64,000 nt of DNA from Candidatus Shapirobacteria bacterium (lineage in GTDB: Bacteria > Patescibacteriota > Microgenomatia > UBA12405): NCBI GenBank assembly GCA_028700625.1, contig JAQVSI010000002.1:3276-67275 (forward strand). Direction: 5' to 3'. How positions within the stretch are numbered: the first letter of the stretch is position 1; the number at the start of each line of letters is the position of its first letter. Below, piece by piece: positions 1 to 64,000 of the stretch. The translations under genes and the position numbers were made by a program. Below the pieces are notes generated by a model. It had not been told where the DNA came from and did not search any database. It was given only the letters and a program-made list of their open reading frames with translations.

Positions 1-441
1 TTTATCAGTTATATTTAAAATTAAATCTCCTGCTTTAACTCCAGCTTTCTCTGCTGGACTTTTTGGAAGTGGAGACACCACAGCCAAAGTCTTATCTTTA
101 TATCCCAAAGAAATACCAACTCCACCAAATTGACCAGCCAAATCCTCATTAGCACTCTTATTATCAGTTGGTGGTAAAAATACTGTATATGGATCATCAA
201 GAGCCGCTACCATTCCTTGAATAGCTCCATATTCCATATTTTTATCAATCATCTTGTCTTTTTCCAAAAAAGTCTGACTTAATTTATCTTTCACTTTCCA
301 CATTAAAGATAAATTTAACTTATTATTGCTACTTGTTATAACTCCAGCAGTATCCTTTCCAATTTTGAACCCAACCACAAAAACTACCGATAATAAGGCC
401 AAAATAACAAAAGTATTTCTTATATATTTAAAATTCATCAT
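1..441 (-). CDS. ctpA: C-terminal processing peptidase (S41, CtpA-like), N-terminal part; runs off the window edge
   Basis: The minus-strand translation starts MKFKYIRNTF... with a TM anchor, then DPYTVFLPP and a PDZ segment SPAEKAGVKAGDLIL. The start codon is at 439-441. Confidence 0.55.
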   Translation of the reverse strand, partial: MMNFKYIRNTFVILALLSVVFVVGFKIGKDTAGVITSSNNKLNLSLMWKVKDKLSQTFLEKDKMIDKNMEYGAIQGMVAALDDPYTVFLPPTDNKSANEDLAGQFGGVGISLGYKDKTLAVVSPLPKSPAEKAGVKAGDLILNITDK

Positions 442-1188
442 TTATTCTAACACTAATAATAGTTTGTCCTTCAAGGCGTTTACTAACATTTTTCTTTCTT
501 TTCCCAGATTATTTTTCATAAAATCATTCCAAATTTGATCTTCCAGTCTTAATATAGGCAATTTAAGGTCTACTTCTTTTATATCTTTATTACCATTGAC
601 TATTACTGCCTTAACTCCAACCACTATTGCTTTAAACAAAAAAGCTTTATCTAAATTACTAGTAAACAAAACATTACCATCTAACTCATAATTCAAAAAC
701 TTAATTTCATCAATAATCTTAATTTTTCCTTGGCCCCAAGCTTTCAACCCAGTCAAACCCTCCCCTTTATATTCCTTAGCTTTAAATTCTAAAACCATTT
801 TTCCCTCTTCAATTTTGCTAACTCTAGCTTCAACTGGTGTAAAAATTTCTTTCTTTTCATCTTCAACCATCTCTATTATTAAGTTTCTAAATTCATCTAA
901 ACCTAAACATAAACCAGTAGCTGGAAAACAAACTTTATTTTTAAAAATTCCTAAAGTACAAAAAATATCACCAATTTTAACCATTTTATTTTTAAAGGAA
1001 TTGTTTAAATCTTCTCTTACATCATCACTTATAGAAAATAACTTACCACTATAATCAAAAGTCTCAACTTTATGACTATTAAAAACTGCCAATTTATCCC
1101 CAACCTCAACTCTATCTCCAACTTTAACTAATATTTTAGCCTTAGTCGGTAATTTAATTACCCAAATAGATTTATCTTTTAACCTCAT
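442..1188 (-). CDS. hypothetical protein with a biotin/lipoyl-like KVGDRVEVGDKLAV motif
   Basis: 248-aa ORF with no recognisable catalytic motif. Confidence 0.35.
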   Translation of the reverse strand: MRLKDKSIWVIKLPTKAKILVKVGDRVEVGDKLAVFNSHKVETFDYSGKLFSISDDVREDLNNSFKNKMVKIGDIFCTLGIFKNKVCFPATGLCLGLDEFRNLIIEMVEDEKKEIFTPVEARVSKIEEGKMVLEFKAKEYKGEGLTGLKAWGQGKIKIIDEIKFLNYELDGNVLFTSNLDKAFLFKAIVVGVKAVIVNGNKDIKEVDLKLPILRLEDQIWNDFMKNNLGKERKMLVNALKDKLLLVLE

Positions 1189-1203
1189 CTTTTAATTATA
1201 ACC

Positions 1204-1225
1204 AAAAAACCCCGCCAACGCGGGG
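1204..1225 (-). terminator. rho-independent terminator downstream of rpsR
   Basis: Hairpin CCCCGCC-AAC-GCGGGG at 1210-1225. An A-run at 1204-1209 gives a T-run on the minus strand. Confidence 0.6.
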
Positions 1226-1245
1226 TTTAAAATTTTAAAGGGGTT

Positions 1246-1497
1246 TTACTTGGTAGTAAAAGGCATCAAGGCTAAATGTCTAGCTTGTTTAATCGCCTTT
1301 ACTAATTTTCTTTGATGTTTAGAACAAACTCCACTAAATTGAGATCCTAAAATTCTAGATCTAGCCGATAAAAATTCCATCATTTTTTCATATTCTTGCC
1401 AAACAGGAGTAGTATTTGTTTTACAATAAGAACAACCTTTTTCTCGACCTCTTCTTTTTGCTGCTAATATATTATCTCTTTTGCTTTTTTTAATCAT
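1246..1497 (-). CDS. rpsR: 30S ribosomal protein S18
   Basis: 83 aa, basic, with the S18-like core RRGREKGCSYC. It sits in an rpsF-ssb-rpsR arrangement. Confidence 0.8.
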   Translation of the reverse strand: MIKKSKRDNILAAKRRGREKGCSYCKTNTTPVWQEYEKMMEFLSARSRILGSQFSGVCSKHQRKLVKAIKQARHLALMPFTTK

Positions 1498-1506
1498 ATT
1501 TTCTCC

Positions 1507-2025
1507 TTAAAAAGGCATTTCGTCAGCCTTTTTATCCTCAACGGGTTCAGTAACAGGAATTTCTCCTAAATCATCAGGAATAATAATATCTTCAATTGGA
1601 GTATCTTTACCTTCTGTTACTATTGGCAGTTCAGCTTCACCACCACCTAAATCACCAGAAACATTGTTTTCATGATCTCCACCATTACCTTTATTATCAA
1701 GAATTATCATATCATCAATTATAATTTCAGCGATTTGTTTTTTGTTATTTTCTTGATCCATAAAATCTCTATATTGGATCCTTCCATCAACATAAACTCT
1801 TCGACCTTTGGATAAAAGTTGTGAACAAAGTTCAGCTAGTTTATTCCAAGCCACAATTCGGTGAAATTGAGCATCTTCTTTTCTTTCACCTTGTTTAGTA
1901 ACCCAAACTCGATTGGTAGCCAGACCAAAAGAAACCACAGCCATACCAGCTGGGGTATATCTTAATTCTGGATCACGAGTTAAATTACCAATTAACATTA
2001 CTCTGTTTAGACATCTACTTGGCAT
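1507..2025 (-). CDS. ssb: single-stranded DNA-binding protein
   Basis: OB-fold N-terminus, a Gly-rich linker and an acidic C-terminal tail ending DEMPF. Confidence 0.85.
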   Translation of the reverse strand: MPSRCLNRVMLIGNLTRDPELRYTPAGMAVVSFGLATNRVWVTKQGERKEDAQFHRIVAWNKLAELCSQLLSKGRRVYVDGRIQYRDFMDQENNKKQIAEIIIDDMIILDNKGNGGDHENNVSGDLGGGEAELPIVTEGKDTPIEDIIIPDDLGEIPVTEPVEDKKADEMPF

Positions 2026-2037
2026 AGTTTTTTCCTC

Positions 2038-2328
2038 TTACTTTTTTAAAATTAAATAACGAATAATATTTGTTTCTCTATCTAACAAAAGATTAAATTC
2101 TTTTACTTTTAAAGATTCTTTAGAATCCACATCTAAAACCCAAAAATCACCCTTAGTATTATCTTCTATTTCATAAGCTAAATCTTTAATACCCATATGA
2201 TCTTTATTAGAGATCTCTGCTTTTCTACTTTCTAACCAAGAATAAGCTTTATTTAAAACTTTTTCCTTGTCTTCGGTTTTCAAACTTAAAACCAAAATGA
2301 TTTGATATTGATGTTTATTTCCTTTCAT
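2038..2328 (-). CDS. rpsF: 30S ribosomal protein S6
   Basis: 96 aa starting MKGNKHQYQIILVL, directly upstream of ssb and rpsR. Confidence 0.75.
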   Translation of the reverse strand: MKGNKHQYQIILVLSLKTEDKEKVLNKAYSWLESRKAEISNKDHMGIKDLAYEIEDNTKGDFWVLDVDSKESLKVKEFNLLLDRETNIIRYLILKK

Positions 2329-2366
2329 GGACTAATTAGATTAACATATTGAACGTAATTTGACAA

Positions 2367-3728
2367 TTACTTTATTGGTCTTATTTTACAGGTATTTCCT
2401 AAATCTTCAACTAGATAACCCTTATTTTTGATAATTTTCCTCAACCTGTCAGACTCTGCCCAATTTTTAGTCTCTCTAGCTTTTTGCCTATCTTCAATTA
2501 ATTTAGCAATTTCATCTGAAATCTGAAAACTAACATCTGAGACCTCACTCAAGTTTAATCCTAAAACCTTATCAAAATCTAAAATAGTTGCCCATTTTTC
2601 TTCTGGATTTAAATCTGATTTAATCACCTTCCAAACTATCGCCATAGCCTCTGGCATTGCTAAATCATTAGAAATGGCCTCAACAAATTCATTTTTAAAA
2701 TCTAAATTCACTTGAGAAATTTGATCCGTTTTATAACTTCTTAATTTATTTAATGCTGTTTTAGCTGCTTTCAAAGACTCCAAAGAAAAAACTAAACCAT
2801 TTCTATAATGACTACTCAAAACCAAATATCTAAAAAATAAAGGATCATAACCCATCTCTTCAAGCTGTTGAATTGTATAAACATTTCCCAAAGATTTACT
2901 CATTTTTCCTTCTTTAAGGGTTAACCAAGCATTATGCACCCAAAATTTTGCCGTATTATGACCAAAAGCCCCAAAACCTTGAGCTATTTCATTAGAATGA
3001 TGAACCCCAATATGTTCAATTCCACCAGTATGAATATCAAAAGTTTCACCTAAATACTTTGTTGACATAGCAGTACATTCCAAATGCCAACCTGGAAAAC
3101 CTTCACCCCAAGGACTTTGCCATTTCATAATATGATTTGGTTGATTGGTGATCCAAAGCAAAAAATCCCATGGATTTTTTTTATCTTCATCAACTTCAAC
3201 TCGTGATCCAGATTCCAGCTCTTCCAATCTCAAATTAGCAAATTTATCATAATCAGAAAATTTTGAAGTATCAAAAACTAAACCAGTTTTAGTTTTATAA
3301 GTAAATCCCCTCTTTTCCAATTTTTTAGCCAAATTAATTTGCTCTTCAATATGCTCAGTTGCTTTTGGTAAAAAATTAGGAGTAATTATGTTTAATTTAT
3401 CTAGACTATCTATAAATTGTTCTTCATATTTCTTAGCAATTTCCCAAGATGTTAAACCTTCTCTTTTTGCCCCTTTTTCCATTTTATCTTCACCGCTATC
3501 AGCATCTGAAGTATTGTGTCCAACATCAGTTATATTCATCACCCAAGTAACATCATAATCTAAATACCTTAAAACTCTAACTAAAATATCCCAACTTAAA
3601 AAAGCATACATATTTCCAATATGCTGATTCCAATAAACTGTTGGTCCACATGAATAGATACCCACTTTATTTTCTTTTATTGGCTTAAACTCTTGTTTTT
3701 CTCTAACTAAAGTATTATAAAGTTTCAT
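2367..3728 (-). CDS. cysS: cysteine--tRNA ligase
   Basis: HIGN (HIGH) and KMSKS motifs, plus the Zn-binding Cys and His residues of class I CysRS. Confidence 0.9.
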
Positions 3729-3731
3729 CTT

Positions 3732-4214
3732 TTAATCTATTTTACCCTTAAACTCAGCTGTTTGCGACATTTGGCTTTGGTCTGGTTGTTGGGTTTTTCT
3801 TTTATTACCACCCTTATCTTTATGATGCTTATTAGAATTTCCCATCATTTCATCATAGTTAGCAATTTGTTCTTGTCTTTCCACCTCTCTTTGTTTCCTT
3901 AAATTTTCTAAAAAATTTCTTTCTTTTTCTTCCTCTTCTTGTTTCTTTTGATTGGATATTTGTTTAATTTCGCCTTCTATATTTCTTCCAGATATCCGAG
4001 ATCTGACATCTGATATCTCTTTTTGTTTCTTTCTTTCCTCTTCAGCTTTTTTTTGAGCCATTTCTTGTTCACTTAATGGCTTAATATCACCTAAAAGTTC
4101 CTGGGCTGTGATTACAGATTCGGCAATTTTTCCAGTTTCTTCAATCAACTTTTCCACTGTCTCCTGACCTAGTTGTTTCATCCCTTTCCCAAAATCTTTT
4201 ATTATCTGATTCAT
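3732..4214 (-). CDS. hypothetical Lys/Glu-rich coiled-coil protein
   Basis: Low-complexity charged ORF. It contains an ATCTGAN heptamer repeat segment at 3991-4019. Confidence 0.4.
   Translation of the reverse strand: MNQIIKDFGKGMKQLGQETVEKLIEETGKIAESVITAQELLGDIKPLSEQEMAQKKAEEERKKQKEISDVRSRISGRNIEGEIKQISNQKKQEEEEKERNFLENLRKQREVERQEQIANYDEMMGNSNKHHKDKGGNKRKTQQPDQSQMSQTAEFKGKID
3991..4019. repeat. ATCTGAN heptamer repeats
   Basis: GATATCCGAGATCTGACATCTGATATCTC. Confidence 0.5.
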
Positions 4215-4220
4215 AATTTA

Positions 4221-4844
4221 TTATATCTCCCTCCTTCCATCCATAGCTCGGCTCAAAGTTGCCTGATCAGCATACTCTAAATCTGCTCCCATCGGTAAAC
4301 CACTCCCAATTCTTGAAATTTTTAAATTTTTACCCTGTAAATTTTCTAATTTTTTCTTAATATACAAAGCAGTAGCTTCACCTTCCATAGTCGGATTTGT
4401 CGCCAGGATTACTTCTATTTGATCATTAGAAATTAGAAATTGATTATTTACTCTTTTAATCAATTCATCAATTTTCAAATCATCTGGTCCTATGTGTTCT
4501 AAAGGATTAACCACCCCACCTAAAACATGATAAACACCTTTAAACCCTCCAATATTTTCAATTGCCACCACATCAATTGCTCTTTCAACCACACAGATAA
4601 TTTTTTTATTTCTTTGTGAATCTTCACAAATTGAACAAATTTCTCCTTCACAAACCGAAAAACATTCTTTACAAATCTTTACTTCTTTTTTTATTGCCAA
4701 AAGAGATCTAGCAATTTCCGAAACATAAGACTCTGGGGTATTTATTAAATAAAAAACCAATCTGCTTGCACTCTTCGGTCCAATACCCGGCAATCTTTCA
4801 AAAGCCGAAATTAAATTATTGATACTTTTTGGTAATTCCGCCAT
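4221..4844 (-). CDS. recR: recombination protein RecR
   Basis: C4 zinc finger CKECFSVCEGEICSIC and a Toprim domain. The start was moved to an internal Met (MAELPKS) because the longer ORF overlaps ybaB. Confidence 0.85.
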   Translation of the reverse strand: MAELPKSINNLISAFERLPGIGPKSASRLVFYLINTPESYVSEIARSLLAIKKEVKICKECFSVCEGEICSICEDSQRNKKIICVVERAIDVVAIENIGGFKGVYHVLGGVVNPLEHIGPDDLKIDELIKRVNNQFLISNDQIEVILATNPTMEGEATALYIKKKLENLQGKNLKISRIGSGLPMGADLEYADQATLSRAMDGRREI

Positions 4845-4845
4845 T

Positions 4846-4868
4846 TTGGATATTAGAAATTGGAAATT
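4846..4868. repeat. TTGGAAA heptamer repeats at the ybaB-recR junction
   Basis: TTGGATATTAGAAATTGGAAATT. Confidence 0.4.
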
Positions 4869-5115
4869 AAAAAAGTCCCTCAAGCCCTCCCATATCCTTC
4901 ATTCTTTTAGCAGCCATTTCTTGAGATTTTTTCATTGTTTTATTAATAGTGTCAATTAAAATTTTATTTTCAACCCCATTTACTGATAAAAATTTAAGTT
5001 TTTGATCACCAGTTACAATCACCTTAATTCCATTTTCTTCAAGTTCAATCGATTCAGCTTCAATTGCTTTTTTCAATTTATAAGCCTGTGCTAACATTTT
5101 TGTTTTATCAAACAT
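4867..5115 (-). CDS. ybaB: nucleoid-associated protein YbaB/EbfC
   Basis: 82 aa in the conserved dnaX-ybaB-recR gene order. Confidence 0.7.
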   Translation of the reverse strand: MFDKTKMLAQAYKLKKAIEAESIELEENGIKVIVTGDQKLKFLSVNGVENKILIDTINKTMKKSQEMAAKRMKDMGGLEGLF

Positions 5116-5155
5116 AATTTAAATTAACTTTTAATAAACCTATTATAACTTATAA

Positions 5156-5206
5156 AAGCCTCCCATTTTTCAAGGAGAGGTGCTCGAAGGACGGAGGGGT
5201 TTTAAC
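5156..5206. repeat. CCTCCC-TTGACA-GGGAGG hairpin family, copy D
   Basis: Between dnaX and ybaB. The minus strand reads TTAAAACCCC..CCTCTCCTTGAAAAATGGGAGG, followed by TATAAT. Confidence 0.5.
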
Positions 5207-6752
5207 CAAAGATTTCTTTCGCCACATCATAAATATCTCCACCACCAGATTCACTTTTATTTTCCACAAATTGATCGCTCACATTTTCCATTGGAGTATC
5301 ATTTTTAATGACTAAAGGTTCTTTTTTATTTTTTCCCAAGACACATTCAAAACACAAATCAACTCCAAAAACTTTTGTCATACAGTCTTCTACTATTTTT
5401 CTATTTTTTGCTTCTTCCAATCTGTCTTTATGAAAGGGATAAAAAACTTCTAAAAGTAAGATTTTTCCTTTAATTGAACGTGGTCTAGATGCTCTCAAAA
5501 ACGCTTCTACTGAATGATTATAAGGTTTAATTGTCGTCAATAAATTTCTCCATTTCTCCTTAACTTTTTCAACCTCAATCGAACAATTTTTCATTTGTAC
5601 GGGCGTATTACAATACGCCTCTTCAGCTAAAACCTTCACTTCTTCTGTCTTTTCATCTGAGATCTGAGATCTGAAATCTGAAATATCGGGTTTGATATCT
5701 GAGATCTGAGATCTTTTTTGTCCCACAAACTCAACAACTGCCAATTCTAATGGCAACTGATCTATTTCTACTTCTTTTTCTTGTTTAGATGCTTTAACTA
5801 ATAAGTTTATAAAAAATTCAGATTCACTCAAATTTAAACCATTCTGGTTTTCAGAACCCAAACCATAAAAAGATAAAATTTTCTTTTGAAAAAAATTCAT
5901 TAATTTTAATCTAAAACTAGAAAAATCAATTCCCTCTGTTGCCATCTTTTCTAATTTTTCCAAAATTAATTTAATTTCACCTTTATCCAAATCTTTATCG
6001 AAATCTTCTTCACTATAATTACCACTCTTATCCAAATAAAACTTAAAAACTTCCTCTGACTTTAATTTTTTTCCCAACTGCAAATATAATTCATTAAAAT
6101 TTCTCTGCAAATTTCTAAAACTACCATCACTCTTTTCTATAATAAAATCAACTGCCTCCTTAGCAATTTCAATTCCTTCTCCATCAATAATTTTTTTAAG
6201 TGAATTATTTAAAGCATCTTTTCCACCTTTTCTAAAGTCAACCCTTACTAACCTCGATAATACTGTTTCAGGGATTTTTTCGGCATCAGTAGTGCACAAA
6301 ACAAAAATTGTATGTTTAGGCGGTTCCTCAATTAACTTTAGAAGTGCATTAAAAGCATCTTTAGTTAACATATGAACTTCGTCAATAATAAAAACTTTTT
6401 TAGTTAACTTACTTGGTAATAAATAAGCTTTATCTTTTAAACTTCGAACATCTTCAATTCCTCGGTTTGATGCTCCATCCATTTCAATAACATCCATCGC
6501 TGAACCTTTTAATATTTCTTTACAATTATCACATTTTCCACAAGGCTCGCCATCTTTCAAATCATTACAATTAGTTGCTCTGGCCAAAATTCTGGCTGCT
6601 GATGTTTTTCCCGATCCCTTTGGTCCAGAAAATAAAAAAGATTGAGGTACATCTTTAGCTGATAAAAATTTCTTCAAACTAATTGCCACATCGGTCAAAT
6701 CCAAATCTGAAAACTTAATTGGTCTATATTTTAAGTGAAAAACTGACATCAA
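5202..6752 (-). CDS. dnaX: DNA polymerase III subunit tau/gamma
   Basis: Walker A GPKGSGKTS and the Zn module CGKCDNCKEI. It carries in-frame heptamer repeats at 5655-5714 and a degenerate palindromic element at 5597-5619. Confidence 0.85.
   Translation of the reverse strand: MMSVFHLKYRPIKFSDLDLTDVAISLKKFLSAKDVPQSFLFSGPKGSGKTSAARILARATNCNDLKDGEPCGKCDNCKEILKGSAMDVIEMDGASNRGIEDVRSLKDKAYLLPSKLTKKVFIIDEVHMLTKDAFNALLKLIEEPPKHTIFVLCTTDAEKIPETVLSRLVRVDFRKGGKDALNNSLKKIIDGEGIEIAKEAVDFIIEKSDGSFRNLQRNFNELYLQLGKKLKSEEVFKFYLDKSGNYSEEDFDKDLDKGEIKLILEKLEKMATEGIDFSSFRLKLMNFFQKKILSFYGLGSENQNGLNLSESEFFINLLVKASKQEKEVEIDQLPLELAVVEFVGQKRSQISDIKPDISDFRSQISDEKTEEVKVLAEEAYCNTPVQMKNCSIEVEKVKEKWRNLLTTIKPYNHSVEAFLRASRPRSIKGKILLLEVFYPFHKDRLEEAKNRKIVEDCMTKVFGVDLCFECVLGKNKKEPLVIKNDTPMENVSDQFVENKSESGGGDIYDVAKEIFG
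5597..5619. repeat. palindromic element P1, a degenerate copy inside dnaX
   Basis: GTACGGGCGTATTACAATACGCC. It encodes AYCNTPVQ in the dnaX reading frame. Confidence 0.5.
5655..5714. repeat. ATCTGAG heptamer tandem repeats, two blocks inside dnaX
   Basis: CATCTGAGATCTGAGATCTGAAATCTGAAAT ... ATATCTGAGATCTGAGATCT. Confidence 0.6.
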
Positions 6753-6798
6753 AAGATTAAACCAAAATAGCTAATCTTTTACAATAATCGTAAGTGTA

Positions 6799-7161
6799 TC
6801 ATTTCAATAAATTTTCAACACCATGAATCAGCCAACTGTATAAAACAGTATCTAAATTCGACTTTTGAAATTTAATTTCGTACTTTAATTTTTGAGTGCA
6901 AATTACAATATCCCCCAATCTAATTTTCCCATCAGCATCCATTTTTTTTGACATAGGAAATCCTAAAACTTGAGGAATATAATCCATTTTTCGATAGTTA
7001 ATATTTAGATCACGAGCAACTTTTCTTCCCACAAATCTAATACTCAATTCCACATCTTTTATAAATCCTTTTTCTTTTAAAGCTTTAATAGCTAATCTCT
7101 CAATTAAATTCTTATCCAATCCAAAATTCTTATTATTATTTATTAAAATTATATTATCCAT
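6799..7161 (-). CDS. ybeY: rRNA maturation RNase YbeY-like; C-terminus looks truncated
   Basis: The ORF ends at LIHGVENLLK, just after the first His of the expected H..H..H motif. Confidence 0.45.
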   Translation of the reverse strand: MDNIILINNNKNFGLDKNLIERLAIKALKEKGFIKDVELSIRFVGRKVARDLNINYRKMDYIPQVLGFPMSKKMDADGKIRLGDIVICTQKLKYEIKFQKSNLDTVLYSWLIHGVENLLK

Positions 7162-7167
7162 TTTTTT

Positions 7168-7195
7168 GTACGGGCGTATTGCAATACGCCCCTAC
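7168..7195. repeat. palindromic element P2, the intergenic copy
   Basis: GTACGGGCGTATTGCAATACGCCCCTAC, with a perfect 8-bp stem GGGCGTAT/ATACGCCC. Confidence 0.6.
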
Positions 7196-7630
7196 CTATA
7201 TATTTTCTATTTTTTCTTTTACAATTTTTGAAATTAATCCACCATCCACTGTTCCACCAGTTTTAATCATCACTTCTTTCATAACAAATCCAAAATTATT
7301 CCCCTTATCTATTATCGCTTGGTTTACAATTTCTCTAACTTTTTCTTCACTGATATCTTCTGGTAAATATTCTTTAACTACTAAAATTTCATAATCTAAT
7401 TCGTCAACTAAATCTTGCCTGCCGCCTTTTAAAAACATTTCTCTTGATTCTTCCTTATTTTTTAATTCTTTTCTCAAAACCATCATCTCCTCAGCTTCTG
7501 TCAAAGCTCCGGGTGGCAGTTGTAATTCTTTTTTATCAATCAATGAAATCAAAAATCGCAACACATCCACCCGCTTATTATCACGGTTCTTCAACGCATT
7601 AAAACTATCTTGTTTTAATTTATTTCGCAT
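7196..7630 (-). CDS. GatB/YqeY domain protein
   Basis: YqeY-like sequence. The start was moved to the internal Met (MRNKLK) to avoid overlapping rpsU. Confidence 0.6.
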   Translation of the reverse strand: MRNKLKQDSFNALKNRDNKRVDVLRFLISLIDKKELQLPPGALTEAEEMMVLRKELKNKEESREMFLKGGRQDLVDELDYEILVVKEYLPEDISEEKVREIVNQAIIDKGNNFGFVMKEVMIKTGGTVDGGLISKIVKEKIENI

Positions 7631-7838
7631 CGTGTCTCCTAGAATTTTTTGCTTTTCGGCGACATTTATCTCGCCAAACAATTATTTTCTTTTTAGCATA
7701 TCTTTCTTCCGAAGGTTTAACATAAGAAGTTCTTTTTCTAACTTCCTCAGTAATATCCTCTTCCAAACAAAGTCTCCTAAATTTACCTATAATATCGTCT
7801 TTTGATTCTCCTTTATTTTTCTTTACTATAATTGGCAT
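7620..7838 (-). CDS. rpsU: 30S ribosomal protein S21
   Basis: 72 aa, very basic, with KRTSYVKPSEERYAKKK and an RRK-rich tail. Confidence 0.8.
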   Translation of the reverse strand: MPIIVKKNKGESKDDIIGKFRRLCLEEDITEEVRKRTSYVKPSEERYAKKKIIVWRDKCRRKAKNSRRHDAK

Positions 7839-7880
7839 TAAAAATTCACACCTCCTTTAATTAAAAGTTCCTTATTTTAC

Positions 7881-8573
7881 CTATAATTTACTATCTTGTA
7901 AACACTTTATTCTATCCATACTATTTGTTATTGGTAGGTTATTATAAGTACCACCAATTTGGCATTTGTCTACATTTGATGGGGTGACTGTTCCTTTTGA
8001 ACAAGAAATATAGTCTATACTGTTAACAACTCCATCTTTATTATAATCAGTTGTTTTGTCACAAGTAGAAGTATTATTAGTAGTTGTTGATGAAGAAGCC
8101 ACAGGTGCTAATGTTGTAACTGGATTAATTAGTGCTACAGTTGGAACCGGTGTTTCACTAGAAACAACTTCTGAAACCTCACCTTTAGTCTTAAAGCTAT
8201 ACATCATTCCCCCATTGTCAAAAACATTATCACTATCGACCACAATTTTATAATAGTAAGAAGTGTTACTTCTTAAATTAGTTAACAAAATATTGTGATT
8301 AATAGTTGGTTCAACATCTTCTGCCATTAAAAGTAAACTAGCCATATTTGTTCCGTAAAAAATCGAAGCTTTAATCGATTTATCTGTTATCCACGAAATT
8401 GTAGCCGTCTTGCCATCTTCACTAGGAACATTCGTTAAATTCTGAGGTTCGTAACCAGCAATAGCTCCACTCATAAAAGTTTTAGCCACATTCAAACCCA
8501 AAACAGACAAAATTATGACCAAAATCAAAATAGCAAAAATTATAACTGTCTTTAAACTAACTTTTCCCTTCAT
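7881..8573 (-). CDS. secreted or surface protein with an FN3-like domain and a C-terminal dockerin-like repeat
   Basis: Signal/TM N-terminus, an FN3-like YYYKIVV stretch, a Thr/Ser linker, then DYNKDGVVNSIDY matching the DxNxDGxVNxxD dockerin loop. Confidence 0.45.
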   Translation of the reverse strand: MKGKVSLKTVIIFAILILVIILSVLGLNVAKTFMSGAIAGYEPQNLTNVPSEDGKTATISWITDKSIKASIFYGTNMASLLLMAEDVEPTINHNILLTNLRSNTSYYYKIVVDSDNVFDNGGMMYSFKTKGEVSEVVSSETPVPTVALINPVTTLAPVASSSTTTNNTSTCDKTTDYNKDGVVNSIDYISCSKGTVTPSNVDKCQIGGTYNNLPITNSMDRIKCLQDSKL

Positions 8574-9253
8574 AAGAATTTTAAAAATAAAGCTGAAAGT
8601 ATACTAACAGCTCCAAAGACAATCAAACCAACAGTTGAAGCAATTCCTCCAGTCTGTGGTAATTCAGTTGTAGTTGCAGCAGGGGTAGTTGTTGGTGTCG
8701 AACTAGTAGTGGTACCAATTGTGCTATTTATCGTATAAGACCCGCTTCCATTAGCTGAACAAACAATAATGTCTTTAATTGGTGTTGTCTGAACGATATT
8801 TGAATCAGATGGTTGACCGTTACAAGTATAACTAACAATAGCCGTACCAGCTGCTTTTGCCTTAAAAGTAATAACCATTAAATTTCCATTTACCACTTCA
8901 TCACCAGCCGTCATTGAAGAATTACAACTTGCCGAAAATTTTCCAACAGGCCATTCATCTTGTTTATTAAAAGAACAAGATCCTCCAGTTGTTGTTTTAT
9001 TAAAAGCCATAGAAGTCGCTGTTTCTATTTTTGTTATTTCCAATTTAGTAGAATCAAAAGTTCCAATCATATCAACAGCTCCTGCTACTTGACCAGCTGA
9101 ATCAATCAACATGGTTACCGTAAAAGTATCATTAAGATTATATGTCCCTGTTGCAGGAGAAAAAGAAAGATTAGGATCAACTGCAGCTACAACATTACCC
9201 GACATCAACAAAAATGCCGCTGCTAAAAATAAATTCAATACTGTCTTTTTCAT
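8570..9253 (-). CDS. cell-wall-anchored cohesin-like protein (LPXTG)
   Basis: Signal peptide, a roughly 150-aa beta-rich domain with cohesin-like GTFDSTKLEI and ITFKAKAAG stretches, a TS-rich linker, then LPQTGG followed by a hydrophobic tail. Confidence 0.45.
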   Translation of the reverse strand: MKKTVLNLFLAAAFLLMSGNVVAAVDPNLSFSPATGTYNLNDTFTVTMLIDSAGQVAGAVDMIGTFDSTKLEITKIETATSMAFNKTTTGGSCSFNKQDEWPVGKFSASCNSSMTAGDEVVNGNLMVITFKAKAAGTAIVSYTCNGQPSDSNIVQTTPIKDIIVCSANGSGSYTINSTIGTTTSSTPTTTPAATTTELPQTGGIASTVGLIVFGAVSILSALFLKFL

Positions 9254-9255
9254 TT

Positions 9256-9861
9256 TTACTTAATTACATTAATTTCTAACTGATTACTAGCAAAAGGCAA
9301 AGCCTTAGCTGAAGTATTCTCTACAAATAGAGTAACAAATTTCTTATCTTCATTACCAGTAGCAACTTCAAACTTATATAAGCCAACTGTTTTTGCTTTA
9401 ACATCAAAACTAACTAAATTTACTAAATCATCAACATTAAAAGTAATTCCTTGTTTAGTCTCGATTAAATATTTAACCACAATCATTCCATCTTCTTTCA
9501 CTACCTTACCAATAATAGGTTTTTCTAATTTATCATCAAAAATCAATCCGCTAATCTCTAAATTCTTAGAATCATATTTGATTGCAATGTCTATTGCGTC
9601 TAAACTTTTCTTTTCTTTAACTAAAGCTTGTAATTTAATTTGATAATTTTTGCCAATTTTCATTTCTTTAGCATCTGTAACAAAAGACAAATCGAAATAA
9701 TTTTCATTTTTAACCTCTTGAATAATTTCATTTTTTTCAGCAATTACATCTGATGTAACAGTTTTCTTTTCTAGATTAGAAACCAGCATTATGCTTTCAA
9801 AAATAACTACTACAGCTATAACCGGTATTAAAGTTTTTAACATTTTGTTATTTGTTTCCAT
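9256..9861 (-). CDS. membrane-anchored cohesin-like protein
   Basis: N-terminal TM anchor, then IDIAIKYDSKNLEI and VSFDVKAK stretches that resemble cohesin strands. Confidence 0.4.
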   Translation of the reverse strand: METNNKMLKTLIPVIAVVVIFESIMLVSNLEKKTVTSDVIAEKNEIIQEVKNENYFDLSFVTDAKEMKIGKNYQIKLQALVKEKKSLDAIDIAIKYDSKNLEISGLIFDDKLEKPIIGKVVKEDGMIVVKYLIETKQGITFNVDDLVNLVSFDVKAKTVGLYKFEVATGNEDKKFVTLFVENTSAKALPFASNQLEINVIK

Positions 9862-9876
9862 TTTTTTAAATAATTT

Positions 9877-12015
9877 CTAATTAAGACTTTTTGCAGAAAA
9901 TTGTTTTTCTAAAGAATTCTTATAAATTTGTAAATCTAGTCCGTTAACATAACAATCTCCATTTAAGTCAGATTTCAAAACTCCATTAGTAGCAACTTCT
10001 TTATTCCATTCATTCTTCATTGCGGCAAAATCAAAACCATCTATAGAACCATTTCCATCAATGTCTCCATTCAAAATTGACCAATTATATAAAGTTAATG
10101 TTTTGTCAACCAAATCAGATACTTTTATTAAACTAGTATCCCCAGAAACAAATCCACCAGTTTGTTCATTACGACCATAAAGAGTTGTTAATAATTTAAG
10201 GTGGCTATCTTTAATATTGGTTACATATATATAAATTTTATCTGTTAATAAGTAAGTATTATCAAGTTCAAAATCTTTAATTTCATAAACTTGATAACCA
10301 TCATTGACTACTTTAACCGTTGAAAATTTATCATCAACTTTAGTTGCTATCATTTCCCTTGTAATCCCCGCATCTCCAGCCTTGGAAACGTTTACTTTTA
10401 ATTTCATTTGTTGATCTAAACACTTATCGTTAGCACCAGCAAAAACACCAAGCATTGAAACTTGCATTGTTAATTTTGGTGCAGTATAACCAGGATCACA
10501 ATCAACTGTTTCAGTCGCTGGATGAGTTACACCACCTGTACAAGTTCCAGTTTTAGTCCAAGTTTTAGTCTGTTTACCAGTACTAGGACAAGTTGTTGGA
10601 GATAAAGCTGAAGTCCAATTAGCTGTAGTACAAGCAATATCACATCCAGTAACGGCACCACAAAGAGCTTCACTGGAGAAAGTGGTAGTTCCATTGGCTG
10701 CGGTTGAACTTGCACTGTTTTTAGTACATACCCAATTTCCAGTTGAAGTATTACAAGAACCTTTTGTAAAGATAGTATAAGTTGTTTGATTACATCCAGT
10801 GTAATCTTCACATTTTTCTTTATCAGAAAAAGTGGTACTTCCATTAGGCGCTGTTGTACTTGTACTACTAGTACATGAATATTTACCTGTCGAAGTATTA
10901 CAAGAACCTTTTGTGTATATGGTATAAGTTGGAATTGAATTTGGTACACAACAACGATAAGTTGTATCTGTTGGTTTACTCATACATAAACCTTTTTCAA
11001 TTTTTCCAGTTCCCCCATTACAAGAACCACCAACAGTTGATGTTTCCCAAACTTTACATACGCCATCTTTATCAGTACATGGTTTATCTAAAACTGTTGC
11101 CGGAGCACAACATTTAACATCACTACCACTACTCATACAATAATTAGTTAAATAAGTTTTACCATTAGTACAAGCAGTAGTTGTTTTTTGACAAACACCA
11201 CCCGCGTTTACACATTTAGAATCTTGAACAATCACAGTACTGCCACTAGCTACACAAGCACCATTAGAACAAGTTTTCCCGGATGCATAACAAGCTTCTT
11301 TAGAATGCCATCCAAAATTAGTTCCACCCGTAGAGATATTAGGATAGCTACCACATACATATAAAACTGTTTTTGATTGACTAGTAGTATTACCACACTT
11401 AACATCACCACTATTACCAACAACACTCACTGTTTCAGAATCAGCAGCGCAAGTTGAAGGAGTTGAAGTTGAATTTGAATTTGAAGAAGTTGAGGTTGAG
11501 CAAACACCATTCAATAGAAGATTGTCGCAAGTACATTTATAATCCAAAAAAAGAGGATTATTGTCTTTTTTTAGCTTACAACTATAGCCGACATCGCAAC
11601 CAACATTTTTATAACCATTACAATTTGAATCCGAAGAAACACATTGATTTCCAATACAATTACCAGAAGCACACATCTTATCCATAATACAAAGAGCTTT
11701 TATTGTTCTTGGTGTACCAACAAACTCAGGAAAATCTGAATAAGGAACATTCTTCCAGTCACTTTCAGAATACTCACCAGACTTAATTAGGTCATCCCTA
11801 CCAAGACTTGAGAATGTTACTGTTGAATTAGGAACACCCAAAAGTGGAAATGCTTTACTCCTATTTTCTTGACTCTTTTTAACCAAATTAGTGGTTAAGG
11901 GCAAAGCTACTGCTAAAACCAACATAACAACCATAACTACAATTTGGGAAATACCTTTTTGTTTGTTCATTTTATATAAAAATCTTATAGAAAAGTAAAA
12001 CACTTTTGAAAACAA
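9877..12015 (-). CDS. large Cys-rich repeat surface protein with a C-terminal dockerin
   Basis: 712 aa with a signal/TM start and tandem ~45-aa repeats (YTI[YF]TKGSCNTSTG...). The C-terminus has two DxDxNGxIDxxD and DLNGDCYVNGLD calcium-loop repeats. Confidence 0.5.
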   Translation of the reverse strand: MFSKVFYFSIRFLYKMNKQKGISQIVVMVVMLVLAVALPLTTNLVKKSQENRSKAFPLLGVPNSTVTFSSLGRDDLIKSGEYSESDWKNVPYSDFPEFVGTPRTIKALCIMDKMCASGNCIGNQCVSSDSNCNGYKNVGCDVGYSCKLKKDNNPLFLDYKCTCDNLLLNGVCSTSTSSNSNSTSTPSTCAADSETVSVVGNSGDVKCGNTTSQSKTVLYVCGSYPNISTGGTNFGWHSKEACYASGKTCSNGACVASGSTVIVQDSKCVNAGGVCQKTTTACTNGKTYLTNYCMSSGSDVKCCAPATVLDKPCTDKDGVCKVWETSTVGGSCNGGTGKIEKGLCMSKPTDTTYRCCVPNSIPTYTIYTKGSCNTSTGKYSCTSSTSTTAPNGSTTFSDKEKCEDYTGCNQTTYTIFTKGSCNTSTGNWVCTKNSASSTAANGTTTFSSEALCGAVTGCDIACTTANWTSALSPTTCPSTGKQTKTWTKTGTCTGGVTHPATETVDCDPGYTAPKLTMQVSMLGVFAGANDKCLDQQMKLKVNVSKAGDAGITREMIATKVDDKFSTVKVVNDGYQVYEIKDFELDNTYLLTDKIYIYVTNIKDSHLKLLTTLYGRNEQTGGFVSGDTSLIKVSDLVDKTLTLYNWSILNGDIDGNGSIDGFDFAAMKNEWNKEVATNGVLKSDLNGDCYVNGLDLQIYKNSLEKQFSAKSLN

Positions 12016-12060
12016 ATATCAACGTGTCACTTTTATATTAATCTGAAAATAAGCTGATTC

Positions 12061-12690
12061 TTACTTAGTTAGCCTGCAACAAACTGGAGTTTTTCCAGAA
12101 CAAGTAGTTCCATTAATCACTGATCCACCCTTACCTATAGTACAAGTTCTCACATTACCAACACAAACACCACCTTTAGCAATACAACTTGGTTTTGGGG
12201 TTGGTGTTGCCTTGGCTAATTTACAACACTTAATATCATTAGCTCCATAAGTTCCTAAACATAACTTTGAATTCGATCCAATTACAGTTCCTCTAGAACC
12301 ATCAAAACTACAAGTCGAGCCATCTTTTACAGTAGTATAGTTACCCACTCGAGTACAAACCCCACCTGCATTTACACAACCCTCAGCCCCTGGTAATTTA
12401 CCAGTATCAGGCAAACAACAATAATAAGAAGTATTTTTACATAATCCTTTTACGGCCATTCCATTATATCCAGTGGATGTACTACAACTACCAGTTTGAT
12501 TATACGCATTACAAGTACCATATAATAATTTCCCCGTTAAATCCTTACTACTACAAGCCGCCACTCCTGCCGCACTACTTCTAGTATCCTGTCTATTTTG
12601 AATCACAGTTAAAAGAGCCAATCCAGCAATTGAAATAATTAACAAAATTAACAAAAGTTTTAGATTGCTTTTCTTTTTTATTTGTTTCAT
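12061..12690 (-). CDS. Cys-rich secreted protein, paralogous to modules of the 9877-12015 protein
   Basis: Signal peptide and a shared CVNAGGVC / YYCCLPDTGK motif. Confidence 0.4.
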   Translation of the reverse strand: MKQIKKKSNLKLLLILLIISIAGLALLTVIQNRQDTRSSAAGVAACSSKDLTGKLLYGTCNAYNQTGSCSTSTGYNGMAVKGLCKNTSYYCCLPDTGKLPGAEGCVNAGGVCTRVGNYTTVKDGSTCSFDGSRGTVIGSNSKLCLGTYGANDIKCCKLAKATPTPKPSCIAKGGVCVGNVRTCTIGKGGSVINGTTCSGKTPVCCRLTK

Positions 12691-12709
12691 TAATCAATGA
12701 TAACAGATT

Positions 12710-13780
12710 TTATTTTTTCAAAACTCGACCAATGTCTCCCACTGTAATCAACACAATCAAACTTAAAAGCAAAATCATTCCAATATTGTTTACTACCATT
12801 TCTAATTTTTGATTGGCTTTTTTCTTAAAAATCATTTCATAGAAAACAAAAATTATTCGACCTCCATCCAAAGCCGGAAAAGGTAAAACATTAACTATTG
12901 CCAAATTTACAGAAACTATTCCAAAAAAATGAACAACTGCTAAAAATCCTTGATTTTTATTAATTGCACTAGTTGCTTCAAACATTCCAATTGGACCACT
13001 AACATCTTTTGGAACATTCCCAGTAAATAATCCTCCAATCATTTTAAAAACACCATTTCCAATAATTTTTCCCCAAAAATAAGCTTCTTTAAAACCAGCC
13101 CCAATTCCTTCATAAAATCGATACCAAGGCACTTTAATCATCTCTGTGTTTGAAATAGCAATTCCAATTGCCCCTTCCCCTTCTGGTGGATTTGCTCTTA
13201 CTTCCACCTCTTTTTGTACGGGCGTATCGCCATACGCCCCTACAATCTCTAATTTGATATTTTCCCCTTTATATTTCCCAACCTCTGTTGTTAGTTCATC
13301 TGGTTTTTTAATTTCTTTATCTTGTACTTTCACGATAATGTCTTCTTCTTTCAATCCTGCTTTTTCAGCTGGTGAATTTTTTGCAATTCCAATAATCTTA
13401 ACTTTGTTTGTTTCGGTCGGCACTCCTAAAATTGTATAAACCACACTAAAAATTAAAATTGCCAAGACCAAATTCATGAACACTCCACCCAACACAATTA
13501 TTAACTTTTGCCATGGCTTTTTATGATTAAAAGAATTCCCTCCCTTACCATCACCATCTTCTCCATATAATTTACAAAATCCACCAATTGGTAACCAATT
13601 TATACTATATATAGTATCCCCAATTTTTTTACCAATTATTCTTGGAGGTAAACCCAAACCAAATTCTTCAACTCTGACTCCATTTTTTCTAGCTGCAAAA
13701 AAATGACCAAGTTCATGAACTAAAACTAAAATTGATAGCGCAACTATAAAAATTATCAAATCCATTCTTGATTTTAACAA
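12710..13780 (-). CDS. rseP: RIP metalloprotease RseP (M50 site-2 protease with PDZ)
   Basis: HELGHF zinc motif, a PDZ segment, and LDGG close to the C-terminus. The palindromic element at 13216-13243 lies in frame inside it. Confidence 0.8.
   Translation of the reverse strand: MLKSRMDLIIFIVALSILVLVHELGHFFAARKNGVRVEEFGLGLPPRIIGKKIGDTIYSINWLPIGGFCKLYGEDGDGKGGNSFNHKKPWQKLIIVLGGVFMNLVLAILIFSVVYTILGVPTETNKVKIIGIAKNSPAEKAGLKEEDIIVKVQDKEIKKPDELTTEVGKYKGENIKLEIVGAYGDTPVQKEVEVRANPPEGEGAIGIAISNTEMIKVPWYRFYEGIGAGFKEAYFWGKIIGNGVFKMIGGLFTGNVPKDVSGPIGMFEATSAINKNQGFLAVVHFFGIVSVNLAIVNVLPFPALDGGRIIFVFYEMIFKKKANQKLEMVVNNIGMILLLSLIVLITVGDIGRVLKK
13216..13243. repeat. palindromic element P3, inside rseP
   Basis: GTACGGGCGTATCGCCATACGCCCCTAC. 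It encodes GAYGDTPVQ in frame. Confidence 0.6.
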
Positions 13781-13794
13781 AACAAAACTTAAAA

Positions 13795-13872
13795 TTCGAA
13801 GTTATAATTTTTTGTGTCCTTGAACGTGCGACACACATTCACCAGACATAAAAAATTTGTAACGAGAATTTT
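13795..13872. repeat. intergenic ~80-95-nt repeat, family X, copy 1
   Basis: TTCGAAGTTATAATTTTTTGTG..GAACGTGCGACACACATTCACCAGACATAAAAAATTTGTAACGAGAATTTT. Confidence 0.55.
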
Positions 13873-13881
13873 AAGTTTTGT

Positions 13882-14433
13882 TTAACCACGAATTTCCAAT
13901 TCTTTTTTCTTAGCTGTTTCTTCTAATTTTCCAATATAAAGATCTGTAGTTTTTTGTAATTCAGTTTCATCTCTTTTAAATTCATCTTCAGAAACTGATT
14001 TATCTTGTTTAGCTTTTTGCAAATCATTTCTAAAATCTGCCCTAGCATCTCTAATCATTACTCTAGCTCCCTCTAGTTTTCTACCAAGAAGTTTTACATA
14101 ATCTTCTCTTTGTTCTACTGTCAACATTGGTAAACTCATTCTAATAATAGTTCCGTCAACAGAAGGTGTCATTCCTACATTTGCCACCACAATTCCATTG
14201 CTGATTTCTCTAATTAAAGCTTGATCCCATGGTTCAAAAGTTAGACTTCGAACATCAGGAACTCCAATTGAACCTAATTCAATCAATTTCATTTTTTGGC
14301 CACCATAAACCGTCACCACCACATTTTCAATCAATCCCGGAGTTGCTCTTCCTGTTCTAATAGAGGCAATATCGTTAGTAAACAGAGCTACTATTTTATC
14401 CATTCTGTTTTTTACATCTGCAAAATTTATCAT
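13882..14433 (-). CDS. frr: ribosome recycling factor
   Basis: 183 aa matching RRF throughout. Confidence 0.9.
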   Translation of the reverse strand: MINFADVKNRMDKIVALFTNDIASIRTGRATPGLIENVVVTVYGGQKMKLIELGSIGVPDVRSLTFEPWDQALIREISNGIVVANVGMTPSVDGTIIRMSLPMLTVEQREDYVKLLGRKLEGARVMIRDARADFRNDLQKAKQDKSVSEDEFKRDETELQKTTDLYIGKLEETAKKKELEIRG

Positions 14434-14450
14434 ATGTCAAATTATACCAA

Positions 14451-14510
14451 AAAAAAGCTCCCCTTCATCAAGGGGAGCTGGCGAGTAAAACGAGTCTGAG
14501 GAGTTTAAAT
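14451..14510. repeat. hairpin family, copy B
   Basis: Between tsf and frr. The hairpin GCTCCCCTTCATCAAGGGGAGC is followed by a T-run and then TATAAT on the minus strand. Confidence 0.5.
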
Positions 14511-14963
14511 CTCAAACCTAGAAAATCTATTAATCTTCATGTTTTCACCAAATTTAACAATCAAAGCTTTAACCATTTCTTCAATAGTTTTGCTTGGATC
14601 TTTAATAAATTCTTGTTTCATCAAATCTTCAACAGTTTCTGGATTCATAGCTGCCACTTGTAAACATATTTCTTTTGTTAAGTTAATGAAATCTTCGTGT
14701 TTAGCCACAAAATCAGTTTCACATAAAAGCTCAACCATAACTCCAATTTTACCTGTGGTATGAGTATAAGTAGCAACTCGTCCTTGGTGAGTTTCTCTTT
14801 CAGCTTTAGTTTCTGCTTTTTTAAAACCTTTTTCTTTCAAAATTTGTTTGGCTTTTGTTTCATCACCATCAGCTTCTTCCAAAGCAGATTTAATTTCCAT
14901 AATTCCAAGACCCATCTCAGCTCTTAATTTTTTAACTAATTCAATTATTTTTTTATTATCCAT
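14505..14963 (-). CDS. tsf: elongation factor Ts (short form)
   Basis: UBA-like N-terminus LGIMEIKSALEEADGDETKAKQILKEKG followed by the EF-Ts core. Confidence 0.75.
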   Translation of the reverse strand: MDNKKIIELVKKLRAEMGLGIMEIKSALEEADGDETKAKQILKEKGFKKAETKAERETHQGRVATYTHTTGKIGVMVELLCETDFVAKHEDFINLTKEICLQVAAMNPETVEDLMKQEFIKDPSKTIEEMVKALIVKFGENMKINRFSRFEI

Positions 14964-14985
14964 ATTTTTAATTTTAAAAATTAAT

Positions 14986-15036
14986 GTCCTCCCTTCTTCA
15001 AGGGAGGATGTCCGTAAAACGGACAGGTGGGTTTAA
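14986..15036. repeat. hairpin family, copy C
   Basis: Between rpsB and tsf: TCCTCCCTTCTTCAAGGGAGGA plus GTCCGTAAAACGGAC. Confidence 0.5.
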
Positions 15037-15037
15037 G

Positions 15038-15967
15038 TTATTTTACTCCTGCTGCTTTAATTGCTTTACCAATTTCTTCAACAATCAAAGTCACACTTTT
15101 AACACTGTCATCATTAGCAGGGATTGCTAAATCAATTTTAAAAGGATTTGCATCACTATCAACGATTCCAGTAATTTTTACATTTTTAATTTTTGCTTCT
15201 TTAATAGCTGTTTTTTCAAAACCAGCATCAACTACAAACAAAATATCAAAAAATTTATCGACATTAACTAAACCCCCAACAATCTTTTCTAATCTAATTA
15301 TTTCTTTATTCATTTGCGATAACTCTTTTTTAGTAGAGTCAACAAACTTTCCTTTTTCAATTCCTTCTTTAAAATCAGTTAATTTTTTAATATTCTTTTT
15401 AATTTGTTCCCAATTGGTAATAGTTCCTCCTAACCATCTATCGGTAACATAAGGAACTCCAGCTTCTATGGCCACTCTTCGGACAACTTCTCTAGCTTGT
15501 CTTTTAGTACCCACTAAAACTATTTGTTTACCATTTCTTTTAGCGTTATAAATGAAATTACAAGCTTTTTCTAAAGCTTCAAGAGTTTTAACCAAGTCAA
15601 AAACTTGAACTCCGTCTTTTTGAGTATAAATATTTTCTAATGATTTTGGATGAGTTTTAGAAATTTTGTGTCCTAAATGACTTCCAGCATTCAATAAATC
15701 CTTAAGTCCAACAGTTAAACTATATTTCTTGTCTTCTTTTACAGCTTCCTTTTTTTCTACTTCCACATCTTTTAAAGCTTCCGTAGCTTTAGCAAAGGAA
15801 GCTTTTTGAGCAGCAACTTTCTCGTTCATCTTTTTGATGTTTTCAGAAGTAATATTGCTTTGAGTTTTGCTTTTAACAACCAATGCTTTTTTAACCATAG
15901 ATTTTCCGCTACGATTGACGGTTTTTACGATCACTTTATTTTTTTCTGTCATTTTGTTTTTACCCAT
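15038..15967 (-). CDS. rpsB: 30S ribosomal protein S2 with a Lys-rich N-terminal extension
   Basis: S2 core begins at LLNAGSHLGH after about 85 Lys-rich residues. Confidence 0.85.
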   Translation of the reverse strand: MGKNKMTEKNKVIVKTVNRSGKSMVKKALVVKSKTQSNITSENIKKMNEKVAAQKASFAKATEALKDVEVEKKEAVKEDKKYSLTVGLKDLLNAGSHLGHKISKTHPKSLENIYTQKDGVQVFDLVKTLEALEKACNFIYNAKRNGKQIVLVGTKRQAREVVRRVAIEAGVPYVTDRWLGGTITNWEQIKKNIKKLTDFKEGIEKGKFVDSTKKELSQMNKEIIRLEKIVGGLVNVDKFFDILFVVDAGFEKTAIKEAKIKNVKITGIVDSDANPFKIDLAIPANDDSVKSVTLIVEEIGKAIKAAGVK

Positions 15968-16085
15968 CCGTAGCTTTTAGCGAAGGAGGGTCCTCCTTAC
16001 TTATATTTTTAACACCGGGTTTTTACCCCAGGATTCTTGTGTTAAAAATTTAAAAATTATTAACTTGGAAATTATATCATATATA

Positions 16086-16638
16086 AACAAAGTCAGAGAG
16101 CGGAAAGGAAACCCCGAAGGGAAAAGAGAAAGCACCTAAGTGCTTCTCTTTTTTTGGAAAAAATTAAACATTTTCGGCAAATACCATCGGATACCCATTG
16201 GCACCAACCACAGGAAACACAAAGAATTGAATCTTTCCGTAAAAACAAAACTAAAAAAACCAATCATAGTTAAATTTAATTCAACAAATTGAACCATAAA
16301 CCTAACCATTTTCTTGTTATTTTTCATCATTTCTTTAGTTAAAAGAACCATTTGGACAATATTTACCAAAAAAACAAAAAAAAACATAAATTTAACAGTA
16401 GATAGAATACCTAAAGGACGAGATACAATTAAAAAAAACAAAGAAGCCATAAATGCAAACAATTTGATTAAATCAATCAACAAGATATCACTCATTTTTC
16501 TTTTCATTTTGATTTCCTTTCTATTCCCAAGTATTTAGTTTGATAAAAACATTTTTTATCCACCATTCACAATCAAACACGTTAATTAATCTTAAAATTT
16601 TCCTCATATTCTTCCTCCTCATTCTCTCTGACTTTGTT
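16086..16638. mobile_element. MITE-like element bounded by perfect 15-bp terminal inverted repeats
   Basis: AACAAAGTCAGAGAG at 16086-16100 and its exact reverse complement CTCTCTGACTTTGTT at 16624-16638. The flanks are TA-rich and there is no transposase gene inside. Confidence 0.35.
16136..16507 (-). CDS. small hydrophobic protein (3 predicted TM) carried inside the inverted-repeat element
   Basis: 123-aa ORF lying entirely between the two inverted repeats. Confidence 0.3.
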   Translation of the reverse strand: MKRKMSDILLIDLIKLFAFMASLFFLIVSRPLGILSTVKFMFFFVFLVNIVQMVLLTKEMMKNNKKMVRFMVQFVELNLTMIGFFSFVFTERFNSLCFLWLVPMGIRWYLPKMFNFFQKKRST

Positions 16639-16831
16639 AAAGAACATGTACCCGTAGGCACTTCGGCTATATATAAAAGGTATAAATACCATTAAAAAAT
16701 AGTTAGACTAGTCACAGCGATATTGCCATGTTAGTGCTGACATCATACCACTTTTATGTACTTTTGTCAATATTATAAGATAAATTTTACCCTCTCCTTC
16801 ATTTTAGTTAAAATATTGTTAAAATAATCTT

Positions 16832-18997
16832 ATGTCTGATACTGCCAATCTCTCGATATTTGAAGTCCGTTTACCCCAAAACAACGAACATACTTTTGAG
16901 TCAATGTCTGCCCTGCTTTCAAATTTTACCCAATTTTCAAGTCTTTCTTTCTTTGAAAAATTAATTGGCAAGAAAAAAACCATTGTTTCTCTAGAAATAG
17001 TTTTAAAAGAAGGTCAAATTCATTTCTATATTGCTGCTCTTTCCAACAATAGCGAATTTCTCCGTTCTCAAATCTTAGCTCAATATTCCACCGCCATTTT
17101 AAGAGACACAAAAGATTTCCTTCTCAATCTTGATCCAGAATTACCAATCACTTATACTCAACTTGGTTTAGCTAGATCCTACGATTATCCAGTCAAAACT
17201 GCTAAAGATTTCAAAGACACCGACCCTTTAACCTCTGTTCTCGCTCCCCTTTCTAGATCTAATAACATTAAAGATTTTTTTATGTTCCAAATTCTTCTAA
17301 GTGGAGCTCCAAAAAATTGGCAGAGTAATATAATTGGTACTATTCAAAACGGAATTTTGGTAGACCAAGAAAGAAACCTTCGCACTGCCCATCCCGATAA
17401 AGCTATTTTGGAACAAAAAATTCAATTTCCAGGTCTTTATACTCAAATGAATCTTCTTACCAACAACCCTGCTCTAATGGTTTCCGTTTCTTCCTCTTTT
17501 GGTGCCTACACTAATCCTCGTGGTAATTTTATTAAAAGCTTCACTCCAGGGTTTTTTACAAAAAAGAAACTTAAAGAATCAATTTACCTTCGTAAATTTA
17601 ATCCAAAATTAAAAAGTCAAATTTTTAACACCGAAGAATTAGCTGCCATTTGGCATTTTCCAAATCTAAACACTAAACTTCCCAACATTGCTTGGGGTAA
17701 AAAACTCTATTCTGACCCCCCTGAAAATCTTCCAATTGCTGACGATTTAACTGCAGAAGAAAAAAACAAAATCACCTTTTTTGCCAAAACTGAATATCGC
17801 AACAAAGATTCGATTTTTGGCATCAAAGAAGGCGAAGATCGCCGTCGCCACACCTATATTATCGGTAAATCTGGTACTGGTAAAACTACTCTTATCGCCA
17901 ATATGGCCATCGATGATATTCGTAAAGGTCGCGGTGTAGCTGTTATCGATCCTCATGGTGATTTATGCAATAACATTCTTGACTATATTCCTAGTAATCG
18001 TGTTAATGATTGTTGTTATTTCAACCCCGCCGATCCAGATTATGTCTATCCTCTAAACGTTTTAGAAACCAAAAATGAATCCCAAAAAGAGCTGATTGCT
18101 TCTGGTGTTCTCTCTATTTTTAAAAAGCTTTATGGAAATATTTCTTGGGGTCCTCGTCTTGAACATATTTTAAGAAATACTGTTTTAACTTTAGTCAACA
18201 CTCCAGGAAGCGATCTTACTCACATTGTCGAAATTTTAACCAATAAAAACTACCGAGAAAAAGTTGTTTCTAAATTAACCAATCAAACTTTAATTAATTT
18301 TTGGCAAAATGAATTTAGTAGAATGGATCCAAAATTTCAAAATGAAGCTGTTTCTCCTATTTTAAACAAAGTTGGCCAATTCATTTCTTCAACCAATATC
18401 AGAAATACTGTTGCTCATGCCAAATCAAAAATAAATATCCAAGAAATTATGGACCAAAAGAAAATTTTAATTGCCGATCTTTCGACTGGTCGTCTTGGTG
18501 AAGATAATTCTGCTCTTTTAGGTGCCATGTTAATTACTCAAATTCAACTTTCAGCCATGAATCGTGTTTTTCAAACCAGCGATGAACGTTCCGATTTTTA
18601 TCTCTATGTCGATGAATTCCAAAACTTTGCCACTGAGGCTTTTATTAAAATTCTTTCAGAAGCCCGTAAATTTAAATTAAATCTTATTGTTGCCAATCAA
18701 TACATGTCCCAATTGGACAAACCAATTCAAGATGCTATTCTAGGCAACATTGGTTCAATTATGTCTTTTGTGGTCGGTAATCAAGATGCTTTTATCCTTG
18801 CCAAAGAATTTGGACCTCAATTCCCACCAGAAGATTTAATCAAAATTGGTAAATATCAGATAGTCTGTAAACTTTCTATCGATTCTGAAACAACTCAACC
18901 TTTCTATGCCACCACCCTAGCTCCACTTTCTTGTAAAAATCAACAACGCGACAAATTAATCCACACCTCTCAAGAACGCTGGGGTAAAAAGAAGTAA
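16832..18997 (+). CDS. TraD/VirD4-like P-loop ATPase (T4SS coupling-protein or DUF87-like) with a ~330-aa N-terminal domain of unknown function
   Basis: Walker A IIGKSGTGKTTLIAN, Walker B LYVDEFQNF, and a C-terminal TraG-D-like region. There are no N-terminal TM helices. Confidence 0.5.
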   Translation: MSDTANLSIFEVRLPQNNEHTFESMSALLSNFTQFSSLSFFEKLIGKKKTIVSLEIVLKEGQIHFYIAALSNNSEFLRSQILAQYSTAILRDTKDFLLNLDPELPITYTQLGLARSYDYPVKTAKDFKDTDPLTSVLAPLSRSNNIKDFFMFQILLSGAPKNWQSNIIGTIQNGILVDQERNLRTAHPDKAILEQKIQFPGLYTQMNLLTNNPALMVSVSSSFGAYTNPRGNFIKSFTPGFFTKKKLKESIYLRKFNPKLKSQIFNTEELAAIWHFPNLNTKLPNIAWGKKLYSDPPENLPIADDLTAEEKNKITFFAKTEYRNKDSIFGIKEGEDRRRHTYIIGKSGTGKTTLIANMAIDDIRKGRGVAVIDPHGDLCNNILDYIPSNRVNDCCYFNPADPDYVYPLNVLETKNESQKELIASGVLSIFKKLYGNISWGPRLEHILRNTVLTLVNTPGSDLTHIVEILTNKNYREKVVSKLTNQTLINFWQNEFSRMDPKFQNEAVSPILNKVGQFISSTNIRNTVAHAKSKINIQEIMDQKKILIADLSTGRLGEDNSALLGAMLITQIQLSAMNRVFQTSDERSDFYLYVDEFQNFATEAFIKILSEARKFKLNLIVANQYMSQLDKPIQDAILGNIGSIMSFVVGNQDAFILAKEFGPQFPPEDLIKIGKYQIVCKLSIDSETTQPFYATTLAPLSCKNQQRDKLIHTSQERWGKKK

Positions 18998-18998
18998 A

Positions 18999-20996
18999 CT
19001 ACGGTTTTTTCCACCCTGCCCACTTACAGATTGGATATTTTGAACAACCAAAAAATTTTCTACCAGTCTTGGTTTTTCTTACCACTCCTTCAGCCCCACA
19101 TTCTGGACAATTGAATCCTGCTGCTTCTTGAAATTGTTTTGTATATTTACAATCTGGGAATCGACTACAAGAAATAAATTTACCAAATTTACCCAATCTA
19201 ACAACCAAATCACCTTCCTTGCATTCTGGACATTTTTCTCCAGTCCTTTCAACTTCAACTTTTACTCTTTCACTATTTCCTTCGGCTAATTTCAATTCTT
19301 TTTCAAATTTTTTCCAAAATTCTTTCATCATTTCCTTCCAATCTGTCTTCCCTAAGGAAACTTTATCTAAATCCTCTTCCATTTCTGCTGTAAAAGGTAA
19401 AGATAAAACATTGGCAAAGTTTTTTACCAAAAATTCATTAGTTGCTTGTCCTAAAACTGTTGGTTTAAATCTTCCTTCCTCTCTGTCAATATATTGTCTT
19501 AATAAAATAGTTGAAATAATTGGAGCATAAGTACTAGGTCTACCAATTCCTTGTTTTTCTAAACTAGACACTAAACTAGCATCACTATAACGAGGCATTG
19601 GATTAGTTTCCGACTCTAATAACCAATTTTTTTTACCATCAATTTTTTCATTTTCCTTAAGTTCTGGCAACACTTGATCTTCATGTTTATCGCCAGTAAT
19701 TTTCAAAAATCCATCGAATAACATTCTTACTCCTTTTGATTCAAAAGTACCGTTTCTATTGGCAAATAATATTGTTGTATTTTTCATTATTGCCGATGCT
19801 GCTTGAGTTGCTACTGCCCTTTTCCAAATCATTTCATACAATTTACTCTCTCTCAAATCACTTTCATCAACAAAATTTTTTGAAACATTTGTTGGTCTAA
19901 TTGCCTCATGTGCTTCTTGAGCATTTTTGGCAGTATTTTTATAAAATCTAACTTTTTCCACCACGTAATTTTGGCCAAATTTTTCTCCAATATATTTTCT
20001 AAAATCAGCAATAGATTTTTCTGACAAATAAACCGAATCCGTTCTGTGATAAGTGATTAAACCTTTTTCGTACAATTTTTGAGCAATACTCATTGTTTGT
20101 TTACCTGACCATCCCATTTTTCGAGAAGCGGCTTGTTGCAATTTTGAAGTAGTAAAAGCTGGTAATGGTAATCTGTGGAGTTCTTTTTCTATAATTTTAG
20201 TTATTAAAAACTCTTTCTCCATCTGATTAATATAACTTTCCGCATCATTTTTATCTTTAAAAATCGAAGTAGTAAAAGAATATTCCCCATCAAATAATTT
20301 TATTTTTTCTGTTTTATAGATATTTTTATCATCTATTTTGATCAATTCAGCCTTAAATTTTTTTCCATCCTTTTTTAATTCACTATAAACAGAAAAATAT
20401 TTTTCTTTCAAAAAAGCCAAGATCTCTTTTTCTCTTTCACAAATAAGTCTCACTGCCACCGATTGCACTCTTCCAGCCGACAGTCCTCTTCTAACTTTTT
20501 TCCATAAAATCGGAGACAAGCTATAACCCACTACTCTGTCCAAAACTCTTCTGCCTTGTTGAGCATTAACTAAAGCCATATCTATATCTCTAGATTGTTT
20601 TAAAGCCTCTTCGATGGCTTCTTTAGTAATTTCATGAAAAGTAACTCTGGTAATATTTTTTTTATCAATCAAACCTTTAACTTTCGATTCCAATATCCAC
20701 TTAACATGCCAAGAAATAGCCTCTCCTTCACGATCAGGATCGGACGCTAATAATATTTGTTTTGCTGATTTTGCTTCTTTAACCAATTCATCTACAACAT
20801 TCTTTTTCTTAATATCAATCACATATTCCACTTCAAAATTTTTGAAATCAATCGCCATCTTATTTGATGGCAAATCTCGAATATGTCCAACTGTTGCTAA
20901 AACTTTATAATCTCCACCTAAATATTTTCCGATGGTTCTGGCTTTTGTTGGTGACTCCACAATTAATAGTTTCTTCATTTTATCTTTCATTGTCAT
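18999..20996 (-). CDS. topA: DNA topoisomerase I
   Basis: Toprim N-terminus, the active-site Tyr region, and C-terminal C4 zinc ribbons. Confidence 0.9.
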   Translation of the reverse strand: MTMKDKMKKLLIVESPTKARTIGKYLGGDYKVLATVGHIRDLPSNKMAIDFKNFEVEYVIDIKKKNVVDELVKEAKSAKQILLASDPDREGEAISWHVKWILESKVKGLIDKKNITRVTFHEITKEAIEEALKQSRDIDMALVNAQQGRRVLDRVVGYSLSPILWKKVRRGLSAGRVQSVAVRLICEREKEILAFLKEKYFSVYSELKKDGKKFKAELIKIDDKNIYKTEKIKLFDGEYSFTTSIFKDKNDAESYINQMEKEFLITKIIEKELHRLPLPAFTTSKLQQAASRKMGWSGKQTMSIAQKLYEKGLITYHRTDSVYLSEKSIADFRKYIGEKFGQNYVVEKVRFYKNTAKNAQEAHEAIRPTNVSKNFVDESDLRESKLYEMIWKRAVATQAASAIMKNTTILFANRNGTFESKGVRMLFDGFLKITGDKHEDQVLPELKENEKIDGKKNWLLESETNPMPRYSDASLVSSLEKQGIGRPSTYAPIISTILLRQYIDREEGRFKPTVLGQATNEFLVKNFANVLSLPFTAEMEEDLDKVSLGKTDWKEMMKEFWKKFEKELKLAEGNSERVKVEVERTGEKCPECKEGDLVVRLGKFGKFISCSRFPDCKYTKQFQEAAGFNCPECGAEGVVRKTKTGRKFFGCSKYPICKWAGWKKP

Positions 20997-21024
20997 CTAT
21001 TCCCGACCAGCTGTCAACTACAAA

Positions 21025-21294
21025 TTACCTATTTTTGATCGATACTAAACCAATTTTTTCTTGTCCGCGAGTCACCAAAATATCAACAATTGTTCCATTT
21101 CCAGCCTTTTTTGCTTCATCCCAAAGACGATCTTCTGGATAATAACCCCTAACGTTTAATCTTTCTTCTCTACTATCACGGTGAACTGTTGCCACAAAGC
21201 CATCTCCATCTCTCAATAATTTTGACAACTCTACTCTTGATTTAAAATTTCCCACTTTATTCTTAAAAGCTTCTTTTATTTTTTCTAAACTCAT
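21025..21294 (-). CDS. hypothetical small protein, possibly OB-fold-like
   Basis: 89-aa ORF with no clear family. Confidence 0.3.
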   Translation of the reverse strand: MSLEKIKEAFKNKVGNFKSRVELSKLLRDGDGFVATVHRDSREERLNVRGYYPEDRLWDEAKKAGNGTIVDILVTRGQEKIGLVSIKNR

Positions 21295-21340
21295 TTTATT
21301 TTTAAAATATTATAGGCATATTATAATACTTTTTTTAAAA

Positions 21341-22978
21341 TTATTCTGAAATAATTTTTTTATCCACTTTTCTTGGAACAACCGTATTCGTTTCATCAAA
21401 CCATTCTTTCAAAATATCTCCCACAATTGGTGCCGCCACATCAGATCCTTCTCCTCCTCTCTCCACTAATACCGTAATTGAAATTTGCGGATCATCAGCT
21501 GGCGCAAAAGCCGTCAACCAAGCTTGAGTATCTTTACTACCATCACCAACTTCTGCCGTTCCTGTTTTACAAGCAATTTCTGTTTTAAAATTAAACAAAG
21601 GCCATGCCGTTCCACCCGATTTACAGGCATTTTTCATCCCCTGAACAATAGTTTCCCAGTTTTCATTTTTTATTTTTAAATCGGTACATTCCACCTTAGA
21701 ATCTTTCAAAACACTCATTTTGCATTTAACTCCCTTATTGGCAATAATATTAGTCATTTGATTAACCTGAAGTGGAGTAATACTTAAACCTCCTTGTCCT
21801 ATAGATAAATGATAAGTATCACCCAAATACCAATTTTCTCCCTTAACTTCTTTTTTCCATTTTTCATTTGGCACAATTCCATCCAATTCACCACTCAATT
21901 CCACTCCTGTCTTATTTCCGTAACCATATTTTTTAGTCCAATCATAAATTCTATTTAAACCCAATTTTTCTCCCAATTTATAAAAAAAGATATCATTTGA
22001 TCTCTGAATTGCTTTAATTATATTTACCATTCCATCACTTTTTCCACTCCAAGTCTTATAAGTATAATCTCCCACTTTTAAAACACCAATGTCTTCAATC
22101 TCTGTACTTTTATCTATCACTCCACTTTCAAGTCCTGCTGTTGCCATTACTATTTTAAATACTGATCCTGGACTATATCTTCCAGAAATTGTCCTATTCA
22201 TCATCGGCAAATTTTCATTGTCAGTTAAATATTCTTTAATTTTTTCTTGATTCGCATCATAAGAAAAAGCATTTGGATCAAAAGCTGGACTTGAAACCAT
22301 GTTAATTATCTTTCCGGTTTTTGGCTCACTAATTATCACTACTGCTTTTTTCCCATCTAAAAGTTTATAAATTTTCTCTTGCCAATAAGCATCTATCGAT
22401 AAATATAAATTTTTTGAAACTACAGGTTCTTGCCTTCCCAACTCTCTAACATACTTACCCCTAGCATCCACTTCAACCAATCTTCTTCCGTCAATTCCTC
22501 TAATTTGACAATCCAAAAATGATTCGATCCCACTTCTTCCCATCACCTCATTATCGCCCAATTTAATTTCACATTTGTTTTCATTTTTATCATCTTGATT
22601 AATTTTCCCCACATAGCCAGTAATAAAGGACATAGATTCCCCATATGGATAAAATCTTTTTAATTCATAAGCCAAATCTTTTCCCTCAAATTTATATCCA
22701 TGAAAATCTCCTACTCCTTCATAGATTTTACTGTCTCCATCCATTCTAAAATATTGATAAACACTTTTTGCTACAATTCTTCCTTTTCTATCCAAAATAA
22801 CTGACCTTGCTGCTGGAATTTTTTTTTCCATAAGCTTATTTTCTATGGCCAAATCTTTATAATATTTCCCTTTAACCACACTTAATTTCAAAATTGACAC
22901 CAAAATAATTCCCAAACTTAAAATTAAGCCAAATTTCATTAACCAATATTTCCAAGAACTGTCGTCTATTTGGTTCAT
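21341..22978 (-). CDS. mrdA: penicillin-binding protein 2 / peptidoglycan D,D-transpeptidase
   Basis: N-terminal TM helix and a KTGTAEV box. It sits directly downstream of mreB. Confidence 0.75.
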   Translation of the reverse strand: MNQIDDSSWKYWLMKFGLILSLGIILVSILKLSVVKGKYYKDLAIENKLMEKKIPAARSVILDRKGRIVAKSVYQYFRMDGDSKIYEGVGDFHGYKFEGKDLAYELKRFYPYGESMSFITGYVGKINQDDKNENKCEIKLGDNEVMGRSGIESFLDCQIRGIDGRRLVEVDARGKYVRELGRQEPVVSKNLYLSIDAYWQEKIYKLLDGKKAVVIISEPKTGKIINMVSSPAFDPNAFSYDANQEKIKEYLTDNENLPMMNRTISGRYSPGSVFKIVMATAGLESGVIDKSTEIEDIGVLKVGDYTYKTWSGKSDGMVNIIKAIQRSNDIFFYKLGEKLGLNRIYDWTKKYGYGNKTGVELSGELDGIVPNEKWKKEVKGENWYLGDTYHLSIGQGGLSITPLQVNQMTNIIANKGVKCKMSVLKDSKVECTDLKIKNENWETIVQGMKNACKSGGTAWPLFNFKTEIACKTGTAEVGDGSKDTQAWLTAFAPADDPQISITVLVERGGEGSDVAAPIVGDILKEWFDETNTVVPRKVDKKIISE

Positions 22979-24087
22979 TCTTTTAATCCAGACACCAATT
23001 TAACTTGTTTTAACATCTCTCTGTTTTGAATCAATTCACCACAACCTTTAATTACCATCATTCCTGCTTCTTCCAAAACCCTAGTAAAAATTTTTGTCTC
23101 ACTCTCGATTAATTGCGCTAAACCATTTATTTTCCCCCCATTTCCCACTAAAATAATTCCTCTTTTTAATATATCTTCCATCAATTCTGGAGGTGTTTCA
23201 TCCAAAACCGTTGAAACTAATTTAACTATTTTTATTAACTCCATAGCCATCGCTTCTTTTATTTCCGTCTCTGTTATTCTAACTGTTTTTGGCAAACCAC
23301 TTTCCAAGTCTCGACCTCTCACCAAAGCTGTTTTTTTCTCCCCATCTTTATCTAAATTACCAGTTTCCATTTTTATTTTTTCAGCACCATTAACTCCAAT
23401 CAATATTCCGTATTTCATCTTCACGTAGTTAATAATACTAATGTCTAGATCATTACCAGCTGTTTTAATTCCTCTCCCAACAACCACTCCTCCCATTGAA
23501 ATTACACTTACTTCAGTTTTGCCTCCCCCCACATCCACAATAACCAAACCAGAACAACTATCAGTAGGTAAACCAATCCCAATTGCTGCCAAAACCACTT
23601 CTTCCAAGAGAACAACTTCTTTTGCTCCAGCATTTAAAAAAATAGATTTTACAGCTCTTTTTTGAACTTGGTTAATTGAACTTGGCACTCCTACAATTAC
23701 TTTTGGTTTAAAAAACTTAGGATATTTAGACGGAATTTCATAAATAAGCTTTAAGTAATAAGAAATCAAACTTTCCAGTGCCTCCAAATCAGAAATAACT
23801 CCATTTTTGATAGGACTTACAACTTCGATTTGTTTTGGTTCTCGATTAAGCATTTCTTTGGCTTTAAAACCAAAAGCAATTGGTCCACTTTTTTTTGATT
23901 TTGGTGCCGATAACCCTGTCCATCTCTTTTTTTTCTGACGAGCAATCATAGTTGGTTCATCAATAATCACTCCTCTGTCTTTTAAATAGATCAAAGTATT
24001 ACTACTACCAAGATCAACTCCAACTTCCCAACTAAAAAGTGAGAAAAATATTTTTATTTTATTCTTTAGTAATGCAAACTTGGTCAC
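22975..24087 (-). CDS. mreB: rod shape-determining protein MreB (with insertions)
   Basis: Actin-fold motifs DLGSSNTLIY and VIVDVGGGKTEV. Confidence 0.8.
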   Translation of the reverse strand: MTKFALLKNKIKIFFSLFSWEVGVDLGSSNTLIYLKDRGVIIDEPTMIARQKKKRWTGLSAPKSKKSGPIAFGFKAKEMLNREPKQIEVVSPIKNGVISDLEALESLISYYLKLIYEIPSKYPKFFKPKVIVGVPSSINQVQKRAVKSIFLNAGAKEVVLLEEVVLAAIGIGLPTDSCSGLVIVDVGGGKTEVSVISMGGVVVGRGIKTAGNDLDISIINYVKMKYGILIGVNGAEKIKMETGNLDKDGEKKTALVRGRDLESGLPKTVRITETEIKEAMAMELIKIVKLVSTVLDETPPELMEDILKRGIILVGNGGKINGLAQLIESETKIFTRVLEEAGMMVIKGCGELIQNREMLKQVKLVSGLKE

Positions 24088-24132
24088 TTTAAAATTATAA
24101 CAAGTTAGAGCTCTTAAGTTACAATAGAACTT

Positions 24133-26136
24133 ATGAAGTCTTTTATTAAGTCTGTTCGTTTTCTGTTTTTGACCCTCTTTTTTGTCACTCCTTTAATTTT
24201 TACCCAGTCCAATTCCGAGCTTTTCGAATTACCAAAAATGTATTTTGTATATCTTTTAACCATTTTAATAACTACTTTTCATCTAGTTAATGTCTTTAAA
24301 AAACAAGCTCCTCTATTTAAAAAAACTTTTCTAGACATCCCTTTGCTTTTATTTCTAATTTCTCAAATAATTTCCACTATTTATTCAATCGATCCTCATA
24401 CTTCCTTTTTTGGTTATTACTCCAGACTTAATGGCGGTCTTTTATCGTTAATCTGTTATGCCCTTTTGTACTGGATTCTTTCGATTTACATCAATTCTAA
24501 TTTCAAAAAACAAATCATTAATTTTTCATTACTTTCCGGTTTTTTAATTTCTATTTATGCTATTGCCCAGCATTTTGGTATCGATAAAAATTTATGGGTT
24601 CAAGACGTTCAATCTCGAGTTTTTTCCACCCTCGGCCAACCAAATTGGCTCGCCGCCTATCTTTGTATCCTACTTCCATTTTCTATTTACAAATTTTTTC
24701 AATCAATCAATACGTACGGGCGTATTGCCATACGCCCCTATCTTTATTTATTTTTAACATTAATTTTTTATATTTCTATTCTTTTCACCAAATCCAAATC
24801 TGGTATCATTGCCTGCCTCATTTCCCTTTTTGTATACTTCACCTTCTCTTTCTTAAAAAACAAAAATTCTCGAAAATTGTTAATTCTTAATTATTCATTA
24901 TTAATTATTCTTTCGCTTTTAATCGCTAATCCAATCAAAGATCAACTTTTCCCTCCTAAATTGGAAATTGGAAATTCGACATTAGAAATTAATAACAAAT
25001 TAAACATTACCCCCTCAGGTGATATCCGAAAAATTGTTTGGACTGGCGCCGTTGATCTTTGGAAAAAATTTCCTATTTTTGGCACTGGTGTTGAAACTTT
25101 TGCGTATTCCTATTATTGGACTCGTCCTGTTAAACATAATTTAACCTCTGAATGGGATTTTCTCTACAACAAAGCCCATAACGAATATATTAATTATCTA
25201 GCCACCACCGGTGCCATCGGTCTAATCACTTATTCAATTTTAATATTTACTTTTCTTTTTTCTTTAATCAAAAATTTAATTAGAAATTGGAAATTAGAAA
25301 TTGAAAATTTATCTCTAGTTATTTTAACTTCATATATTTCTATTCTCATTACCAATGCCGCCGGCTTCTCTGTAGTTTCCACTTCACTTTTCTTCTTCCT
25401 CCTCCCCGCTCTTTTAATTCCCGATCAAAATACTAAAGTAGAGACGTTGCATGCAACGTCTCTACACAAATTCTTAATTATTCCTCTAATTTTAATTAGT
25501 TTTATCTTCACTAAAAGAATAATCTTCTTTTATCTAGCCGACATTGCCTACAGCCAAGCCGAAACTTATGATTCTAGAAATAATTATAAAACTGCTCTTT
25601 CTTATCTTCAAATAAGTCATCAGTTCAACCCCAAAGAACCCTTATATACTGACAAACTAGCTACTATTTACTCAAAAATTGCTTTAAATAGTGAAAAACA
25701 AGAAGATATCGACAAATCTATAAATTATTCTAATCTAACTATTAAAATTTCTCCTAGTAATATTAATTTTTGGAAAGAACGAGCTCAAGTTTATCTTTAT
25801 CTTTCAGGAGTTGATTCAAAATATTTTTCCGAAGCCATTATTTCTCTCGATAAAGCTAGTCTTTTAGCCCCAACCGACGCCAAAATTTATTATTCAATTG
25901 GTCAATTCCTAGAAACTGCCAGTCTTCAAAAAGAAGCTATTCCTTATTATCAAAAAGCCATTGAATTAAAACCAAATTACGATTATGCCTATTTTGCTCT
26001 GGGCAAAATTTATTTATCTCAAAAAGAAAATATATTAGCTAAAAAAAATCTACAAAAAGCCGTTGATTATTCTTATCCCACCAACTCCGAAGCCGAAAGA
26101 CTACTTAAAACCATTTTCCCTGCCACCTCTTTATAA
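24133..26136 (+). CDS. O-antigen ligase / Wzy-like polytopic membrane protein with C-terminal TPR repeats
   Basis: About 12 TM helices followed by TPR repeats (AYFALGKIYL). It contains the palindromic element at 24714-24741 and heptamer repeats at 24958-24990 and 25279-25310. Confidence 0.5.
   Translation: MKSFIKSVRFLFLTLFFVTPLIFTQSNSELFELPKMYFVYLLTILITTFHLVNVFKKQAPLFKKTFLDIPLLLFLISQIISTIYSIDPHTSFFGYYSRLNGGLLSLICYALLYWILSIYINSNFKKQIINFSLLSGFLISIYAIAQHFGIDKNLWVQDVQSRVFSTLGQPNWLAAYLCILLPFSIYKFFQSINTYGRIAIRPYLYLFLTLIFYISILFTKSKSGIIACLISLFVYFTFSFLKNKNSRKLLILNYSLLIILSLLIANPIKDQLFPPKLEIGNSTLEINNKLNITPSGDIRKIVWTGAVDLWKKFPIFGTGVETFAYSYYWTRPVKHNLTSEWDFLYNKAHNEYINYLATTGAIGLITYSILIFTFLFSLIKNLIRNWKLEIENLSLVILTSYISILITNAAGFSVVSTSLFFFLLPALLIPDQNTKVETLHATSLHKFLIIPLILISFIFTKRIIFFYLADIAYSQAETYDSRNNYKTALSYLQISHQFNPKEPLYTDKLATIYSKIALNSEKQEDIDKSINYSNLTIKISPSNINFWKERAQVYLYLSGVDSKYFSEAIISLDKASLLAPTDAKIYYSIGQFLETASLQKEAIPYYQKAIELKPNYDYAYFALGKIYLSQKENILAKKNLQKAVDYSYPTNSEAERLLKTIFPATSL
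24714..24741. repeat. palindromic element P4, inside the O-antigen-ligase-like gene
   Basis: GTACGGGCGTATTGCCATACGCCCCTAT. It encodes TYGRIAIRPY in frame. Confidence 0.6.
24958..24990. repeat. TTGGAAA heptamer repeats
   Basis: AAATTGGAAATTGGAAATTCGACATTAGAAATT. Confidence 0.45.
25279..25310. repeat. TTGGAAA / TTAGAAA heptamer repeats
   Basis: TTAGAAATTGGAAATTAGAAATTGAAAATTT. Confidence 0.45.
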
Positions 26137-26657
26137 AACTTTCCATTTTCTTCTTTAATATGATCAACAAAAACAATTCCATCCAAATGATCAGATTCAT
26201 GTTGCCACACAATTGCATCAAAACCAATTAATGTTTTGTTTTTTGTCACCAATTTTCCTTTTTCAATTTCTTGCCAAAAAACCTCTATTTTTAAAAACCT
26301 CTTAACTGTTCCAAAAAAACCAGGAAAAGACAAACATCCTTCCAAAAAATCATCCTCTTTCCCATTTTCATCAACTAATTTAGGGTAAACTTTTTCTCCA
26401 TAAGTTTTAACTATTTTAGGATTAATAAAAACCAAAACACTGTCTTTACTCCCCATTTCTTTACTTCCAAAAAACCTTTTACTTATTCCAATCTGTGGCG
26501 CCGCCAAACCTGCTGCATTATCGCCTGCCTGTAATATTTTTTTTAAATCTTTAATTTCTTCCAGTAATTTTTTATCAACTTCTTTGATTTCCTCTGTCTT
26601 TTGTCTTAAAATTTCAGCTGGATAAAGAACAATTTTTCTCATACGGTATTTTACCAA
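26073..26657 (-). CDS. def: peptide deformylase
   Basis: GLAAPQIG, EGCLS and HESDHLDG motifs. Confidence 0.8.
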   Translation of the reverse strand: MVKYRMRKIVLYPAEILRQKTEEIKEVDKKLLEEIKDLKKILQAGDNAAGLAAPQIGISKRFFGSKEMGSKDSVLVFINPKIVKTYGEKVYPKLVDENGKEDDFLEGCLSFPGFFGTVKRFLKIEVFWQEIEKGKLVTKNKTLIGFDAIVWQHESDHLDGIVFVDHIKEENGKFYKEVAGKMVLSSLSASELVG

Positions 26658-26660
26658 ATC

Positions 26661-27515
26661 TTGATAAACTATCTCATGACTAACATTATTTTCTTTGGTT
26701 CATCCGAACATTCTGTCATCATTCTTAAAAAACTTCTTGAAATTAAAGATTTTAATGTTTTGGCCGTTTTTACTAAACCAGACAAAGCCACTGGTCGCGC
26801 TCAAGAAATCACTAAAAATCCAGTTTCCTCTTTCGCCAACCAAAACAACCTCAAACTTATCCAAATTGAAGAATTTACTCAAGAAGTCAAATCTGAGATC
26901 CGAGATCTTAAATCTGATATCGCTTTATGTGTCGCTTTCGGTCCTCCTTATTTTGATCAAGAAATGATTGCTATTCCCAAATTTAAAATCGTTAACATCC
27001 ATCCATCACCATTACCAAAATATCGCGGTGCCACCCCCGGCCCTTGGCAAATAATCAATGGCGAAACTAAAAGCGCTGTCACTTTCTTCCAAATCGATGC
27101 TCTGCCCGACCACGGCCCCATTATTGCCCAAATTCCATTTGAAATTAGTTCACAAGAAACCGCCACCAGTTTTTATCAAAAAGCTTTTAATATTGCTTCT
27201 GATAATTTAGAAAATGTTTTAAAGTCTTATATTTCCAACCCAACCAATTTAACCACTCAAAATGATACTCAAAAAACCTATTTTCCAAAATTCAACAAAG
27301 ACAATGCCAAAATTGACTGGAACTGGGACGAAATCAAAATCAATCGCTTTATTCACGCTTTAAACCCTTGGCCAATTGCTTGGACTTTTGTTAACAATCA
27401 ACAAGGTCAAAAATTAAAAATGAAGATGTTTTCCAGAACCTTAGTCCAAATCGAAGGCAAGAAAATCACTCCTTGGTCAGAAATTTCAAAATATTATACT
27501 ATAAATAAATCCTAA
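26661..27515 (+). CDS. fmt: methionyl-tRNA formyltransferase
   Basis: Formyltransferase N-domain with IVNIHPSPLPKYRGATP. It is divergent from def and carries an in-frame heptamer repeat at 26891-26924. Confidence 0.8.
   Translation: MINYLMTNIIFFGSSEHSVIILKKLLEIKDFNVLAVFTKPDKATGRAQEITKNPVSSFANQNNLKLIQIEEFTQEVKSEIRDLKSDIALCVAFGPPYFDQEMIAIPKFKIVNIHPSPLPKYRGATPGPWQIINGETKSAVTFFQIDALPDHGPIIAQIPFEISSQETATSFYQKAFNIASDNLENVLKSYISNPTNLTTQNDTQKTYFPKFNKDNAKIDWNWDEIKINRFIHALNPWPIAWTFVNNQQGQKLKMKMFSRTLVQIEGKKITPWSEISKYYTINKS
26891..26924. repeat. ATCTGAN heptamer repeats inside fmt
   Basis: ATCTGAGATCCGAGATCTTAAATCTGATATCGCT. Confidence 0.5.
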
Positions 27516-27810
27516 CATTAGGCCAAATTTAAATTCAATTTTTAAATTTATTGGAAAATTTCACCATTAATGAATTGTCTTTTTTCTGCAAACTTCCGCC
27601 TTTTTGTAATTTATTTTTAATTATTAATTCTTAATTATTAATTTTTTAAAAATAAAATTTAACCATATAATAGGAATTATTTTCAAAAATTTGACAAAAA
27701 TTATTTCAAATTTAGTTTACAAAAAATTAAATTTTGCCGATAAATAGGATTTTATTTTTTTGACATTTTTTTTAAATCCTTTTTAATTAATTAAAGGAGG
27801 AAAACAAAAT

Positions 27811-27924
27811 ATGGCAGTCAAAAAAAAGAAAGCAGCTAAAAAAGTTGCAAAGAAAAAAGTTGTCAAAAAAGTAGCCAAGAAAAAAGCTACTAAAAAAGTC
27901 GCCAAAAAAGCTAAAAGAAAATAA
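27811..27924 (+). CDS. small Lys/Ala-rich basic protein (37 aa), histone H1-like or HU-like in composition
   Basis: Strong SD AAAGGAGG 8 nt upstream. The sequence is MAVKKKKAAKKVAKKK..., and a terminator follows 24 nt downstream. The ORF is below the track's length cutoff. Confidence 0.4.
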   Translation: MAVKKKKAAKKVAKKKVVKKVAKKKATKKVAKKAKRK

Positions 27925-27947
27925 AGGAAAAAATTTTCAAACTTAAA

Positions 27948-27974
27948 ACGGTGCTTATTTAAGTGCCGTTTTTT
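27948..27974. terminator. bidirectional terminator between the K-rich gene and rpmB
   Basis: Hairpin ACGGTGCTTA-TT-TAAGTGCCGT with A-runs and T-runs on either side. Confidence 0.55.
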
Positions 27975-28161
27975 GTTCTTCAGCTTCTTTTTTAAGTCTT
28001 TTTAAACATTTGGTACAAAAAATACCGCTAATTTTATTTTCTCCCACATCTAAAGTGACCTTTTGAATATTAGCCATAAAAGTTCTAGGTGTTCTATTTT
28101 GGGCGTGTGATCGGTTTTGACCAATCCTTGTTCCCTTGTTACATAAACTGCATGTTCTCAT
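27955..28161 (-). CDS. rpmB: 50S ribosomal protein L28
   Basis: CSLCNKGTRIGQNRSHAQNRTPRTF, the L28 zinc-ribbon-like signature. The start was set at the internal Met. Confidence 0.65.
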   Translation of the reverse strand: MRTCSLCNKGTRIGQNRSHAQNRTPRTFMANIQKVTLDVGENKISGIFCTKCLKRLKKEAEEQKTALK

Positions 28162-28199
28162 AGTAAGGTATAATATCAAAACAAACTATTTTTTGAAAT

Positions 28200-28805
28200 A
28201 TGGTAAATATAATTTCTTTAATTATCTCTGTAATTGCTCTTATTATTGCTATCACTATTCATGAATTTTCTCATGCTTTAACTGCCGATCGTCTTGGCGA
28301 TCCAACTCCCCGCTCCCAAGGTCGTCTAACCCTAAATCCCCTCCGACACCTCGATCTTGTCGGCACTATTATGATTTTTTTAGTTCATTTTGGTTGGGGA
28401 AAACCAGTCCAAATTGACCCTTATAATTTAAAAAATCCCAAAAGAGATGAGTTATTAATTTCTTTAGCTGGCCCAGCTAGCAATTTAATTTTAGCCGCTC
28501 TTTTGTCTTTAATAATTCGTTTTGTTCCATTAAATGACTTAAGTGGATTTTTAATTTACACCATAATTCAACTCAATGTTTTATTAGCTATCTTTAATTT
28601 AATCCCTATTCCACCCCTTGATGGTTCAAAAATCTTTTTAAATTTACTTCCCAATAATATTTCCACAAAATGGCAAGAAGCTTTCAATCAATATGGATTC
28701 ATTCTCCTTATTATCTTTCTTTTTCTTCCCATCATTAACGGAGAAACTTTAATTAGTGTAATTATCACCCCAATTATGAGTGTTATCTTAAATTTTCTTA
28801 TTTAG
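28200..28805 (+). CDS. M50-family (site-2 protease-like) membrane metallopeptidase
   Basis: HEFSHAL zinc motif and several TM helices. Confidence 0.6.
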   Translation: MVNIISLIISVIALIIAITIHEFSHALTADRLGDPTPRSQGRLTLNPLRHLDLVGTIMIFLVHFGWGKPVQIDPYNLKNPKRDELLISLAGPASNLILAALLSLIIRFVPLNDLSGFLIYTIIQLNVLLAIFNLIPIPPLDGSKIFLNLLPNNISTKWQEAFNQYGFILLIIFLFLPIINGETLISVIITPIMSVILNFLI

Positions 28806-29003
28806 TTCTTCGACCATTTTATCAATTTCGCCAGCAGTCAATCCATGAACCAAAGCCCCTTGCTCTAAGGTTTCCATCGAAGCTGCCATACAACCCACAC
28901 AATGAAAACCATAATCATCAGTCAAAATCGATGCCAAGTTTGGATTTTGCTCTATTAAATCTAGAATTAGAATATCTTTGTTTATTTTTGTCTTGTTTTT
29001 CAT
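28788..29003 (-). CDS. DUF1858-like small redox-associated protein
   Basis: FHCVGCMAASMETLEQGAL core. Confidence 0.4.
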   Translation of the reverse strand: MKNKTKINKDILILDLIEQNPNLASILTDDYGFHCVGCMAASMETLEQGALVHGLTAGEIDKMVEELNKKI

Positions 29004-29192
29004 TGGTCAAATTATAGCAAAAATGTTAAAATAAAGTGTCCTATCAAGAGCAGTACTTTAAGAAGGTGTTTTTTCTAACTAATCATCTTAAATGGGAAAC
29101 GCGTTTTCAAGGTTTGCACTTTGGAATAGTTTTCCACCACGTTTTTTTAGCGTGGAAAAGCCGTTATTAAAGAAAACTTTTGGTGGGACTCT

Positions 29193-30335
29193 TTATTTCA
29201 AATCTTTTTTCACTCTGTCTAAAATTATTTTTAGACTTTTTTCATTATTTTGAGCTTCCTTTTTAATTGTCTCTTTGAATTTATTTTTAAAATATTTTGG
29301 GTCATCCAAATATTGATATAAAAAATTAACCAACCTACCACTTTTTTCCCTAATCCAACCCAATTTTTTCTTTTTAATTAAATCAATATTCCCATCCTCC
29401 TGACCTCCAATATGAGTAATTGCCACAAAAGGTTTCTGACAAGCAACACAATCAAATAAAAAATTTGGACCCGCTTTTCCAAAAACAATATCACAAGCCC
29501 CAAGTACTTCAGCCATATTATCAATCCAACCCATATTTTTTATATAAACAATATCGTCTTTTCTTAGTCTTGCCAAAATCTTAATATAATTTTCCACCAT
29601 CCTATAAACAAATTTATCTGTTCCTGTATTAATCACAAAAGCCACTTTTTTCTTAATAAAAAGCAATGTTGGCAACAATTTAGTCAAAGAATTGGTTCCT
29701 AAACTACCTCCACCCACAAAAATAACCGGTCTATCATCATTAATTCCTAATTTTTTTCTCACTTCTTTTTTATTAAAGCTTTTATACATTTCAGGCCTTA
29801 CCCACCAACCAGTTTTAAAAATTTCATTTTCCTTAATATCATACTTCTTGGCAAAATTTACTCCCACTTCATCATAAACTATATTTAAGTCACACCCCTT
29901 AACAAAAGAAATTGGATTAATTGTCCAAGGATCTGCCACCACTGTCCATAATTTGAAATTTTTCTTTTCCTTTTTTCGCCAATTAACCAAACTGTGAGAG
30001 TGAAAAAAATAAGCTGAAATTATTAAATCTGGTTTTATCTTATTAATTTCTTTTTTTAATCTAGGTAAATTAAAAATAGAACTCTTATTTACCAAATCTC
30101 TAGCAAACTTTTTATCAAAAACTCGATGAGCCAATCTATTTGAGGCCGGTATATAACGATAAGCCAGTGTATATAGATCATCACCAAATCCAGTCTCTGC
30201 TTTTATCTCAGCATAAACTACTTCGTAATCATTTTCTTTTTCATTTTCTTTAAGATAATTAAAAATAGCTTTAGCTATTGATCTATGCCCCCAAGGCATA
30301 TGATCAGTTAATACAAGAATTTTTTTCTTATTCAT
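29193..30335 (-). CDS. GT28-family glycosyltransferase (MGDG synthase / UgtP-like)
   Basis: N-terminal ILVLTDHMPWGHRS and a C-terminal GT-B half. Confidence 0.55.
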   Translation of the reverse strand: MNKKKILVLTDHMPWGHRSIAKAIFNYLKENEKENDYEVVYAEIKAETGFGDDLYTLAYRYIPASNRLAHRVFDKKFARDLVNKSSIFNLPRLKKEINKIKPDLIISAYFFHSHSLVNWRKKEKKNFKLWTVVADPWTINPISFVKGCDLNIVYDEVGVNFAKKYDIKENEIFKTGWWVRPEMYKSFNKKEVRKKLGINDDRPVIFVGGGSLGTNSLTKLLPTLLFIKKKVAFVINTGTDKFVYRMVENYIKILARLRKDDIVYIKNMGWIDNMAEVLGACDIVFGKAGPNFLFDCVACQKPFVAITHIGGQEDGNIDLIKKKKLGWIREKSGRLVNFLYQYLDDPKYFKNKFKETIKKEAQNNEKSLKIILDRVKKDLK

Positions 30336-30387
30336 GCTTTTATTTTACCTTAAAATTTTAAAAGTCATCTTGATATAATAACCTGTC

Positions 30388-30463
30388 GCCTGAGTAGCTC
30401 AGTTGGTTAGAGCACCAGTTTTGTAAACTGGTTGTCGTGAGTTCAAATCCCACCTCAGGCTCA
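30388..30463 (+). tRNA. tRNA-Thr (anticodon UGU)
   Basis: A cloverleaf can be drawn by hand: acceptor GCCTGAG/CTCAGGC, anticodon loop TTTGTAA, T-loop GTTCAAATC. Confidence 0.8.
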
Positions 30464-30486
30464 TTTTTTGATAAAATACCAAACGT

Positions 30487-30559
30487 GCCCAGATAGCTCA
30501 GTTGGTAGAGCATCCCCTTGGTAAGGGGAAGGTCTTGGATTCGAGTTCCAATCTGGGCT
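30487..30559 (+). tRNA. tRNA-Thr (anticodon GGU)
   Basis: Acceptor GCCCAGA/TCTGGGC and anticodon loop TTGGTAA. Confidence 0.8.
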
Positions 30560-30593
30560 CAAAGGAGGGCATGCCCTCCGAAGCTTTAGCGAA

Positions 30594-30679
30594 GGAGGGG
30601 TGCTCCGAATGGTAAGGAACTTGTTTTGAAAACAAGCGTCAGCAATGACATGCAGGTTCAACTCCTGTCCCCTCCGCCA
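30594..30679 (+). tRNA. tRNA-Ser (anticodon UGA), type II with a long variable arm
   Basis: Acceptor GGAGGGG/CCCCTCC, anticodon loop TTTGAAA, variable arm GTCAGCAATGACATG, and an encoded CCA. Confidence 0.75.
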
Positions 30680-30700
30680 AAATATTGCTAAACTTATTTA

Positions 30701-31045
30701 GTGACCAAAATTAGAATTACAATTTATTCCATTATTTTTATTTTTCTTTTAGCAGGTCTATCTATTTGTATTTTTAGTCTTACAAAAAATAACAATAAAA
30801 ATACTTCTGAAACTTCAGAAATTACACCCAGTCCTCTAATCGAAATCACTTGGGCAGAGGCAGTAGATCTTGTTCAAAATTGTCAAATTAAATCCGTATT
30901 TCAAAAACATGATTTAACGGTCACTTTAACTGATAAAAACAATCAGGTTTTTAAAACACTTGAACCAAATATTGATGACATTTTCAACGAAACAAACCAT
31001 CTTCGATCCGATTGTAATGACACAATTCAAACCATCACTGAATAA
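30701..31045 (+). CDS. hypothetical secreted or membrane protein
   Basis: Signal/TM N-terminus with no recognised domain. Confidence 0.35.
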   Translation: MTKIRITIYSIIFIFLLAGLSICIFSLTKNNNKNTSETSEITPSPLIEITWAEAVDLVQNCQIKSVFQKHDLTVTLTDKNNQVFKTLEPNIDDIFNETNHLRSDCNDTIQTITE

Positions 31046-31117
31046 AAAAGTGATAAAATATATATAGATAAGAATTAATAGCTTTTTTAAAATTACAAGT
31101 TAAATAAGGAGATCTTT

Positions 31118-31438
31118 ATGAATATACAGATCAACGGTGTTAACTTAAAAGTTTCTGCAACAGTCAAGGCTATTATTAAAAATAATCTTGTCCGCAAGCT
31201 CGATCAGCTCTTAGTCAATTTTAATGAAGAAATAAAGACTGGCTTTGTTCACCTCGAAAAAGACAAATACAAACATTTTCATGCTAAGTTTGATATGGCT
31301 CTTCCTGGGCAAGATGGTCATCTTTTTGCCAAAAGCGAGAACATCGAATTGGTTTCCGCCATAGTTAATATAAGGGAGCAATTAGAAAAGCAAATTAAAA
31401 AATACAAGCAAGACAAGGTAAATTACAGTCTTGGATAA
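31118..31438 (+). CDS. hpf: ribosome hibernation promoting factor (RaiA/HPF family)
   Basis: MNIQI...VKAIIKNNLVRKLDQLL and HAKFDMALPGQDGHLFAKSENIELVSAI. Confidence 0.7.
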   Translation: MNIQINGVNLKVSATVKAIIKNNLVRKLDQLLVNFNEEIKTGFVHLEKDKYKHFHAKFDMALPGQDGHLFAKSENIELVSAIVNIREQLEKQIKKYKQDKVNYSLG

Positions 31439-31465
31439 ATTAAATAAACTTGATAAACTACCAAC

Positions 31466-31645
31466 ATGGCTAAATCTAAAAAAACACCTCGTATTTTAAT
31501 CGCCCTAGTTTGTTCGGTCTGTGGCGCTCAAAATTATTTAACTGAAAAAAATAAAACCAATACTCCTGACAAGCTAAAATTTGTCAAATACTGTCGTTGG
31601 TGCAAGAAAAAAACCGAGCATAAAGAATCAGCTAAATTAAAATAA
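31466..31645 (+). CDS. rpmG: 50S ribosomal protein L33
   Basis: 59 aa, MAKSKKTPRILIALVCSVCG...YCRWCKKKTEHKE with a zinc ribbon. Below the ORF track's length cutoff. Confidence 0.7.
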   Translation: MAKSKKTPRILIALVCSVCGAQNYLTEKNKTNTPDKLKFVKYCRWCKKKTEHKESAKLK

Positions 31646-31821
31646 ATAGAGTTTGTAATATAATTAGTTATGAGTCGATCATCACAAAAGCCAAAAAATG
31701 ACAATCGGTCAACAGTTATTAAAGGTTTTGTTAAACCAGAAATACCAAACTTCCCCGGAAATAAATCACCCGTAAACTTTAAACCAAACTCTCGTTTGGG
31801 AACCATCAACCGCGGTCGTCG

Positions 31822-32160
31822 TTAAGCTTTAATTATATCTCGAATCAATTTATCAATCCAATATAATTTTTGGACCCCATTTTCCAATTTAAAATAATGG
31901 AAAATATAAGGCACTAATAAAACTAAAAGTAATCCATCAATCACTAATAAAATTGGTTGCGGATAAATTAACGTAAACATCATCACTACTATAAATTTAA
32001 TTGCAAAAGCTAAAGTCACAAGTAAATGAATCAATCTTTCATGCTGTAAAAATTTTATTGTCTCTCGATGATGTTTTAAAACACTTTCCCAATTTTCTTT
32101 TTTACTACCTTCCAATTTTTGATTAATTTCGCCCAAATATTTGTTTAAAAAATTTATCAT
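31822..32160 (-). CDS. hypothetical membrane protein
   Basis: Two TM helices. Confidence 0.3.
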   Translation of the reverse strand: MINFLNKYLGEINQKLEGSKKENWESVLKHHRETIKFLQHERLIHLLVTLAFAIKFIVVMMFTLIYPQPILLVIDGLLLVLLVPYIFHYFKLENGVQKLYWIDKLIRDIIKA

Positions 32161-32162
32161 AT

Positions 32163-32666
32163 TTATTTTTTCTTGGTGTATTCTTGCACTTCATCGTGGA
32201 CAAATTCCAACTTAATCCCCACTTTTTTAAACATTTTTTCTGTTTCCTCACCAGCGTGATATTTTCTTTCACAAACCACCCTCACAATTCCACAATTAAT
32301 TAATAACATGGCACAGGTTCTACATGGGGTCATTCTACAATAAACAGTAGCTCCATCAACTGAAACTCCCAGTTTTGCTGCCTGACAAAGTGCATTTTGC
32401 TCAGCATGGACCGTTCTTACACAATGTTCTGAAACACTTCCATCTTCATTCAACATTTTTTTAAACTGGTGACCAACTTCATCACAATGATCCAAACCTT
32501 TTGGAGAACCCACATAACCAGTCACCAAAATTTGTTTGTTTCTCACAATAACACATCCACTCTTTCCCCTGTCGCAAGTAGCTCTTTTAGAAATTGCTTC
32601 CATCACTTCCATAAAATATTCATCCCAACTTGGTCTTTTATTTAATTTGGTCATAAATTTCCTCAA
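32163..32666 (-). CDS. dCMP (deoxycytidylate) deaminase
   Basis: HAEQNA and the zinc motif PCRTCA. Confidence 0.75.
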   Translation of the reverse strand: MRKFMTKLNKRPSWDEYFMEVMEAISKRATCDRGKSGCVIVRNKQILVTGYVGSPKGLDHCDEVGHQFKKMLNEDGSVSEHCVRTVHAEQNALCQAAKLGVSVDGATVYCRMTPCRTCAMLLINCGIVRVVCERKYHAGEETEKMFKKVGIKLEFVHDEVQEYTKKK

Positions 32667-33192
32667 TTTGTTGATTTAAATAATTAATATCTTTGTTATT
32701 TGTGATTGTAAAGTCCGCCATTTCTATACACTTTTTTAAATTTTGTTTATTTGGGTCATCTGATGTCATTTCCCTTTCCTCATCAGCCAAAAATTTTTCA
32801 AAAGAAATATTATCAGTTGAACTTAACCTATTAGTTATCCTTTCGTATCTAATTTTGGGATCTGCATCTACTGCCAACAAAATAAAATTACCCTTTTGTT
32901 TTAAAGATTCCACTTCTCCTTGTGTTCTTAAACTTTCGATAATACAGTCATTTCCAGATTCTAAGGCTCTTTTAAACAATTCATCAGCTACAAAACTTGG
33001 ACTATTTTTTTGTCTTAAATCATTAGCTACTGCAACCATATTGTCTCGATTATTTTCTAGACCTCTTTTTTCAATTTCTTCAACCAAAAAAGCCCTAGCT
33101 GAAAAATGTTTAAATCCTTTTTTACCAACTAAATATTCAACAATAGTTCCTTTTCCTGCTCCTATTGTTCCTGTAATGCCAATTATTATCAT
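32638..33192 (-). CDS. P-loop nucleotide kinase (CoaE or dNMP-kinase-like)
   Basis: IGITGTIGAGKGT P-loop. Confidence 0.4.
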   Translation of the reverse strand: MIIIGITGTIGAGKGTIVEYLVGKKGFKHFSARAFLVEEIEKRGLENNRDNMVAVANDLRQKNSPSFVADELFKRALESGNDCIIESLRTQGEVESLKQKGNFILLAVDADPKIRYERITNRLSSTDNISFEKFLADEEREMTSDDPNKQNLKKCIEMADFTITNNKDINYLNQQIEEIYDQIK

Positions 33193-33242
33193 TTAAACCA
33201 ATTTATCACCAAATCAGCTTCAAAACAATCTATCATTTTGTG

Positions 33243-33314
33243 CAGGCCCATGAGGATTCGAACCTCAAATGGAGATTTTGGAGATCCCAGTGATAACCAT
33301 TTCACTATGGGCCT
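33243..33314 (-). tRNA. tRNA-Trp (anticodon CCA)
   Basis: Minus-strand cloverleaf: acceptor AGGCCCA/TGGGCCT, D-stem GTGA/TCAC, anticodon loop CTCCAAA, T-arm TGAGG-TTCGAAT-CCTCA. Confidence 0.7.
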
Positions 33315-33343
33315 AAGTTTGAGATTTAATATTCTACCAAATT

Positions 33344-33754
33344 TTACTTAATTTGGCTTAAATCACCATTAATTATAATTGGACAAAAACCACCTATCTC
33401 ATCTTTTAAAATGCCTTCAGGAATCTGATTATATAAAAATATTTTTTTATTTAATCTAAAAGCATCATACATTTCCAAAAAAGTCGCTCCGCCAATATAA
33501 TTTTTGTAATCATCTTTATCAAAGTTTAAAACCAAAACCGCATCATTTTTACTAACAGAATCAACACTTTTTCTAAGCATTGTTGCTTTCCATTCAGCTC
33601 TTTCTTTTTCTCCTAAAGAACGAAAACTATCCTCAATATCAGTTTTGGGATATGTATTAGGAAAAGTTAATTTATGACCTAATTTTTCCAATTCTTTTTG
33701 AATAGGTGGAATCAAAGGATAAAATCTCTTACTACAAATTATAAAGATTTTCAT
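33344..33754 (-). CDS. hypothetical protein, possibly nucleoside 2-deoxyribosyltransferase-like
   Basis: Starts MKIFIICSKRF. The longer N-terminal extension in the ORF track overlaps tRNA-Ala and was discarded. Confidence 0.35.
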   Translation of the reverse strand: MKIFIICSKRFYPLIPPIQKELEKLGHKLTFPNTYPKTDIEDSFRSLGEKERAEWKATMLRKSVDSVSKNDAVLVLNFDKDDYKNYIGGATFLEMYDAFRLNKKIFLYNQIPEGILKDEIGGFCPIIINGDLSQIK

Positions 33755-33756
33755 AG

Positions 33757-33829
33757 TGGACCCAAGGGGACTCGAACCCCTGACCTTCCCCATGCCATGG
33801 GGACGCGCTACCAACGACGCTATGGGCCC
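33757..33829 (-). tRNA. tRNA-Ala (anticodon GGC)
   Basis: Acceptor GGGCCCA/TGGGTCC with the G3:U70 Ala identity pair, and anticodon loop ATGGCAT. Confidence 0.7.
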
Positions 33830-33880
33830 TTCAATGTTTCTTATTTTATCAAATTTTCTTTTGTGTTAACATTAGCTCGT

Positions 33881-34765
33881 ATGACCAATATAACTAAAGC
33901 CGTCATTGCCGCCGCTGGCCGAGGCACTCGTTTTCTTCCTGTTGTTAAATCTTATCCAAAAGAGCTAGTCCCTATTCTTTCTAAACCTAATATTCAATAT
34001 TTAATCGAAGAAGCCATTGGTGCTGGGATTACAGAAATTGTTATTATCCACAGATTAGGTGAAAATTCAATTGAAAAATATTTCTCTCCAGATCAAGATC
34101 TAGAAAATTATTTAATTCAAAATAATAAACTCGAATATCTCGACAGTTTAAAAAATATATGGTCCAAAGTTAAGCTAACTTTTATTCCTCAACCAGCCAA
34201 TCTTCCTTATGGTAATGGCTCCCCTGTTCTTGCCGCCAAAGAATTCATCGGTACCGACGACTTCGTTTATATGTTTGGCGACGATCTAACTGTCGAGCCT
34301 GTTGCTGGTCAATTTTTATCCAAAATGATCGCCACTTTTGCTCAATACCAACCAGCTTCAGTTATTGCTGTTAAAGATGTTGGTAAAGAAGAAATTTCTC
34401 GTTATGGTTCAGCTCAATATATTGAAGATCCAAATTACCCTCATCGAATCTCTGCGATGCTTGAAAAACTCCCAGCCAATCAAGCCCCATCAACTTTCGG
34501 TCAGGGTGGTCGTTTTGTTATTTCCAATAAGATAATTAGTATTCTAGAAAATCAATCAACCGGTCTTGGTAATGAACTTTGGTTAGCTGATGCTCAAAAC
34601 AACATGGCCAAAAACGATATTGTTCTTACTCAAGCTTTTGAAGGTGAAGAAGATTGGATGACCACCGGCGATCCTCTTCGTTGGCTTGAAGCCAATATTG
34701 CCGTCGCTCTTCAAAACCCTCAATTCAAAGACGATTTAACTCAATTTATTAACAATTTAAAATAA
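33881..34765 (+). CDS. galU: UTP--glucose-1-phosphate uridylyltransferase-like nucleotidyltransferase, paralog 1
   Basis: AAAGRGTRFLP motif. The start was set at MTNITKAV. Confidence 0.7.
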   Translation: MTNITKAVIAAAGRGTRFLPVVKSYPKELVPILSKPNIQYLIEEAIGAGITEIVIIHRLGENSIEKYFSPDQDLENYLIQNNKLEYLDSLKNIWSKVKLTFIPQPANLPYGNGSPVLAAKEFIGTDDFVYMFGDDLTVEPVAGQFLSKMIATFAQYQPASVIAVKDVGKEEISRYGSAQYIEDPNYPHRISAMLEKLPANQAPSTFGQGGRFVISNKIISILENQSTGLGNELWLADAQNNMAKNDIVLTQAFEGEEDWMTTGDPLRWLEANIAVALQNPQFKDDLTQFINNLK

Positions 34766-34773
34766 TTAAAAAA

Positions 34774-34852
34774 TCGAAATCACAATTTTTTGCAATATCG
34801 AACGTGCTACGCACATTCGCCAATTGTAAAAATTTCCGTGATGAGAATTTTT
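34774..34852. repeat. family X, copy 2, lying between the two galU paralogs
   Basis: Same architecture, with compensatory changes in the central hairpin. Confidence 0.55.
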
Positions 34853-34873
34853 AATTAAATTTAAAATAAAAAA

Positions 34874-35749
34874 ATGATTAAAAAAGCTGTAATTGCTGCC
34901 GCTGGAAGAGGAACTCGATTCTTACCAGTCGTCAAGGCCTATCCAAAAGAACTAGTCCCTATTCTTTCTAAACCTAATATTCAATATTTAATCGAAGAAG
35001 CCATTGGTGCTGGTATTACTGATATTGCCATCGTGATTCGCTCTGGTGAAACTAAAATTCAAAACTATTTTTCGGAAGATGTTAATCTAGAAAAATATCT
35101 TCTAGAAAACAACAAAATTGAGTATCTAGACAGCCTTAAATCGATTTGGTCCAAGGCTAAGCTCAGTTTCATCGTTCAACCAGAAAATCTACCCTATGGA
35201 ACTGGTTCCCCTCTTTTAGCCGCCAAAGAATTTGTCGGCTCCGATCCTTTTGTCTATATGTATGGCGATGATCTAACAATTGAACCTAATGCTGGTCAAT
35301 TTTTATCAAAAATGATCGCCACTTTTGAAAAATACCAAGCCAGTGAAGTTATTGCTGTCAAAGATGTCGGCATTGAAGAAATTAACAGATATGGCTCTGC
35401 TCAATACATAAATGATCCAAATTATCCAAACCGAATTTCTGCCATGCTTGAAAAACTACCAGCCTCAGAGGCCCCTTCAACTTTTGCCCAAGGCGGTCGT
35501 TTTGTGGTTACTTCCAAGATTTTTGCCATTTTAGAGCAACAAGGTCTTTCTCGTGACGGCGAACTTTGGTTTTCAGATGCCAGCAATACCCTAGCCAAAA
35601 CAGAAATAGTCCTAACTGAAAGTTTTAGTAAAGACGAAAATTGGATAACCACTGGCGATCCTCTCCGTTGGCTCAAAGCCAATATTACCCTCGCTCTTCA
35701 AGACCCAAACCTAAAAGACAACTTTCTTAAATATCTACAATTCCTTTAA
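34874..35749 (+). CDS. galU: UTP--glucose-1-phosphate uridylyltransferase-like nucleotidyltransferase, paralog 2
   Basis: About 70% identical to the upstream paralog. Same AAAGRGTRFLP motif. Confidence 0.7.
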   Translation: MIKKAVIAAAGRGTRFLPVVKAYPKELVPILSKPNIQYLIEEAIGAGITDIAIVIRSGETKIQNYFSEDVNLEKYLLENNKIEYLDSLKSIWSKAKLSFIVQPENLPYGTGSPLLAAKEFVGSDPFVYMYGDDLTIEPNAGQFLSKMIATFEKYQASEVIAVKDVGIEEINRYGSAQYINDPNYPNRISAMLEKLPASEAPSTFAQGGRFVVTSKIFAILEQQGLSRDGELWFSDASNTLAKTEIVLTESFSKDENWITTGDPLRWLKANITLALQDPNLKDNFLKYLQFL

Positions 35750-35750
35750 C

Positions 35751-35793
35751 TAAAACCCTCCGCCCTTCGGGCACCTCCCTTGACAGGGCGGCT
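35751..35793. repeat. hairpin family, copy F
   Basis: TAAAACCCTCCGCCCTTCGGGCACCTCCCTTGACAGGGCGGCT, immediately after the stop of the second galU paralog. Confidence 0.55.
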
Positions 35794-35907
35794 TACATAT
35801 TAAAAACATATTTTTATATAAAATATTTCTCCCTATAGTTAATTTATTATTGATACTTAGTTTTAAAAACAGCCTTGTTTGTGCCTATTTTTTACTAAAC
35901 TTACTTA

Positions 35908-35936
35908 TTGACAAGGACCTATAATAGATATATAAT
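35908..35936 (+). promoter_or_regulatory. sigma70-like promoter: TTGACA, 17-bp spacer, TATAAT
   Basis: Perfect -35 at 35908-35913, a 17-bp spacer, and a perfect -10 at 35931-35936. Confidence 0.5.
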
Positions 35937-35943
35937 GATATTA

Positions 35944-36088
35944 GAATTAATAAAATAATTCGAACTTTTAAAAATAAACTTAGTTTAAAGACAAAGGAGA
36001 GATTTGGAGTGTGGCTCCTCTAGAGTTTCGCACCCCGCTTCTCCTTTGACTTTAAATATTAAAGCTCCGCTACTGCGGGGCTTTTTTA
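35944..36088 (+). ncRNA. candidate small RNA (~145 nt) running from the promoter to an intrinsic terminator
   Basis: A consensus promoter is followed by the hairpin GCTCCGC-TACT-GCGGGGC and a T6 run at 36064-36087. The only ORF across it starts at TTG and reads through the terminator. Confidence 0.3.
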
Positions 36089-36107
36089 TGATCACAAATC
36101 CCTCTAA

Positions 36108-36184
36108 ATCTCCCTTTGACCTAAAGGGAGACTTTATTTTTATAACCCCTCCTTTAAGTCAAAGGAGGGGTAGGGGTGGATTTT
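36108..36184. repeat. dual-hairpin repeat, family Y, copy 1
   Basis: TCTCCCTTTGACCTAAAGGGAGA ... CCCCTCCTTTAAGTCAAAGGAGGGG TAGGGGTGGATTTT. Confidence 0.5.
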
Positions 36185-36510
36185 ATATCCTATAACCTTG
36201 ACAAATAAGCACTTTTGCAGTACAATACATTCACAATAATCTTTATGATTATTATGGCGTTTAGTGAAAGCAGGCATTTGCGCTTACTTTCCCAAAACAC
36301 CGTTCTTTAAAAAATAGTTGTTATTTGGAAAGTCTATAAATTTTCTTTATATATCTTGTAATATGTACCATCTTGGGCTCAACTCTTGAACCTAAAATGG
36401 TACATATTAGTAAAAACAAGAGAAATAAGTGGCATTAAAACCGCTTTTTATAATATATAGAAGCATGGGAAACCAAAAGGTAGGCCCGCTTCGGAAAGGA
36501 GAAAACATGA

Positions 36511-37287
36511 ATGGCTACGAAACCGGCTAAAGAATGTCTTTATTGTCACTCAAAAACAAGAAACACAAAAGCCAATTTTTGTTGGAACTGCGGAAAACCG
36601 TACCAACAAAACATTAAACTAATGATAACCTATATAGGTTATCGGATACTAGGAGGTATCACTATGAAAGAAAGCAAAGCAAAATTACTAATAGACGAAG
36701 AAGAAATGGAAGAAGAAAGAAGAGAAAAAAAAATGAAAACATTAAAAATCATCCTTAGAATTTTTGGAGTAATCTTTTTGATTGCCCTCATTTTGCTTGC
36801 AGGTTGGTTCCTCAGAGGTTGTAAATCTATTAATGTAAATAGTCCAACCCCGACACCAACCATCGCTGTAACAGCCACCCCTACTCCAACACCTATTGCT
36901 GAAGGAAAAAGTGAACAAACAGACGCCAACACCGTTCGTTTATTCATCTTAAACCCAACAGCATCACCGCAAACACAAATCGGACATCCGTCAATTTATG
37001 TTGAAACACACGTTTCAGGAAATCCGATTAAATATGTTTTCGATATTCCACAAGAATACGTTGGCATCGTCGGTGGCTATAATGTTGACGGAGTAGACAA
37101 AGGTGTATACAAAGCTTTTGGCCCTGGTCATTACGAAATCGTCGTCACTGACGGATTTGGTCTTATTACTAATGACAATTGGGCTCAAGCCGAGTTCGAA
37201 TTCCGTATCCAACAGGCCATTGATTATAAGTGGGCACATGCTCATATTATTCCTGGCCCTCTTGTAGACCCAACAATCACCAAATAA
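36511..37287 (+). CDS. hypothetical protein: N-terminal zinc ribbon, TM helix, Pro/Thr linker, C-terminal domain
   Basis: CLYCHS...CWNCG, a TM helix, then TPTPTIAVTATPTPTP. Confidence 0.4.
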   Translation: MATKPAKECLYCHSKTRNTKANFCWNCGKPYQQNIKLMITYIGYRILGGITMKESKAKLLIDEEEMEEERREKKMKTLKIILRIFGVIFLIALILLAGWFLRGCKSINVNSPTPTPTIAVTATPTPTPIAEGKSEQTDANTVRLFILNPTASPQTQIGHPSIYVETHVSGNPIKYVFDIPQEYVGIVGGYNVDGVDKGVYKAFGPGHYEIVVTDGFGLITNDNWAQAEFEFRIQQAIDYKWAHAHIIPGPLVDPTITK

Positions 37288-37356
37288 CAACTATCCGGCT
37301 GGAAGAAAGCTCTTTATTTAGCATTTATTTGCTACTTAAAACTTTCTTACCAGCCC

Positions 37357-37405
37357 CGATCATCCGATGCGTGTCGGATCTGATGAGTCCAAAAGGACGA
37401 AATCG
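37357..37405 (+). ncRNA. hammerhead ribozyme, type III
   Basis: CGAUC|AUCCGA-UGCGUG-UCGGAU-CUGAUGA-GUCC-AAAA-GGAC-GAAA-UCG. The full conserved core is present with stem I of 6 bp, stem II of 4 bp and stem III of 4 bp. Confidence 0.7.
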
Positions 37406-37416
37406 AAAAGAATACT

Positions 37417-38286
37417 ATGAAAATTAAAAATCCCTTAGTCACCATCTACATGCCAGTTTTTAATGCTACCCCTTATCTTAGCCAGGCCATCGAAAGTATT
37501 TTAAACCAAAGTTTTTCCAATTTTGAATTTATTATTGTTGATGATGCTTCGACCGACGATTCTTGGAAAATAATTAAATCCTACGCTAAAAAAGATTCTC
37601 GTATAGTCACTATTAAAAATCAAATTAATTTAGGAGTCAGTTTAACTTCAAATGTCGCTATTTCTAAGGCTCGAGGTAAATTTTTAGCCCGTATGGATGC
37701 CGATGATATTTCTTTTACTAATCGTATTGAAAAGCAAATTAAATTCTTAAACAAACATTCTAAAGTCGTTGCCGTTGGTGGTCAATGTGTCGTTATTGAT
37801 GAAAATAACAACATTATTGGTAATAAAAATTTTCCTTCTCAAAATAAAAAATTAAAAGATATGATTTTTTGGGCTGTTCCCATTCAACAACCATCAATGA
37901 TGATTAATTTAAAAAAATTGCCTAAAAATTTTATTTGGTACACTCCAAACCAATCTTCTGCTGAAGAAATTAACCTTATGTTTAGATTTATGCTCTATGG
38001 ACAAATTGCCAATCTCGAAGACAATTTACTTTTTTATCGTCATTTAGACAATAGTCTTTCTCATAAAAATCCAAAAGCTACTTTTAAATTAACTTTAAAA
38101 AGTCGTTTTAATGCCTTAAAACTTGGCTTTAAACCTAGTATTAAAGCTATTATATTAAATTTAATGCAAATGACAGTCATTGCCCTAATCCCCAATAATT
38201 TAATTTATGATATTTGGTATCGAATTCGTGGTATTAAAAAACCAAACGGTCTTACTGTTGGGACTTTTGCCAAAGCTCAAGTATAA
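37417..38286 (+). CDS. GT2-family glycosyltransferase
   Basis: YMPVFNATPYL...IIVDDASTDDS...ARMDADD. Confidence 0.75.
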   Translation: MKIKNPLVTIYMPVFNATPYLSQAIESILNQSFSNFEFIIVDDASTDDSWKIIKSYAKKDSRIVTIKNQINLGVSLTSNVAISKARGKFLARMDADDISFTNRIEKQIKFLNKHSKVVAVGGQCVVIDENNNIIGNKNFPSQNKKLKDMIFWAVPIQQPSMMINLKKLPKNFIWYTPNQSSAEEINLMFRFMLYGQIANLEDNLLFYRHLDNSLSHKNPKATFKLTLKSRFNALKLGFKPSIKAIILNLMQMTVIALIPNNLIYDIWYRIRGIKKPNGLTVGTFAKAQV

Positions 38287-38294
38287 TTTAAATA

Positions 38295-40928
38295 ATGGCT
38301 TTAATAGATAAATTAAAAGCACACTTCGACAAAATAATTTTAGCTTTAGTTCTATTAGTCTTAATTTGTCAAAATTTTACTCCTCATACTTGGCTTATTG
38401 GTTGGGACAACCTTCTTCCCGAACTAAATATCTGGTTAAATTTAAAAAGATCATTTCTGGCGGTCTGGCAGGAATATCAAGGCCTTGGTTTGGTTGGTGG
38501 CATGGGTCATGCTACTGAATTAATCAGACAACTAATAATTCTTCCCTTTACTTTAGTACTTCCTCACAATTTAATCCGCTATTTTTGGCAATTCTTAATG
38601 TTAATTTTAGGCACTTTTAGTCTCAATATTGGTCTAAAAAAAATATTCCACTTGTCAAAAACAACCAGTCTTTTAACTTCCCTTTTTTATCTATTAAATT
38701 TTGGCACTGTTCAATATTTTTGGGTTCCTTTTGAACCATTTTCTACATTTTGGGGATTTTTTCCAGCTCTTTTTTTTCTTCTTTGGAACTACTTAAAAAA
38801 TCCCAATCGTAAAAATCTAATTTACCTTATTTTAATTAACTTTCTCGCCATTCCTAGTTTTTATGTCCAAACTATTTTTATAGTTTATTTAATTTGTCTT
38901 TTTATAATTCTTTTCTCTCATTTAATTTTCAATCTTAAAAAAATTCCAGTAAAACTCTATTCTTCTCTCCTCTTAATTGTCTTTCTTTTAAATTCTTTTT
39001 GGCTTCTCCCATTTTCCTATTATTTAAAAAATGATCTAAACAACACCACTCAAGCCTATGGTAATTTAATGGCCACTCAAGAAACTTTTGATCGTAATCA
39101 AAATAGAGGAACCATCTCTGATTTTTTACTTCTCCGTAACTACTATTTTGATTTTCCAAAAGACAAAAGCACTCTTATGGCTCCTTGGACATCTTTTTTT
39201 TACAACCAATACAATCTAATTTGTGGTTATATTGTTTCCCTGTTTGTCATTATCGGTCTAATCTTTCTTATTTCAAGAATTAAACAAAAATCACCAATTA
39301 AATTATCTATTTTATTAATCTTTCTATTATCTTCGATTGCCTTACTTTCAGACACTCCTATTTTTTCTCAAATAAACTATTTAATTCACCAGATTCCTAT
39401 TATTAACCAAGTTTTTAGATCTCCATGGACAAAATTCTTAGTTCCTACTGCTTTTACTTTCTCTGTTCTTTTAGCTTTTGGACTTGAATTTATCTTCAGG
39501 CTTCTTAAAAAAATCAAATATAATCCAATTTTTTCCAAATCTCTAGTTAGTCTTATTTTTATTTTTGCCCTTTTAAAATTTAGTTTTCCTGTTTTTAAAG
39601 GTCAATTTTTCTCTCCTCAAATAAAACAAAACATTCCACAAGAATATTTTGAACTTTTCACTTTTTTCAACAAAATCTCCCCCACTGCTAGGATTATGAA
39701 TTTACCTCAAGGATCTTTTTGGGGTTGGACCAATTACCGCTGGAATGTCAATGGCTCCGGTTTTATTTGGTATGGTTTAAAACAACCAATCCTCGACCGA
39801 TCTTTTGATGTTTGGAACCTTAAAAATGAAAATTATTATTGGGAATTAACTTCTGCCCTCCAACAAAAAAATCCACAAGCTCTAAATAATATTATTGATA
39901 AATATTCGGTTGAATATATTATTTTTGATAAAAATATTTATTATCCAGATGAAAAGATTTTTGGAAAGCTAGCAACTTCAGGAACAGATATTTTAAATCA
40001 AATTAAAAATTTAAAATTAATTAAAAACATTGGTTCTATATCTATTTACCAAAATCAAAACCCAACTAAAATTTATACTACTAATAATCTCAACAGTAGT
40101 CTTCCAATTGCTCATTTTGATCCTAATTTTAAACCTCAATTTTTACCTTCTTCCGATTCTATTATCTACCCTTTCGATCATAGTATTTTAAAAGAATCTC
40201 AAAATGCAAAAACCAGCACAAATAACGAAATTTATTTTCATCTCCAAAATAAAAATTCTCATAATCTCTTAGCTTTTAATTTTTCTAATCTAAAATTTGA
40301 TCAAGATTATCTTCTTAAAATAGAAACCAAAAATACCAACGGTCAAAGTCCAATTATTTCTGTTTTTGATAATAACAATCATTATTATTTTTTCAAAAAT
40401 CAACTTAAAAAATCAAAAGAATGGCAAATTACCTGGCTTTTAATTCCTAAAATGGAAAATTTTTCTTTTGACACTGGACTAACAGTTTTATTTGACAACC
40501 CAAGTTTTAATAAAACTGATTCTATAAATGAAGTTAAAAATCCTGAAATTTATCCATATCAAAACAATATTCCTCTTATAGACAACTATCAAGCACCTAC
40601 TAACAATTATTTAGATTCAAAATCAAGCATATTTTTTTACAAAACCAAATTAAACCAGAGCAATAATCAGTATTTAGTCTTACCTCAATCATTTCATAAA
40701 GGTTGGAGTGCTTTTTATCTCGATGGTTTAAAACCAGTTTTTCTAAAAGATCATGTTCTCTATAACAATTGGGCCAACGCCTGGCAAATTCCCTCAGATC
40801 TGACATCTGATAGTCTGAAATCTGAGATCTATATTGCTTTCTGGCCTCAAATCTTCGAGTTTTTCGGTTTCGCCCTTCTAATTTCTACCTTCATTTTGAT
40901 ATTTAAAAACAAAAAAGAAATCAAATAA
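38295..40928 (+). CDS. large polytopic membrane protein (YfhO or GT-C-like), likely glycan-related
   Basis: 877 aa with more than 12 N-terminal TM helices, directly downstream of the GT2 gene. It carries a heptamer repeat at 40797-40830. Confidence 0.45.
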   Translation: MALIDKLKAHFDKIILALVLLVLICQNFTPHTWLIGWDNLLPELNIWLNLKRSFLAVWQEYQGLGLVGGMGHATELIRQLIILPFTLVLPHNLIRYFWQFLMLILGTFSLNIGLKKIFHLSKTTSLLTSLFYLLNFGTVQYFWVPFEPFSTFWGFFPALFFLLWNYLKNPNRKNLIYLILINFLAIPSFYVQTIFIVYLICLFIILFSHLIFNLKKIPVKLYSSLLLIVFLLNSFWLLPFSYYLKNDLNNTTQAYGNLMATQETFDRNQNRGTISDFLLLRNYYFDFPKDKSTLMAPWTSFFYNQYNLICGYIVSLFVIIGLIFLISRIKQKSPIKLSILLIFLLSSIALLSDTPIFSQINYLIHQIPIINQVFRSPWTKFLVPTAFTFSVLLAFGLEFIFRLLKKIKYNPIFSKSLVSLIFIFALLKFSFPVFKGQFFSPQIKQNIPQEYFELFTFFNKISPTARIMNLPQGSFWGWTNYRWNVNGSGFIWYGLKQPILDRSFDVWNLKNENYYWELTSALQQKNPQALNNIIDKYSVEYIIFDKNIYYPDEKIFGKLATSGTDILNQIKNLKLIKNIGSISIYQNQNPTKIYTTNNLNSSLPIAHFDPNFKPQFLPSSDSIIYPFDHSILKESQNAKTSTNNEIYFHLQNKNSHNLLAFNFSNLKFDQDYLLKIETKNTNGQSPIISVFDNNNHYYFFKNQLKKSKEWQITWLLIPKMENFSFDTGLTVLFDNPSFNKTDSINEVKNPEIYPYQNNIPLIDNYQAPTNNYLDSKSSIFFYKTKLNQSNNQYLVLPQSFHKGWSAFYLDGLKPVFLKDHVLYNNWANAWQIPSDLTSDSLKSEIYIAFWPQIFEFFGFALLISTFILIFKNKKEIK
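40797..40830. repeat. ATCTGAN heptamer repeats inside the large membrane protein gene
   Basis: AGATCTGACATCTGATAGTCTGAAATCTGAGATCT. Confidence 0.5.
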
Positions 40929-40929
40929 A

Positions 40930-41024
40930 TTCGAAGTCATAATTTTTTGTGGCCTTGCCTGCCCGCCTCTGGAGGGAACGTGCGACGCACATTCACCAGA
41001 CATAAAAAATTGTGACGAGAATTT
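40930..41024. repeat. family X, copy 3, carrying a 25-nt GC-rich insertion
   Basis: Between the convergent 38295-40928 gene and glyA. Confidence 0.55.
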
Positions 41025-41031
41025 ATTAAAA

Positions 41032-42186
41032 TTAAAGATTTTTTATTATCCCTGCAATCTTATTTCCTAATTCTTCAAATTCCTTTTCTTTCCACCCTCT
41101 GGTTGTCATAGCTGGAGTTCCCAGTCTAATTCCCGATGGACTAAAAGGACCAGCTTTGTCATGAGGAATAGTATTGGCATTAACCACAATTCCATTTTCT
41201 TCAAGTTTTACAGCTGCCGCTTTTCCTTTTTCAAATCCCACTTCCACCACCATCAAATGATTTTCAGTTCCAAACACATTTAAACCATTTTTTCTTAATG
41301 AATCAGCCAAAGCTTTTGCATTTTTGATAATTTGAGATGCATAATCCTTAAATTCTTGAGTATCACATTCACCAAAAGCCACTGCTAATGCTGCAATTTG
41401 ATTTTCATGAGGACCACCCTGCAAGCCTGGAAATACTGCCCTGTCAATTTTTTTTGCCAATTCTACATCTTTCTCAAACCCTTTTTTAGTTACCCCAATC
41501 ACTGCACCTCGTGGCCCTCGCAAGCTTTTATGAGTAGTACTAGTAATTATATGGACATATTCATTTGGACTTGGATGAACCCCTCCCACCACTAAACCAG
41601 CAATATGAGAAATATCCGCCACCAACCATGCTCCAACTTTATCAGCAATTTCTCCAAATCTTTTAAAATCTAGAATATAAGGATAAGCAGTAGTTCCTGC
41701 CATTATCATTTTTGGTTTTTCTCTTAAAACCAATTCTTCTAATTTGTCATAATCAATTCGACCATCTGCCTCAACATCATATTGCAAACTTTCAAAAAAT
41801 TTTCCCGAAAAAGTGATTTTTGGATGACCATGAGTTAAATGTCCACCAGCCGAAAGTTTTAAACCACAAATTTTATCCCCTCTTTCCAAAAGTGCCATTT
41901 GCACTGCACTATTAGCCGGACTTCCAGAATAAGATTGAACGTTTAAATGTTCCACTCCTAAAACTTTTTTTCCTCTCTCAATTGCTAAATTTTCAATTTG
42001 ATCCACAAATTCATTTCCCTGATAATATCTTCGACCAGGATACCCCTCGGCATATTTATTGGTCAAACAGCTTCCCAAAGCCATTAAAACCTCATCCGAA
42101 GCAAAATTTTCACTTGGAATTAAATGAATTAAATTTTTCTGTCTTTCTTCTTCTTTTTTAATCAAATCTCTAATTTGTTGATCCAT
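41032..42186 (-). CDS. glyA: serine hydroxymethyltransferase
   Basis: The PLP-lysine region TTHKSLRGPRG, plus GGHLTHG. Confidence 0.9.
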   Translation of the reverse strand: MDQQIRDLIKKEEERQKNLIHLIPSENFASDEVLMALGSCLTNKYAEGYPGRRYYQGNEFVDQIENLAIERGKKVLGVEHLNVQSYSGSPANSAVQMALLERGDKICGLKLSAGGHLTHGHPKITFSGKFFESLQYDVEADGRIDYDKLEELVLREKPKMIMAGTTAYPYILDFKRFGEIADKVGAWLVADISHIAGLVVGGVHPSPNEYVHIITSTTHKSLRGPRGAVIGVTKKGFEKDVELAKKIDRAVFPGLQGGPHENQIAALAVAFGECDTQEFKDYASQIIKNAKALADSLRKNGLNVFGTENHLMVVEVGFEKGKAAAVKLEENGIVVNANTIPHDKAGPFSPSGIRLGTPAMTTRGWKEKEFEELGNKIAGIIKNL

Positions 42187-42208
42187 GTCTTAATTTTAAC
42201 TAATAATT

Positions 42209-43168
42209 TTACAAAAGTTTACTTTGTTCTTCCCATTTGAAAAGTTCCCCCAAAGATCTTTCCATATGAATTCTATATATTATTTTACTTAAAAGTGGCG
42301 CCAAAGAAATTATTTTCATCTTCTTAATTCTTTTTTCTTTAGGAATTGGAACAGAATCTAGAAAAATAACTTGATCAGCCAAACTATCGTTTAGTCTTTT
42401 CACTGCTTCACCACTTAAAAGTGCATGAGTAGCCGCTATTATTATTTTTTTAGCTCCATATTTTTTTGTTGCTTCGGCTGCTCCACAAATTGATCCGCCA
42501 CCATCCACAATATCATCAATTATTAAAGCAGTTTTTCCTTTAACATCACCAACCACATGTGCCACTTCACATTGACTGTGTTGGCGTCTAATTTTATCTA
42601 TAATGGCAATCGGTGTCCCCAATAAATCAGCTATTTTATTAGCTCTTTTTGCTCCACCAATATCTGGTGACACTACCACCAGATCTTCATACTTTTTTGT
42701 CTTAATATATTTAGCAATTAATGGATATCCCACCAAATGATCAACTGGAATATCATAAAATCCCTGTATTTGTTCAGCATGAAGATCAACTGTCACTAAT
42801 CTGTCGATTCCTGCTTTAGTAATTAAATTAGCCACTAATTTTGCCGATATTGGTTCGTGTGACTGAGTCCTTCTGTCTTGTCTTGAATAACAAAGTTGAG
42901 GACAAATTAAATTAACTCGACGAGCCGATGATCTTTTTAAGGCGTCAACCAAAATTAAAGTCTCCATCAAGCAATCATTCACTGGATTAATCATCGTTTG
43001 AATTATAAAAACATCATCTCCTCTTACTTTTTTACCCAATCTCGCATAAATTTCCCCATTAGGAAATTTTTTGATAATCACTGGAGTTAAATCCAATTTT
43101 AACCTTTTGGCAATTTTTTTTGCCAATTCTGGATGTGATGTCCCAGCAATTAGTTGTATTCCATTCAT
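42209..43168 (-). CDS. prs: ribose-phosphate pyrophosphokinase
   Basis: DLHAEQIQGFY and the PRPP-binding DDIVDGGGS. Confidence 0.85.
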   Translation of the reverse strand: MNGIQLIAGTSHPELAKKIAKRLKLDLTPVIIKKFPNGEIYARLGKKVRGDDVFIIQTMINPVNDCLMETLILVDALKRSSARRVNLICPQLCYSRQDRRTQSHEPISAKLVANLITKAGIDRLVTVDLHAEQIQGFYDIPVDHLVGYPLIAKYIKTKKYEDLVVVSPDIGGAKRANKIADLLGTPIAIIDKIRRQHSQCEVAHVVGDVKGKTALIIDDIVDGGGSICGAAEATKKYGAKKIIIAATHALLSGEAVKRLNDSLADQVIFLDSVPIPKEKRIKKMKIISLAPLLSKIIYRIHMERSLGELFKWEEQSKLL

Positions 43169-43773
43169 ATTATTTTTTTATTTTTTAACTTTTCTAAAAT
43201 ATCTTTATGAATAATATCCATATCTCTATTCCCGTCGATTACGACCACATCATCACCCATTTTTTCACAAAACCACAAATAAGACCTTCTACATTGTTCC
43301 AATTTTTCCTTTCTTTCAAAAATTGTTTTTGTTGATCTTCCCTCATCAATTCTTTTTATTGCCGTTTCTGCGTCAATATCAAGAAAAATAGTCAAATCTG
43401 CTCTTGGAACCACATTTTCATTTAACTCCAACATCATTTGTTTCTTTTCTTCTTCAGTATAAGCCACTGTCGAACCATAATATCTATCAGATATAACAAA
43501 TTCATCATTTTCAATTGCTGGTTCTATTACTTTTTTATAATGGTCTCTTCTGTCTGCCACAAAACACAACTGCAATGCCAAAGGATCCATTTTTTCTCCA
43601 CCATTAAGAGTAACCTCTATTAATTTTCCCACTGGTAAATTTCTAGTATGTTCACAAGTTACTATTGTTTTAATTCCGTTTTGTTCAAAATAATTCTGCA
43701 ATTTTTCGATTTGAGTACCCTTACCGCAGCCATCAATCCCTTCAAAAACAATAAATTTTCCTTTTTTATTCAT
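43165..43773 (-). CDS. tmk: thymidylate kinase
   Basis: FIVFEGIDGCGKGTQ. Confidence 0.8.
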   Translation of the reverse strand: MNKKGKFIVFEGIDGCGKGTQIEKLQNYFEQNGIKTIVTCEHTRNLPVGKLIEVTLNGGEKMDPLALQLCFVADRRDHYKKVIEPAIENDEFVISDRYYGSTVAYTEEEKKQMMLELNENVVPRADLTIFLDIDAETAIKRIDEGRSTKTIFERKEKLEQCRRSYLWFCEKMGDDVVVIDGNRDMDIIHKDILEKLKNKKII

Positions 43774-44494
43774 TTCTTATTCTACTTTTTAATTCTGCCC
43801 CTTTAATTGTCTTCCATAAACCGCAACTCATATCACCTTCAAAACATATTCCCTGCGACACACAACTTGGTCCAGCATTTTCAAAAAGTATTGGCGCTTT
43901 TTTCTTAACCACTCTTAACATTTCTCTAGCCAAGGCTTGTATTTCCCATTGAGCCCTTCGACAACACCTTAAAGTTAAAAAATGTAACAAAGCTCTAGCA
44001 TCCATAGTCACCACAATTTTTGTTTTTAAAGATTGAGGTTGACAATATCTAGCATCCTCAGCCTTAACTCCTAAATCAATCAATTCATTATAAAGTTTTT
44101 GAGTATTTTCAAAATGTTTTTTAACTTTTTTCAAAACTTTTTTATCACCATTCAAAATTGCTGGTGGAATTACATATTGAGCCTCACCTCTCTTGACATA
44201 TCTTCCTGATTGAATTGAATAAGAACAACCAATTCTATGTCTAATTAGTTGAATTTCAGTTACCCGACTAACTCCTTCAATCGAAAAAGTAAAAGATGCA
44301 TGTTCTAAGGTTGAAGTATGTCCTGAAGCCATTACTTGTCTTATTAATCTCTCCCTAGTTTCTTTATTAGTTTTTTCTTTTAATTCTTTAGCTCCCACCT
44401 GGCTATAACATTGTCTAATCGCTGCCACGATATTTTGTTCTGGATTGGTTGTATAACTCAATAAATTAACTTTCAATTTAACATTTTTAGCCAT
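43766..44494 (-). CDS. thyX: FAD-dependent thymidylate synthase ThyX
   Basis: RHRIGCSYSIQSGRY, the ThyX signature. Confidence 0.85.
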   Translation of the reverse strand: MAKNVKLKVNLLSYTTNPEQNIVAAIRQCYSQVGAKELKEKTNKETRERLIRQVMASGHTSTLEHASFTFSIEGVSRVTEIQLIRHRIGCSYSIQSGRYVKRGEAQYVIPPAILNGDKKVLKKVKKHFENTQKLYNELIDLGVKAEDARYCQPQSLKTKIVVTMDARALLHFLTLRCCRRAQWEIQALAREMLRVVKKKAPILFENAGPSCVSQGICFEGDMSCGLWKTIKGAELKSRIRNE

Positions 44495-44712
44495 TTTTAT
44501 TTAAAAAATCTAATCTAAGACAGATTAAACCAGTAGCTTTTTTAAATCAATTAAACAAACTATATCAAAAATATTTAAGCCAAAAATCTACGGTTAATAT
44601 TCTAAAATTATTAAATTTCAAAAAAAAATATATCTATTAAAACCTCTATTTCGTCTATAAAAATTCTATTTAGTGAATCAAAGTAAATCATTTTATATAT
44701 CATAAGATATCA

Positions 44713-45642
44713 TTAACAAAAAGGACATTTTTCTCCAGAATACCAACAACCACATTTTTTACACTCCATAAATCCTTCTGGAATTTTCCCATGTTTTACT
44801 TCACCGTTAGATAAAATATAATAACCAATCTTTTCTCCAAAATTTCCCACTGTTGTTGTCACTGAACAACCAAAACTTTGTTCTGTTTTAGCTCCAGTCA
44901 TTGCTCCATACATAAAATCTTCCAATTTATTTCGACTAATTACAATTTCTTTTTCATCTTTTCTATTTCTTAAAGCATTAAAACAAGCCGAATATAATCT
45001 AAAAATTACATCACTATCTTCCGTTAAATTATTTCCAAAATTATTTTTAAATTCTTTTAAATATTTACCAACCACTTTTTCAATGTAATCAAATTCAAGC
45101 GAATTTTTTGATTCACACAAATCAAATAAACTAAAGATTTCAGCCAATTTTAAATTGACTCCCGTTGGGGATTTTAAGATTTCTTTTTCATCTTTAATTT
45201 CTTCTTGACCACCCAAAACACTTCTCATTTTCTTCATATCTCCAAAATCATTTTTCACTACAATTCTATTCCAAACTATTTTTTCATCCACTTTTCTCCA
45301 AAAATCAACAGAATTAGTTAAATAACCAAATTCTTCATTTTTAGGACTAAAATAAACCCAGGTTTTTTTAGGATCTTGACTCAACCCGCTCTCTATTTTT
45401 TTAATTGCCTGATTTTCTTCATCATTTCCCAATTCCGAAACCAAATCACCTGAAAACAAATCAACAATTCTTCCATTTTCTATCACAAAATTTTTAGAAA
45501 ATTTTACTATACCAAAATCCTCAGCTAATTGAGTTGTTAACTCTAATTTCAAATTTAAATCTCTTTTTTCTAAATCTACTCTCCCTAAAAAAACAACTTC
45601 TTTTTCTGCTGAATAACCATTTCGTTCTATTTTTTCTTTCAT
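44713..45642 (-). CDS. hypothetical protein with a C-terminal zinc ribbon
   Basis: CKKCGCW...CPFC at the C-terminus. Confidence 0.35.
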   Translation of the reverse strand: MKEKIERNGYSAEKEVVFLGRVDLEKRDLNLKLELTTQLAEDFGIVKFSKNFVIENGRIVDLFSGDLVSELGNDEENQAIKKIESGLSQDPKKTWVYFSPKNEEFGYLTNSVDFWRKVDEKIVWNRIVVKNDFGDMKKMRSVLGGQEEIKDEKEILKSPTGVNLKLAEIFSLFDLCESKNSLEFDYIEKVVGKYLKEFKNNFGNNLTEDSDVIFRLYSACFNALRNRKDEKEIVISRNKLEDFMYGAMTGAKTEQSFGCSVTTTVGNFGEKIGYYILSNGEVKHGKIPEGFMECKKCGCWYSGEKCPFC

Positions 45643-45723
45643 ATTACTCTTGCTCGAAAGTTTTAGAGATCCGACTTTACGGTTGCGGCACAGTCTAGGA
45701 ATTACACCTAGTTCCCTATTAAA

Positions 45724-46176
45724 TTATTTTTTAATTTGTTCGACTGATTTTATAAATAAATAATCTGAAAGTCTATTGAAATATTTTAGTATATCTTTAT
45801 TAATTTTTTGCTGTTTATTCAAAGTAACAATCCTTCTTTCTGCTCTTCTGCAAACAGTCCTTGCCCAATTTAATTCTAAAGATTCTTTTTCTTTAAATTT
45901 TACAAACTTAGTTAATTTATAATCTTTGGAACTTATTTCTTTCTCCATTTTTTCGATTGGAAATTGGAAATTGGAAGTTGGAAATTTAATTCCACACCCC
46001 AATTCTCCCATTATTCTCCCCAAATCATCAATAATTTTTTTATTAACTTTAATTAACTCTAAAACCGCTTGTAATTCATCAATGGTTCCAACAGCCTCAA
46101 GTAATGGATTGTCTTTATCCACTATTTTTCCTAAAAAATAACTTTTACCTTCATCACCTTTTTTTGTTGTTATCAT
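45724..46176 (-). CDS. PduO-type ATP:cob(I)alamin adenosyltransferase
   Basis: TKKGDEGKS...EAVGTIDELQ. Adjacent to the B12-dependent RNR, and carries an in-frame heptamer repeat at 45956-45987. Confidence 0.55.
   Translation of the reverse strand: MITTKKGDEGKSYFLGKIVDKDNPLLEAVGTIDELQAVLELIKVNKKIIDDLGRIMGELGCGIKFPTSNFQFPIEKMEKEISSKDYKLTKFVKFKEKESLELNWARTVCRRAERRIVTLNKQQKINKDILKYFNRLSDYLFIKSVEQIKK
45956..45987. repeat. TTGGAAA heptamer repeats inside the PduO-like gene
   Basis: ATTGGAAATTGGAAATTGGAAGTTGGAAATTT. Confidence 0.5.
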
Positions 46177-46182
46177 TTTTGT

Positions 46183-48654
46183 TTATGAACATTTACTATA
46201 TCCACAAAAATCATTAGTACATTTAAAACAGCCTTCTTCAGCTCGAAGAGGACTTCCACAATCTGGACAAGAAATTGTTTTACTTTCCAATTCAGCTTGT
46301 TTATTTCTAACCTCATTAAGCGAATTAATGTCAATTGCATCTTTTTCACCAGCAAACATATCTAGCTGTTCACCTCTTGAAACTTCTAAAAGAGTTTTAC
46401 CAACAGCATCAAACATACTTAAAACGGTTCCTGTTCCCAGCCCCATTTTTTGTCCACAAGAAATACCAACCATTTGATCGGCAATTTCATCTAAAGTAGC
46501 CCCATATTTTAAAGCTAAAGAAGCTAATCTTCCTGTTGCTTCGGCTGCTCCAGCCACAAATCCACCACTCTTACCTAAAGTCACAAAAACTTCCACTGGA
46601 CCATCTCCTGCCTCATAAAAAACAGAAGTAAAAACACTTCCCAAATCACATTTTTTCTTCAATCTAATTCCCCTAGCCATTAATGGGGTTGCCTTTTTTT
46701 TACCCACCGAAGCTAATTTTTCAGCAGCGGAAGAGGACTTTGGTGTTTCTTTAACTTTTTGCATTGGCTCAAAAGATCGTGAACCACTTCTATAAATAGT
46801 AATTCCTTTAGTTCCCAACGCATAAGACTTTAAATAAGCTTGTCTAACATCATCAACAGTTGATTGTTCTGGTAAATTAATGGTTTTTGAAACTGCATTA
46901 TCAGTATATTTCTGGAAAGCTGCCTGAACTCTGATATGCCACTCTGGATCAATTTCCAAAGCTGTAACAAAAATAGATTTCAAATCATCGGGAAAATCTT
47001 CAATTCCTTTTAAAATTCCTCCATTTTTAACAATTTTTTCAATTAATTCTTCAGAATAAATATTTCTTTTCTTTAATTCTTCAACCAAAACAGGATTAAC
47101 ACTATAAAGAGTCTTACCTTCAACTGTATTTTTTTGATAACCCAAAGAAAATACAGGTTCAATTCCTGAACTAGTATCAGCCAACATACTTATAGTTCCT
47201 GTTGGAGCAATTGTTGTCAAAGCCATATTTCGTGGTCGATAGTCAGTATTTGCATAAACACTCACATCCCACAAAGGAAAAACTCCTCTTATTTTTGCGA
47301 GTTCACAAGTTGCTTCTCTGGCCGATTCGGTTACAAACTTCATCATTTTTTCTGCCCAAATAATTCCCTCTTCTGAATCGTACTTAACACCCATTTTAAA
47401 CAAAGCATCGGCAAACCCCATCACTCCAACTCCAATTCTTCGAGAACTAGTCACCATATCTCTAATTTTTTGGACCGGAAATTCATTGATTTCTACCACA
47501 TTGTCTAAAAAATGAACTCCAATTTTAATAGTCTCTTTAAGTTCTTCCCAATTAATATCTCCATTTTTTACGAATCTTGCCAAATTAACACTTCCTAAAT
47601 TACAAGCATCATAAGGTAACAAAGGCTGTTCTCCACAAGGATTAGTTGCTTCAATTCTACCCACACTTGGAATTGGATTCGAATTTGCATCATTCATTCT
47701 ATCTATAAAAACCAAACCTGGATCACCAAATTGCCAAGCTAACCTAGTAATCAAAATAAACACTTTATAAGCATTCAATTTCATTGAGACCAACCCATTC
47801 CTAGGATTAATTAAGTCATAACCCTCTCCTTCTTTATTAGCCTTAGCCCACTCATATAATTTTTTAACTCCAATTTCGACCTCTCTCAATTTTTCATCTG
47901 CACTTCTATTTTGTTCCGCCAATTTTATCTCTTCAACCACTTCTTCTGGAATAGAATCATCAATCACAAATTTTTTATCAACCTCAATCTTTTCCATAAA
48001 ATCATTTGTCACAGCCAAAGAGATGTTGAAATTAGTTAAACTCCATTCATCTAATTTTGCCACTGCAAATCTTAAAACATCTGGATGGTCAATACTAAGC
48101 ATTCCCATATTAGCCCCTCTGCGCACTCCACCTTGTTTAATTTGAGCGGTTACATCATTGTAGGCTTGCATAAAACTGACTGGGCCCACTGTTGTTCCAC
48201 CACTTGATTTAATATAATCACCACTTGGTCTTAGTCTGGAAAAAGAAAAACCAGTTCCACCTCCACTTTTATGAATCAAAGCCATATTCGACATGGTTTC
48301 CAAAATGGATTCCATTGAATCATCTATTGGTAAAACAAAACAAGCCGATAATTGCTGTTTGGACTTACCAGCATTTACCAAACATGGCGTATTTGGTAAA
48401 AATTTTTGCTCTGCCATCAATTGATAAAAAGATTTAGCTAATTTATCAATCCCTTCTTCATTAATTCCAAAAACACTATCACCTTTGGCCACATTACTAG
48501 AAACCCTCCAAAAAATATCTTTTACTGTTTCTAAAGATTTTCCTTCTTCATCTTTTTTGGAATATCTAGTTTCTGCAATATATTTAGCGTTAGGTGAAAG
48601 AATTGGTTCAGACAATTCATTAACATTAATATCTCTCCTACTTATATCTGTCAT
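46183..48654 (-). CDS. nrdJ: adenosylcobalamin-dependent (class II) ribonucleotide reductase
   Basis: The NPCGEQPL active-site motif, a C-terminal zinc ribbon, and about 820 aa. Confidence 0.85.
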   Translation of the reverse strand: MTDISRRDINVNELSEPILSPNAKYIAETRYSKKDEEGKSLETVKDIFWRVSSNVAKGDSVFGINEEGIDKLAKSFYQLMAEQKFLPNTPCLVNAGKSKQQLSACFVLPIDDSMESILETMSNMALIHKSGGGTGFSFSRLRPSGDYIKSSGGTTVGPVSFMQAYNDVTAQIKQGGVRRGANMGMLSIDHPDVLRFAVAKLDEWSLTNFNISLAVTNDFMEKIEVDKKFVIDDSIPEEVVEEIKLAEQNRSADEKLREVEIGVKKLYEWAKANKEGEGYDLINPRNGLVSMKLNAYKVFILITRLAWQFGDPGLVFIDRMNDANSNPIPSVGRIEATNPCGEQPLLPYDACNLGSVNLARFVKNGDINWEELKETIKIGVHFLDNVVEINEFPVQKIRDMVTSSRRIGVGVMGFADALFKMGVKYDSEEGIIWAEKMMKFVTESAREATCELAKIRGVFPLWDVSVYANTDYRPRNMALTTIAPTGTISMLADTSSGIEPVFSLGYQKNTVEGKTLYSVNPVLVEELKKRNIYSEELIEKIVKNGGILKGIEDFPDDLKSIFVTALEIDPEWHIRVQAAFQKYTDNAVSKTINLPEQSTVDDVRQAYLKSYALGTKGITIYRSGSRSFEPMQKVKETPKSSSAAEKLASVGKKKATPLMARGIRLKKKCDLGSVFTSVFYEAGDGPVEVFVTLGKSGGFVAGAAEATGRLASLALKYGATLDEIADQMVGISCGQKMGLGTGTVLSMFDAVGKTLLEVSRGEQLDMFAGEKDAIDINSLNEVRNKQAELESKTISCPDCGSPLRAEEGCFKCTNDFCGYSKCS

Positions 48655-49100
48655 TTTTTATTTTTAAAATTAATAATAAGTTTTTCAAAGTCATCAATTT
48701 CGTTTAAGTCTAAATAAACCGTAGCGAATCTGATGTATGCCATTGGATCAAGGTTTTTTAATTTTTCCAAAATTAAAACTCCAATTTCTTTTGAGGGAAT
48801 TTCTACACTTGGCCAATTTAACAGCTTCATTTCAATCTCATCAATCAATTTAGTCTTTTCATCTTCAGACATTCTCCAACAAGCCTTATCTATACATTTT
48901 CCCAATTTTTCTCTAGAATAATCTTCAGTTTTTCCTGATTTTTTAATTACTTTTAAATCTATGCTACCCACTCTTTCATAAGTTGTAAATCTTTTTTTAC
49001 ATTTTAGACATTCTCTCCTCCTTCTAGTAACTTTTCCATCTTCAGCTTCTCTACTCTCTAAAACGTTAGATTCACCAAAACCACAATATGGACACAACAT
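48651..49100 (-). CDS. nrdR: transcriptional repressor NrdR
   Basis: Zinc ribbon CPYCG...CLKCKKRF followed by an ATP-cone domain. Confidence 0.85.
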   Translation of the reverse strand: MLCPYCGFGESNVLESREAEDGKVTRRRRECLKCKKRFTTYERVGSIDLKVIKKSGKTEDYSREKLGKCIDKACWRMSEDEKTKLIDEIEMKLLNWPSVEIPSKEIGVLILEKLKNLDPMAYIRFATVYLDLNEIDDFEKLIINFKNKK

Positions 49101-49128
49101 TTTTGTTAGTTTTATTATAATTAATAAA

Positions 49129-49144
49129 ACACTATCTCTAGTGT
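49129..49144. promoter_or_regulatory. NrdR box
   Basis: ACACTATCTCTAGTGT matches the palindromic NrdR-box consensus acaCwAtATaTwGtgt. It lies 29 nt upstream of the nrdR start. Confidence 0.5.
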
Positions 49145-49235
49145 ATGCTAAACATCATACCCACCACCAATAGACCACGTCAATAGACTAAAATATATCA
49201 AAATTGAATTATGCAATTATTCCGCGGAAAACAAA

Positions 49236-49703
49236 TTATTTAATCATAAGGTCGACCACTACATTTTTTAAAACCCTCCGCCCTGCGGGCACCTCCCTTG
49301 ACAGGGCGGCTTTTCTTTCTTGAATAACTTTTAATATTTCGTCTTTAACTGTTTCTAAATTATTTAATACTTCTTCATTTTTAAATCTTATTGTTTTTAT
49401 ATTTAGACAATTTAAAAACTTATCTCTTTCTTTATCGTAACTTTGTTTTTTAAGATGATAAACACCATCAATCTCTATACATAATAATAATTTAGAACAA
49501 TAAAAATCAAGAATAAATCTATGTAATGGTTTTTGTCTGGTAAATTTATAGCCTGATGGTTTATTTTTTAAAAACTCATACCAAATTTTTGATTCAGCTT
49601 TAGTTGGATTTTTTCTATTAAATTTAGCCGGATATTTTAATTGCTCTAAATACTTCAAATTGCCTTTTTGAGTCATTATTTCTATACATGTAATATTTTT
49701 CAC
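49236..49703 (-). CDS. DUF559 (Vsr-like endonuclease domain) protein whose C-terminus is extended through a repeat element
   Basis: FTRQKPLHRFILDFYCSKLLLCIEIDG. It has a GTG start, and the last 14 or so codons are encoded by repeat copy G (49269-49311). Confidence 0.5.
   Translation of the reverse strand: MKNITCIEIMTQKGNLKYLEQLKYPAKFNRKNPTKAESKIWYEFLKNKPSGYKFTRQKPLHRFILDFYCSKLLLCIEIDGVYHLKKQSYDKERDKFLNCLNIKTIRFKNEEVLNNLETVKDEILKVIQERKAALSREVPAGRRVLKNVVVDLMIK
49269..49311. repeat. hairpin family, copy G
   Basis: About 93% identical to copy F. It lies inside the 3' end of the DUF559 ORF. Confidence 0.55.
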
Positions 49704-49722
49704 ATAATAATTATTTCATTTA

Positions 49723-49775
49723 TAGCCTCCCTGTCAAGGGAGGTGGCGAGTGAAACGAGACGAAGGGTTTTAAAA
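49723..49775. repeat. hairpin family, copy A
   Basis: CCTCCCTGTCAAGGGAGG plus GGCGAGTGAAACGAG, in the divergent promoter region of DUF559 and secE. Confidence 0.5.
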
Positions 49776-49792
49776 TACTGTTATAATATCTC

Positions 49793-49984
49793 ATGCAAAA
49801 AATCATTAAATTTTTAAAAGAAGTGGTGGTTGAATTCAAAAATATAACTTGGCCCAAAAAAGAGACTTTAATTCAGCTAACAATTGTGGTAATATCAATC
49901 TCAATTATAATCTCCCTCATTTTGGGTGGTTTTGATTATCTTTTTACTATTTCTTTTGCTTTTCTAAACAAAATTAGCAAATAA
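49793..49984 (+). CDS. secE: preprotein translocase subunit SecE
   Basis: 63 aa with one TM helix, immediately upstream of nusG. Confidence 0.7.
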   Translation: MQKIIKFLKEVVVEFKNITWPKKETLIQLTIVVISISIIISLILGGFDYLFTISFAFLNKISK

Positions 49985-49987
49985 ATT

Positions 49988-50584
49988 ATGCCAAAAACTT
50001 CTGCAAAAACTAACAAAAAAGAGTTTTTATTCAAACTCTCTCCTTTCGAACCTACTATTGACGCCGCCTGGTACGTTATAAACACCTATTCTGGTCACGA
50101 ATATAAAGCTATTGAAGCCTTAAAAATCAGAATAAAAACCATGGGTCTAGAAGATAGTATTTTTCAAGCCATTGTTCCTATTCAAAGTAAAATGATTATC
50201 CGCCGTGGACAAAAAGTTAAGTCTCAAGAAAAAACCTTTCCTGGTTACGTCTTAATTCAAATGGTTTTAACCGATGATTCTTGGATCACTGTTCGTACAA
50301 CCCAAGGTGTTACTGGATTTATTGGTATAGAAAATACTCCATCCCCTATCTCTCAAAAAGAAGTCGATCAAATTCTTCAAACCACCGAAGAAGATAAACC
50401 AAAATATCAAACCCCTTTCACTATTGGAGACGTTGTCAAAATTACCAATGGCCCTTTTGCTGATTTCATTGGTACAATTGAATCTATTGACCAAGAAAAA
50501 GGAAAAATTAGAGTCTTAATCTCTATCTTCGAACGAGAAACCCCAGTCGAACTCGACTTTTTACAAGTTAGTAAAGAACTATAA
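49988..50584 (+). CDS. nusG: transcription termination/antitermination factor NusG
   Basis: NGN domain plus the KOW motif GDVVKITNGPFADFIG. Confidence 0.85.
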   Translation: MPKTSAKTNKKEFLFKLSPFEPTIDAAWYVINTYSGHEYKAIEALKIRIKTMGLEDSIFQAIVPIQSKMIIRRGQKVKSQEKTFPGYVLIQMVLTDDSWITVRTTQGVTGFIGIENTPSPISQKEVDQILQTTEEDKPKYQTPFTIGDVVKITNGPFADFIGTIESIDQEKGKIRVLISIFERETPVELDFLQVSKEL

Positions 50585-50588
50585 ATTT

Positions 50589-51014
50589 ATGGCAAAAAAA
50601 ATAAAAATAATCGTCAAACTTACCATTCCTGCAGGAACTGCTAATCCAGCTCCTCCAGTCGGTACTGCTCTTGGACCTCAGGGTATCAAGATTATGGAAT
50701 TCTGTAATGAATTCAATGAAAGAACCAAAGATATGAGAGGTTCTTTAATTCCTTCCGTTATTACTATCTATGAAGATCGTTCTTTTGATTTCATTATCAA
50801 AAAACCTCCAGTTTCTGACATGATCAAAAAAATGACTGGTATTACCAAAGGTGCTACCACTGCTGGTCGTGAAAAAGTTGGAAAATTAACTATGGCTCAA
50901 GTTGAAGAAATAGCCAAAGCTAAAATTGTCGATTTAAACACCAACGATTTAGAAGCTGCTAAAAGATCAGTTATGGGCACTGCCAAATCCATGGGAATTG
51001 AAATAATTCAATAA
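50589..51014 (+). CDS. rplK: 50S ribosomal protein L11
   Basis: PAGTANPAPPVGTALGPQGI. Confidence 0.9.
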   Translation: MAKKIKIIVKLTIPAGTANPAPPVGTALGPQGIKIMEFCNEFNERTKDMRGSLIPSVITIYEDRSFDFIIKKPPVSDMIKKMTGITKGATTAGREKVGKLTMAQVEEIAKAKIVDLNTNDLEAAKRSVMGTAKSMGIEIIQ

Positions 51015-51020
51015 AATAAA

Positions 51021-51060
51021 TTGCCCTGTCAAGGGAAATGTCACAAAGTGACAAAGGGTT
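51021..51060. repeat. hairpin family, a distant copy in the rplA leader
   Basis: TTGCCCTGTCAAGGGAAA plus GTCACAAAGTGAC. Confidence 0.35.
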
Positions 51061-51094
51061 TATTCCTTTAAAATTATTAATTAAAAAACCAAAT

Positions 51095-51865
51095 ATGAGC
51101 AAAACCACTCAAGAAAATAAACTCAAAAAAAACAAATTGAGCGAAGCGAAATCCCGATCTATCGGGACCAAAGTGGAAGAGATTGTCAAAACTGATGAAT
51201 CTCAAAAGGCCGTAGAAGAAGTTATCGAAACTTCAGAGGCTCCACAAGAAGTTAGTACCGTTCAAAAAGTCGCCAAAAAGCGATCTAAAAAATATTTAGC
51301 TGCTAAAGCTAAAATCGATGTCACAAAGTACTATTCTTTAAAAGAAGCCGTTAAATTAGTTAAAGAAACTTCCTTATCCAAATTTGAAGGTAAAATTGAA
51401 GCCCACGTTACCGGTTTGGACATTGGTAATATTGGTGAAATAACTTTTCCTAATTTAGAAACCGCCAGCAAAAAAGTGGTTATTTTAAATGACACCATCT
51501 TAGCTGAGATTAAAGAAAATAAAGTTAATTTTGATATTTTAATCGCTACTCCAGCCACTATGCCAAAACTCTTACCTTTGGCTAAGGTTTTAGGACCAAA
51601 AGGTTTAATGCCAAATCCCAAAAATGGTACTTTAACCGACAAACCAGAAGAATCTCTTAAAAAACTTTCAGTTGCTAAAACAATTTTAAAAACTGAAAAG
51701 AAAGCTCCTATTATTCACATTGTTGTTGGTAAAACTTCTCAACCAGATTCAGAAATTATTGCCAATGTTGAAGAATTAATTAAAGTTGTTAAAGCCAATA
51801 AAATCAAAAAATTAGCTCTTTGTGCCACCATCGGCCCTTGTGTTAAAATAATGATTACTGCTTAA
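51095..51865 (+). CDS. rplA: 50S ribosomal protein L1
   Basis: L1 core. The start was set at MSKTTQ. The mRNA-like hairpin at 51021-51060 lies just upstream. Confidence 0.8.
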   Translation: MSKTTQENKLKKNKLSEAKSRSIGTKVEEIVKTDESQKAVEEVIETSEAPQEVSTVQKVAKKRSKKYLAAKAKIDVTKYYSLKEAVKLVKETSLSKFEGKIEAHVTGLDIGNIGEITFPNLETASKKVVILNDTILAEIKENKVNFDILIATPATMPKLLPLAKVLGPKGLMPNPKNGTLTDKPEESLKKLSVAKTILKTEKKAPIIHIVVGKTSQPDSEIIANVEELIKVVKANKIKKLALCATIGPCVKIMITA

Positions 51866-51933
51866 ACTAAGTTTTCAAATTAAACCCCCGCAAATTGTGG
51901 GGGTTTTTCGTTTAAAAAAAGTTATACTTAACC

Positions 51934-52569
51934 ATGTTCAATATCATTTATTTGTCTGAGATTATTTTATATTTTGCCATCTATTCTCTTATTGGTTGGG
52001 CTTTGGAAGTTTTATATGCCAGCTATGAATCAAAAAAATTTGTCAATCGTGGTTTTCTTTTTGGACCTGTTTGTCCAATTTATGGCATTGGTGTTCTTTT
52101 TTTAATCACAATACTAGGACCAATTGCTAATCATCCCTTTTTGTTTTTTATTGGCGCCATCATTACAACTTCCGCTCTTGAATATTTAACCGGATTTATT
52201 TTAGAATCAATTTTTAAAACCAATTGGTGGGATTATTCTGATCAAAAATATAATCTCGATGGTAAAATTTGTTTAAAATTTTCCATTTATTGGGGTTTTC
52301 TAAGCCTCTTTCTTTTTTATTTTATTCATCCATCAATAGTTTCTTTTGTCTCCTTAATTATTTTAAAAACTTCTTTTTATTTATCTTTAGCCATTTTTAT
52401 GTATTTTTTAATCGACTTTATTATTAGTCTAATTTTTATTATTAATTTAAGAAGTATTTTTCATAAACTAGATCATCTAAAAGACCAGTATGAAGATGAT
52501 TTTCTAAAGTTCAAAAGACGTAGCAGACGTCTCTTCAAAGCCTTCCCACACATAAAACTGGTAAAATAA
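51934..52569 (+). CDS. membrane protein, DUF1113 / ABC_trans_CmpB-like
   Basis: GPVCPIYG and WDYSD motifs with 5-6 TM helices. Confidence 0.4.
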   Translation: MFNIIYLSEIILYFAIYSLIGWALEVLYASYESKKFVNRGFLFGPVCPIYGIGVLFLITILGPIANHPFLFFIGAIITTSALEYLTGFILESIFKTNWWDYSDQKYNLDGKICLKFSIYWGFLSLFLFYFIHPSIVSFVSLIILKTSFYLSLAIFMYFLIDFIISLIFIINLRSIFHKLDHLKDQYEDDFLKFKRRSRRLFKAFPHIKLVK

Positions 52570-52574
52570 GACTA

Positions 52575-53768
52575 GTGAAACAAAAAATATCTCTCTTTAT
52601 CCTCTACTACCTCCGTTTTTTTGCCAAAATTCAAATTTCAAAAGTTAGATTTCTTCAAAAAAGAAAACATCGACAACTTGATATTGTTGGTATTACTGGT
52701 TCTGCTGGTAAAAGTTCCACCTTACTTGCTTGTCAAACCGTTTTTCCAAAAACTTACAAAGTAAAAACTAATGACAATTGCAATTCTGAGTCTGGACTGC
52801 CTCTTAGTCTGCTTGGTCTTAAAATTAACAACTATAATTTCGTTACTTGGTTGAAAATAATTGTTTTAATCCCCCTTAAATATCTCACCAACTGGAAATC
52901 TTACGACATTTTGATTTTAGAAATGGGCATCGATTCAGCTTCTTGGCCAAAAAATATGGATTATCTTCTTTCTGTTGTTAAGCCTAATATTGGAATTTTT
53001 CTTAATGTTAGTCCTGTTCATATGTTAAATTTTGATTCTCTAGATGAAATTGCTATGGAAAAAGCTAAATTAGTTAACCAAGCCAGTGTTGCCATTATTA
53101 ATGATCAAGATAAATTAGTTAAAAAATACACCCAAAACAAAAATATAATTAAAATAACTCCAACTAAAATTAAATTTTCCAATTTTTATCTTCCAGATAT
53201 TTATCAAATCAGTTTTGGTACAGCCTTATCTCTGGCCAGAATTTTTAATATTAATTACGACCAAGCTATTAAAAATATTCAAGAAAATTTTTCTCTTCCT
53301 CCATCCCGTTCCTCTATCTTAGAAGGCATAAAAAATACCACAATTATAGATAGTTCATATAATTCTTCCCCTATTGCCTGCCAGGAACTTTTAAAATTTT
53401 TAACTACTTTTAAAACCAAAAAAATTGCTGTCTTGGGCGACATGCGAGAACTTGGTAAATCAAGCCCAGAAGAGCATCAAAAAATTTATGAACTAGCTAC
53501 TAAATCAGCTGATCTAATTATTAGCGTAGGACCAGAAACTAAAAAATACTTTGGCGATAAATCTCAAAAGTTTGACAATTGGTGGACGGCTGCTGAATTT
53601 TTAAAAGAAAATATAAAAGGTAGTGAAACTATTTTAGTCAAAGGTTCTCAAAACACTATTTTTCTAGAAGAATTAGTCAAGTCAATCTTAAAAAATCCTT
53701 CTGACTCTTCCAATCTTTGCCGTCAATCACCTTACTGGCTCAAAGTTAAATCTAAATTTAAGCTTTAA
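52575..53768 (+). CDS. Mur ligase family protein (MurF or CapB-like)
   Basis: GITGSAGKSST P-loop of the Mur ligase central domain. Confidence 0.5.
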   Translation: MKQKISLFILYYLRFFAKIQISKVRFLQKRKHRQLDIVGITGSAGKSSTLLACQTVFPKTYKVKTNDNCNSESGLPLSLLGLKINNYNFVTWLKIIVLIPLKYLTNWKSYDILILEMGIDSASWPKNMDYLLSVVKPNIGIFLNVSPVHMLNFDSLDEIAMEKAKLVNQASVAIINDQDKLVKKYTQNKNIIKITPTKIKFSNFYLPDIYQISFGTALSLARIFNINYDQAIKNIQENFSLPPSRSSILEGIKNTTIIDSSYNSSPIACQELLKFLTTFKTKKIAVLGDMRELGKSSPEEHQKIYELATKSADLIISVGPETKKYFGDKSQKFDNWWTAAEFLKENIKGSETILVKGSQNTIFLEELVKSILKNPSDSSNLCRQSPYWLKVKSKFKL

Positions 53769-54333
53769 ACTCTTTATCTTTCTTCATTTCTCTTTCAATC
53801 AAATTTCTCAAAAACACTGATCTTGGCAACATTTTTTTCTGGGATACCCAATCTAAATAATTCAATATTTTTGCATTAACAAAAAAATTGAATCTCACGT
53901 CAATTAAACTACTAGCCTTTTTTAAAGCTTTCTCCATTATTTCTTCTACATCTTCCTCTAAGTATTCCGAAATTATCAATTTTTGATCACTAATACCTTT
54001 AATAAAATTTGGAACATGTTCTTTTTTATGCAAAGCAATCACTGGTTTGTTCATTTCCAAAGCTTTACTAACTAAATAACCCATTGACATACTATGACCA
54101 GAAACTTCCATTACCACTATATCTGCCTTTTTAACCGAATCCAATGATTCTAGATAATTCACTTTTTTAACTTTTAATGGAGCAATACTTATGTTTTTTA
54201 CTCCACTTTTTACCCATTTCATTACTTTATCACTAACCATTTTCGCTTCAGCCGACAAATAAGAATACATTTTTGCATACAATTTGGGATTGGCTTCTAC
54301 TAATCTGGAAGATGCAATGAAATATATTTTCAT
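53758..54333 (-). CDS. hypothetical protein
   Basis: N-terminus MKIYFIASSR resembles that of the 33344-33754 protein. Confidence 0.3.
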   Translation of the reverse strand: MKIYFIASSRLVEANPKLYAKMYSYLSAEAKMVSDKVMKWVKSGVKNISIAPLKVKKVNYLESLDSVKKADIVVMEVSGHSMSMGYLVSKALEMNKPVIALHKKEHVPNFIKGISDQKLIISEYLEEDVEEIMEKALKKASSLIDVRFNFFVNAKILNYLDWVSQKKMLPRSVFLRNLIEREMKKDKEFKA

Positions 54334-54541
54334 AAATTATATAAAAAAATTTATAATTATTAGCTATAGGGTAGTATAACTTAAAATCATTTTTTTATAA
54401 ACCCTATTGCAGTCTAAAGATTAAAGGTTATAATTCGAATAAAAGTATAAGAATAAATTAAAATAGTTTAAATTGCTAACTTTTTTTATATTTAGTTCTT
54501 TAAAAATTCGAAAACACATAAAGTAAAGGAGGTTTTAACTT

Positions 54542-55102
54542 ATGATTCAGATTCCAGTTCTAGGTAAAGAAGATATCCCAAAAGTCATCGAAGCTTTCAA
54601 AGGTGGTAACTATCCCATAATTCCAGATTTTATTGATGTAACCAGAGAGTATATAGACCCCCAAGAAATTATGGAAGAATTCTCTTGTGGTGTTCAGGTG
54701 GAAAGGAAAGCCTACATTATTGAATGTACCATAAAAAATGAAGGGTTTAATCCTAGAAAAATTTTATTTGAACAAAGATTTTCTCAAGGCCCATGTTGGA
54801 TTAGTGGATATGTTGATTATCTACCCAAAAGAAAAATATCCCTTTTTAACAGAAGATATATAGAAAAACCAATTGATCTTGCAACTTGTCGTATTACAAA
54901 AGGTTTAATTGATAATTATCTTCAAATTAATAACACTAAAGGTAATCTTTATGGCATTGGACTTATTGGAGACGAGTTTATCCGTCTTAAACAATTGTTA
55001 GTCTTCGAAATTGTCCATTTTAATGATTATCGATCGACCAAAAATCTTATTACCGATTTCATTAAAATTAATTTTACCCCTATTAAAATTCCCTTTATTT
55101 AA
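54542..55102 (+). CDS. hypothetical protein
   Basis: Strong SD AAAGGAGG upstream. Confidence 0.3.
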   Translation: MIQIPVLGKEDIPKVIEAFKGGNYPIIPDFIDVTREYIDPQEIMEEFSCGVQVERKAYIIECTIKNEGFNPRKILFEQRFSQGPCWISGYVDYLPKRKISLFNRRYIEKPIDLATCRITKGLIDNYLQINNTKGNLYGIGLIGDEFIRLKQLLVFEIVHFNDYRSTKNLITDFIKINFTPIKIPFI

Positions 55103-55224
55103 AAAGAAATGAGATTATCTAATGAATTCCAAAGAAACTCGTCTTTATCAAATTAATCCACTATGGCTGCAATTAGCGTAATCAAAGACACTAATGTTTT
55201 CGAACAATCATCCCTTGAAGGGTC

Positions 55225-56277
55225 TCATTCTTTGGATTTATCCAAAATTTTGAGACCCTTTTCTTTAAAAAACTTTATATCCTGATCCATTACACTTTGC
55301 CAATCTTGTTTCAAATTGTGATCATTTCCTTGCCTAATATCTAAAATTATTTCCTTTCCTAATTTCTTTAATTTTTTTTGCAAATCTTGTTGCCATTCAA
55401 CCTCACACCACACATCATCTGTTCCCTGATGAATCAAAATTGGTGCTTCTATCCAATCGTAAAAGTTATCAATTGAATAAAGTTTACTGTCATATTCTTT
55501 TTCAAAATCTTCTATCTTTTGTCTTACTTTCAAACTTCCTTCACTTTGATCATCAACCATTTCTAAAACACTTTTAGGAAACGGATTTGTCATCGGTGCC
55601 CACAAAACTGTTGGATAATTTTGTCCACTAATTTCCAAAACTGAAATAGCAATTTGTCCACCATTACTATGAGCCCAAATTCCAATTTTTTCACTGTCGA
55701 CTATATCTAAATTCTTAACTGATTCAATTAAATCCAAGACTGATATTACCTTTTCAAATCTAGCTTCTAAAATATCATTTGATTCAGCATCTGATAATCC
55801 AAAACCTAAAAAATCCAAACTTATTGTTATAAAACCATTTCGAGCTAACTCATCAGCTGCTTTCCAACTACCCGATCCCACAAAGTATCCTTCTGATTCA
55901 GCAAAACCCCTAATCATAATAATCGCTGGTAATTTATTACTCATTGGAGTTATTGGCACATTCATCATCCCACTTATTTTCTTGCCATTTGATTCAAAAC
56001 TAATTGCCTTACTCTCAAAATCCACTGAATCTTTTCTAGCTTCCTCAACCACTAAAACTTTTCCTATTTTTTTAATTTCTGAAGCTATATTTTCTCTTTT
56101 TCTCAAATTTTCAAAATTATATTTAGCTAACCAACCTGTATTTTTTTCTTTTTTTATTTCTTCAATTTTATCAGTTTTAATCAATGGATTAATTATTTTT
56201 GTTTTTCTATTTTCAAAAAACCAATAGAAAAATACAACCACAATTAAAAACATTAATAAAACCCAAAAATTTTTCAT
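55225..56277 (-). CDS. alpha/beta hydrolase (dienelactone hydrolase or S9-like)
   Basis: N-terminal TM helix and the nucleophile elbow GIWAHSNGG. Confidence 0.55.
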   Translation of the reverse strand: MKNFWVLLMFLIVVVFFYWFFENRKTKIINPLIKTDKIEEIKKEKNTGWLAKYNFENLRKRENIASEIKKIGKVLVVEEARKDSVDFESKAISFESNGKKISGMMNVPITPMSNKLPAIIMIRGFAESEGYFVGSGSWKAADELARNGFITISLDFLGFGLSDAESNDILEARFEKVISVLDLIESVKNLDIVDSEKIGIWAHSNGGQIAISVLEISGQNYPTVLWAPMTNPFPKSVLEMVDDQSEGSLKVRQKIEDFEKEYDSKLYSIDNFYDWIEAPILIHQGTDDVWCEVEWQQDLQKKLKKLGKEIILDIRQGNDHNLKQDWQSVMDQDIKFFKEKGLKILDKSKE

Positions 56278-56422
56278 TTCTTAATTTTACCTAAAAATTT
56301 GACTTCTAACCATATTTGCCATAAAATCGCAGCACTAAGTTAAAAAGATTTAGAACAAAAGCGTTCTTTACTTTTTTGTTCTTTTACATATATTCACAAT
56401 AAAAAAGAAAGGAGGAAATTTT

Positions 56423-56680
56423 ATGAGATATATGGCTATTCAAATTATGGATCACGAATTCAATTTATTCTCCTCACTAGAATCAAGAAAAATTCTTAAA
56501 GAGAGAGGATTTTTTTCAATCAAATTATCAACCGATACTCATTGTATTTTAGTAAAAATAAAAGATCTTTTTAAAATAAAAAAAGCGATATCTTTCTTTT
56601 TATTAAACGACGATGGTACCGAAATTAGTAATTGTGATATTGAAAAAATCTTTAGAGAAGAAAAGATATCTTGTCAATAA
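56423..56680 (+). CDS. hypothetical protein
   Basis: 85-aa ORF with SD AAAGGAGG. Confidence 0.25.
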   Translation: MRYMAIQIMDHEFNLFSSLESRKILKERGFFSIKLSTDTHCILVKIKDLFKIKKAISFFLLNDDGTEISNCDIEKIFREEKISCQ

Positions 56681-57798
56681 TTTTAAAAGTACAAAACTTA
56701 AGTAAAAGAGGGAGATATTATATGAAACTATCACTTCACATTGCTCTGTTCTTAATCATCATATCGTTGATTGTAGGAATTTTTTCTAGTAATTTTCTAA
56801 GTGAAAAAATAACCTTTCCAAATCAAGAAACAGTCACCATAACTCCAATTCCAACACCAACCTTAATCCCAACTTTAACCCCTACTCCAGAAGTTATCGA
56901 AATTAAAATATCAGCAATTGGTGATTGCACAGTTGGATTTGACAGCAGCAAAATTGATTATGATAAATCTTATATCAATCAAAGCCCCGAAGATCTGTCC
57001 TATTATTTCAATAATGTAGTAAACATTCTTTCTAAAGACGATTTAACTATAGCCAATTGTGAAGGTGTTTTTACCAATTCAACTAATAAAAGAGTTAAAA
57101 ATGAAACCCCTTATTTCAGCTTTAAAGGTCCACCAGAATTCGCCGAAGTTTTTAAATTAGGCAGTGTTGAATATGTAAATCTCTCCAATAATCATAGTTA
57201 TGATTATTGGGAAGAAGGACTAACCGATACTAAAGAAAACTTAAATAAATATTCCGTCGGACATTTTGGAGGATGTTACGACAAGGAAGAAATTATTTAT
57301 TTTAAAAAAGATGAAATTACTATTGCCCTTCTTGGTTACAACGTCTTGTGTTTAGATTATAAAACTGAAGCCAACAAAATTATAAAAGATTTAACTTTAG
57401 CTTCGAGCCAATCAGACATTCAAATTATTTCTATTCATTGGGGAAAAGAAAGAACCAAAACTCCAAACGAAGATCAAATTTGGTTAGCTCATTATCTAAT
57501 TGATAAAGGTGTCGACTTAGTTCTTGGTACTCATCCTCATGTTATTCAGCCTATTGAAGTTTATCAAGACAAAGTCATTGTTTATTCTCTTGCTAATTTT
57601 ACCTATGGTGGACACCTCAATCCTCAACCGGAAACATTTATTTATCAACAAAACTTTAAATTTATTGATAATAAATTAATAAGCAGTGATTGGGAGATTG
57701 TTCCTTGTCTAATGTATTCAGGCAAAATCAACAATTATCAACCAACAATTGCTAATGAAACTAAAGCTAAAGAGATTTTGGATTTTTTACTTCCATAA
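56671..57798 (+). CDS. CapA-like metallophosphatase (poly-gamma-glutamate biosynthesis family)
   Basis: TM helix, a PT-rich linker, then IHWGKE...GTHPHV. Confidence 0.55.
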   Translation: MSIILKVQNLSKRGRYYMKLSLHIALFLIIISLIVGIFSSNFLSEKITFPNQETVTITPIPTPTLIPTLTPTPEVIEIKISAIGDCTVGFDSSKIDYDKSYINQSPEDLSYYFNNVVNILSKDDLTIANCEGVFTNSTNKRVKNETPYFSFKGPPEFAEVFKLGSVEYVNLSNNHSYDYWEEGLTDTKENLNKYSVGHFGGCYDKEEIIYFKKDEITIALLGYNVLCLDYKTEANKIIKDLTLASSQSDIQIISIHWGKERTKTPNEDQIWLAHYLIDKGVDLVLGTHPHVIQPIEVYQDKVIVYSLANFTYGGHLNPQPETFIYQQNFKFIDNKLISSDWEIVPCLMYSGKINNYQPTIANETKAKEILDFLLP

Positions 57799-58026
57799 GT
57801 TTTGTGTTTACCCGCCCGAGGCGTTTTTGAACTCATGTTCAACAACATCACCTCGGGCCTTTTAATAACTAATCTATTTACAAAGCAAAATCTAATTGAT
57901 ACAATAAACCCAATCTAACCGAAGACAGTAGGCATTCAAATAAGTCCCACCGAGGTCAAAACAATTTATTTGTCTTGATTAATACCCTCGCTTCTTCGGC
58001 GAGGTTTTTTTATTTATTAAACCAAT
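57799..58026 (+). promoter_or_regulatory. rplJ (L10) leader with attenuator-like hairpin
   Basis: CCTCGCTTCTTCGGCGAGG plus a T7 run at 57986-58011, preceded by an alternative pairing GCCCGAGG...CCTCGGGC. Confidence 0.4.
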
Positions 58027-58545
58027 ATGCCAAATCAAGCTAAAGTCGATCAAGTCTCCGACATTACAGCTAAATTTGAACAAGCTAAATCTTGTGCTTT
58101 GATCCAATATCAAGGTCTTAATGCTATTGACATTTCCACTCTTCGTGACAATGTCCGTGCCAATGGTGGTCGTATTGAAGTTGTCAAAAACAGCCTCATT
58201 ACTCGCGCCCTTGCCAATCTCGGCATTACTCTTCCTGAAACATTGGTTGGACCAACCGCTATTACCTTCTGTAATGAAGATGAAGTAGGTCCTCTCAAAG
58301 AAGTTGACAAAGTCAACAAAACTCAAGAATTTATCACCTTCAAATATGGTGTCTATGACAAGAAGTTACTTGGATTTGATGAGCTTAAACAATTTTTAGC
58401 TCTTCCTTCCAAATCAACTCTCATCACCCAACTTTTGGGTGGATTGGTCAATCCATTGCAACGTCTTACTTACAGTATGCGTTACAATCAAAATCAGTTA
58501 GCTCTAGCTCTAAAAGCTGTTGTTGACAAACAAGAACAAAATTAA
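58027..58545 (+). CDS. rplJ: 50S ribosomal protein L10
   Basis: 172 aa. Confidence 0.85.
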   Translation: MPNQAKVDQVSDITAKFEQAKSCALIQYQGLNAIDISTLRDNVRANGGRIEVVKNSLITRALANLGITLPETLVGPTAITFCNEDEVGPLKEVDKVNKTQEFITFKYGVYDKKLLGFDELKQFLALPSKSTLITQLLGGLVNPLQRLTYSMRYNQNQLALALKAVVDKQEQN

Positions 58546-58578
58546 TTGTTCAATTATTAAAAATTAAAAAACAAAAAT

Positions 58579-58971
58579 ATGGAATTATCCGCAAAATTGC
58601 AAAAAATATTAGATTCTATCTCTGAGCTTTCAGTTGTAGAATTATCAGAACTCGTTAAAGGTATCGAAGAAAAATTCGATGTTAAAGCTGTTGCCGTGTC
58701 ACCTGCTGCCGCTGCACCTACTGCTGGCGCTGGCGCTGCACCTGCACCTGCTGAAGAAAAATCTGAATTTGATGTTATCATCACTTCTGCTGGCGCAAAT
58801 AAAATTGCTGTCATCAAAGCTGTCCGAGAATTTAAACCAGAACTTGGTCTTAAAGAAGCCAAAGATATGGTTGATGCCTGTCCAGCTGATTTAGGTACTA
58901 TGAAAAAAGAAGCTGCTAATGATGCTAAAGCAAAATTAGAAGCCGCTGGAGCACAAGTTGAATTAAAATAA
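58579..58971 (+). CDS. rplL: 50S ribosomal protein L7/L12
   Basis: Ala/Pro-rich hinge and a C-terminal domain ending [12 protein letters not shown]. Confidence 0.9.
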
Positions 58972-58992
58972 TTTTATTTTAACTATTAAAAA

Positions 58993-59014
58993 CCCGCCGT
59001 TTGGCGGGTTTTTT
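58993..59014. terminator. bidirectional intrinsic terminator between rplL and the manC-like gene
   Basis: CCCGCC-GTTT-GGCGGG flanked by an A5 run and a T6 run. Confidence 0.6.
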
Positions 59015-59033
59015 AGTTACTAAAAATTTTTAT

Positions 59034-60092
59034 TTATAATAATTCTTCGTTATTTCCCTCTTTTAATTTATCAACTACCTGTCCCACCTTTCCTGTTTGG
59101 TCCTTTTTAGTAATCAATAAAGCATCACCAGTATCCACCACCACTAAATCATCAACCCCAATCACTGCAATAAATTTTTTATCTTTTTTATAAATAAAGT
59201 TATTATTACTTTCAATTTCCAAAGTTTCACCATCTGTTTTATAAAAACCTCTATCACTCATATAATTAGCCACCGATTCCCAAGTTCCAAAATCCACCCA
59301 ATTAAATGGCAATTCAACCACCAAAGATTCATTATTTTTATAAACTAATTTAGTTACATCTTCTATTCCTGCTTTTGGCATTTTTGCATATTCGGTAACT
59401 ACATCACCACCATTTGCAATATTTACTAATGGCTCATACCATTCAATTTTATATTTTTGATACATTTTTAATAAATTATTTGGTGTCATCGTGGTGTGAT
59501 TGGCATGCAAAAGTAATTTACCTGTTCCTAAATACTGTTTTATTTTATCTTCTTCAGTTCTATCGATATAATCAGCTACCTCAAAAATATCAACTCCATT
59601 TTCTTCACTAACTAAATTTCCTTTAACTAAATAATCTACTCCTCTAATAATTGATTGTGGAGTAAAACCACCAGTAATATATTTATCACTTTCATTGGCC
59701 AATTTTTCCACTTCTCCAATCATAGTTAAAAAATTTTCATCTGATTCTCTTAAAACATCAGCCTGAACCAATATAAATGGTTCATCTCCAAAACCTTTTT
59801 TGATTAGCTGAGCAGCAGCAAATCCAGTTGCTGGCCCTTGATTCCTCATTTCTGGTTCGATAAAAATATTTTCCTCAATAATTTCTGAAACCATATTTTT
59901 GGCAATCTTAGCCTGAGTTTCATTTGTTTGTAAAAATATTTCCTCTGGGCTAAATCTCTTTCTCAAAGCTTCCCAGTTCAATTCAAACAATGATTTACCA
60001 TTAACCAATGGTAAAAAATGTTTTGGCATTGTGCTTCGGCTCATTGGCCACATTTTACTGCCAATTCCACCACAAATTATTACAGGTTTCAT
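59034..60092 (-). CDS. manC: mannose-1-phosphate guanylyltransferase-like nucleotidyltransferase (N-terminal domain only)
   Basis: MKPVIICGGIGSKMWP. Confidence 0.6.
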   Translation of the reverse strand: MKPVIICGGIGSKMWPMSRSTMPKHFLPLVNGKSLFELNWEALRKRFSPEEIFLQTNETQAKIAKNMVSEIIEENIFIEPEMRNQGPATGFAAAQLIKKGFGDEPFILVQADVLRESDENFLTMIGEVEKLANESDKYITGGFTPQSIIRGVDYLVKGNLVSEENGVDIFEVADYIDRTEEDKIKQYLGTGKLLLHANHTTMTPNNLLKMYQKYKIEWYEPLVNIANGGDVVTEYAKMPKAGIEDVTKLVYKNNESLVVELPFNWVDFGTWESVANYMSDRGFYKTDGETLEIESNNNFIYKKDKKFIAVIGVDDLVVVDTGDALLITKKDQTGKVGQVVDKLKEGNNEELL

Positions 60093-60108
60093 ATTATTAT
60101 TATATAAT

Positions 60109-60582
60109 ATGAAGATGACAAAAATGAAACTAATTAAAAAAACTGAAAAATGGTTACAAAAAAATCACTTATCTTTTTCTTTAAAAGATATCGAGCGTCC
60201 ATGGGGTGCTTTTTGGCACATTTCTCCAGATTCTTTAAATAATTTTTTAGATCTTTTTTTTCCTAATTTCAATCCTAACAATCAATTTATTAGTCCTAAA
60301 ATACTTCTTGTAGAACCTCACAAAAGACTTTCTCTTCAAATTCACCATAAACGTTCAGAAGAATGGTATGTTGTCGATGGACCTGTTAAGGTAGTAGCTG
60401 ATAATAATGAATTAATTTTAGAAAAAGGACAATCTATTACTCTTAAAAAAGAAGAAACTCATCGTCTTTGTGGTCTAGAAAAAGCAGGAATAGTAGCTGA
60501 AATATGGATACATAATGATCCATCAGATCCTTCAACAGAAGAGGATATTATTCGACTTGAAGATGATTTTACTAGAAATTAA
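60109..60582 (+). CDS. cupin domain protein (ManC C-terminal or PMI type II-like), encoded divergently from manC
   Basis: HHKRSEEWYVVDG...ETHRL. Confidence 0.5.
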   Translation: MKMTKMKLIKKTEKWLQKNHLSFSLKDIERPWGAFWHISPDSLNNFLDLFFPNFNPNNQFISPKILLVEPHKRLSLQIHHKRSEEWYVVDGPVKVVADNNELILEKGQSITLKKEETHRLCGLEKAGIVAEIWIHNDPSDPSTEEDIIRLEDDFTRN

Positions 60583-61568
60583 TTCCTACAAAAATTTACA
60601 ATATTTTCCACCGTTGTTTCAACAATTCTTTCAATTGCCTCTTTGGTATTAAAAGCGTTATGAGGTGTAAAAATTACATCATCCCTATCTCTAAGCATAT
60701 GAAAGCTCAACACTTCTTGCAAATTATCTTTGGTAATTTTTTTACTCATTACCACACTCATACTTTCCAATAAATTCTCTTCCTCAGTCACATCTAAAGC
60801 CGCTCCAGCCAATATTTTATTATTAAGGGCCCACACAATTGCTTCAGTTTCAATAACTGCCCCTCGCGAAGTATTAATTAGAAAACTCCCCTCTTTCATT
60901 AATTTAATATTTTTCTTATTAACCATATGAAAAGTTTCTGGAATTGCTGGCACATGAAAGGTAACAAAATCCGCTTCTTTCAAACAAATTTCCAAATCCA
61001 CTAACTTACAACTAATTTTTTTTGCTTCTTCAGCTTTTAAGACCGGATCCACTCCCAAAACTTTCATTCCAAAACCTTTAGCAATCTTAATCACATTTTG
61101 TCCTATCTTTCCAACTCCAATCACTCCTAATGTTTTTCCAAATAAATCAACTCCTGTCAGACCTTCTGGATTAAATTCCCCATCTTCCACCGATTGATGA
61201 GCCACTACTATTTTTTTTGTAATAGCCAACAACAATGCAAAAGTATATTCTGCTACCGTATTTGAACCATAAATTGGCACATTAAATATTTTTATTTTTC
61301 TTTTTTTACACTCATCAACATCTATATGGTCCATCCCTGTCGATCTTGTTACAATCATTTTTAAATTTGGCAATTTAGCCAAAATTTCTTTATCTAATTT
61401 TGAGTAAATAAAAGGAGAAATAATGTCATATTTTTCGGCCAATTCTAAATTATCTTGTACTTCGTCTTCAAAAATTCCAATTCCAAAACTATCTATTTTG
61501 ATAATTTCTTTTTCGATTATTTCCCTCTCCCAACTTTTAACTCCAAAAAATGCAATTTTATAATCCAT
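60579..61568 (-). CDS. D-isomer-specific 2-hydroxyacid dehydrogenase
   Basis: Rossmann motif GVIGVGKIGQ. The start was set at MDYKIAFFG because the longer ORF runs into repeat Y2. Confidence 0.7.
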   Translation of the reverse strand: MDYKIAFFGVKSWEREIIEKEIIKIDSFGIGIFEDEVQDNLELAEKYDIISPFIYSKLDKEILAKLPNLKMIVTRSTGMDHIDVDECKKRKIKIFNVPIYGSNTVAEYTFALLLAITKKIVVAHQSVEDGEFNPEGLTGVDLFGKTLGVIGVGKIGQNVIKIAKGFGMKVLGVDPVLKAEEAKKISCKLVDLEICLKEADFVTFHVPAIPETFHMVNKKNIKLMKEGSFLINTSRGAVIETEAIVWALNNKILAGAALDVTEEENLLESMSVVMSKKITKDNLQEVLSFHMLRDRDDVIFTPHNAFNTKEAIERIVETTVENIVNFCRN

Positions 61569-61603
61569 AAACAATTCTATCAAATCTCTCTCGGCTTCGC
61601 CGT

Positions 61604-61689
61604 TTCTCCCTTTGACTAAAGGGAGACTCAATTAAAAATTGATAAAATTTTCCCCTCCTTTCGTCAAAGGAGGGGTTGGGGTGGATTTT
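61604..61689. repeat. family Y, copy 2
   Basis: Same two hairpins and the same GGGGTGGATTTT tail. It overlaps the spurious N-terminal extension of the dehydrogenase ORF. Confidence 0.5.
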
Positions 61690-61766
61690 GATTATTGACA
61701 CATTAATATGCAATATGTTTTACTGATATTAATTAATCATTATTGTGATATAAGAGGAGCCAATCA

Positions 61767-62027
61767 ATGGACTATCAAACAGAATCGCAAGAGAAACTTG
61801 TGAAACAAAATTCTTCCACTCCAAAAAAAGTTAACGGAGTCTCTATCGACAATCTTCCCGACCTCCTAACCGTGGCCGAAGTCGCCGATCTATTACGCGT
61901 TAGTAAATTAACCATCAAAAGATGGGGTAAACGAGGTAAATTGCCAGCTATCCGAATTAATGCTCGTGGTGACCGACGTTATAGAAAAGAAGCCGTTCTT
62001 TGGTTACTTGGTATCCAAACCGAATAA
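61767..62027 (+). CDS. excisionase or MerR-family helix-turn-helix protein
   Basis: LLTVAEVADLLRVSKLTIKRW. Confidence 0.45.
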   Translation: MDYQTESQEKLVKQNSSTPKKVNGVSIDNLPDLLTVAEVADLLRVSKLTIKRWGKRGKLPAIRINARGDRRYRKEAVLWLLGIQTE

Positions 62028-62097
62028 ATCAGTATTTTCACAGCTTTAGCAAAGAATATCCTGCCCTTTTTTATTCAAGTTAATCGCCCAGCAGTTA

Positions 62098-62295
62098 TTA
62101 AATATTTTTGCTTTGTTTATTTAATTCAATCTTTTTTTTTGCCTGAACAAAATCAATTACTCTTCTTTTTTTATTGTCAATAAATTTTTGATGATTTGAT
62201 TCTTCAATACAAGTTCTTATTTTACCCCGCCTAACAATATCTTCAACGTTAATATTTTCAAAAACTATTTGCTCAAAATCATTTTTTTCACTCAT
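62098..62295 (-). CDS. hypothetical small protein
   Basis: 65-aa ORF. Confidence 0.25.
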
Positions 62296-63275
62296 GTTAA
62301 CACTCTCCCTTTTGGTGTTCTTTTAATTAATCCTTTTTTCATTAAAAATGGTTCATAGACCTCAGTAATTGTGCCCACATCTTCGGTTAGCGCGGCCGCA
62401 ATATTTTCCACTCCCACCGGCCCTCCACTATATTGTTTTCTAATAATTTCTAAATATTTTCTATCAGCATCAGATAATCCATCTTTATCCACTCCCAACA
62501 TTTTTAAAGCCTTGTCTACATGTTCAGCTGTAATAATTGCTTGCCCATCTGTAGCTTTATGCGAAAGAGGGTTTACTTGGGCATAATCCCGTACTCGTCG
62601 CAAAAGTCGATTAGCAATTCTTGGAGTTCCTCGAGATCTTTTTGAAATCGATTCCGCCGCCTCTGATTCAATTTTAACTTTTAAAACTTCTCCCGTTCTT
62701 TCAATAATTTCTTTTAAATCATTATCATCATAAAAATCTAGTTGTTGAACGTAACCAAATCGATCTCTCATTGGCCCTGAAATTAATCCAATTCTAGTCG
62801 TTGCTCCAACTAAGGTAAATTTTTGTAAATTAAGCCTAACAGTCTTTGCTGATGGTCCTTTTCCAAGAACAATATCCAAAGCAAAATCTTCCATGGCACT
62901 GTAAAGCATTTCTTCCACTAATTTATTTAAACGATGAATTTCATCAATAAACAAAAAATCACCTTTTTTAAGACCAGTTAAAATTGAAGCCAAATCTCCT
63001 GCTCTAGTCAAAGCTGGACCAGAAGTCATTTTAATATTACTCCCCATTTCTCGAGCCATCAAACAAGCTAAAGTTGTTTTACCAAGTCCTGGTGGACCAT
63101 AAAATAAAATATGATCTAAAGCTTCGTTTCTGTTCTTAGCCGCTTCCAAAAAAATATTTAATTGTTGTTTTAATTTTTCTTGTCCAATAAATTCATTTAA
63201 TTTTTGTGGTCGCAAACTTTTCTCCACTATTTTTTCACTAACTTCGGCTTTAGGATTTAAATTTGTATCCGTCAT
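62292..63275 (-). CDS. ruvB: Holliday junction helicase RuvB
   Basis: [11 protein letters not shown], the RuvB Walker A region. Confidence 0.9.
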
Positions 63276-63841
63276 ATTTTACTTAAACACCATTCTAATT
63301 TTTCTTCAATTGTAATTAATTCAGTTGGCAATTTTGCCACCACTTTTTCAATTTCTTTTCTTTCAAAACCAAGCTGTTTTAAACTTAAAGTCAAATCATT
63401 CTCTGTTTTTTCATCATCTTTAGTCAAATCCAATTCTCCTAATCCGCCAATTTTTGATTTCAAATCAATAATAATTCTTTGAGCTGTCTTTTTGCCAATT
63501 CCTTTAATTTTTTCAAAAAATCCAACATCTGCATTTCCAATTGCTTTAATAATTTCTTCACTATCAACTTGACCCATTATTTGGGCTCCACTTTTTGGTC
63601 CCACTCCCGACACAGAAATTAACATTTTAAATAAATTAACTTCATTAATTGTTTCAAATCCAAACAAACTAACATCATTTTCAGAAACTGATTGATAAGT
63701 ATAAATTTTAATTTTTTCTCCAACTGTTCTTTTCTTTAAAAAATTCAATCCACACCAAACCAAATAACCAACATCTTGCACTTCAATATCTACAAAATTA
63801 TTACCAATTGTTAAAATCTCTCCTTTTAAACTCGAAATCAT
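63272..63841 (-). CDS. ruvA: Holliday junction DNA-binding protein RuvA
   Basis: 189 aa with HhH motifs. Confidence 0.8.
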
Positions 63842-63940
63842 AAACTCATTTTAACACCCTGCCCGCAATCGCTAAAGCGATAGCTTTTGCAGGCGGGTAA
63901 ACCAAACAAAACCCAAAGACTATCCAACCACCCACAAACT

Positions 63941-64000
63941 ATATCAAATCACCAAATTTTTGTTAGTAAATAAATAAGTCAAAGCCACTGCCACTGCATC
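63941..64000 (-). CDS. ruvC: RuvC-like resolvase, C-terminal fragment at the window edge
   Basis: The minus strand encodes ...DAVAVALTYLFTNKNLVI then a stop. DA.A.A resembles the RuvC C-terminus. Confidence 0.3.

What the first reader, a model, noticed from the sequence alone, without database searches (positions are those of the whole stretch)
5597..24741. A 28-nt perfect palindrome inserted in frame into essential genes, analogous to Rickettsia palindromic elements
Seen in the sequence: four copies of (TTTTT)GTACGGGCGTAT-N4-ATACGCCCCTAC. The stem GGGCGTAT/ATACGCCC is perfect, and the 4-nt loop varies (TGCA, CGCC, TGCC). The copies are at 5597-5619 (degenerate), 7168-7195, 13216-13243 and 24714-24741, all in the same plus-strand orientation. 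Three copies lie inside ORFs without breaking the frame. In dnaX the element encodes AYCNTPVQ. In rseP it encodes GAYGDTPVQ. In the O-antigen-ligase-like gene, read on the other strand, it encodes TYGRIAIRPY. The window is about 30% GC, so these GC-rich palindromes stand out against the background. Established knowledge: Rickettsia palindromic elements are selfish palindromes that insert in frame into protein-coding genes. Inference: this is a comparable mobile palindrome family. I am not aware of a description of such elements in this kind of reduced, CPR-like genome.
Basis: partly seen in the sequence, partly recalled or inferred. Interest (0 to 1): 0.8.

Follow-up and report, generated by a model that had tools for sequence, protein, structure and literature searches.

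The report
Widespread REP palindrome inside CPR genes
The four GC-rich 28-base hairpins are copies of a known kind of small bacterial repeat (a GTAG-tagged "double-foot" REP, the type linked to RAYT tyrosine transposases) that occurs almost unchanged in dozens of phyla; the new point is that this tiny Shapirobacteria genome keeps them mostly in frame inside genes.

Summary
There are four copies of GTACGGGCGTAT-N4-ATACGCCCCTAC, all on the + strand, and none is expected by chance. Three lie in frame in dnaX, rseP and a Wzy_C gene. The fourth fills the yqeY-ybeY spacer. The copies are not perfect 28-nt palindromes, because the outer "feet" carry one conserved mismatch.

The element is not specific to CPR. 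The same 28-mer (consensus GTAG-GGGCGTAT-NGCN-ATACGCCC-CTAC) occurs in genomes of dozens of phyla with GC from 0.30 to 0.69, and in viral contigs. In 13 of the fetched loci it lies inside or beside a Y1/HUH transposase gene (NHxH, WQRNYYEH, YIxNNP). This matches TnpAREP subclass 2.4 (RAYT group 4), which is published as carrying "double-foot" REPs that insert in frame. Intragenic REPs are also published.

Related Shapirobacteria show that these are lineage-specific insertions:
- the yqeY-ybeY spacer is 0-7 nt in four relatives, against 34 nt here;
- short rseP loops exist in orthologues;
- Wzy homologues of 57% identity or less lack the segment.

Orthologous sites in relatives carry other REP families with the same feet.

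No RAYT gene was found in the window or in about 198 kb of related sequence, so current mobility in this genome is inferred, not shown.

Verdict: a new member of a known kind, of moderate interest.

The parts
5597..5624 (-). REP copy 1, degenerate. The - strand reads GAAGAGGCGTATTGTAATACGCCCGTAC. It lies in frame in the dnaX linker between the ATPase domains and DnaX_C and encodes EEAYCNTPVQ.
   Evidence: It is absent at this position in five relatives, whose dnaX linkers carry other palindromes at other positions (L291).
7168..7195 (-). REP copy 2. The - strand reads GTAGGGGCGTATTGCAATACGCCCGTAC. It is intergenic and fills the spacer between the yqeY stop and the ybeY start.
   Evidence: The spacer is 0-7 nt in L056-L059 and 34 nt here. 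The relative L260 has the copy at the same site, 27/28 identical, while the flanks are about 79% identical.
13216..13243 (-). REP copy 3. The - strand reads GTAGGGGCGTATGGCGATACGCCCGTAC. It lies in frame in the beta-hairpin loop of the RseP PDZ domain and encodes VGAYGDTPVQ.
   Evidence: Orthologues with a short loop exist. Other orthologues carry degenerate remnants or other double-foot palindromes at the same codon position.
24714..24741 (-). REP copy 4. The + strand reads GTACGGGCGTATTGCCATACGCCCCTAT. It lies in frame in a loop between transmembrane helices of the Wzy_C/TPR protein, which is on the + strand, and encodes YGRIAIRPY. The GTAG-head strand is antisense to this gene.
   Evidence: The 71%-identical orthologue (L292) has GTACGGGCGAATCATGATTCGCCCCTAC at the same site. 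All 41 more distant homologues aligned lack the segment.
25438..25465 (.). Sister-family double-foot palindrome GTAGAGACGTTGCATGCAACGTCTCTAC, a perfect 28-nt palindrome. It lies in frame in the same Wzy_C gene and encodes VETLHATSLH.
   Evidence: absent from P0359 and the other homologues. The family is widespread. Relatives carry members in cysS (L059) and in dnaX (L057, L291).
5202..6752 (-). dnaX, host of copy 1.
   Evidence: DNA_pol3_delta2 and DnaX_C.
6799..7161 (-). ybeY, downstream neighbour of copy 2.
7196..7681 (-). yqeY-like gene, upstream neighbour of copy 2.
12710..13780 (-). rseP (M50 peptidase with a PDZ domain), host of copy 3.
24133..26136 (+). Gene for a Wzy_C (O-antigen-ligase-like) protein with TPR repeats, host of copy 4 and of the sister palindrome.

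Best explanation
The elements are REPs (repetitive extragenic palindromes) of the GTAG-tagged 'double-foot' type. This is the 28-nt hairpin family that travels with RAYT / TnpAREP subclass 2.4 (Bertels group 4) Y1-HUH tyrosine transposases.

Proposed mechanism (inferred from the IS200/IS605 and TnpAREP literature, not shown here): the hairpin forms on single-stranded DNA at the replication fork. A RAYT recognises the GTAG foot and the stem, then cleaves and rejoins the DNA, which copies the hairpin to new sites.

In a genome with almost no intergenic space, the copies that survive are those in tiny spacers or, in frame, in tolerant protein loops and linkers: the dnaX linker, the RseP PDZ hairpin and a Wzy loop. 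Once a site is occupied it stays occupied for long periods, and its sequence can be replaced by another REP family with the same feet.

Shown here: family identity, insertion status, association with RAYT genes in other genomes, and a strand bias. Inferred: that a RAYT acts, or once acted, in this genome.
For: 1. Real repeat. There are four copies and none is expected by chance. The single strands fold with DNA energies of -6.5 to -10.2 kcal/mol, z-scores -3.5 to -4.8.

2. Same 28-mer in many lineages. It also occurs in 55 viral-contig stretches and 105 metagenome stretches. In the genome loci the flanks are GTAG in 80 and CTAC in 92 of about 146 copies, the loop is NGCN, and locus GC ranges from 0.30 to 0.69.

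3. RAYT association.
- A locally built HMM finds NHxH...WQRNYYEH...YIxNNP proteins in 8 of 120 genome loci and 5 of 105 metagenome loci, with the REP inside the ORF or within about 200 nt of it.
- Of 120 homologues of one such protein, 36 encode the REP core as GAY..TP, GV..YAP or GRI.IRP.
- Source databases name these proteins 'REP element-mobilizing transposase RayT', with Pfam PF01797.
- The motifs, the double-foot REP and the in-frame REP inside the gene are the published signature of subclass 2.4 (PMC6006769).

4. Insertion status.
- The yqeY-ybeY gap is 0-7 nt in L056-L059.
- Short rseP loops exist in close orthologues.
- The Wzy segment is present only in the 71% orthologue.

5. Several REP families with identical feet occupy the same loops in relatives. 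The sister families are themselves widespread.

6. Strand bias. All hybrid-foot copies in Shapirobacteria have the same orientation on the chromosome. Across unrelated contigs, the GTAC...CTAC strand is the C-rich strand in 34 of 42 cases. This is what a fork-coupled, single-strand mechanism predicts.

7. RAYTs of this class exist in Patescibacteria: P0207 (locus L285), which has a 28-nt palindrome inside the gene, and P0260.
Against: - No RAYT-like ORF was found in the 64-kb window, in 3.2 kb beyond its start, or in about 198 kb of related Shapirobacteria sequence. That sequence is largely the same syntenic region, so the test is weak. No Shapirobacteria-named RAYT appears in the top-120 lists.
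- The window copies have GTAG...GTAC feet rather than the canonical GTAG...CTAC.
- A 28-nt element cannot by itself preserve a reading frame. The net length difference in rseP against the short-loop form is only 5 codons, so simple cut-and-paste of 28 nt does not describe the events.
- Transposition of REPs by RAYTs remains a hypothesis in the literature (PMC3733652, PMC8266576).
- Copy 2 is 27/28 identical between genomes that are about 79% identical. The Wzy copy differs from its orthologue by a compensatory stem change. Both could reflect selection on the hairpin rather than transposase activity.
- The GC-skew bias includes some orthologous loci. It also cannot separate replication strand from coding strand.
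Confidence: 0.72

Rival explanations
1. The copies are relic REPs. A RAYT-driven burst happened in an ancestor of this Shapirobacteria clade, or after a transient acquisition, and the transposase has since been lost. The copies are now immobile passengers that persist because they sit in tolerant loops. Similarity between copies is kept by gene conversion or by recombination between populations.
For: - No RAYT was found in any Shapirobacteria sequence examined.
- The copies in the yqeY-ybeY spacer, in Wzy and in rseP are shared with relatives that are 71-83% identical in protein or 75-79% identical in DNA, so they are old.
- Degenerate remnants are seen in L056-L058.
- Loop types in rseP have a very patchy phylogenetic distribution, which suggests allele exchange.
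- Loss of the RAYT with retention of REPs is reported for many E. coli strains (PMC3733652).
Against: - Three of the four copies keep perfect 8-bp stems, although neighbouring sequence has diverged 20-25% between relatives.
- Copy 1 and the palindrome at 25438 are absent from the nearest relatives, so they are more recent gains.
- Different REP families sit at the same sites, which implies repeated events.
Confidence: 0.3
2. The hairpin is kept for a host function, whatever its origin. Possibilities are an mRNA stability or RNase-processing element, a DNA-binding site for a dimeric protein, or a replication or topology signal.
For: - Copy 2 is 27/28 conserved where the flanks are about 79% identical.
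- The Wzy copy and its orthologue differ by a compensatory T-A to A-T stem pair, while all four loop bases differ.
- The sequence is near-identical across phyla.
- The literature attributes such roles to REPs (abstracts).
Against: - In the direction of transcription the hairpin is followed by an A-run, not a U-run, and the scan does not call it a terminator.
- No Rfam family matches.
- Copies decay at the rseP site in L056-L058.
- Copy positions share no common gene context.
- The 'compensatory' variant equals another widespread REP family, GGGCGAAT..ATTCGCCC. Replacement therefore explains it as well as selection does.
Confidence: 0.15
3. The segments are ancient conserved peptide motifs of the host proteins, and the DNA palindromy is incidental. 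Alternatively, the matches are chance or an assembly artefact.
For: The peptide YGRI(A/M)IRPY is shared by two Wzy orthologues. Related peptides recur at the rseP site.
Against: - No match is expected by chance.
- The same DNA appears in an intergenic spacer and on the antisense strand of a gene.
- Orthologues without the segment exist.
- The same strain was assembled independently in JGI contigs L181, L250 and L293 with identical copies.
- The identical DNA is read in different frames in unrelated proteins.
Confidence: 0.02

Closest known systems
'Double-foot' long REPs associated with TnpAREP subclass 2.4 (RAYT group 4): Quentin, Siguier, Chandler & Fichant 2018, BMC Genomics 19:475 (PMC6006769); Bertels et al. 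2017 (PMC5581495)
   Same: - 5' GT[AG]G foot with its reverse complement at the 3' end, and a GC-rich stem.
[quoted passage not shown]
- Low copy number.
- Patchy distribution over many phyla.
- The RAYTs found next to this 28-mer have the subclass motifs NH[IFV]H / WQ / YIxNNP.
   Different: - Here the host is a CPR (Ca. Shapirobacteria) genome.
- The 3' foot is GTAC instead of CTAC.
- No cognate RAYT was found in the sequence available.
- Three of the four copies are intragenic.
- In the sections read, the paper does not report that one specific 28-mer is nearly invariant across phyla.
GTAG-tagged REP superfamily and intragenic REPs: Di Nocera, De Gregorio & Rocco 2013, BMC Genomics 14:522 (PMC3733652)
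   Same: - 20-40 bp stem-loops tagged by GTAG.
- Found in Cyanobacteria, Chloroflexi, the PVC group and Proteobacteria.
- In-frame REPs inside genes, many of them replication or repair genes (dnaE, uvrA/B), encoding short peptide inserts.
   Different: - In that paper the GTAG tag is unpaired at one end; here it is mirrored at the other end.
- This sequence is not in their supplementary lists.
- CPR genomes were not covered.
Rickettsia palindromic elements (RPE; Ogata et al. 2000, cited from memory and through PMC3733652)
   Same: Palindromic repeats inserted in frame into protein-coding genes, including essential ones, in a reduced genome.
   Different: - RPE-1 is roughly 100-150 bp (from memory). 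RPE-4 and RPE-6 are CGTC-tagged according to PMC3733652.
- There is no sequence similarity.
- RPEs are restricted to Rickettsia, whereas this 28-mer is found across bacteria and is linked to a RAYT.
E. coli REP/BIME with TnpAREP (RayT/YafM): Messing et al. 2012 (PMC3479197); Corneloup et al. 2021 (PMC8266576)
   Same: A GTAG guide tetranucleotide at the foot of a hairpin, recognised on single-stranded DNA by a Y1-HUH enzyme.
   Different: - E. coli REPs are bulged, are about 35 nt, number in the hundreds, are extragenic and are organised in BIMEs.
- Their transposase belongs to subclass 2.2, and they are species-specific sequences.
IS200/IS605 elements (IS608, ISDra2)
   Same: Y1-HUH chemistry, recognition of a hairpin on the lagging-strand template, and an orientation bias relative to replication (background in PMC6006769). 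The GC-skew bias resembles this.
   Different: Those are autonomous elements that carry tnpA, with or without tnpB, between two different hairpins. Here there is a single 28-nt hairpin with no coding capacity.

Membership tests
GTAG-tagged / double-foot REP (TnpAREP subclass 2.4 type) | A short (20-40 nt) GC-rich stem-loop that folds as a single strand. | tested here: met
   28 nt, 8-bp perfect stem (7 bp in copy 1) and a 4-nt loop. DNA folding energy is -6.5 to -10.2 kcal/mol with z-scores of -3.5 to -4.8.
GTAG-tagged / double-foot REP (TnpAREP subclass 2.4 type) | A 5' GT[AG]G tetranucleotide at the foot of the hairpin. | tested here: met
   The - strand reads GTAG in copies 2 and 3, ATAG in copy 4 and GAAG in copy 1. 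GTAG is present in 80 of about 146 copies in other genomes.
GTAG-tagged / double-foot REP (TnpAREP subclass 2.4 type) | A 3' C[TC]AC foot, the reverse complement of the 5' foot ('double foot'). | tested here: inconclusive
   In the window one foot is canonical and the other has a G/C change (the - strand reads GTAG...GTAC), which gives a mismatch. The canonical GTAG...CTAC form dominates elsewhere, with CTAC in 92 of about 146 copies. The hybrid and the GTAC/GTAC forms also occur beside RAYT genes (L182, L185, L090).
GTAG-tagged / double-foot REP (TnpAREP subclass 2.4 type) | Multiple dispersed copies in the genome. | tested here: met
   Four copies plus one sister-family copy in 64 kb, with none expected by chance. 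The genome-wide count could not be tested because only one contig is available.
GTAG-tagged / double-foot REP (TnpAREP subclass 2.4 type) | A cognate RAYT/TnpAREP gene in the same genome, flanked by or containing the REP (a REPtron). | not testable with these tools
The feature is met in other genomes: 13 loci have a RAYT at or around the REP, and 36 of 120 RAYT homologues encode the REP core.
GTAG-tagged / double-foot REP (TnpAREP subclass 2.4 type) | The associated transposase carries the subclass motifs NH[IFV]H, WQ and YIxNNP. | tested here: met
   The sequences show MPNH[IFL]HGI, WQRNYYEH and YIxNNP. One protein hits PF01797 in Pfam, and many homologues carry precomputed PF01797. This was tested on other genomes, not on this one.
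Rickettsia palindromic elements (RPE) | Sequence and size relation to the RPE families, and restriction to Rickettsia. | tested here: not met
   The element is 28 nt, GTAG-tagged and found in dozens of phyla. RPE-4 and RPE-6 are CGTC-tagged and RPE-1 is longer (PMC3733652). Only the in-frame behaviour is shared.
Intrinsic terminator | A GC-rich hairpin followed by a U-run in the direction of transcription. | tested here: not met
   On the coding (-) strand the hairpin is followed by AAAAAAA. The terminator scan does not report it.
CRISPR repeat | Regularly spaced direct repeats separated by unique spacers. | tested here: not met
   The window copies are 1.5-11 kb apart and lie inside genes. 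A few other genomes show arrays with periods of 55-130 nt (L097, L104, L145). These were not examined.

The most novel reading that the evidence does not exclude
In Shapirobacteria, and perhaps in CPR generally, REPs behave as site-locked, strand-locked residents of protein loops. The same codon positions in rseP, dnaX and Wzy are occupied in different lineages by different 28-29-nt double-foot families that share GTAG...GTAC feet. All are oriented the same way relative to GC skew.

This would mean that an existing REP foot is itself the preferred target for replacement by the REP family currently active. It would point to ongoing RAYT-type, replication-coupled single-strand exchange, and to REPs as a source of loop diversification in essential proteins of streamlined genomes. 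The near-invariance of the 28-mer across phyla would then be explained by its being carried in frame inside the RAYT gene that spreads it.
Probability: 0.3. Interest if true: 0.6.

Novelty: new member of a known kind. Interest (0 to 1): 0.36.

Why it matters
This finding reclassifies an apparently novel 'CPR palindrome' as a member of a REP family that spans many bacterial phyla and is linked to RAYT group 4. That prevents a false novelty claim.

Three points are of real, though moderate, interest:
1. REPs, normally 'extragenic', persist in an ultra-compact CPR genome mainly as in-frame inserts in core genes (dnaX, rseP).
2. Orthologous sites carry different REP families with conserved feet. 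This gives a tractable natural experiment on REP turnover and concerted evolution.
3. The single asymmetric base in the feet gives these near-palindromes an orientation. That orientation correlates with GC skew across unrelated genomes, which is a testable prediction of replication-coupled single-strand mobilisation by RAYTs. That mechanism is still unproven.

There is also a practical point for annotators. Peptides such as GAYCNTP(L/V)Q, GVLQYAPT and YGRIAIRPY in otherwise unrelated proteins mark REP insertions, not homology.

Tried and rejected
- **Alternative genetic code or a split dnaX at 7168-7195.** Rejected. The flanking ORFs are yqeY and ybeY, and table 11 gives dense long ORFs.
- **Rfam.** No family matches at the elements, at either the gathering or the E<=1 threshold.
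- **Terminator or promoter role.** The scans give no support.
- **Literature search** for the peptides, for the 20-mer, and for CPR combined with in-frame palindromes. No hits. The sequence is not in the supplementary files of Di Nocera et al..
- **Looking for a Shapirobacteria RAYT by name.** Two protein searches returned only two 'Patescibacteria group' entries and none labelled Shapirobacteria. Only the top 120 hits are shown, so this is inconclusive.
- **Taxonomy of the low-GC REPtron contig L182/L289.** Its gene content is not obviously CPR, and the question was left unresolved. L288 is clearly not CPR.
- **Simple 28-nt insertion model for rseP.** The length difference from the short-loop form is only 5 codons, and loop types are patchy on an NJ tree. 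The history there is more complex than one insertion, and I could not resolve it.
- **Whether intragenic location is unusual for this family.** Across 234 copies in other genomes, 41% lie in an open frame of at least 100 codons, against 78% for random positions. Intragenic copies are therefore depleted relative to random positions but remain common.

Full report
**Observation.** The core GGGCGTAT-N4-ATACGCCC occurs four times in the window, always on the + strand. Three matches are exact and one has a single mismatch. None of 100 dinucleotide-preserving shuffles gave any match. With their flanks the copies are 28-mers at 5597-5624, 7168-7195, 13216-13243 and 24714-24741. The window has 32% GC, a strongly negative GC skew on the + strand throughout, and most genes on the - strand.

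Pfam identifies the host genes:
- dnaX, 5202-6752, - strand
- ybeY, 6799-7161, - strand
- a yqeY-like gene, 7196-7681, - strand
- rseP (M50 peptidase with PDZ), 12710-13780, - strand
- a Wzy_C protein with TPR repeats, 24133-26136, + strand

Copy 1 encodes EEAYCNTPVQ in the dnaX linker, just before DnaX_C. Copy 3 encodes VGAYGDTPVQ at the end of the RseP PDZ domain. Copy 4 encodes YGRIAIRPY in a loop of the Wzy_C protein, read from the opposite strand. Copy 2 is not in a gene; it fills the 34-nt gap between the yqeY stop and the ybeY start.

The element is not a perfect 28-nt palindrome. It has an 8-bp stem, a 4-nt loop and 4-nt feet that pair except for one conserved mismatch. The + strand reads GTAC...CTAC and the - strand reads GTAG...GTAC. 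As single-stranded DNA the copies fold at -6.5 to -10.2 kcal/mol. A hairpin scan also found a fifth 28-nt palindrome of a different family, GTAGAGACGTTGCATGCAACGTCTCTAC, at 25438-25465. It lies in frame in the same Wzy_C gene.

**Source and relatives.** The RseP protein is identical to one from a MAG labelled Candidatus Shapirobacteria (CPR/Patescibacteria), on a 67.8-kb contig. Independent JGI and Logan contigs of the same strain carry the same sequence (L181, L250, L293, L294). The elements are therefore not an assembly artefact.

**The element is not CPR-specific.** Scans of the public collections with the 20-nt core gave:
- 55 stretches in viral contigs;

The hosts include Salinibacteraceae, Planctomycetes, Cyanobacteria, Chloroflexota, Bacteroidota, Atribacterota, Omnitrophota, Nitrospirota, Desulfobacterota, Zixibacteria, Cloacimonadota, Firestonebacteria, and the CPR lineages Kuenenbacteria and Falkowbacteria. 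Locus GC ranges from 0.30 to 0.69. In the genome loci the flanks are GTAG in 80 and CTAC in 92 of about 146 copies, and the loop is mostly NGCN (TGCA 49, GGCC 20). The consensus is therefore the perfect 28-nt palindrome GTAGGGGCGTATTGCAATACGCCCCTAC. A metagenome scan for the window's own variant (TTGTAC foot) returned 105 stretches, again over the whole GC range.

**Association with a transposase.**
- A tblastn with E. coli RayT, followed by a locally built HMM, found Y1/HUH proteins in 8 of the 120 genome loci and 5 of the 105 metagenome loci. These proteins carry the motifs MPNH[IFL]HGI, WQRNYYEH and YIxNNP.
- In those loci the palindrome lies inside the ORF, between the HUH and WQ motifs, or within about 200 nt of it. 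For example, L091 encodes ...CRGVLQYAPT..., L090 encodes ...VRAYGHTPVP..., and L182 has a perfect copy about 150 nt upstream plus a degenerate copy inside the gene.
- Among 120 homologues of the L182 protein, 36 encode the REP core as GAY..TP, GV..YAP or GRI.IRP in the variable region.
- Source databases call these proteins 'REP element-mobilizing transposase RayT' or 'REP-associated tyrosine transposase', and many carry PF01797.

**Match to the literature.**
- Quentin et al. 2018 (PMC6006769) define TnpAY1 subclass 2.4, which equals Bertels group 4. Its features are the motifs NH[IFV]H / WQ / YIxNNP; 'long, double foot' REPs with 5' GT[AG]G and 3' C[TC]AC; REPs inserted in frame within the tnpAREP gene itself; and a host range of Cyanobacteria, Bacteroidetes and scattered other phyla.
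- Bertels et al. 2017 (PMC5581495) report group 4 in 17 bacterial classes, associated with low-copy flanking 16-mers.
- Di Nocera et al. 2013 (PMC3733652) describe the GTAG-tagged REP superfamily. They also describe in-frame intragenic REPs, many in replication and repair genes, and they class RPE-4 and RPE-6 among the tagged REPs.

The window's elements therefore belong to a known kind. I found no paper that mentions them in CPR.

**Are the copies insertions?**
- *yqeY-ybeY spacer.* In four syntenic relatives (L056-L059) the two genes overlap or are 0-7 nt apart, against 34 nt here. A relative that is about 79% identical (L260) has the element at the same place, 27/28 identical.
- *rseP.* In an alignment of 120 orthologues (68-100% identical), the site is a hypervariable loop. 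Many orthologues have a short form (LVINDNKLVNVEVR). Others have degenerate remnants of the same element, as in L056-L058, which keep ...CGCCCGTACA.
- *rseP, other palindromes.* Some orthologues carry a different double-foot palindrome at the same codon position. L290 has GTAGGGAACGGTTTAAAACCGTTCCGTAC and L291 has GAGGGACAGACACAAAAGTCTGTCCGTAC.
- *dnaX.* Copy 1 is absent from five relatives, but their linkers carry other palindromes at other positions. L260 has GTAGGGGTGAATCATGATTCGCTCGTAC, L057 has GTAGAGACGATTCATGAATCGTCAGTAC and L291 has GTAGAGACGCCAAGCATGGCGTCTCTAC.
- *Wzy.* Of 42 representative homologues, only the closest one (71% identical) has the segment. Its DNA reads GTACGGGCGAATCATGATTCGCCCCTAC. 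That is the same feet and orientation, a stem with one compensatory pair changed, and a different loop.

The GGGCGAAT..ATTCGCCC variant and the GTAGAGACG...CGTCTCTAC family are themselves widespread, with GTAG/CTAC feet. The simplest reading is that several related REP families circulate, and that occupied sites are re-used or overwritten. In-situ compensatory evolution under selection for the hairpin cannot be excluded.

**Orientation.** The only asymmetry of the element is the G/C at the fourth base of one foot. All four window copies share the same orientation on the chromosome even though the Wzy gene is on the other strand. So do the hybrid-foot copies of other families in L260, L290 and L292. 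The GTAG-head strand is the G-rich strand.

In the fetched loci from other organisms, the strand reading GTAC...CTAC is the C-rich strand in 34 of 42 cases (binomial p about 7e-5). By my own rough grouping of loci with shared flanks, which was not computed, this is about 25 of 31. This is what is expected if copies are made on one template strand at the replication fork, as for IS200/IS605 elements (background in PMC6006769). However, GC skew in short contigs also follows coding strand, so the test is suggestive only.

One side effect: the canonical GTAG foot puts a TAG stop in one reading frame. The window's GTAC variant removes that stop on the + strand, and the Wzy gene reads exactly that frame. 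This is read directly from the sequence.

**What is not shown.**
- No RAYT-like ORF exists in the window, in the 3.2 kb beyond its start (L293), or in about 198 kb of Shapirobacteria sequence examined. That sequence is mostly the same syntenic region.
- RAYTs of this class do occur in Patescibacteria. P0207 lies in a housekeeping context and has a 28-nt palindrome inside the gene; P0260 is a second example. None labelled Shapirobacteria was seen.
- Whether these copies are still mobile, are relics, or are kept for a host function is therefore open.
- The elements are not terminator-like and match no Rfam family.
- A 28-nt element cannot by itself keep a reading frame, and the rseP loop differs from the short form by only 5 codons. 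The actual events are therefore more complex than a clean 28-nt insertion.
- Across other genomes, 41% of copies lie in an open frame of at least 100 codons, against 78% for random positions. Intragenic copies are common for this family, though depleted relative to random positions.

**Verdict.** The interpretation as a mobile, in-frame palindrome is partly supported. The claim of an undescribed, CPR-type family is not supported: this is the double-foot REP associated with RAYT group 4 / TnpAREP subclass 2.4, here in a new host lineage and mostly intragenic. The points worth following up are the re-use of the same protein loops by different REP families, the strand-locked asymmetry, and the near-invariance of the 28-mer across phyla. 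A plausible explanation for that near-invariance is that the 28-mer is carried in frame inside the transposase gene that spreads it; this is my inference. Interest is moderate.

Noticed in passing
window 25438-25465: A second 28-nt perfect palindrome of a different family, GTAGAGACGTTGCATGCAACGTCTCTAC. It lies in frame in the same Wzy_C gene and encodes VETLHATSLH. It is absent from the 71% orthologue. Family members occur in cysS (L059 19937-19964) and in dnaX (L057, L291) of relatives, and in 116 viral-contig stretches.
   Followed up: partly
window 13200-13260 (rseP PDZ loop); proteins P0001-P0120: The PDZ beta-hairpin loop of Shapirobacteria RseP is hypervariable. It has a handful of recurrent 'cassettes': INDNK, YQVSQVEKE, NNEELKIYNKE, EEGQTQKSVRT, SNDQLKNKE, GGASHASPVQ and VGNGLKPFRT. 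On an NJ tree these are distributed very patchily, which suggests recurrent insertion or replacement, or recombination between populations. At least three of the cassettes are palindromic at the DNA level.
   Followed up: partly
L260 8373-8401 (corresponds to the N-terminal part of ybeY, about window 7040-7070): The 79%-identical relative carries an extra double-foot palindrome, GTACGGAACGGTTTTAAACCGTTCCCTAT, about 100 nt from the shared yqeY-ybeY copy. It has the same orientation as the other copies. It is absent from the window.
   Followed up: no
L097 35-251, L104 4-319, L145 32-309: In a Firestonebacteria, a Flavobacteriaceae and a Muribaculaceae contig, the same REP core occurs in short head-to-tail arrays with spacings of about 55-87, 84-128 and 57-68 nt. 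Each array begins within 35 nt of the contig start. These could be BIME-like clusters or something CRISPR-like.
   Followed up: no
window 14456-14479, 14987-15008, 36109-36171, 61605-61675: Another family of intergenic hairpins has arms that contain Shine-Dalgarno-like GGAGG/CCTCC, for example AGCTCCCCTTGATGAAGGGGAGCT between tsf and frr, and the pair CCCCTCCTTTGAC..AAAGGAGGGG followed by TCTCCCTTTAG..CAAAGGGAGA. Similar hairpins sit at the same intergenic places in L056, L057 and L291. They may be terminators or translational elements.
   Followed up: no
fetched loci L005-L282: Across unrelated contigs, the hybrid-foot form GTAC...CTAC lies on the C-rich strand in 34 of 42 cases. This orientation bias relative to GC skew is what a mechanism acting on one replication template strand would predict.
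   Followed up: partly
window 45656-45731 (-), 57901-58019 (+), 30388-30679 (+), 33242-33829 (-): Rfam and ARAGORN annotate an AdoCbl-II riboswitch, an L10 leader and five tRNAs (Thr x2, Ser, Trp, Ala). These are ordinary features.
   Followed up: no
window 16832-18997 (+): A 721-aa protein whose orthologues in the syntenic relatives carry DUF8128, DUF87 and TrwB_AAD_bind. It is a conserved ATPase of unknown role, on the opposite strand to its neighbours.
   Followed up: no

Follow-up and report, generated by a model that had tools for sequence, protein, structure and literature searches.

Heptanucleotide repeat arrays within dnaX, fmt and other genes of a Candidatus Shapirobacteria genome evolve as DNA repeats

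The STRR heptamers of Cyanobacteria, which Mazel and colleagues are said to have described in 1990, reportedly form genome-specific tandem families present at many loci. In the account of Mrazek et al. (2007) given in PMC4679880, heptanucleotides are the most abundant class of long simple-sequence repeats (SSRs) in most genomes, with polymerase slippage as the proposed mechanism; according to the same account, the units likeliest to be found in coding regions are those with a length divisible by three (Mrazek, Guo & Shah, 2007). The TAACTGA arrays have stop codons in all frames of their forward strand, and their reverse strand is found inside ORFs (PMC4679880). The literature that we found on heptamer repeats in CPR was limited to papers on Borg tandem repeats, which are described in PMC9879509 as creating intrinsically disordered regions. 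Finally, dnaX is known for the recoding that yields tau and gamma, by a -1 frameshift at A_AAA_AAG in E. coli and by transcriptional slippage in Thermus; such sites are recognized by a zero-frame X_XXY_YYZ motif or by an A/T run no shorter than 9 (PMC5009743).

We analyzed here a 64-kb window (the whole stretch of DNA under study) from a MAG of Candidatus Shapirobacteria (CPR). The heptamers announced by the original prediction in dnaX were indeed recovered, positions 5654-5714 consisting of C, two ATCTGAG, two ATCTGAA and AT, followed by ATCGGGTTTG and then by AT, two ATCTGAG and ATCT. TRF described this array with a period of 7, 8.6 copies, 75% matches and a score of 64, and a single 7-nt phase runs through all units, the three degenerate ones in the centre included. 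On the minus strand, dnaX reads the array as CTCAGAT units (AGATNTC units) encoding RSQISDIKPDISDFRSQISD; the tract is translated as ...GQKRSQISDIKPDISDFRSQISDEK..., without the leading "ISDF" previously attributed to this peptide. The array covers residues 347-366 of the ORF, between the last helix of domain III and DnaX_C (Pfam match at 394-478), and the AlphaFold2 model has pLDDT values below 50 at its residues 349-389 (model residue 1 being ORF residue 2). Comparison with orthologs placed it in a hypervariable linker, where relatives have 3.9 or 4.4 units, against 8.6 here, or else degenerate units or no repeat at all. This linker of 53 aa is equal in length to that of a relative (88% identical) devoid of the repeat, and in the comparison with L257 unrelated sequence is replaced with its length preserved. 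The linker of a distant dnaX homolog (28% identity) contains AGATCAG arrays. The longest perfect heptamer runs are 20 and 18 nt long, i.e., at most 2.9 units.

The blocks previously located in a 160-aa protein, in fmt and in an 877-aa membrane protein were all present at the predicted places (3991-4019, 26891-26924 and 40797-40830), and we found a fifth ATCTGAR block, absent from the original list, in cysS (Table 1). All five are intragenic. We also recovered a second heptamer family, AAATTRG, with likewise 5 loci in 64 kb, four of them within ORFs. Among the hosts, dnaX, fmt, cysS, and recR are housekeeping genes and not surface, restriction-modification or other dispensable genes. The five strong arrays of each family share one chromosome-strand orientation, irrespective of the strand of the gene. 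A rule according to which arrays oppose the local GC skew held for 5/5 in the window but was rejected, with 20 concordant versus 18 discordant cases among 80 metagenome dnaX-homolog loci and 33 versus 28 in other phyla.

Table 1. Coordinates of the heptamer arrays and of some of their host genes in the 64-kb window.
Feature	Positions	Strand	Description	Encoded peptide
ATCTGAR-family block in cysS (gene on minus strand)	2514-2547	+	3/28 mismatches	13 residues
Gene of 160-aa Lys/Glu-rich conserved protein	3732-4214	-	without Pfam match	
ATCTGAR-family block in 160-aa protein	3994-4021	+		EISDVRSRIS
ATTAGAA array inside recR	4425-4441	+	2.4 perfect units	NQFLISN
TTGGAAA array between ybaB stop and probable recR start (MAELPKS...)	4846-4868	+	3.3 units	
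dnaX, DNA polymerase III tau-type subunit	5202-6752	-	516 aa	
Main ATCTGAR array (in dnaX)	5655-5714	+	8.6 units; perfect sub-blocks 5655-5682 and 5697-5714	
AAATTGG array in Wzy_C/TPR membrane protein gene	24958-24990	+	4.7 units; also in relative L206	KLEIGNSTLEI
AATTAGA/AAATTGG array in the same Wzy_C gene	25278-25306	+	4.3 units	IRNWKLEIENL
Five-unit array in fmt (gene on plus strand)	26889-26923	+	AAATCTG AGATCCG AGATCTT AAATCTG ATATCGC	KSEIRDLKSDIA
Gene of 877-aa membrane protein	38295-40928	+		
Weaker ATCTGAR-family block near C-terminus of 877-aa membrane protein	40797-40833	+	one indel	SDLTSDSLKSEI
ATTGGAA array in cobalamin adenosyltransferase gene (minus strand)	45956-45986	+	4.4 units; 91% matches	PTSNFQFPIE

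The arrays are far more numerous than expected by chance. With up to 2 mismatches, a 13-mer gave 19 matches versus 1.38 in dinucleotide shuffles; four-unit ATCTGAR blocks with at most 6/28 mismatches occurred 5 times versus 0.015 expected from 200 codon-preserving shuffles; and TRF detected 12 period-7 arrays of at least 3 copies, whereas 40 codon shuffles gave 2.7 on average and 6 at most. Among tandem-repeat periods, 7 ranks first in the window and in six related Shapirobacteria loci, as well as, among the matches listed, in the 80 metagenome dnaX-homolog loci; the latter come mostly from distant relatives (at most 55% identity among the matches listed) and were used solely to gauge the background of TRF periods. 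Heptamer arrays appear to be a genome-wide habit of this Shapirobacteria lineage, with period 7 dominant and a second family present. The ATCTGAG blocks of the original prediction exist, but it had missed the lineage-wide arrays, the second family and their concerted evolution at the DNA level.

The comparison with dnaX and fmt orthologs, suggested earlier to confirm that the tracts are insertions, did not in general do so. The alignment of fmt with E. coli Fmt contains no gap across the tract, which corresponds to a conserved Formyl_trans_N helix; in the 160-aa protein, tract length is constant across all relatives, and so is tract position in L200, L201, and L202; the cysS block differs by one codon from the shorter NKEIEEEKIPEE found at its position in relatives; and the repeat-free linker of equal length in dnaX belongs to an 88%-identical relative. 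Unchanged length in relatives, which had been named as an observation that would count against the original reading, was thus found for fmt and for the 160-aa protein, whereas the copy number varies in dnaX.

The most informative site is fmt, for which we compared four orthologs at the DNA level. All four have a heptamer array equal to that of the window in register and length, and the hydrophobic positions of the helix are retained across orthologs, but the units differ: AAATCTG/AGATCYG in the window and in L255, AAATTRG in L206, AAATTAA in L207 (where a variable loop of def holds a further array) and three perfect CGATCTA copies in L256, encoding DLRSTIYDL, a peptide without amino-acid periodicity. 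Position 5 of the unit reads CCCCC, TTTTT, TTTTC, and CCCC- in these arrays, and between the window and L206 three of the five differences are synonymous (ATC/ATT twice, CTT/TTG). Since all units change together at position 5, synonymous sites included, the fmt array is undergoing concerted evolution at the DNA level. The identity of the block is 0.57-0.63 versus 0.76-0.79 for the whole gene, but it reaches 0.94 for L255, where the unit family is shared.

In our opinion, the tracts are probably heptanucleotide SSRs, a class known in prokaryotes, on which the demands of the encoded proteins act as a filter. The existence of the arrays is established, as are their dispersed location, their division into two or more unit families and their evolution in the manner of DNA repeats; length and frame remain constant under protein constraint (fmt helix, 160-aa protein) and drift in its absence (dnaX linker, cysS and def loops). 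Most likely, they are near-neutral passengers supplying linker or helix sequence, rather than regulated switches. Units would be gained and lost by replication slippage or mispairing between 7-nt units, an array would be homogenised through repeated loss and gain, possibly with a contribution of inter-array recombination, and selection would retain the variants that keep the frame, avoid stop codons and yield an acceptable peptide. Since 7 codons (21 nt) correspond to three heptamers, an AGATNTC array reads RSQ(I/M)SD(L/V/I/F) in all three frames of one strand, a peptide whose heptad positions a and d are hydrophobic and which would fit a surface helix or a flexible linker. In the other orientation, TGA interrupts every frame of ATCTGAG x3 (CTCAGAT x3, encoding LRSQISD, is open), and the copies in sense orientation, those of fmt and of the 877-aa protein, are therefore degenerate; the fmt array has CGA where a perfect unit would put an in-frame TGA. 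As perfect runs do not exceed 2.9 units, slippage may at present be infrequent.

Simple slippage does not obviously account for the length-preserving replacement seen in the dnaX linker versus L257, nor in cysS, which is one codon off. It also leaves unexplained why unlinked loci of one genome share AGATCTG/AAATCTG while the fmt arrays of other genomes differ, and it gives no account of the uniform strand orientation in the strong arrays of both families. One could imagine an active sequence-specific homogenisation, in which a templated process, for instance gene conversion between dispersed arrays, overwrites coding DNA with the current heptamer of the genome while keeping its length. The replacements in dnaX (same length) and cysS (nearly so) would be expected from it, as would fmt arrays fixed in length with lineage-specific units, and the likeness of the fmt and dnaX arrays of the window in unit types and strand orientation despite opposite gene strands. 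Nevertheless, we observed no donor-recipient tract exceeding the array length and found no candidate enzyme, the comparison covers four orthologs at the DNA level, and turnover within arrays combined with selection on length covers most observations, so that we regard this process as unlikely. We are just as doubtful of its extended form, a strand-specific active process that spreads and homogenises a genome-specific heptamer in Shapirobacteria (AGATCTG/AAATCTG here, AAATTRG, AAATTAA, and CGATCTA in relatives), which could be a templated conversion between dispersed arrays or be linked to replication; the arrays might then be cis-elements in addition. If it were true, coding DNA would be overwritten in place with its length kept, and repeat dynamics instead of point mutation would write parts of essential proteins.

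A quite improbable alternative is that the arrays are functional cis-elements in the first place, embedded in coding sequence, either as sites at which a lineage-specific protein binds DNA or mRNA or as polar motifs of the chromosome, with selection for binding maintaining their homogeneity. The sharing of the unit by several unlinked loci, the common orientation of five strong arrays per family and the covariation of units within an array would be compatible with such a role, and a post-transcriptional regulator has been proposed for the similar TAACTGA arrays (PMC4679880). In genomes, (ATCTGAR)x3 is present at 119 loci or more, in Acidobacteriota, Planctomycetota, Bacteroidota, Verrucomicrobiota, and others, with none from CPR among the matches listed; in these other phyla, also among the matches listed, 29/107 forward ATCTGAR arrays are followed within 45 nt by an ATG-initiated ORF of 100 codons or more, versus 5/107 for the reverse-strand control. 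However, the five ATCTGAR blocks of the window all lie within genes, none being ahead of a start codon, close relatives differ in the unit at one and the same site, the dnaX array is missing from a 90%-identical ortholog, two unrelated families coexist side by side in the window, and an Rfam search with the arrays returned no matching family. In viral contigs, composition-matched heptamers are about as frequent (15, 6, and 6 stretches) as ATCTGAR x3 (20 stretches), from which it follows that the ATCTGAR unit is not special, and we rejected the idea of a peculiar widespread element.

We found no sign of phase variation or programmed frameshifting in the window and its orthologs. Slippage in the tract, or a frameshift at an A-run followed by a hairpin, could in theory switch dnaX to a truncated gamma-like protein, making it a contingency locus: 7 is not divisible by 3, a slip of one unit in either direction would end DnaX at 368-369 aa, immediately past domain III, and CAAAAAAG stands just before the tract, which can form a hairpin of -21.7 kcal/mol. 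This motif cannot be retained as a slippery site, being in the wrong frame (CAA AAA AGA, with an A6 run only, i.e., A_AAA_AGA in the zero frame instead of A_AAA_AAG) and not conserved, L200 having CAG AAG AGA there. The hairpin is not significant as a stimulator either (z = -1.7, with 10/200 shuffles folding equally well), and relatives lack its second arm. Moreover, the array is missing or degenerate in close relatives, its perfect runs are at most 2.9 units, and the repeat also occurs in fmt, cysS and other genes for which no short isoform is expected. The only truncated dnaX ortholog (P0117, 376 aa, ending in the linker) was discarded as evidence of switching: its contig, L205, also splits RRF, recR, cysS and many others, and the truncation is an assembly artefact because most genes of this contig are split. 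We thus consider switching very unlikely, and the preference already expressed in the original prediction for constrained in-frame tracts is upheld by the orthologs from clean assemblies, all in frame, and by perfect runs of at most ~2.9 units.

Convergence at the protein level, in which the DNA sequences would be alike because an amphipathic S/D/E/R/I/L heptad peptide is selected for, appears even harder to sustain. The near-palindromic unit gives similar peptides on both strands (RSQISDL and RSEI-DL, the dash being a stop) and the fmt helix keeps its hydrophobic positions, but the reading is largely refuted by the concerted shift of synonymous sites (ATC/ATT, CTT/TTG), and the perfect CGATCTA x3 with its non-periodic peptide and the near-zero yield of such blocks in codon-preserving shuffles also speak against it. 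The assertion that each unit carries a GATC was incorrect, since only units ending in G do so and ATCTGAA units have none, and the proposed clusters of Dam-type sites found no support: GATC occurs 166 times in the window versus ~174 expected and AGATCT 24 times versus 16.2 (sd 4.1), neither being avoided or enriched, and 8/24 AGATCT fall in arrays. We can practically dismiss GATC methylation clusters, or sites of an AGATCT restriction-modification system, as the explanation of the arrays, since the four GATC/AGATCT sites inside the 60-nt dnaX tract are accompanied by no excess across the window, and GATC is absent from ATCTGAA units, the AAATTRG family and orthologous fmt arrays. ATCTGAA also makes up most units in the genome loci with (ATCTGAR)x3 (at least 119 among the matches listed), and neither the window counts nor the arrays gave any sign of GATC-related selection.

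With phase-variable essential genes and Dam clusters removed as unsupported readings, DNA-repeat dynamics acting within essential genes of a reduced CPR genome, and not merely in its intergenic DNA, contribute to the sequence of the DnaX linker and even to residues of the conserved Fmt helix. This calls for caution in alignment, phylogeny and selection tests, as array segments evolve in concert and their sites are not independent. Two old questions, the dominance of 7 nt among prokaryotic SSRs and the presence of one heptamer at many loci, can be approached at the fmt site, a compact natural system whose orthologs are alike in length and register but different in units.

The cyanobacterial STRR are, from what is said of them, also genome-specific heptamer families, but mostly intergenic and with higher copy number. 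As in long SSRs and STRR, the arrays of the window are head-to-tail copies above chance, with a unit at several unlinked loci (within 64 kb) and a repeat-type evolution; unlike typical STRR and TAACTGA repeats, they do not lie mainly between genes. The TAACTGA repeats of Beggiatoaceae, Cyanobacteria, and Bacteroidetes (MacGregor, 2015, PMC4679880) resemble ATCTGAR in being 7-nt units with CTGA, a forward TGA in every frame and an open reverse strand, and the ATCTGAR arrays of other phyla are likewise often found immediately ahead of start codons. In contrast, the ATCTGAR copies of the window are all intragenic, in the interior of the protein and not only at its periphery, some being sense-oriented with the stop mutated away, and we saw no link with start codons. 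With phase-variable loci such as the SSRs of Haemophilus influenzae (PMC2651432), our arrays share a location within ORFs and a unit that is not a multiple of 3, so that a change of one unit shifts the frame; they differ by being short, imperfect tracts in housekeeping genes, with conserved length in orthologs and no out-of-frame alleles among the orthologs from clean assemblies. The position two-thirds along dnaX, at the end of domain III and with off-frame stops nearby, recalls tau/gamma recoding, but there is no canonical zero-frame slippery site or conserved stimulator, and the tract is not kept in relatives. To judge from the description in PMC9879509, Borg repeats are also fast-evolving repeats within ORFs that provide linker or disordered segments, as in the dnaX linker, whereas the arrays reported here have a 7-nt unit, at most 8.6 units, and occur in the structured fmt helix as well. 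The closest likeness is with the prokaryotic heptanucleotide long SSRs, as far as these are presented in PMC4679880 and PMC4692102: both have a dominant period of 7, are dispersed, lineage-specific, more frequent than expected by chance and attributed to slippage, and the arrays of the window differ by residing in frame within essential genes, including a conserved enzyme helix, of a CPR host.

The heptamer feature is real and statistically solid. A 13-mer of the ATCTGAR family had 19 matches in the window against 1.38 in dinucleotide shuffles, and four-unit ATCTGAR blocks with at most 6 mismatches in 28 numbered 5 against 0.015 in 200 codon-preserving shuffles of the window. The top tandem-repeat period of the window was 7 (12 of the 29 TRF rows having 3 copies or more), whereas codon-shuffled windows gave a mean of 2.7 and a maximum of 6 such period-7 arrays. 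The same period ranked first in six related Shapirobacteria loci and among 80 listed metagenome dnaX-homolog loci, mostly from distant relatives. Besides the dnaX tract, the three further blocks of the original prediction were all recovered as described, together with an unlisted fifth in cysS. AAATTRG units made up a second heptamer family, represented at five window sites. Relatives also carried arrays at sites absent from the window's set, such as the def gene of L207 (a relative's locus), with GGATCTC AGATCTC AAATTTC AGATTTC within a variable loop. Heptamer arrays are a habit of the lineage and no peculiarity of dnaX.

Coordinates of window features, and heptamer units of the fmt array in the window and relatives
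Feature	Position	Strand	Details
cysS block	2514-2547
AAATTRG array	4425		in recR
AAATTRG array	4846		between ybaB and recR
dnaX	5202-6752	minus	516-aa ORF
dnaX array	5654-5714		period 7, 8.6 copies (TRF)
AAATTRG arrays, two	24958 and 25278		same Wzy_C gene
Lysine-rich ORF	27810-27923	plus	preceded by GGAGG motif
tRNA genes, five, three clustered	30388-30676 (+), 33243-33314 (-), 33757-33829 (-)
AdoCbl-II (cobalamin) riboswitch match	45656-45731	minus	44.6 bits vs gathering score 36.5
AAATTRG array	45956		in cobalamin adenosyltransferase gene
Ribosomal protein L10 leader	57901-58019	plus	52 bits; upstream of probable rplJ-rplL pair
fmt units, window and L255			AAATCTG AGATCCG AGATCTT AAATCTG ATATCGC (two bases differ in L255)
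fmt units, L206			AAATTGG AAATTAG AAATTTG AAATTAG ACATTGG
fmt units, L207			AAATTAA AAATTAA AAATTTA AAATTAG ...
fmt units, L256			CGATCTA CGATCTA CGATCTA ...

The cobalamin adenosyltransferase gene (45724-46176) and the riboswitch match overlapped at the 3' end of the former, and the following minus-strand ORF (44713-45642) lay immediately downstream of the match. Short GC-rich 6-nt and 15-nt repeats (58688-58751) occurred in the second ORF of the probable rplJ-rplL pair.

The G+C content of the window was 31%. On the coding strand the dnaX array read AGATCTC AGATCTC AGATATC AAACCCG ATATTTC AGATTTC AGATCTC AGATCTC AGAT, in a single 7-nt phase common to all units and in agreement with the DNA originally described; its translation is RSQISDIKPDISDFRSQISD, and the peptide start 'ISDF' reported earlier was an erroneous addition. 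Pfam placed DNA_pol3_delta2 at residues 24-175 of the product and DnaX_C at residues 394-478. In a 120-ortholog alignment, the segment beyond the conserved ...QLPLELAVVEF helix was hypervariable in length and sequence, and an AlphaFold2 model built from a 59-sequence alignment (model residue 1 being ORF residue 2) showed a helix at 332-348, no secondary structure at 349-389 (pLDDT below 50) and a well-modelled C-terminal domain. From its position relative to the helix and the low-pLDDT segment, the array codes for the first part of a flexible linker. Related loci had 3.9 units (L200, 88% protein identity), 4.4 units (L201, 81%) or a degenerate remnant (L202, 79%), and the linker of L257 (90% protein and 88% DNA identity) had no heptamer array; it had the same length as that of the window, 53 residues from VEF to CSI, with 22 unrelated codons. 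The dnaX linker of a distant homolog, L193 (28% identity), contained arrays of AGATCAG. Recurrent low-complexity motifs (SKPTQPSLEKGGQ, KITNYELQITNE, KCQVTN...SCKVSNVKPQ) were observed in the linkers of other lineages (ortholog proteins P0017, P0023, P0028, P0029, P0031, P0039; P0106; P0043), and some of them look like translated arrays of other heptamers.

Seven codons span exactly three heptamers (21 nt), so every reading frame of a perfect array yields one and the same 7-residue repeat. Translated, CTCAGAT x3 gives the stop-free LRSQISD; ATCTGAG x3 always puts a TGA in frame, which explains why the sense-orientation copies in fmt and the 877-aa membrane protein are degenerate, fmt having CGA where a perfect unit would have TGA. 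In AGATNTC, N falls on the third base of an Ile/Met codon and on the first base of a Leu/Val/Ile/Phe codon, so that heptad positions a and d stay hydrophobic; this may be the reason why helices and linkers can accommodate such arrays.

The most informative case is fmt. The tract had been regarded as an insertion, a reading that fails here, since the window segment (evkseirdlksdialcvafg) aligned to E. coli Fmt (1FMT) without any window-side gap. Correlated variants occupied the site among 120 orthologs (KSEIRDLKSDIA, KLEIRNLKLDIG, KLKIKNLKLDLG, LRSTIYDLKPDL), and the four orthologs compared as DNA each had a heptamer array of equal register and length with lineage-specific units. The fifth position of the units was CCCCC in the window and L255, TTTTT in L206, TTTTC in L207 and CCCC- in L256; the window and L206 showed five parallel C/T differences, three of them synonymous (ATC/ATT twice, CTT/TTG). 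Identity of the block to the window was 0.57-0.63, against 0.76-0.79 over the entire gene, and reached 0.94 for L255, whose units are of the window's family. The perfect CGATCTA x3 of L256 encodes DLRSTIYDL, without amino-acid periodicity. Judging from these alignments, the fmt tract is a DNA repeat in concerted evolution under constraints on length and helix character; protein-level convergence, also considered, does not account for concerted changes of the DNA repeat. Downstream of fmt, the small lysine-rich ORF MAVKKKKAAKKVAKKKVVKKVAKKKATKKVAKKAKRK, made of 27-nt tandem repeats (TRF score 99), was kept in relatives (L206 6308-6418; L207 about 11160-11240). Directly upstream of fmt in the Shapirobacteria relative L255, an ORF (859-1782) matched Pfam mTERF, a mainly eukaryotic and organellar domain.

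In cysS, a 13-residue window peptide stood in place of the relatives' NKEIEEEKIPEE, with one codon more in the window. In L200, L201 and L202 the block of the conserved 160-aa Lys/Glu-rich protein lay at an unchanged position and had an unchanged length, L202 retaining the peptide with a decayed 7-nt periodicity. Simple slippage predicts neither the length-preserving swaps of unrelated sequence (dnaX linker, cysS) nor unit types that recur in one genome across unlinked genes. We consider it improbable that an active homogenising process or a functional one lies behind the arrays. The strong arrays, five per family, had one plus-strand orientation in both families regardless of host-gene strand. 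GC skew was strongly negative throughout the window (-0.15 to -0.42), also where genes lie on the plus strand, and thus follows the chromosome strand rather than the coding strand. In each of the 5 window arrays that could be scored, the G-containing array strand lay on the G-poor strand, a rule that failed elsewhere (20 vs 18 in the 80 listed dnaX-homolog loci; 33 vs 28 among the other-phyla matches listed).

Heptamer slippage or frameshifting could also be read as a dnaX switch, since a slip of one unit either way would end DnaX at 368-369 aa, gamma-like, and the position of the tract is similar to that of the E. coli shift site, at two-thirds of the gene length (PMC5009743). However, the zero frame is A_AAA_AGA, only an A6 run (CAG AAG AGA in L200), the half-array hairpin was not significant (-21.7 kcal/mol, z = -1.7), perfect runs did not exceed 2.9 units, the array was missing from the 90%-identical ortholog, and the sole truncated ortholog belonged to an assembly (locus L205) riddled with split genes; we thus concur with the original prediction that a switch is unlikely. 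This ortholog, P0117 (376 aa), was rejected as a natural truncation because housekeeping genes are mostly fragmented in L205, and proteins of this assembly (ENA ERZ25039527) should not be taken as such; RRF, recR, cysS, SSB and others are split as from uncorrected long-read indel errors. L256 belongs to the same assembly. As for a GATC site in every unit, only G-ending units carry one, and the window gave no signal for GATC (166 vs about 174 expected) or AGATCT (24 vs 16.2 expected, sd 4.1).

When 185,579 species genomes were scanned for (ATCTGAR)x3, at least 119 loci matched; among the matches listed were Acidobacteriota, Planctomycetota, Bacteroidota, Verrucomicrobiota, Cyanobacteria and others, and no CPR genome. 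Several contigs per genome were often hit among these listed matches, and the arrays often had other heptamer arrays next to them or formed inverted pairs; perfect arrays reached 13 units. In viral contigs, ATCTGAR x3 occurred in 20 stretches and three composition-matched heptamers in 15, 6 and 6, so the unit is not exceptional. The arrays are probably best filed as heptanucleotide SSR arrays, a known prokaryotic class, with concerted evolution at the DNA level and no evidence of regulation or switching; what is unusual is their setting, in frame inside essential CPR genes. Mrazek et al., as cited in PMC4679880, describe heptanucleotide repeats as the commonest kind of long SSR in the majority of genomes, with polymerase slippage as a possible cause. 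The ATCTGAR arrays of other phyla resemble MacGregor's TAACTGA repeats, which lie just upstream of start codons (PMC4679880): among the matches listed, an ATG-initiated ORF of at least 100 codons began within 45 nt after 29 of 107 forward-orientation arrays, against 5 of 107 in the reverse-strand control.

What the first reader, a model, noticed from the sequence alone, without database searches (positions are those of the whole stretch)
7881..12690. Cohesin-dockerin surface assembly cluster, including a sortase-anchored cohesin protein and a large Cys-rich dockerin protein
Four consecutive minus-strand genes at 7881-12015 pair two cohesin-like proteins with two dockerin-bearing proteins; a fifth Cys-rich gene follows at 12061-12690. 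One cohesin-like protein (8570-9253) has GTFDSTKLEI and ITFKAKAAG stretches, a TS linker and an LPQTGG sortase signal. The other (9256-9861) has an N-terminal membrane anchor with IDIAIKYDSKNLEI and VSFDVKAK. The first dockerin protein (7881-8573) carries an FN3-like domain and DYNKDGVVNSIDY. The second (9877-12015) is a 712-aa Cys-rich protein with tandem ~45-aa repeats and a C-terminus NGDIDGNGSIDGFDF...DLNGDCYVNGLDL. That C-terminus matches the duplicated DxNxDGxVNxxD calcium loops of type I dockerins. A Cys-rich paralog at 12061-12690 shares the CVNAGGVC motif. Established knowledge: cohesin-dockerin pairs occur outside cellulosomes, and LPXTG with sortase anchors scaffoldins in Gram-positives. 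Inference: this is a minimal surface adhesin or attachment complex. If the host is an episymbiotic, CPR-like cell, it could mediate attachment to the partner organism.
Basis: partly seen in the sequence, partly recalled or inferred. Interest (0 to 1): 0.65.

Follow-up and report, generated by a model that had tools for sequence, protein, structure and literature searches.

The report
Cohesin–dockerin surface operon in a CPR bacterium
A tiny-genome CPR bacterium (Candidatus Shapirobacteria) carries a conserved operon with two cohesin "sockets", one probably wall-anchored and one membrane-anchored, plus dockerin-tagged proteins, one with a cysteine-rich outer part that differs between near-identical strains; this makes it a testable candidate for surface attachment, although binding and function are unproven.

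Summary
Five co-directional minus-strand genes (E-D-C-B-A, 7881-12690) lie between rseP and rpsU in a Candidatus Shapirobacteria (Patescibacteria/Microgenomates) contig.

- D has a Dockerin_1 domain above Pfam's cutoff.
- B has no Pfam Cohesin hit itself, but 29 of 36 family members do. Its AlphaFold model matches solved cohesins (E 1e-9), and it ends in LPQTG plus a hydrophobic tail.
- C is annotated "hypothetical" everywhere and has no Pfam hit in any relative. It is a second, membrane-anchored cohesin by fold (top 44 PDB hits are all cohesins).
- A is FN3-like plus a Cys-bracketed dockerin whose second repeat is degenerate here.

New findings:
- The order D-C-B-A is conserved in every related locus that spans it.
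- The B and C cohesins and D's constant module plus dockerin switch sequence type together, while A, C's TM helix and housekeeping genes stay conserved.
- D's Cys-rich part is swapped wholesale between 99.9%-identical strains.

No CAZyme sits in or beside the operon, and no sortase is in the window. The closest known analogue is ScaE-CttA of Ruminococcus flavefaciens. The most likely function is Ca-dependent display of variable Cys-rich ligands. Binding, sortase anchoring and the target remain inference. The domains are already annotated in part; the system itself appears undescribed.

The parts
12061..12690 (-). E: 209-aa secreted Cys-rich protein. It has an N-terminal hydrophobic segment followed by QNRQDTRSSA, then three 6-Cys modules (residues 46-92, 105-156, 169-205), and no dockerin.
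   Evidence: ORF; no Pfam or NCBIfam hit; blastp to D gives E = 2e-8; modules listed; only 7 clusters in 1.84 billion representatives.
9877..11970 (-). D: 697-aa secreted mosaic Cys-rich dockerin protein. The maximal ORF runs to 12015 from a TTG; the family-conserved start is the ATG at 11970.
   Evidence: NCBI names the identical protein 'dockerin type I domain-containing protein', Candidatus Shapirobacteria.
10954..11851 (-). Hypervariable cassette of D, encoding most of the Cys-rich N-terminal region including both 6-Cys modules. It is replaced by unrelated DNA (614 bp) in three other assemblies that are otherwise 99.9% identical.
   Evidence: blastn of L005, L006 and L007 against the window.
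10498..10929 (-). Two 49-aa 4-Cys tandem protein repeats (residues 363-460) and a 45-aa module (462-506; CTTANWTSALSPTTCPSTGKQTKTWTKTGTCTGG...) that recurs in relatives.
10081..10473 (-). Constant pre-dockerin module of D (about residues 515-645). It occupies the position of an X-module and carries an invariant Cys (C532).
   Evidence: Conserved across D relatives; no PDB or Pfam relatives; Cys co-occurrence with the dockerin Cys.
9910..10068 (-). Type-I dockerin of D (residues 650-702) with two Ca-loop repeats: DIDGNGSIDGFD and DLNGDCYVNGLD.
   Evidence: Pfam Dockerin_1, 40.2 bits against a cutoff of 22.9, E = 4e-10.
9256..9861 (-). C: 201-aa protein with an N-terminal TM helix (residues 6-31, conserved IPVIAVVVIFES motif) and a cohesin-fold domain (residues ~55-201, nt 9259-9699). 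It is annotated 'hypothetical' in public records.
   Evidence: No Pfam hit in any relative; profile against the PDB returns only cohesins, best E = 0.0068; AF2 pLDDT is 81-98 per 10-residue block from residue 51; the top 44 Foldseek PDB hits are all cohesins, E = 4.5e-9, TM up to 0.79.
8570..9253 (-). B: 227-aa protein with a signal peptide, a single cohesin (~25-180, nt 8714-9181), a Thr/Ser/Pro linker, LPQTG (nt 8648-8662), a hydrophobic helix and a KFL tail.
7881..8573 (-). A: 230-aa protein with an N-terminal TM or signal-anchor, an FN3-like domain (44-129), a Thr/Ser/Pro linker and a Cys-bracketed dockerin-like region (171-224, nt 7902-8063). The first repeat is canonical and the second is degenerate. 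Its start overlaps B's stop (ATGA).

Best explanation
This is a non-cellulosomal cohesin-dockerin surface-display operon that is a conserved core feature of a Shapirobacteria/Woesebacteria sub-lineage of CPR bacteria.

Proposed mechanism:
- B is exported by Sec. A sortase encoded elsewhere attaches it covalently to peptidoglycan through LPQTG, which places one cohesin at the wall surface (inferred).
- C presents a second cohesin close to the membrane on an N-terminal signal-anchor helix. The fold and TM helix are shown; the topology is inferred.
- D is secreted, probably cleaved after the conserved ...RSKA (inferred). It is retained only by Ca-dependent docking of its C-terminal 'constant module + dockerin' onto B and/or C. 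This holds a mosaic of small disulfide-rich modules outward as the ligand-binding end (inferred).
- A (FN3-like plus Cys-stapled dockerin) is a second, conserved dockerin bearer. It may be an adaptor or envelope component, and it may associate with C in the membrane.

Specificity appears to be modular at two levels. The cohesins and D's dockerin change type together between species, and D's Cys-rich cassette is exchanged between near-identical strains. That pattern is what one expects for a surface adhesin or receptor-binding protein under diversifying selection. The target is unknown; it could be a host or partner cell surface, or a substrate.
For: Domains:
- D has Dockerin_1 at 40.2 bits, above the 22.9 cutoff.
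- In B's family 29/36 members hit Pfam Cohesin, best E = 3.5e-12. B's AF2 model has pLDDT 84, and the top ~40 PDB matches are cohesins (E = 1.2e-9, TM 0.78-0.81).
- C's model has pLDDT 81-98 per 10-residue block over the domain, and the top 44 PDB matches are all cohesins. C's family profile hits only cohesins in the PDB.
- B ends in LPQTG plus a hydrophobic helix, and 16/36 relatives hit Gram_pos_anchor.
- A's orthologs carry two canonical dockerin repeats and Pfam Dockerin_1 hits.

Operon:
- C-B-A have 2-bp and -4-bp junctions.
- The order D-C-B-A between rseP and rpsU is conserved in every related locus that spans it.

Co-switching, as identity to the window:
- Group 1 (DnaX 79%): B cohesin 62-70%, C cohesin 72-74%, D C-terminus 40-59%.
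- Group 2 (DnaX 74-76%): B cohesin 41-42%, C cohesin 34-39%, D C-terminus 29-36%.
- In both groups A's N-terminal part stays at 73-80%, A's dockerin at 63-68% and C's TM helix at 62-82% (76-79% in group 2).

Cassette swap:
- Three independent assemblies are 99.9% identical to the window up to position 10953 and then carry an unrelated, in-frame Cys-rich region.

Other support:
- No catalytic domain occurs in any of the five proteins.
- A sortase is reported in a closed Microgenomates genome (PMC7143001).
- A precedent exists in sortase-anchored ScaE, whose cohesin binds the XDoc of the adhesin CttA (PMC5301203, PMC4266597).
Against: - No binding was tested, and no complex prediction was possible.
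- No sortase was found in the window or in related flanks.
- B's sorting signal is just below both curated cutoffs: 16.5 vs 20 bits and 15.4 vs 15.9 bits.
- A's dockerin is conserved while both cohesins change type, so A may not bind B or C at all.
- The co-switch rests on about eight genomes and could partly reflect lineage-specific rate changes.
- The window allele of D's cassette is seen in only one assembly, a MAG, so an assembly join between co-existing strains cannot be excluded, although the ORF is intact.
- The Cys-rich modules have no known ligand.
- Disulfide-rich extracellular proteins need an oxidising route that has not been shown for this organism.
- E has no dockerin, so how it would be retained is unexplained.
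Confidence: 0.6

Rival explanations
1. Envelope-architecture system. The cohesin-dockerin pairs mainly tie membrane proteins (A, C) to the wall-linked protein (B). On this reading they act as a structural scaffold of the unusual CPR envelope rather than as an adhesin, and D is an accessory surface coat protein.
For: C-B-A are core, syntenic genes embedded among housekeeping and envelope genes: rseP, frr, tsf, rpsB, rpsU, and further along PBP2, MreB and a Wzy-like ligase. A and C each have an N-terminal hydrophobic helix. These parts are highly conserved even where the cohesin domains diverge: C's TM helix is 62-82% identical and A's N-terminal part 73-80%.
Against: A purely structural role does not explain why both cohesins and D's dockerin switch type together. 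It also does not explain why D's outer region is replaced between 99.9%-identical strains. Both patterns are typical of proteins that face the outside world.
Confidence: 0.18
2. The cohesin-like and dockerin-like domains do not bind each other. The cohesin fold serves as a generic Ig-like stalk, and the dockerins are Ca-binding modules that bind something else, such as polysaccharide or a partner-cell component.
For: Non-cellulosomal cohesin and dockerin modules are widespread, often without a known partner (Peer et al. 2009, cited in PMC10066038). A's dockerin does not co-vary with either cohesin. B's own sequence misses Pfam Cohesin entirely, and C's whole family does too.
Against: Cohesin and dockerin genes are adjacent in one operon in every locus. 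D's dockerin-bearing C-terminus also changes type together with both cohesins, which is hard to explain without an interaction.
Confidence: 0.12
3. A miniature cellulosome for polysaccharide degradation. B and C act as anchoring scaffoldins for dockerin-bearing glycoside hydrolases encoded elsewhere in the genome.
For: Both cohesin models match type-I cellulosomal cohesins best. [quoted passage not shown]
Against: None of the five proteins, nor the ten further window proteins scanned in each, contains a CAZyme catalytic module or a CBM. Only A and D carry dockerin loops in the 64-kb window. Each cohesin protein has a single cohesin and there is no multi-cohesin scaffoldin.
Confidence: 0.06
4. 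The Cys-rich modules are defensin-like or toxin-like effectors displayed or released to damage a host cell.
For: The module's Cys spacing (C-x6-C-x5-14-C-x9-17-C-x5-11-CC, with a GG-x-C start) resembles the beta-defensin pattern. This comparison comes from memory.
Against: hhalign of the module alignment against a beta-defensin alignment gives 17% probability over 10 columns. A PDB profile search finds no defensin. There are no Pfam hits.
Confidence: 0.04

Closest known systems
ScaE-CttA (and ScaE-ScaB) anchoring pair of the Ruminococcus flavefaciens sca cluster (PMC5301203, PMC4266597)
   Same: In both systems a single-cohesin protein carries a C-terminal LPXTG sortase signal, and its cohesin is the proposed socket for a non-enzymatic binding protein. 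That protein's C-terminus is a constant module followed by a dockerin, and its N-terminus does the binding. All genes lie in one cluster. B resembles ScaE in architecture, and D resembles CttA.
   Different: The host here is a CPR bacterium with no cellulosome, no multi-cohesin scaffoldins, no CBMs and no enzymes in the cluster. There is a second, membrane-anchored cohesin (C) and a second dockerin protein (A, FN3-like). D's pre-dockerin module has no detectable similarity to X-modules. D's cargo is a mosaic of Cys-rich modules that varies between strains. B's best structural matches are type-I cohesins, with ScaE (2zf9) ranking lower.
Non-cellulosomal cohesin and dockerin modules (Peer et al. 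2009; e.g. Clostridium perfringens toxin/GH complexes, Archaeoglobus fulgidus cohesin 2xdh)
   Same: Cohesin and dockerin folds are used outside cellulose degradation. Both models match 2xdh, 2jh2, 2vo8 and 2w1n among their hits.
   Different: Here the modules form a conserved four-gene operon with defined anchors (LPXTG and TM) and co-varying types. They are not isolated modules on enzymes.
Type I cohesin-dockerin pairs of Clostridium/Acetivibrio cellulosomes (e.g. 6kgf, 1ohz, 2ccl, 3ul4, 4dh2)
   Same: These are the best fold matches for both B and C. D's dockerin has the duplicated 12-residue Ca loops of Pfam Dockerin_1.
   Different: Sequence identity is only 12-22%. The dockerins here carry conserved cysteines: in loop 2 of D, and bracketing each repeat in A. 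A's second repeat is decaying or lost in several species.

Membership tests
Cohesin domain (Pfam PF00963) - protein B | Significant match to the Cohesin HMM | tested here: inconclusive
   B's own sequence has no Cohesin hit at E <= 1. However, 29 of 36 aligned family members (32-70% identical to B) hit PF00963, best E = 3.5e-12. The family profile's best PDB hit is a cohesin, and most of the other sub-threshold hits at E < 0.1 are cohesins too (4ums, E = 0.0026).
Cohesin domain - protein B | Nine-stranded jelly-roll cohesin fold | tested here: met
   AF2 pLDDT is 84. The top ~40 Foldseek PDB hits are cohesins, E = 1.2e-9, TM (target) 0.72-0.81.
Cohesin domain - protein C | Significant match to the Cohesin HMM | tested here: not met
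   The window protein has no Pfam hit, and none of its 41 relatives has a precomputed one. The profile against the PDB returns only cohesins, but weakly (E = 0.0068-0.42). hhalign against the B family gives 34% probability.
Cohesin domain - protein C | Cohesin fold | tested here: met
   AF2 gives pLDDT 81-98 per 10-residue block from residue 51. The top 44 Foldseek PDB hits are all cohesin modules, E = 4.5e-9, TM (target) up to 0.79.
Dockerin type I (Pfam PF00404) - protein D | HMM score above the gathering cutoff, with two Ca-binding loop-helix repeats | tested here: met
   40.2 bits against a cutoff of 22.9, residues 650-702 covering profile positions 2-56 of 57. The loops are DIDGNGSIDGFD and DLNGDCYVNGLD.
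Dockerin type I - protein A | HMM score above the gathering cutoff, with two Ca-binding repeats | tested here: not met
   16.1 bits, below 22.9, and only one repeat is matched. The second repeat is degenerate (TYNNLPITNSMD). Orthologs L001, L003, L009, L012 and L017-L020 keep two canonical repeats, and L003's ortholog has a confident precomputed Dockerin_1 hit.
Cohesin-dockerin system | Ca-dependent binding of the dockerin to the cohesin | not testable with these tools
   No complex prediction or experiment was available. The only indirect support is the co-switching of cohesin and D-dockerin types.
Sortase-anchored LPXTG surface protein - protein B | C-terminal LPXTG, then a hydrophobic helix, then a positively charged tail | tested here: inconclusive
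   LPQTGG plus ~21 hydrophobic residues plus a KFL tail are visible in the sequence. Gram_pos_anchor scores 16.5 against a cutoff of 20, and TIGR01167 scores 15.4 against 15.9. 16/36 relatives hit Gram_pos_anchor at E <= 0.01. The motif is conserved in orthologs as LP[QKR][TA]G.
Sortase-anchored LPXTG surface protein - protein B | A sortase gene in the same genome | tested here: inconclusive
   None was found in the 64-kb window (TLxTC regex, and phmmer with S. aureus SrtA) or in 231 kb of related loci. The rest of the genome is not available. A sortase is reported in a closed Microgenomates genome (PMC7143001).
Cellulosome | A multi-cohesin scaffoldin and dockerin-bearing carbohydrate-active enzymes | tested here: not met
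   B and C each have a single cohesin. There is no CAZyme or CBM domain in A-E, or in the window proteins scanned.
X-module-dockerin (XDoc) dyad of type II/III interactions | An Ig-like X module immediately N-terminal to the dockerin that contacts it | tested here: inconclusive
   A conserved ~130-aa module always precedes D-family dockerins. It has no PDB or Pfam relatives by sequence. Its invariant Cys always co-occurs with a Cys in or next to dockerin repeat 2, which suggests a staple between the two.
Beta-defensin-like domain (6-Cys modules of D and E) | Profile similarity to beta-defensins | tested here: not met
   hhalign gives 17% probability over 10 aligned columns. The PDB profile search finds no defensin, and there is no Pfam hit.

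The most novel reading that the evidence does not exclude
The operon is the partner-recognition apparatus of this Microgenomates lineage. It would be a two-tier (membrane plus wall) cohesin socket system into which interchangeable, dockerin-tagged Cys-rich ligands are plugged. Socket/plug specificity would switch between species, and the ligand cassette would be exchanged between strains to track different host or partner surfaces. That would be a cellulosome-type 'plug-and-play' mechanism repurposed for episymbiotic attachment, distinct from the type IV pili so far implicated in CPR.
Probability: 0.25. Interest if true: 0.8.

Novelty: new variant of a known kind. Interest (0 to 1): 0.55.

Why it matters
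How uncultivated CPR bacteria other than Saccharibacteria recognise and hold on to partners or substrates is largely unknown. The held literature implicates mainly type IV pili. I found no paper describing a cohesin-dockerin operon in Patescibacteria or Microgenomates.

This locus offers small, soluble domains as concrete testable components. It has an unannotated second cohesin. It also contains natural 'specificity groups' and a strain-variable ligand cassette that could serve as markers for host-range studies in metagenomes. In addition, it extends the cohesin-dockerin toolkit with Cys-stapled dockerins and a possible single-repeat dockerin.

If the system turns out to be only an envelope scaffold, it is still a lineage-defining surface structure, but of narrower interest.

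Tried and rejected
1. Beta-defensin-like reading of the 6-Cys modules. It is rejected on present evidence: hhalign gives 17% probability, and there are no defensins in the PDB profile search.
2. X-module identity of D's pre-dockerin module. It has no sequence relatives in the PDB or Pfam, so it is kept only as a positional analogy.
3. Sortase search. The TIVTC match at 43168-43776 is thymidylate kinase.
4. DNA-level tandem repeats in D. None were found; the repeats are visible only at the protein level.
5. Promoter and terminator scans of 7400-13000. Counts were no higher than in shuffled sequence, so they were uninformative.
6. Metagenome scan with a 44-nt pattern from the constant side of the cassette junction, intended to count cassette alleles. 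It returned only the already-known contig.
7. Exhaustive search with E, to place the 6-Cys module in a larger family. Only 7 clusters were found, and one of them (P0161) looks like a low-complexity false positive.
8. Type IV pilin-like signal in D ('KQKG|ISQI'). There was no Pfam N_methyl hit at E <= 1, and position +5 is not Glu. It is left as an unexplained conserved N-terminus.
9. Cellulosome reading. It is rejected because the cluster and the scanned neighbours contain no CAZymes or CBMs.

Full report
**1. What is there**

The region 7881-12690 holds five consecutive minus-strand ORFs. I call them E (12061-12690), D (9877-12015 as the maximal ORF), C (9256-9861), B (8570-9253) and A (7881-8573).
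- C, B and A are tightly packed: a 2-bp gap between C and B, and a 4-bp ATGA overlap between B and A. D ends 15 bp before C.
- The flanks are housekeeping genes: RseP-type M50 protease, frr, tsf and rpsB on one side; rpsU, yqeY, ybeY and dnaX on the other.
- The window has 28-36% G+C.
- Proteins identical to C and D are deposited as Candidatus Shapirobacteria bacterium, on a 67.8-kb MAG contig.

**2. Domain assignments**

*D.* It has a Pfam Dockerin_1 domain well above the cutoff: 40.2 bits against 22.9, residues 650-702, with two canonical Ca loops. All relatives, and NCBI's gene model, start at M-N-KQKGISQI. The real start is therefore the ATG at 11970, giving 697 aa rather than 712.

*B.* It has no Pfam Cohesin hit by itself, but three lines of evidence agree:
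- 29 of 36 aligned relatives do hit Cohesin, best E = 3.5e-12.
- The family profile's best PDB hit is a cohesin, as are most of its other weak hits.
- An AlphaFold model (pLDDT 84) matches about 40 solved cohesins before anything else, with E = 1.2e-9 and TM 0.78-0.81 on the target.

B ends in a Thr/Ser/Pro linker, LPQTGG, a ~21-residue hydrophobic helix and a KFL tail. It scores just under both curated LPXTG cutoffs. The signal is conserved in orthologs, and 16/36 relatives match Gram_pos_anchor.

*C.* This is the least obvious part. Neither C nor any of its 41 relatives has a Pfam hit, and every source name given for them is 'hypothetical protein'. A family profile hits four PDB chains, all cohesins, but weakly (E = 0.0068-0.42). 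The AlphaFold model is confident over residues ~55-201, and its top 44 PDB matches are all cohesin modules (E = 4.5e-9; TM up to 0.79). C is therefore a second cohesin, held by an N-terminal hydrophobic helix (residues 6-31). That helix carries a conserved IPVIAVVVIFES motif.

*A.* It has an N-terminal hydrophobic helix, then an FN3-like domain (Pur_ac_phosph_N, 28.9 bits against a cutoff of 30 here, with confident precomputed hits in some orthologs). A Thr/Ser/Pro linker follows, then a dockerin-like C-terminus. Alignment of 13 orthologs shows two repeats, each bracketed by cysteines (C-x4-DYNKDGVVNSxDY-x3-C). The second repeat is degenerate in this genome (TYNNLPITNSMD) and deleted in three species. 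In this window A fails the Pfam dockerin cutoff (16.1 bits).

*E.* It is an N-terminal hydrophobic segment plus three copies of a 6-Cys module. The module pattern is C-x3-[GSKD]-G-x-C...C...C...CC, where only the second Gly is invariant. D has two copies of the same module. E's family is tiny: 7 clusters among 1.84 billion representatives.

**3. Comparative evidence**

*Synteny.* Using exact-protein look-ups and a scan of species-representative genomes, I collected about 20 loci. Wherever the contig covers it, the order is [one or two large variable Cys-rich proteins]-C-B-A. Where the flanks are present, the block sits between rseP and rpsU. All the loci are Shapirobacteria/Woesebacteria-like. 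Several ENA record titles say 'uncultured Gammaproteobacteria', but those with flanks are syntenic and 48-76% identical in DnaX, so I regard the titles as mislabels.

*D family.* D relatives share an almost invariant N-terminus (M-x-KQKGISQI...LVxKSQENRSKA) and a constant ~130-aa module plus dockerin at the C-terminus. In between is a mosaic of small Cys-rich modules that differs from genome to genome.

*Co-switching of types.* The table gives identity to the window proteins.

| Group | DnaX | B cohesin | C cohesin | D C-terminus |
|---|---|---|---|---|
| 1 (L001, L009, L010) | 79% | 62-70% | 72-74% | 40-59% |
| 2 (L003, L013, L015) | 74-76% | 41-42% | 34-39% | 29-36% |

Across both groups A's N-terminal part stays at 73-80%, A's dockerin at 63-68% and C's TM helix at 62-82% (76-79% in group 2). 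D's dockerins fall into at least three sequence types that follow the same grouping. So the two cohesins and D's dockerin end change type together, in a way not explained by overall genome distance. This is indirect evidence that they interact. A does not take part in the switch.

*Cassette swap.* Three independent assemblies (two JGI, one ENA) are 99.9% identical to the window from position 3654 or 7116 up to exactly 10953. Beyond that point, the part of D encoding most of the Cys-rich region is unrelated sequence: 899 bp in the window against 614 bp in L005. Identity then resumes at 96.6% over D's signal sequence and the 3' end of E. Both versions are intact ORFs built from the same kinds of modules. 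The binding end of D is therefore exchangeable between near-identical strains.

*Conserved cysteines.* The invariant Cys of D's constant module (C532) always co-occurs with a Cys in or next to dockerin repeat 2 (C688 here). This suggests a disulfide staple between the module and the dockerin (inference).

**4. Mechanism**

The best-supported reading is a non-cellulosomal cohesin-dockerin display system.
- Shown: the domain identities, the anchoring signals, the operon structure and its conservation, the co-switching and the cassette variability.
- Inferred: that a sortase attaches B to peptidoglycan, that D is cleaved after RSKA and held only by its dockerin, which dockerin binds which cohesin, that Ca2+ is required, and that the Cys-rich end binds a partner surface.

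I give this reading 0.6. The rivals are:
- an envelope scaffold rather than an adhesin (0.18);
- no cohesin-dockerin interaction at all (0.12);
- a mini-cellulosome using enzymes encoded elsewhere (0.06), since there is no CAZyme or CBM in the operon or in the 20 other window proteins scanned;
- a defensin-like or toxin role (0.04), after a failed profile test.

**5. Comparison with known systems**

The closest analogue is the ScaE-CttA pair of Ruminococcus flavefaciens. ScaE is a single cohesin anchored by LPXTG and sortase. It binds the X-module-dockerin of CttA, whose N-terminal modules attach the cell to its substrate, and all the genes lie in one sca cluster (PMC5301203, PMC4266597).

This locus works like that pair on paper, but it is not a member of that system:
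- There is no cellulosome context.
- It has a second, membrane-anchored cohesin and a second dockerin protein.
- D's pre-dockerin module has no similarity to X-modules.
- Its dockerins are Cys-stapled.
- Its cargo is a strain-variable Cys-rich mosaic.

NCBI already labels the B family 'cohesin domain-containing' and the D family 'dockerin type I domain-containing', so the individual domains are not new. The following appear undescribed in the held literature: C as a cohesin, the conserved operon, the co-switching and the cassette swap. Non-cellulosomal dockerins have been proposed as adhesins in Omnitrophota giant proteins (PMC10066038).

**6. Limits**

- Both structure-prediction jobs went to B and C, so D's constant module and the Cys-rich modules have no fold assignment.
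- No complex prediction was possible.
- Sortase presence could not be checked beyond the window and the flanks of related loci. A sortase is reported in a closed Microgenomates genome (PMC7143001).
- The co-switch rests on about eight genomes.
- The window's D allele comes from a single MAG.

**7. Verdict**

I classify the system as a new variant of a known kind, with moderate-to-good interest (0.55), because it turns CPR surface attachment into a set of small, testable protein-protein interactions.

Noticed in passing
window 10954-11851 (compare L005 239-852; also L006, L007): The Cys-rich coding part of D is replaced wholesale between assemblies that are otherwise 99.9% identical. The junction is sharp at window 10953, and identity drops to 96.6% on the far side (11852-12089).
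   Followed up: yes
window 11851-11970 (D N-terminus) and 12571-12690 (E N-terminus): D-family proteins share a nearly invariant N-terminus, M-x-KQKGISQI-(hydrophobic)-LP-x-T-x2-LV-x-KSQENRSKA. E and other small Cys-rich proteins share only the post-helix Q-[ED]-[NT]-R-S-x-A motif. Within the window the motif occurs only in D and E. It could be a lineage-specific signal-peptidase or sorting motif. 'KG|ISQI' looks superficially like a prepilin site, but position +5 is not Glu and there is no N_methyl hit.
   Followed up: partly
window 9769-9846 (C residues 6-31): C's TM helix (IPVIAVVVIFESIMLVS, with an invariant Ser and near-invariant Phe-Glu inside the membrane segment) is more conserved than C's cohesin domain: 62-82% against 34-39% identity across type groups. 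This hints at a conserved intramembrane partner, possibly A, whose N-terminal part is also highly conserved.
   Followed up: partly
L013 5000-5650, L015 11330-11965, L016 11231-11842: In three species A's second dockerin repeat is deleted altogether, leaving a single Cys-bracketed repeat. This is a possible natural single-repeat dockerin.
   Followed up: partly
window 45656-45731 (-): An AdoCbl-II riboswitch (44.6 bits, cutoff 36.5) lies between a 150-aa ORF (45724-46176, downstream of a class II ribonucleotide reductase at 46183-48654) and an unannotated soluble 309-aa ORF (44713-45642) with no Pfam hit. From memory, the 150-aa ORF's N-terminus resembles PduO-type cobalamin adenosyltransferases. 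The 309-aa ORF would be the regulated gene, and its function is unknown.
   Followed up: partly
window 38295-40928 (+): An 877-aa protein with about eight predicted TM segments has no Pfam hit. It sits next to glycosyltransferase and nucleotidyl-transferase genes (33698-38286) in a stretch with slightly higher G+C (0.36). It may be an unannotated envelope glycan polymerase or transferase.
   Followed up: no
window 16832-18997 (+); L001 1685-3850: A 721-aa TrwB/VirD4-like and HerA/DUF87-like ATPase is conserved next to topoisomerase I in the related Shapirobacteria genome. In that genome it also carries a precomputed DUF8128 hit.
   Followed up: no
L012, L013, L016, L017, L018, L020 (record titles): ENA MAG records titled 'uncultured Gammaproteobacteria bacterium' carry the C-B-A operon. 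Those with flanks also show the rpsU-yqeY-ybeY-dnaX synteny, with DnaX 48-76% identical to the Shapirobacteria window. The titles look like taxonomic mislabels.
   Followed up: partly
L001 5812-6507: An E-like Cys-rich protein (231 aa, 7.8% Cys) sits between tsf and frr in a related genome rather than next to D. Small Cys-rich paralogs therefore move around near this locus.
   Followed up: no
window 57901-58019 (+) and 30388-30679 (+): There is a ribosomal protein L10 leader (52 bits) and a tRNA-Thr/Thr/Ser cluster. Both are ordinary features.
   Followed up: no
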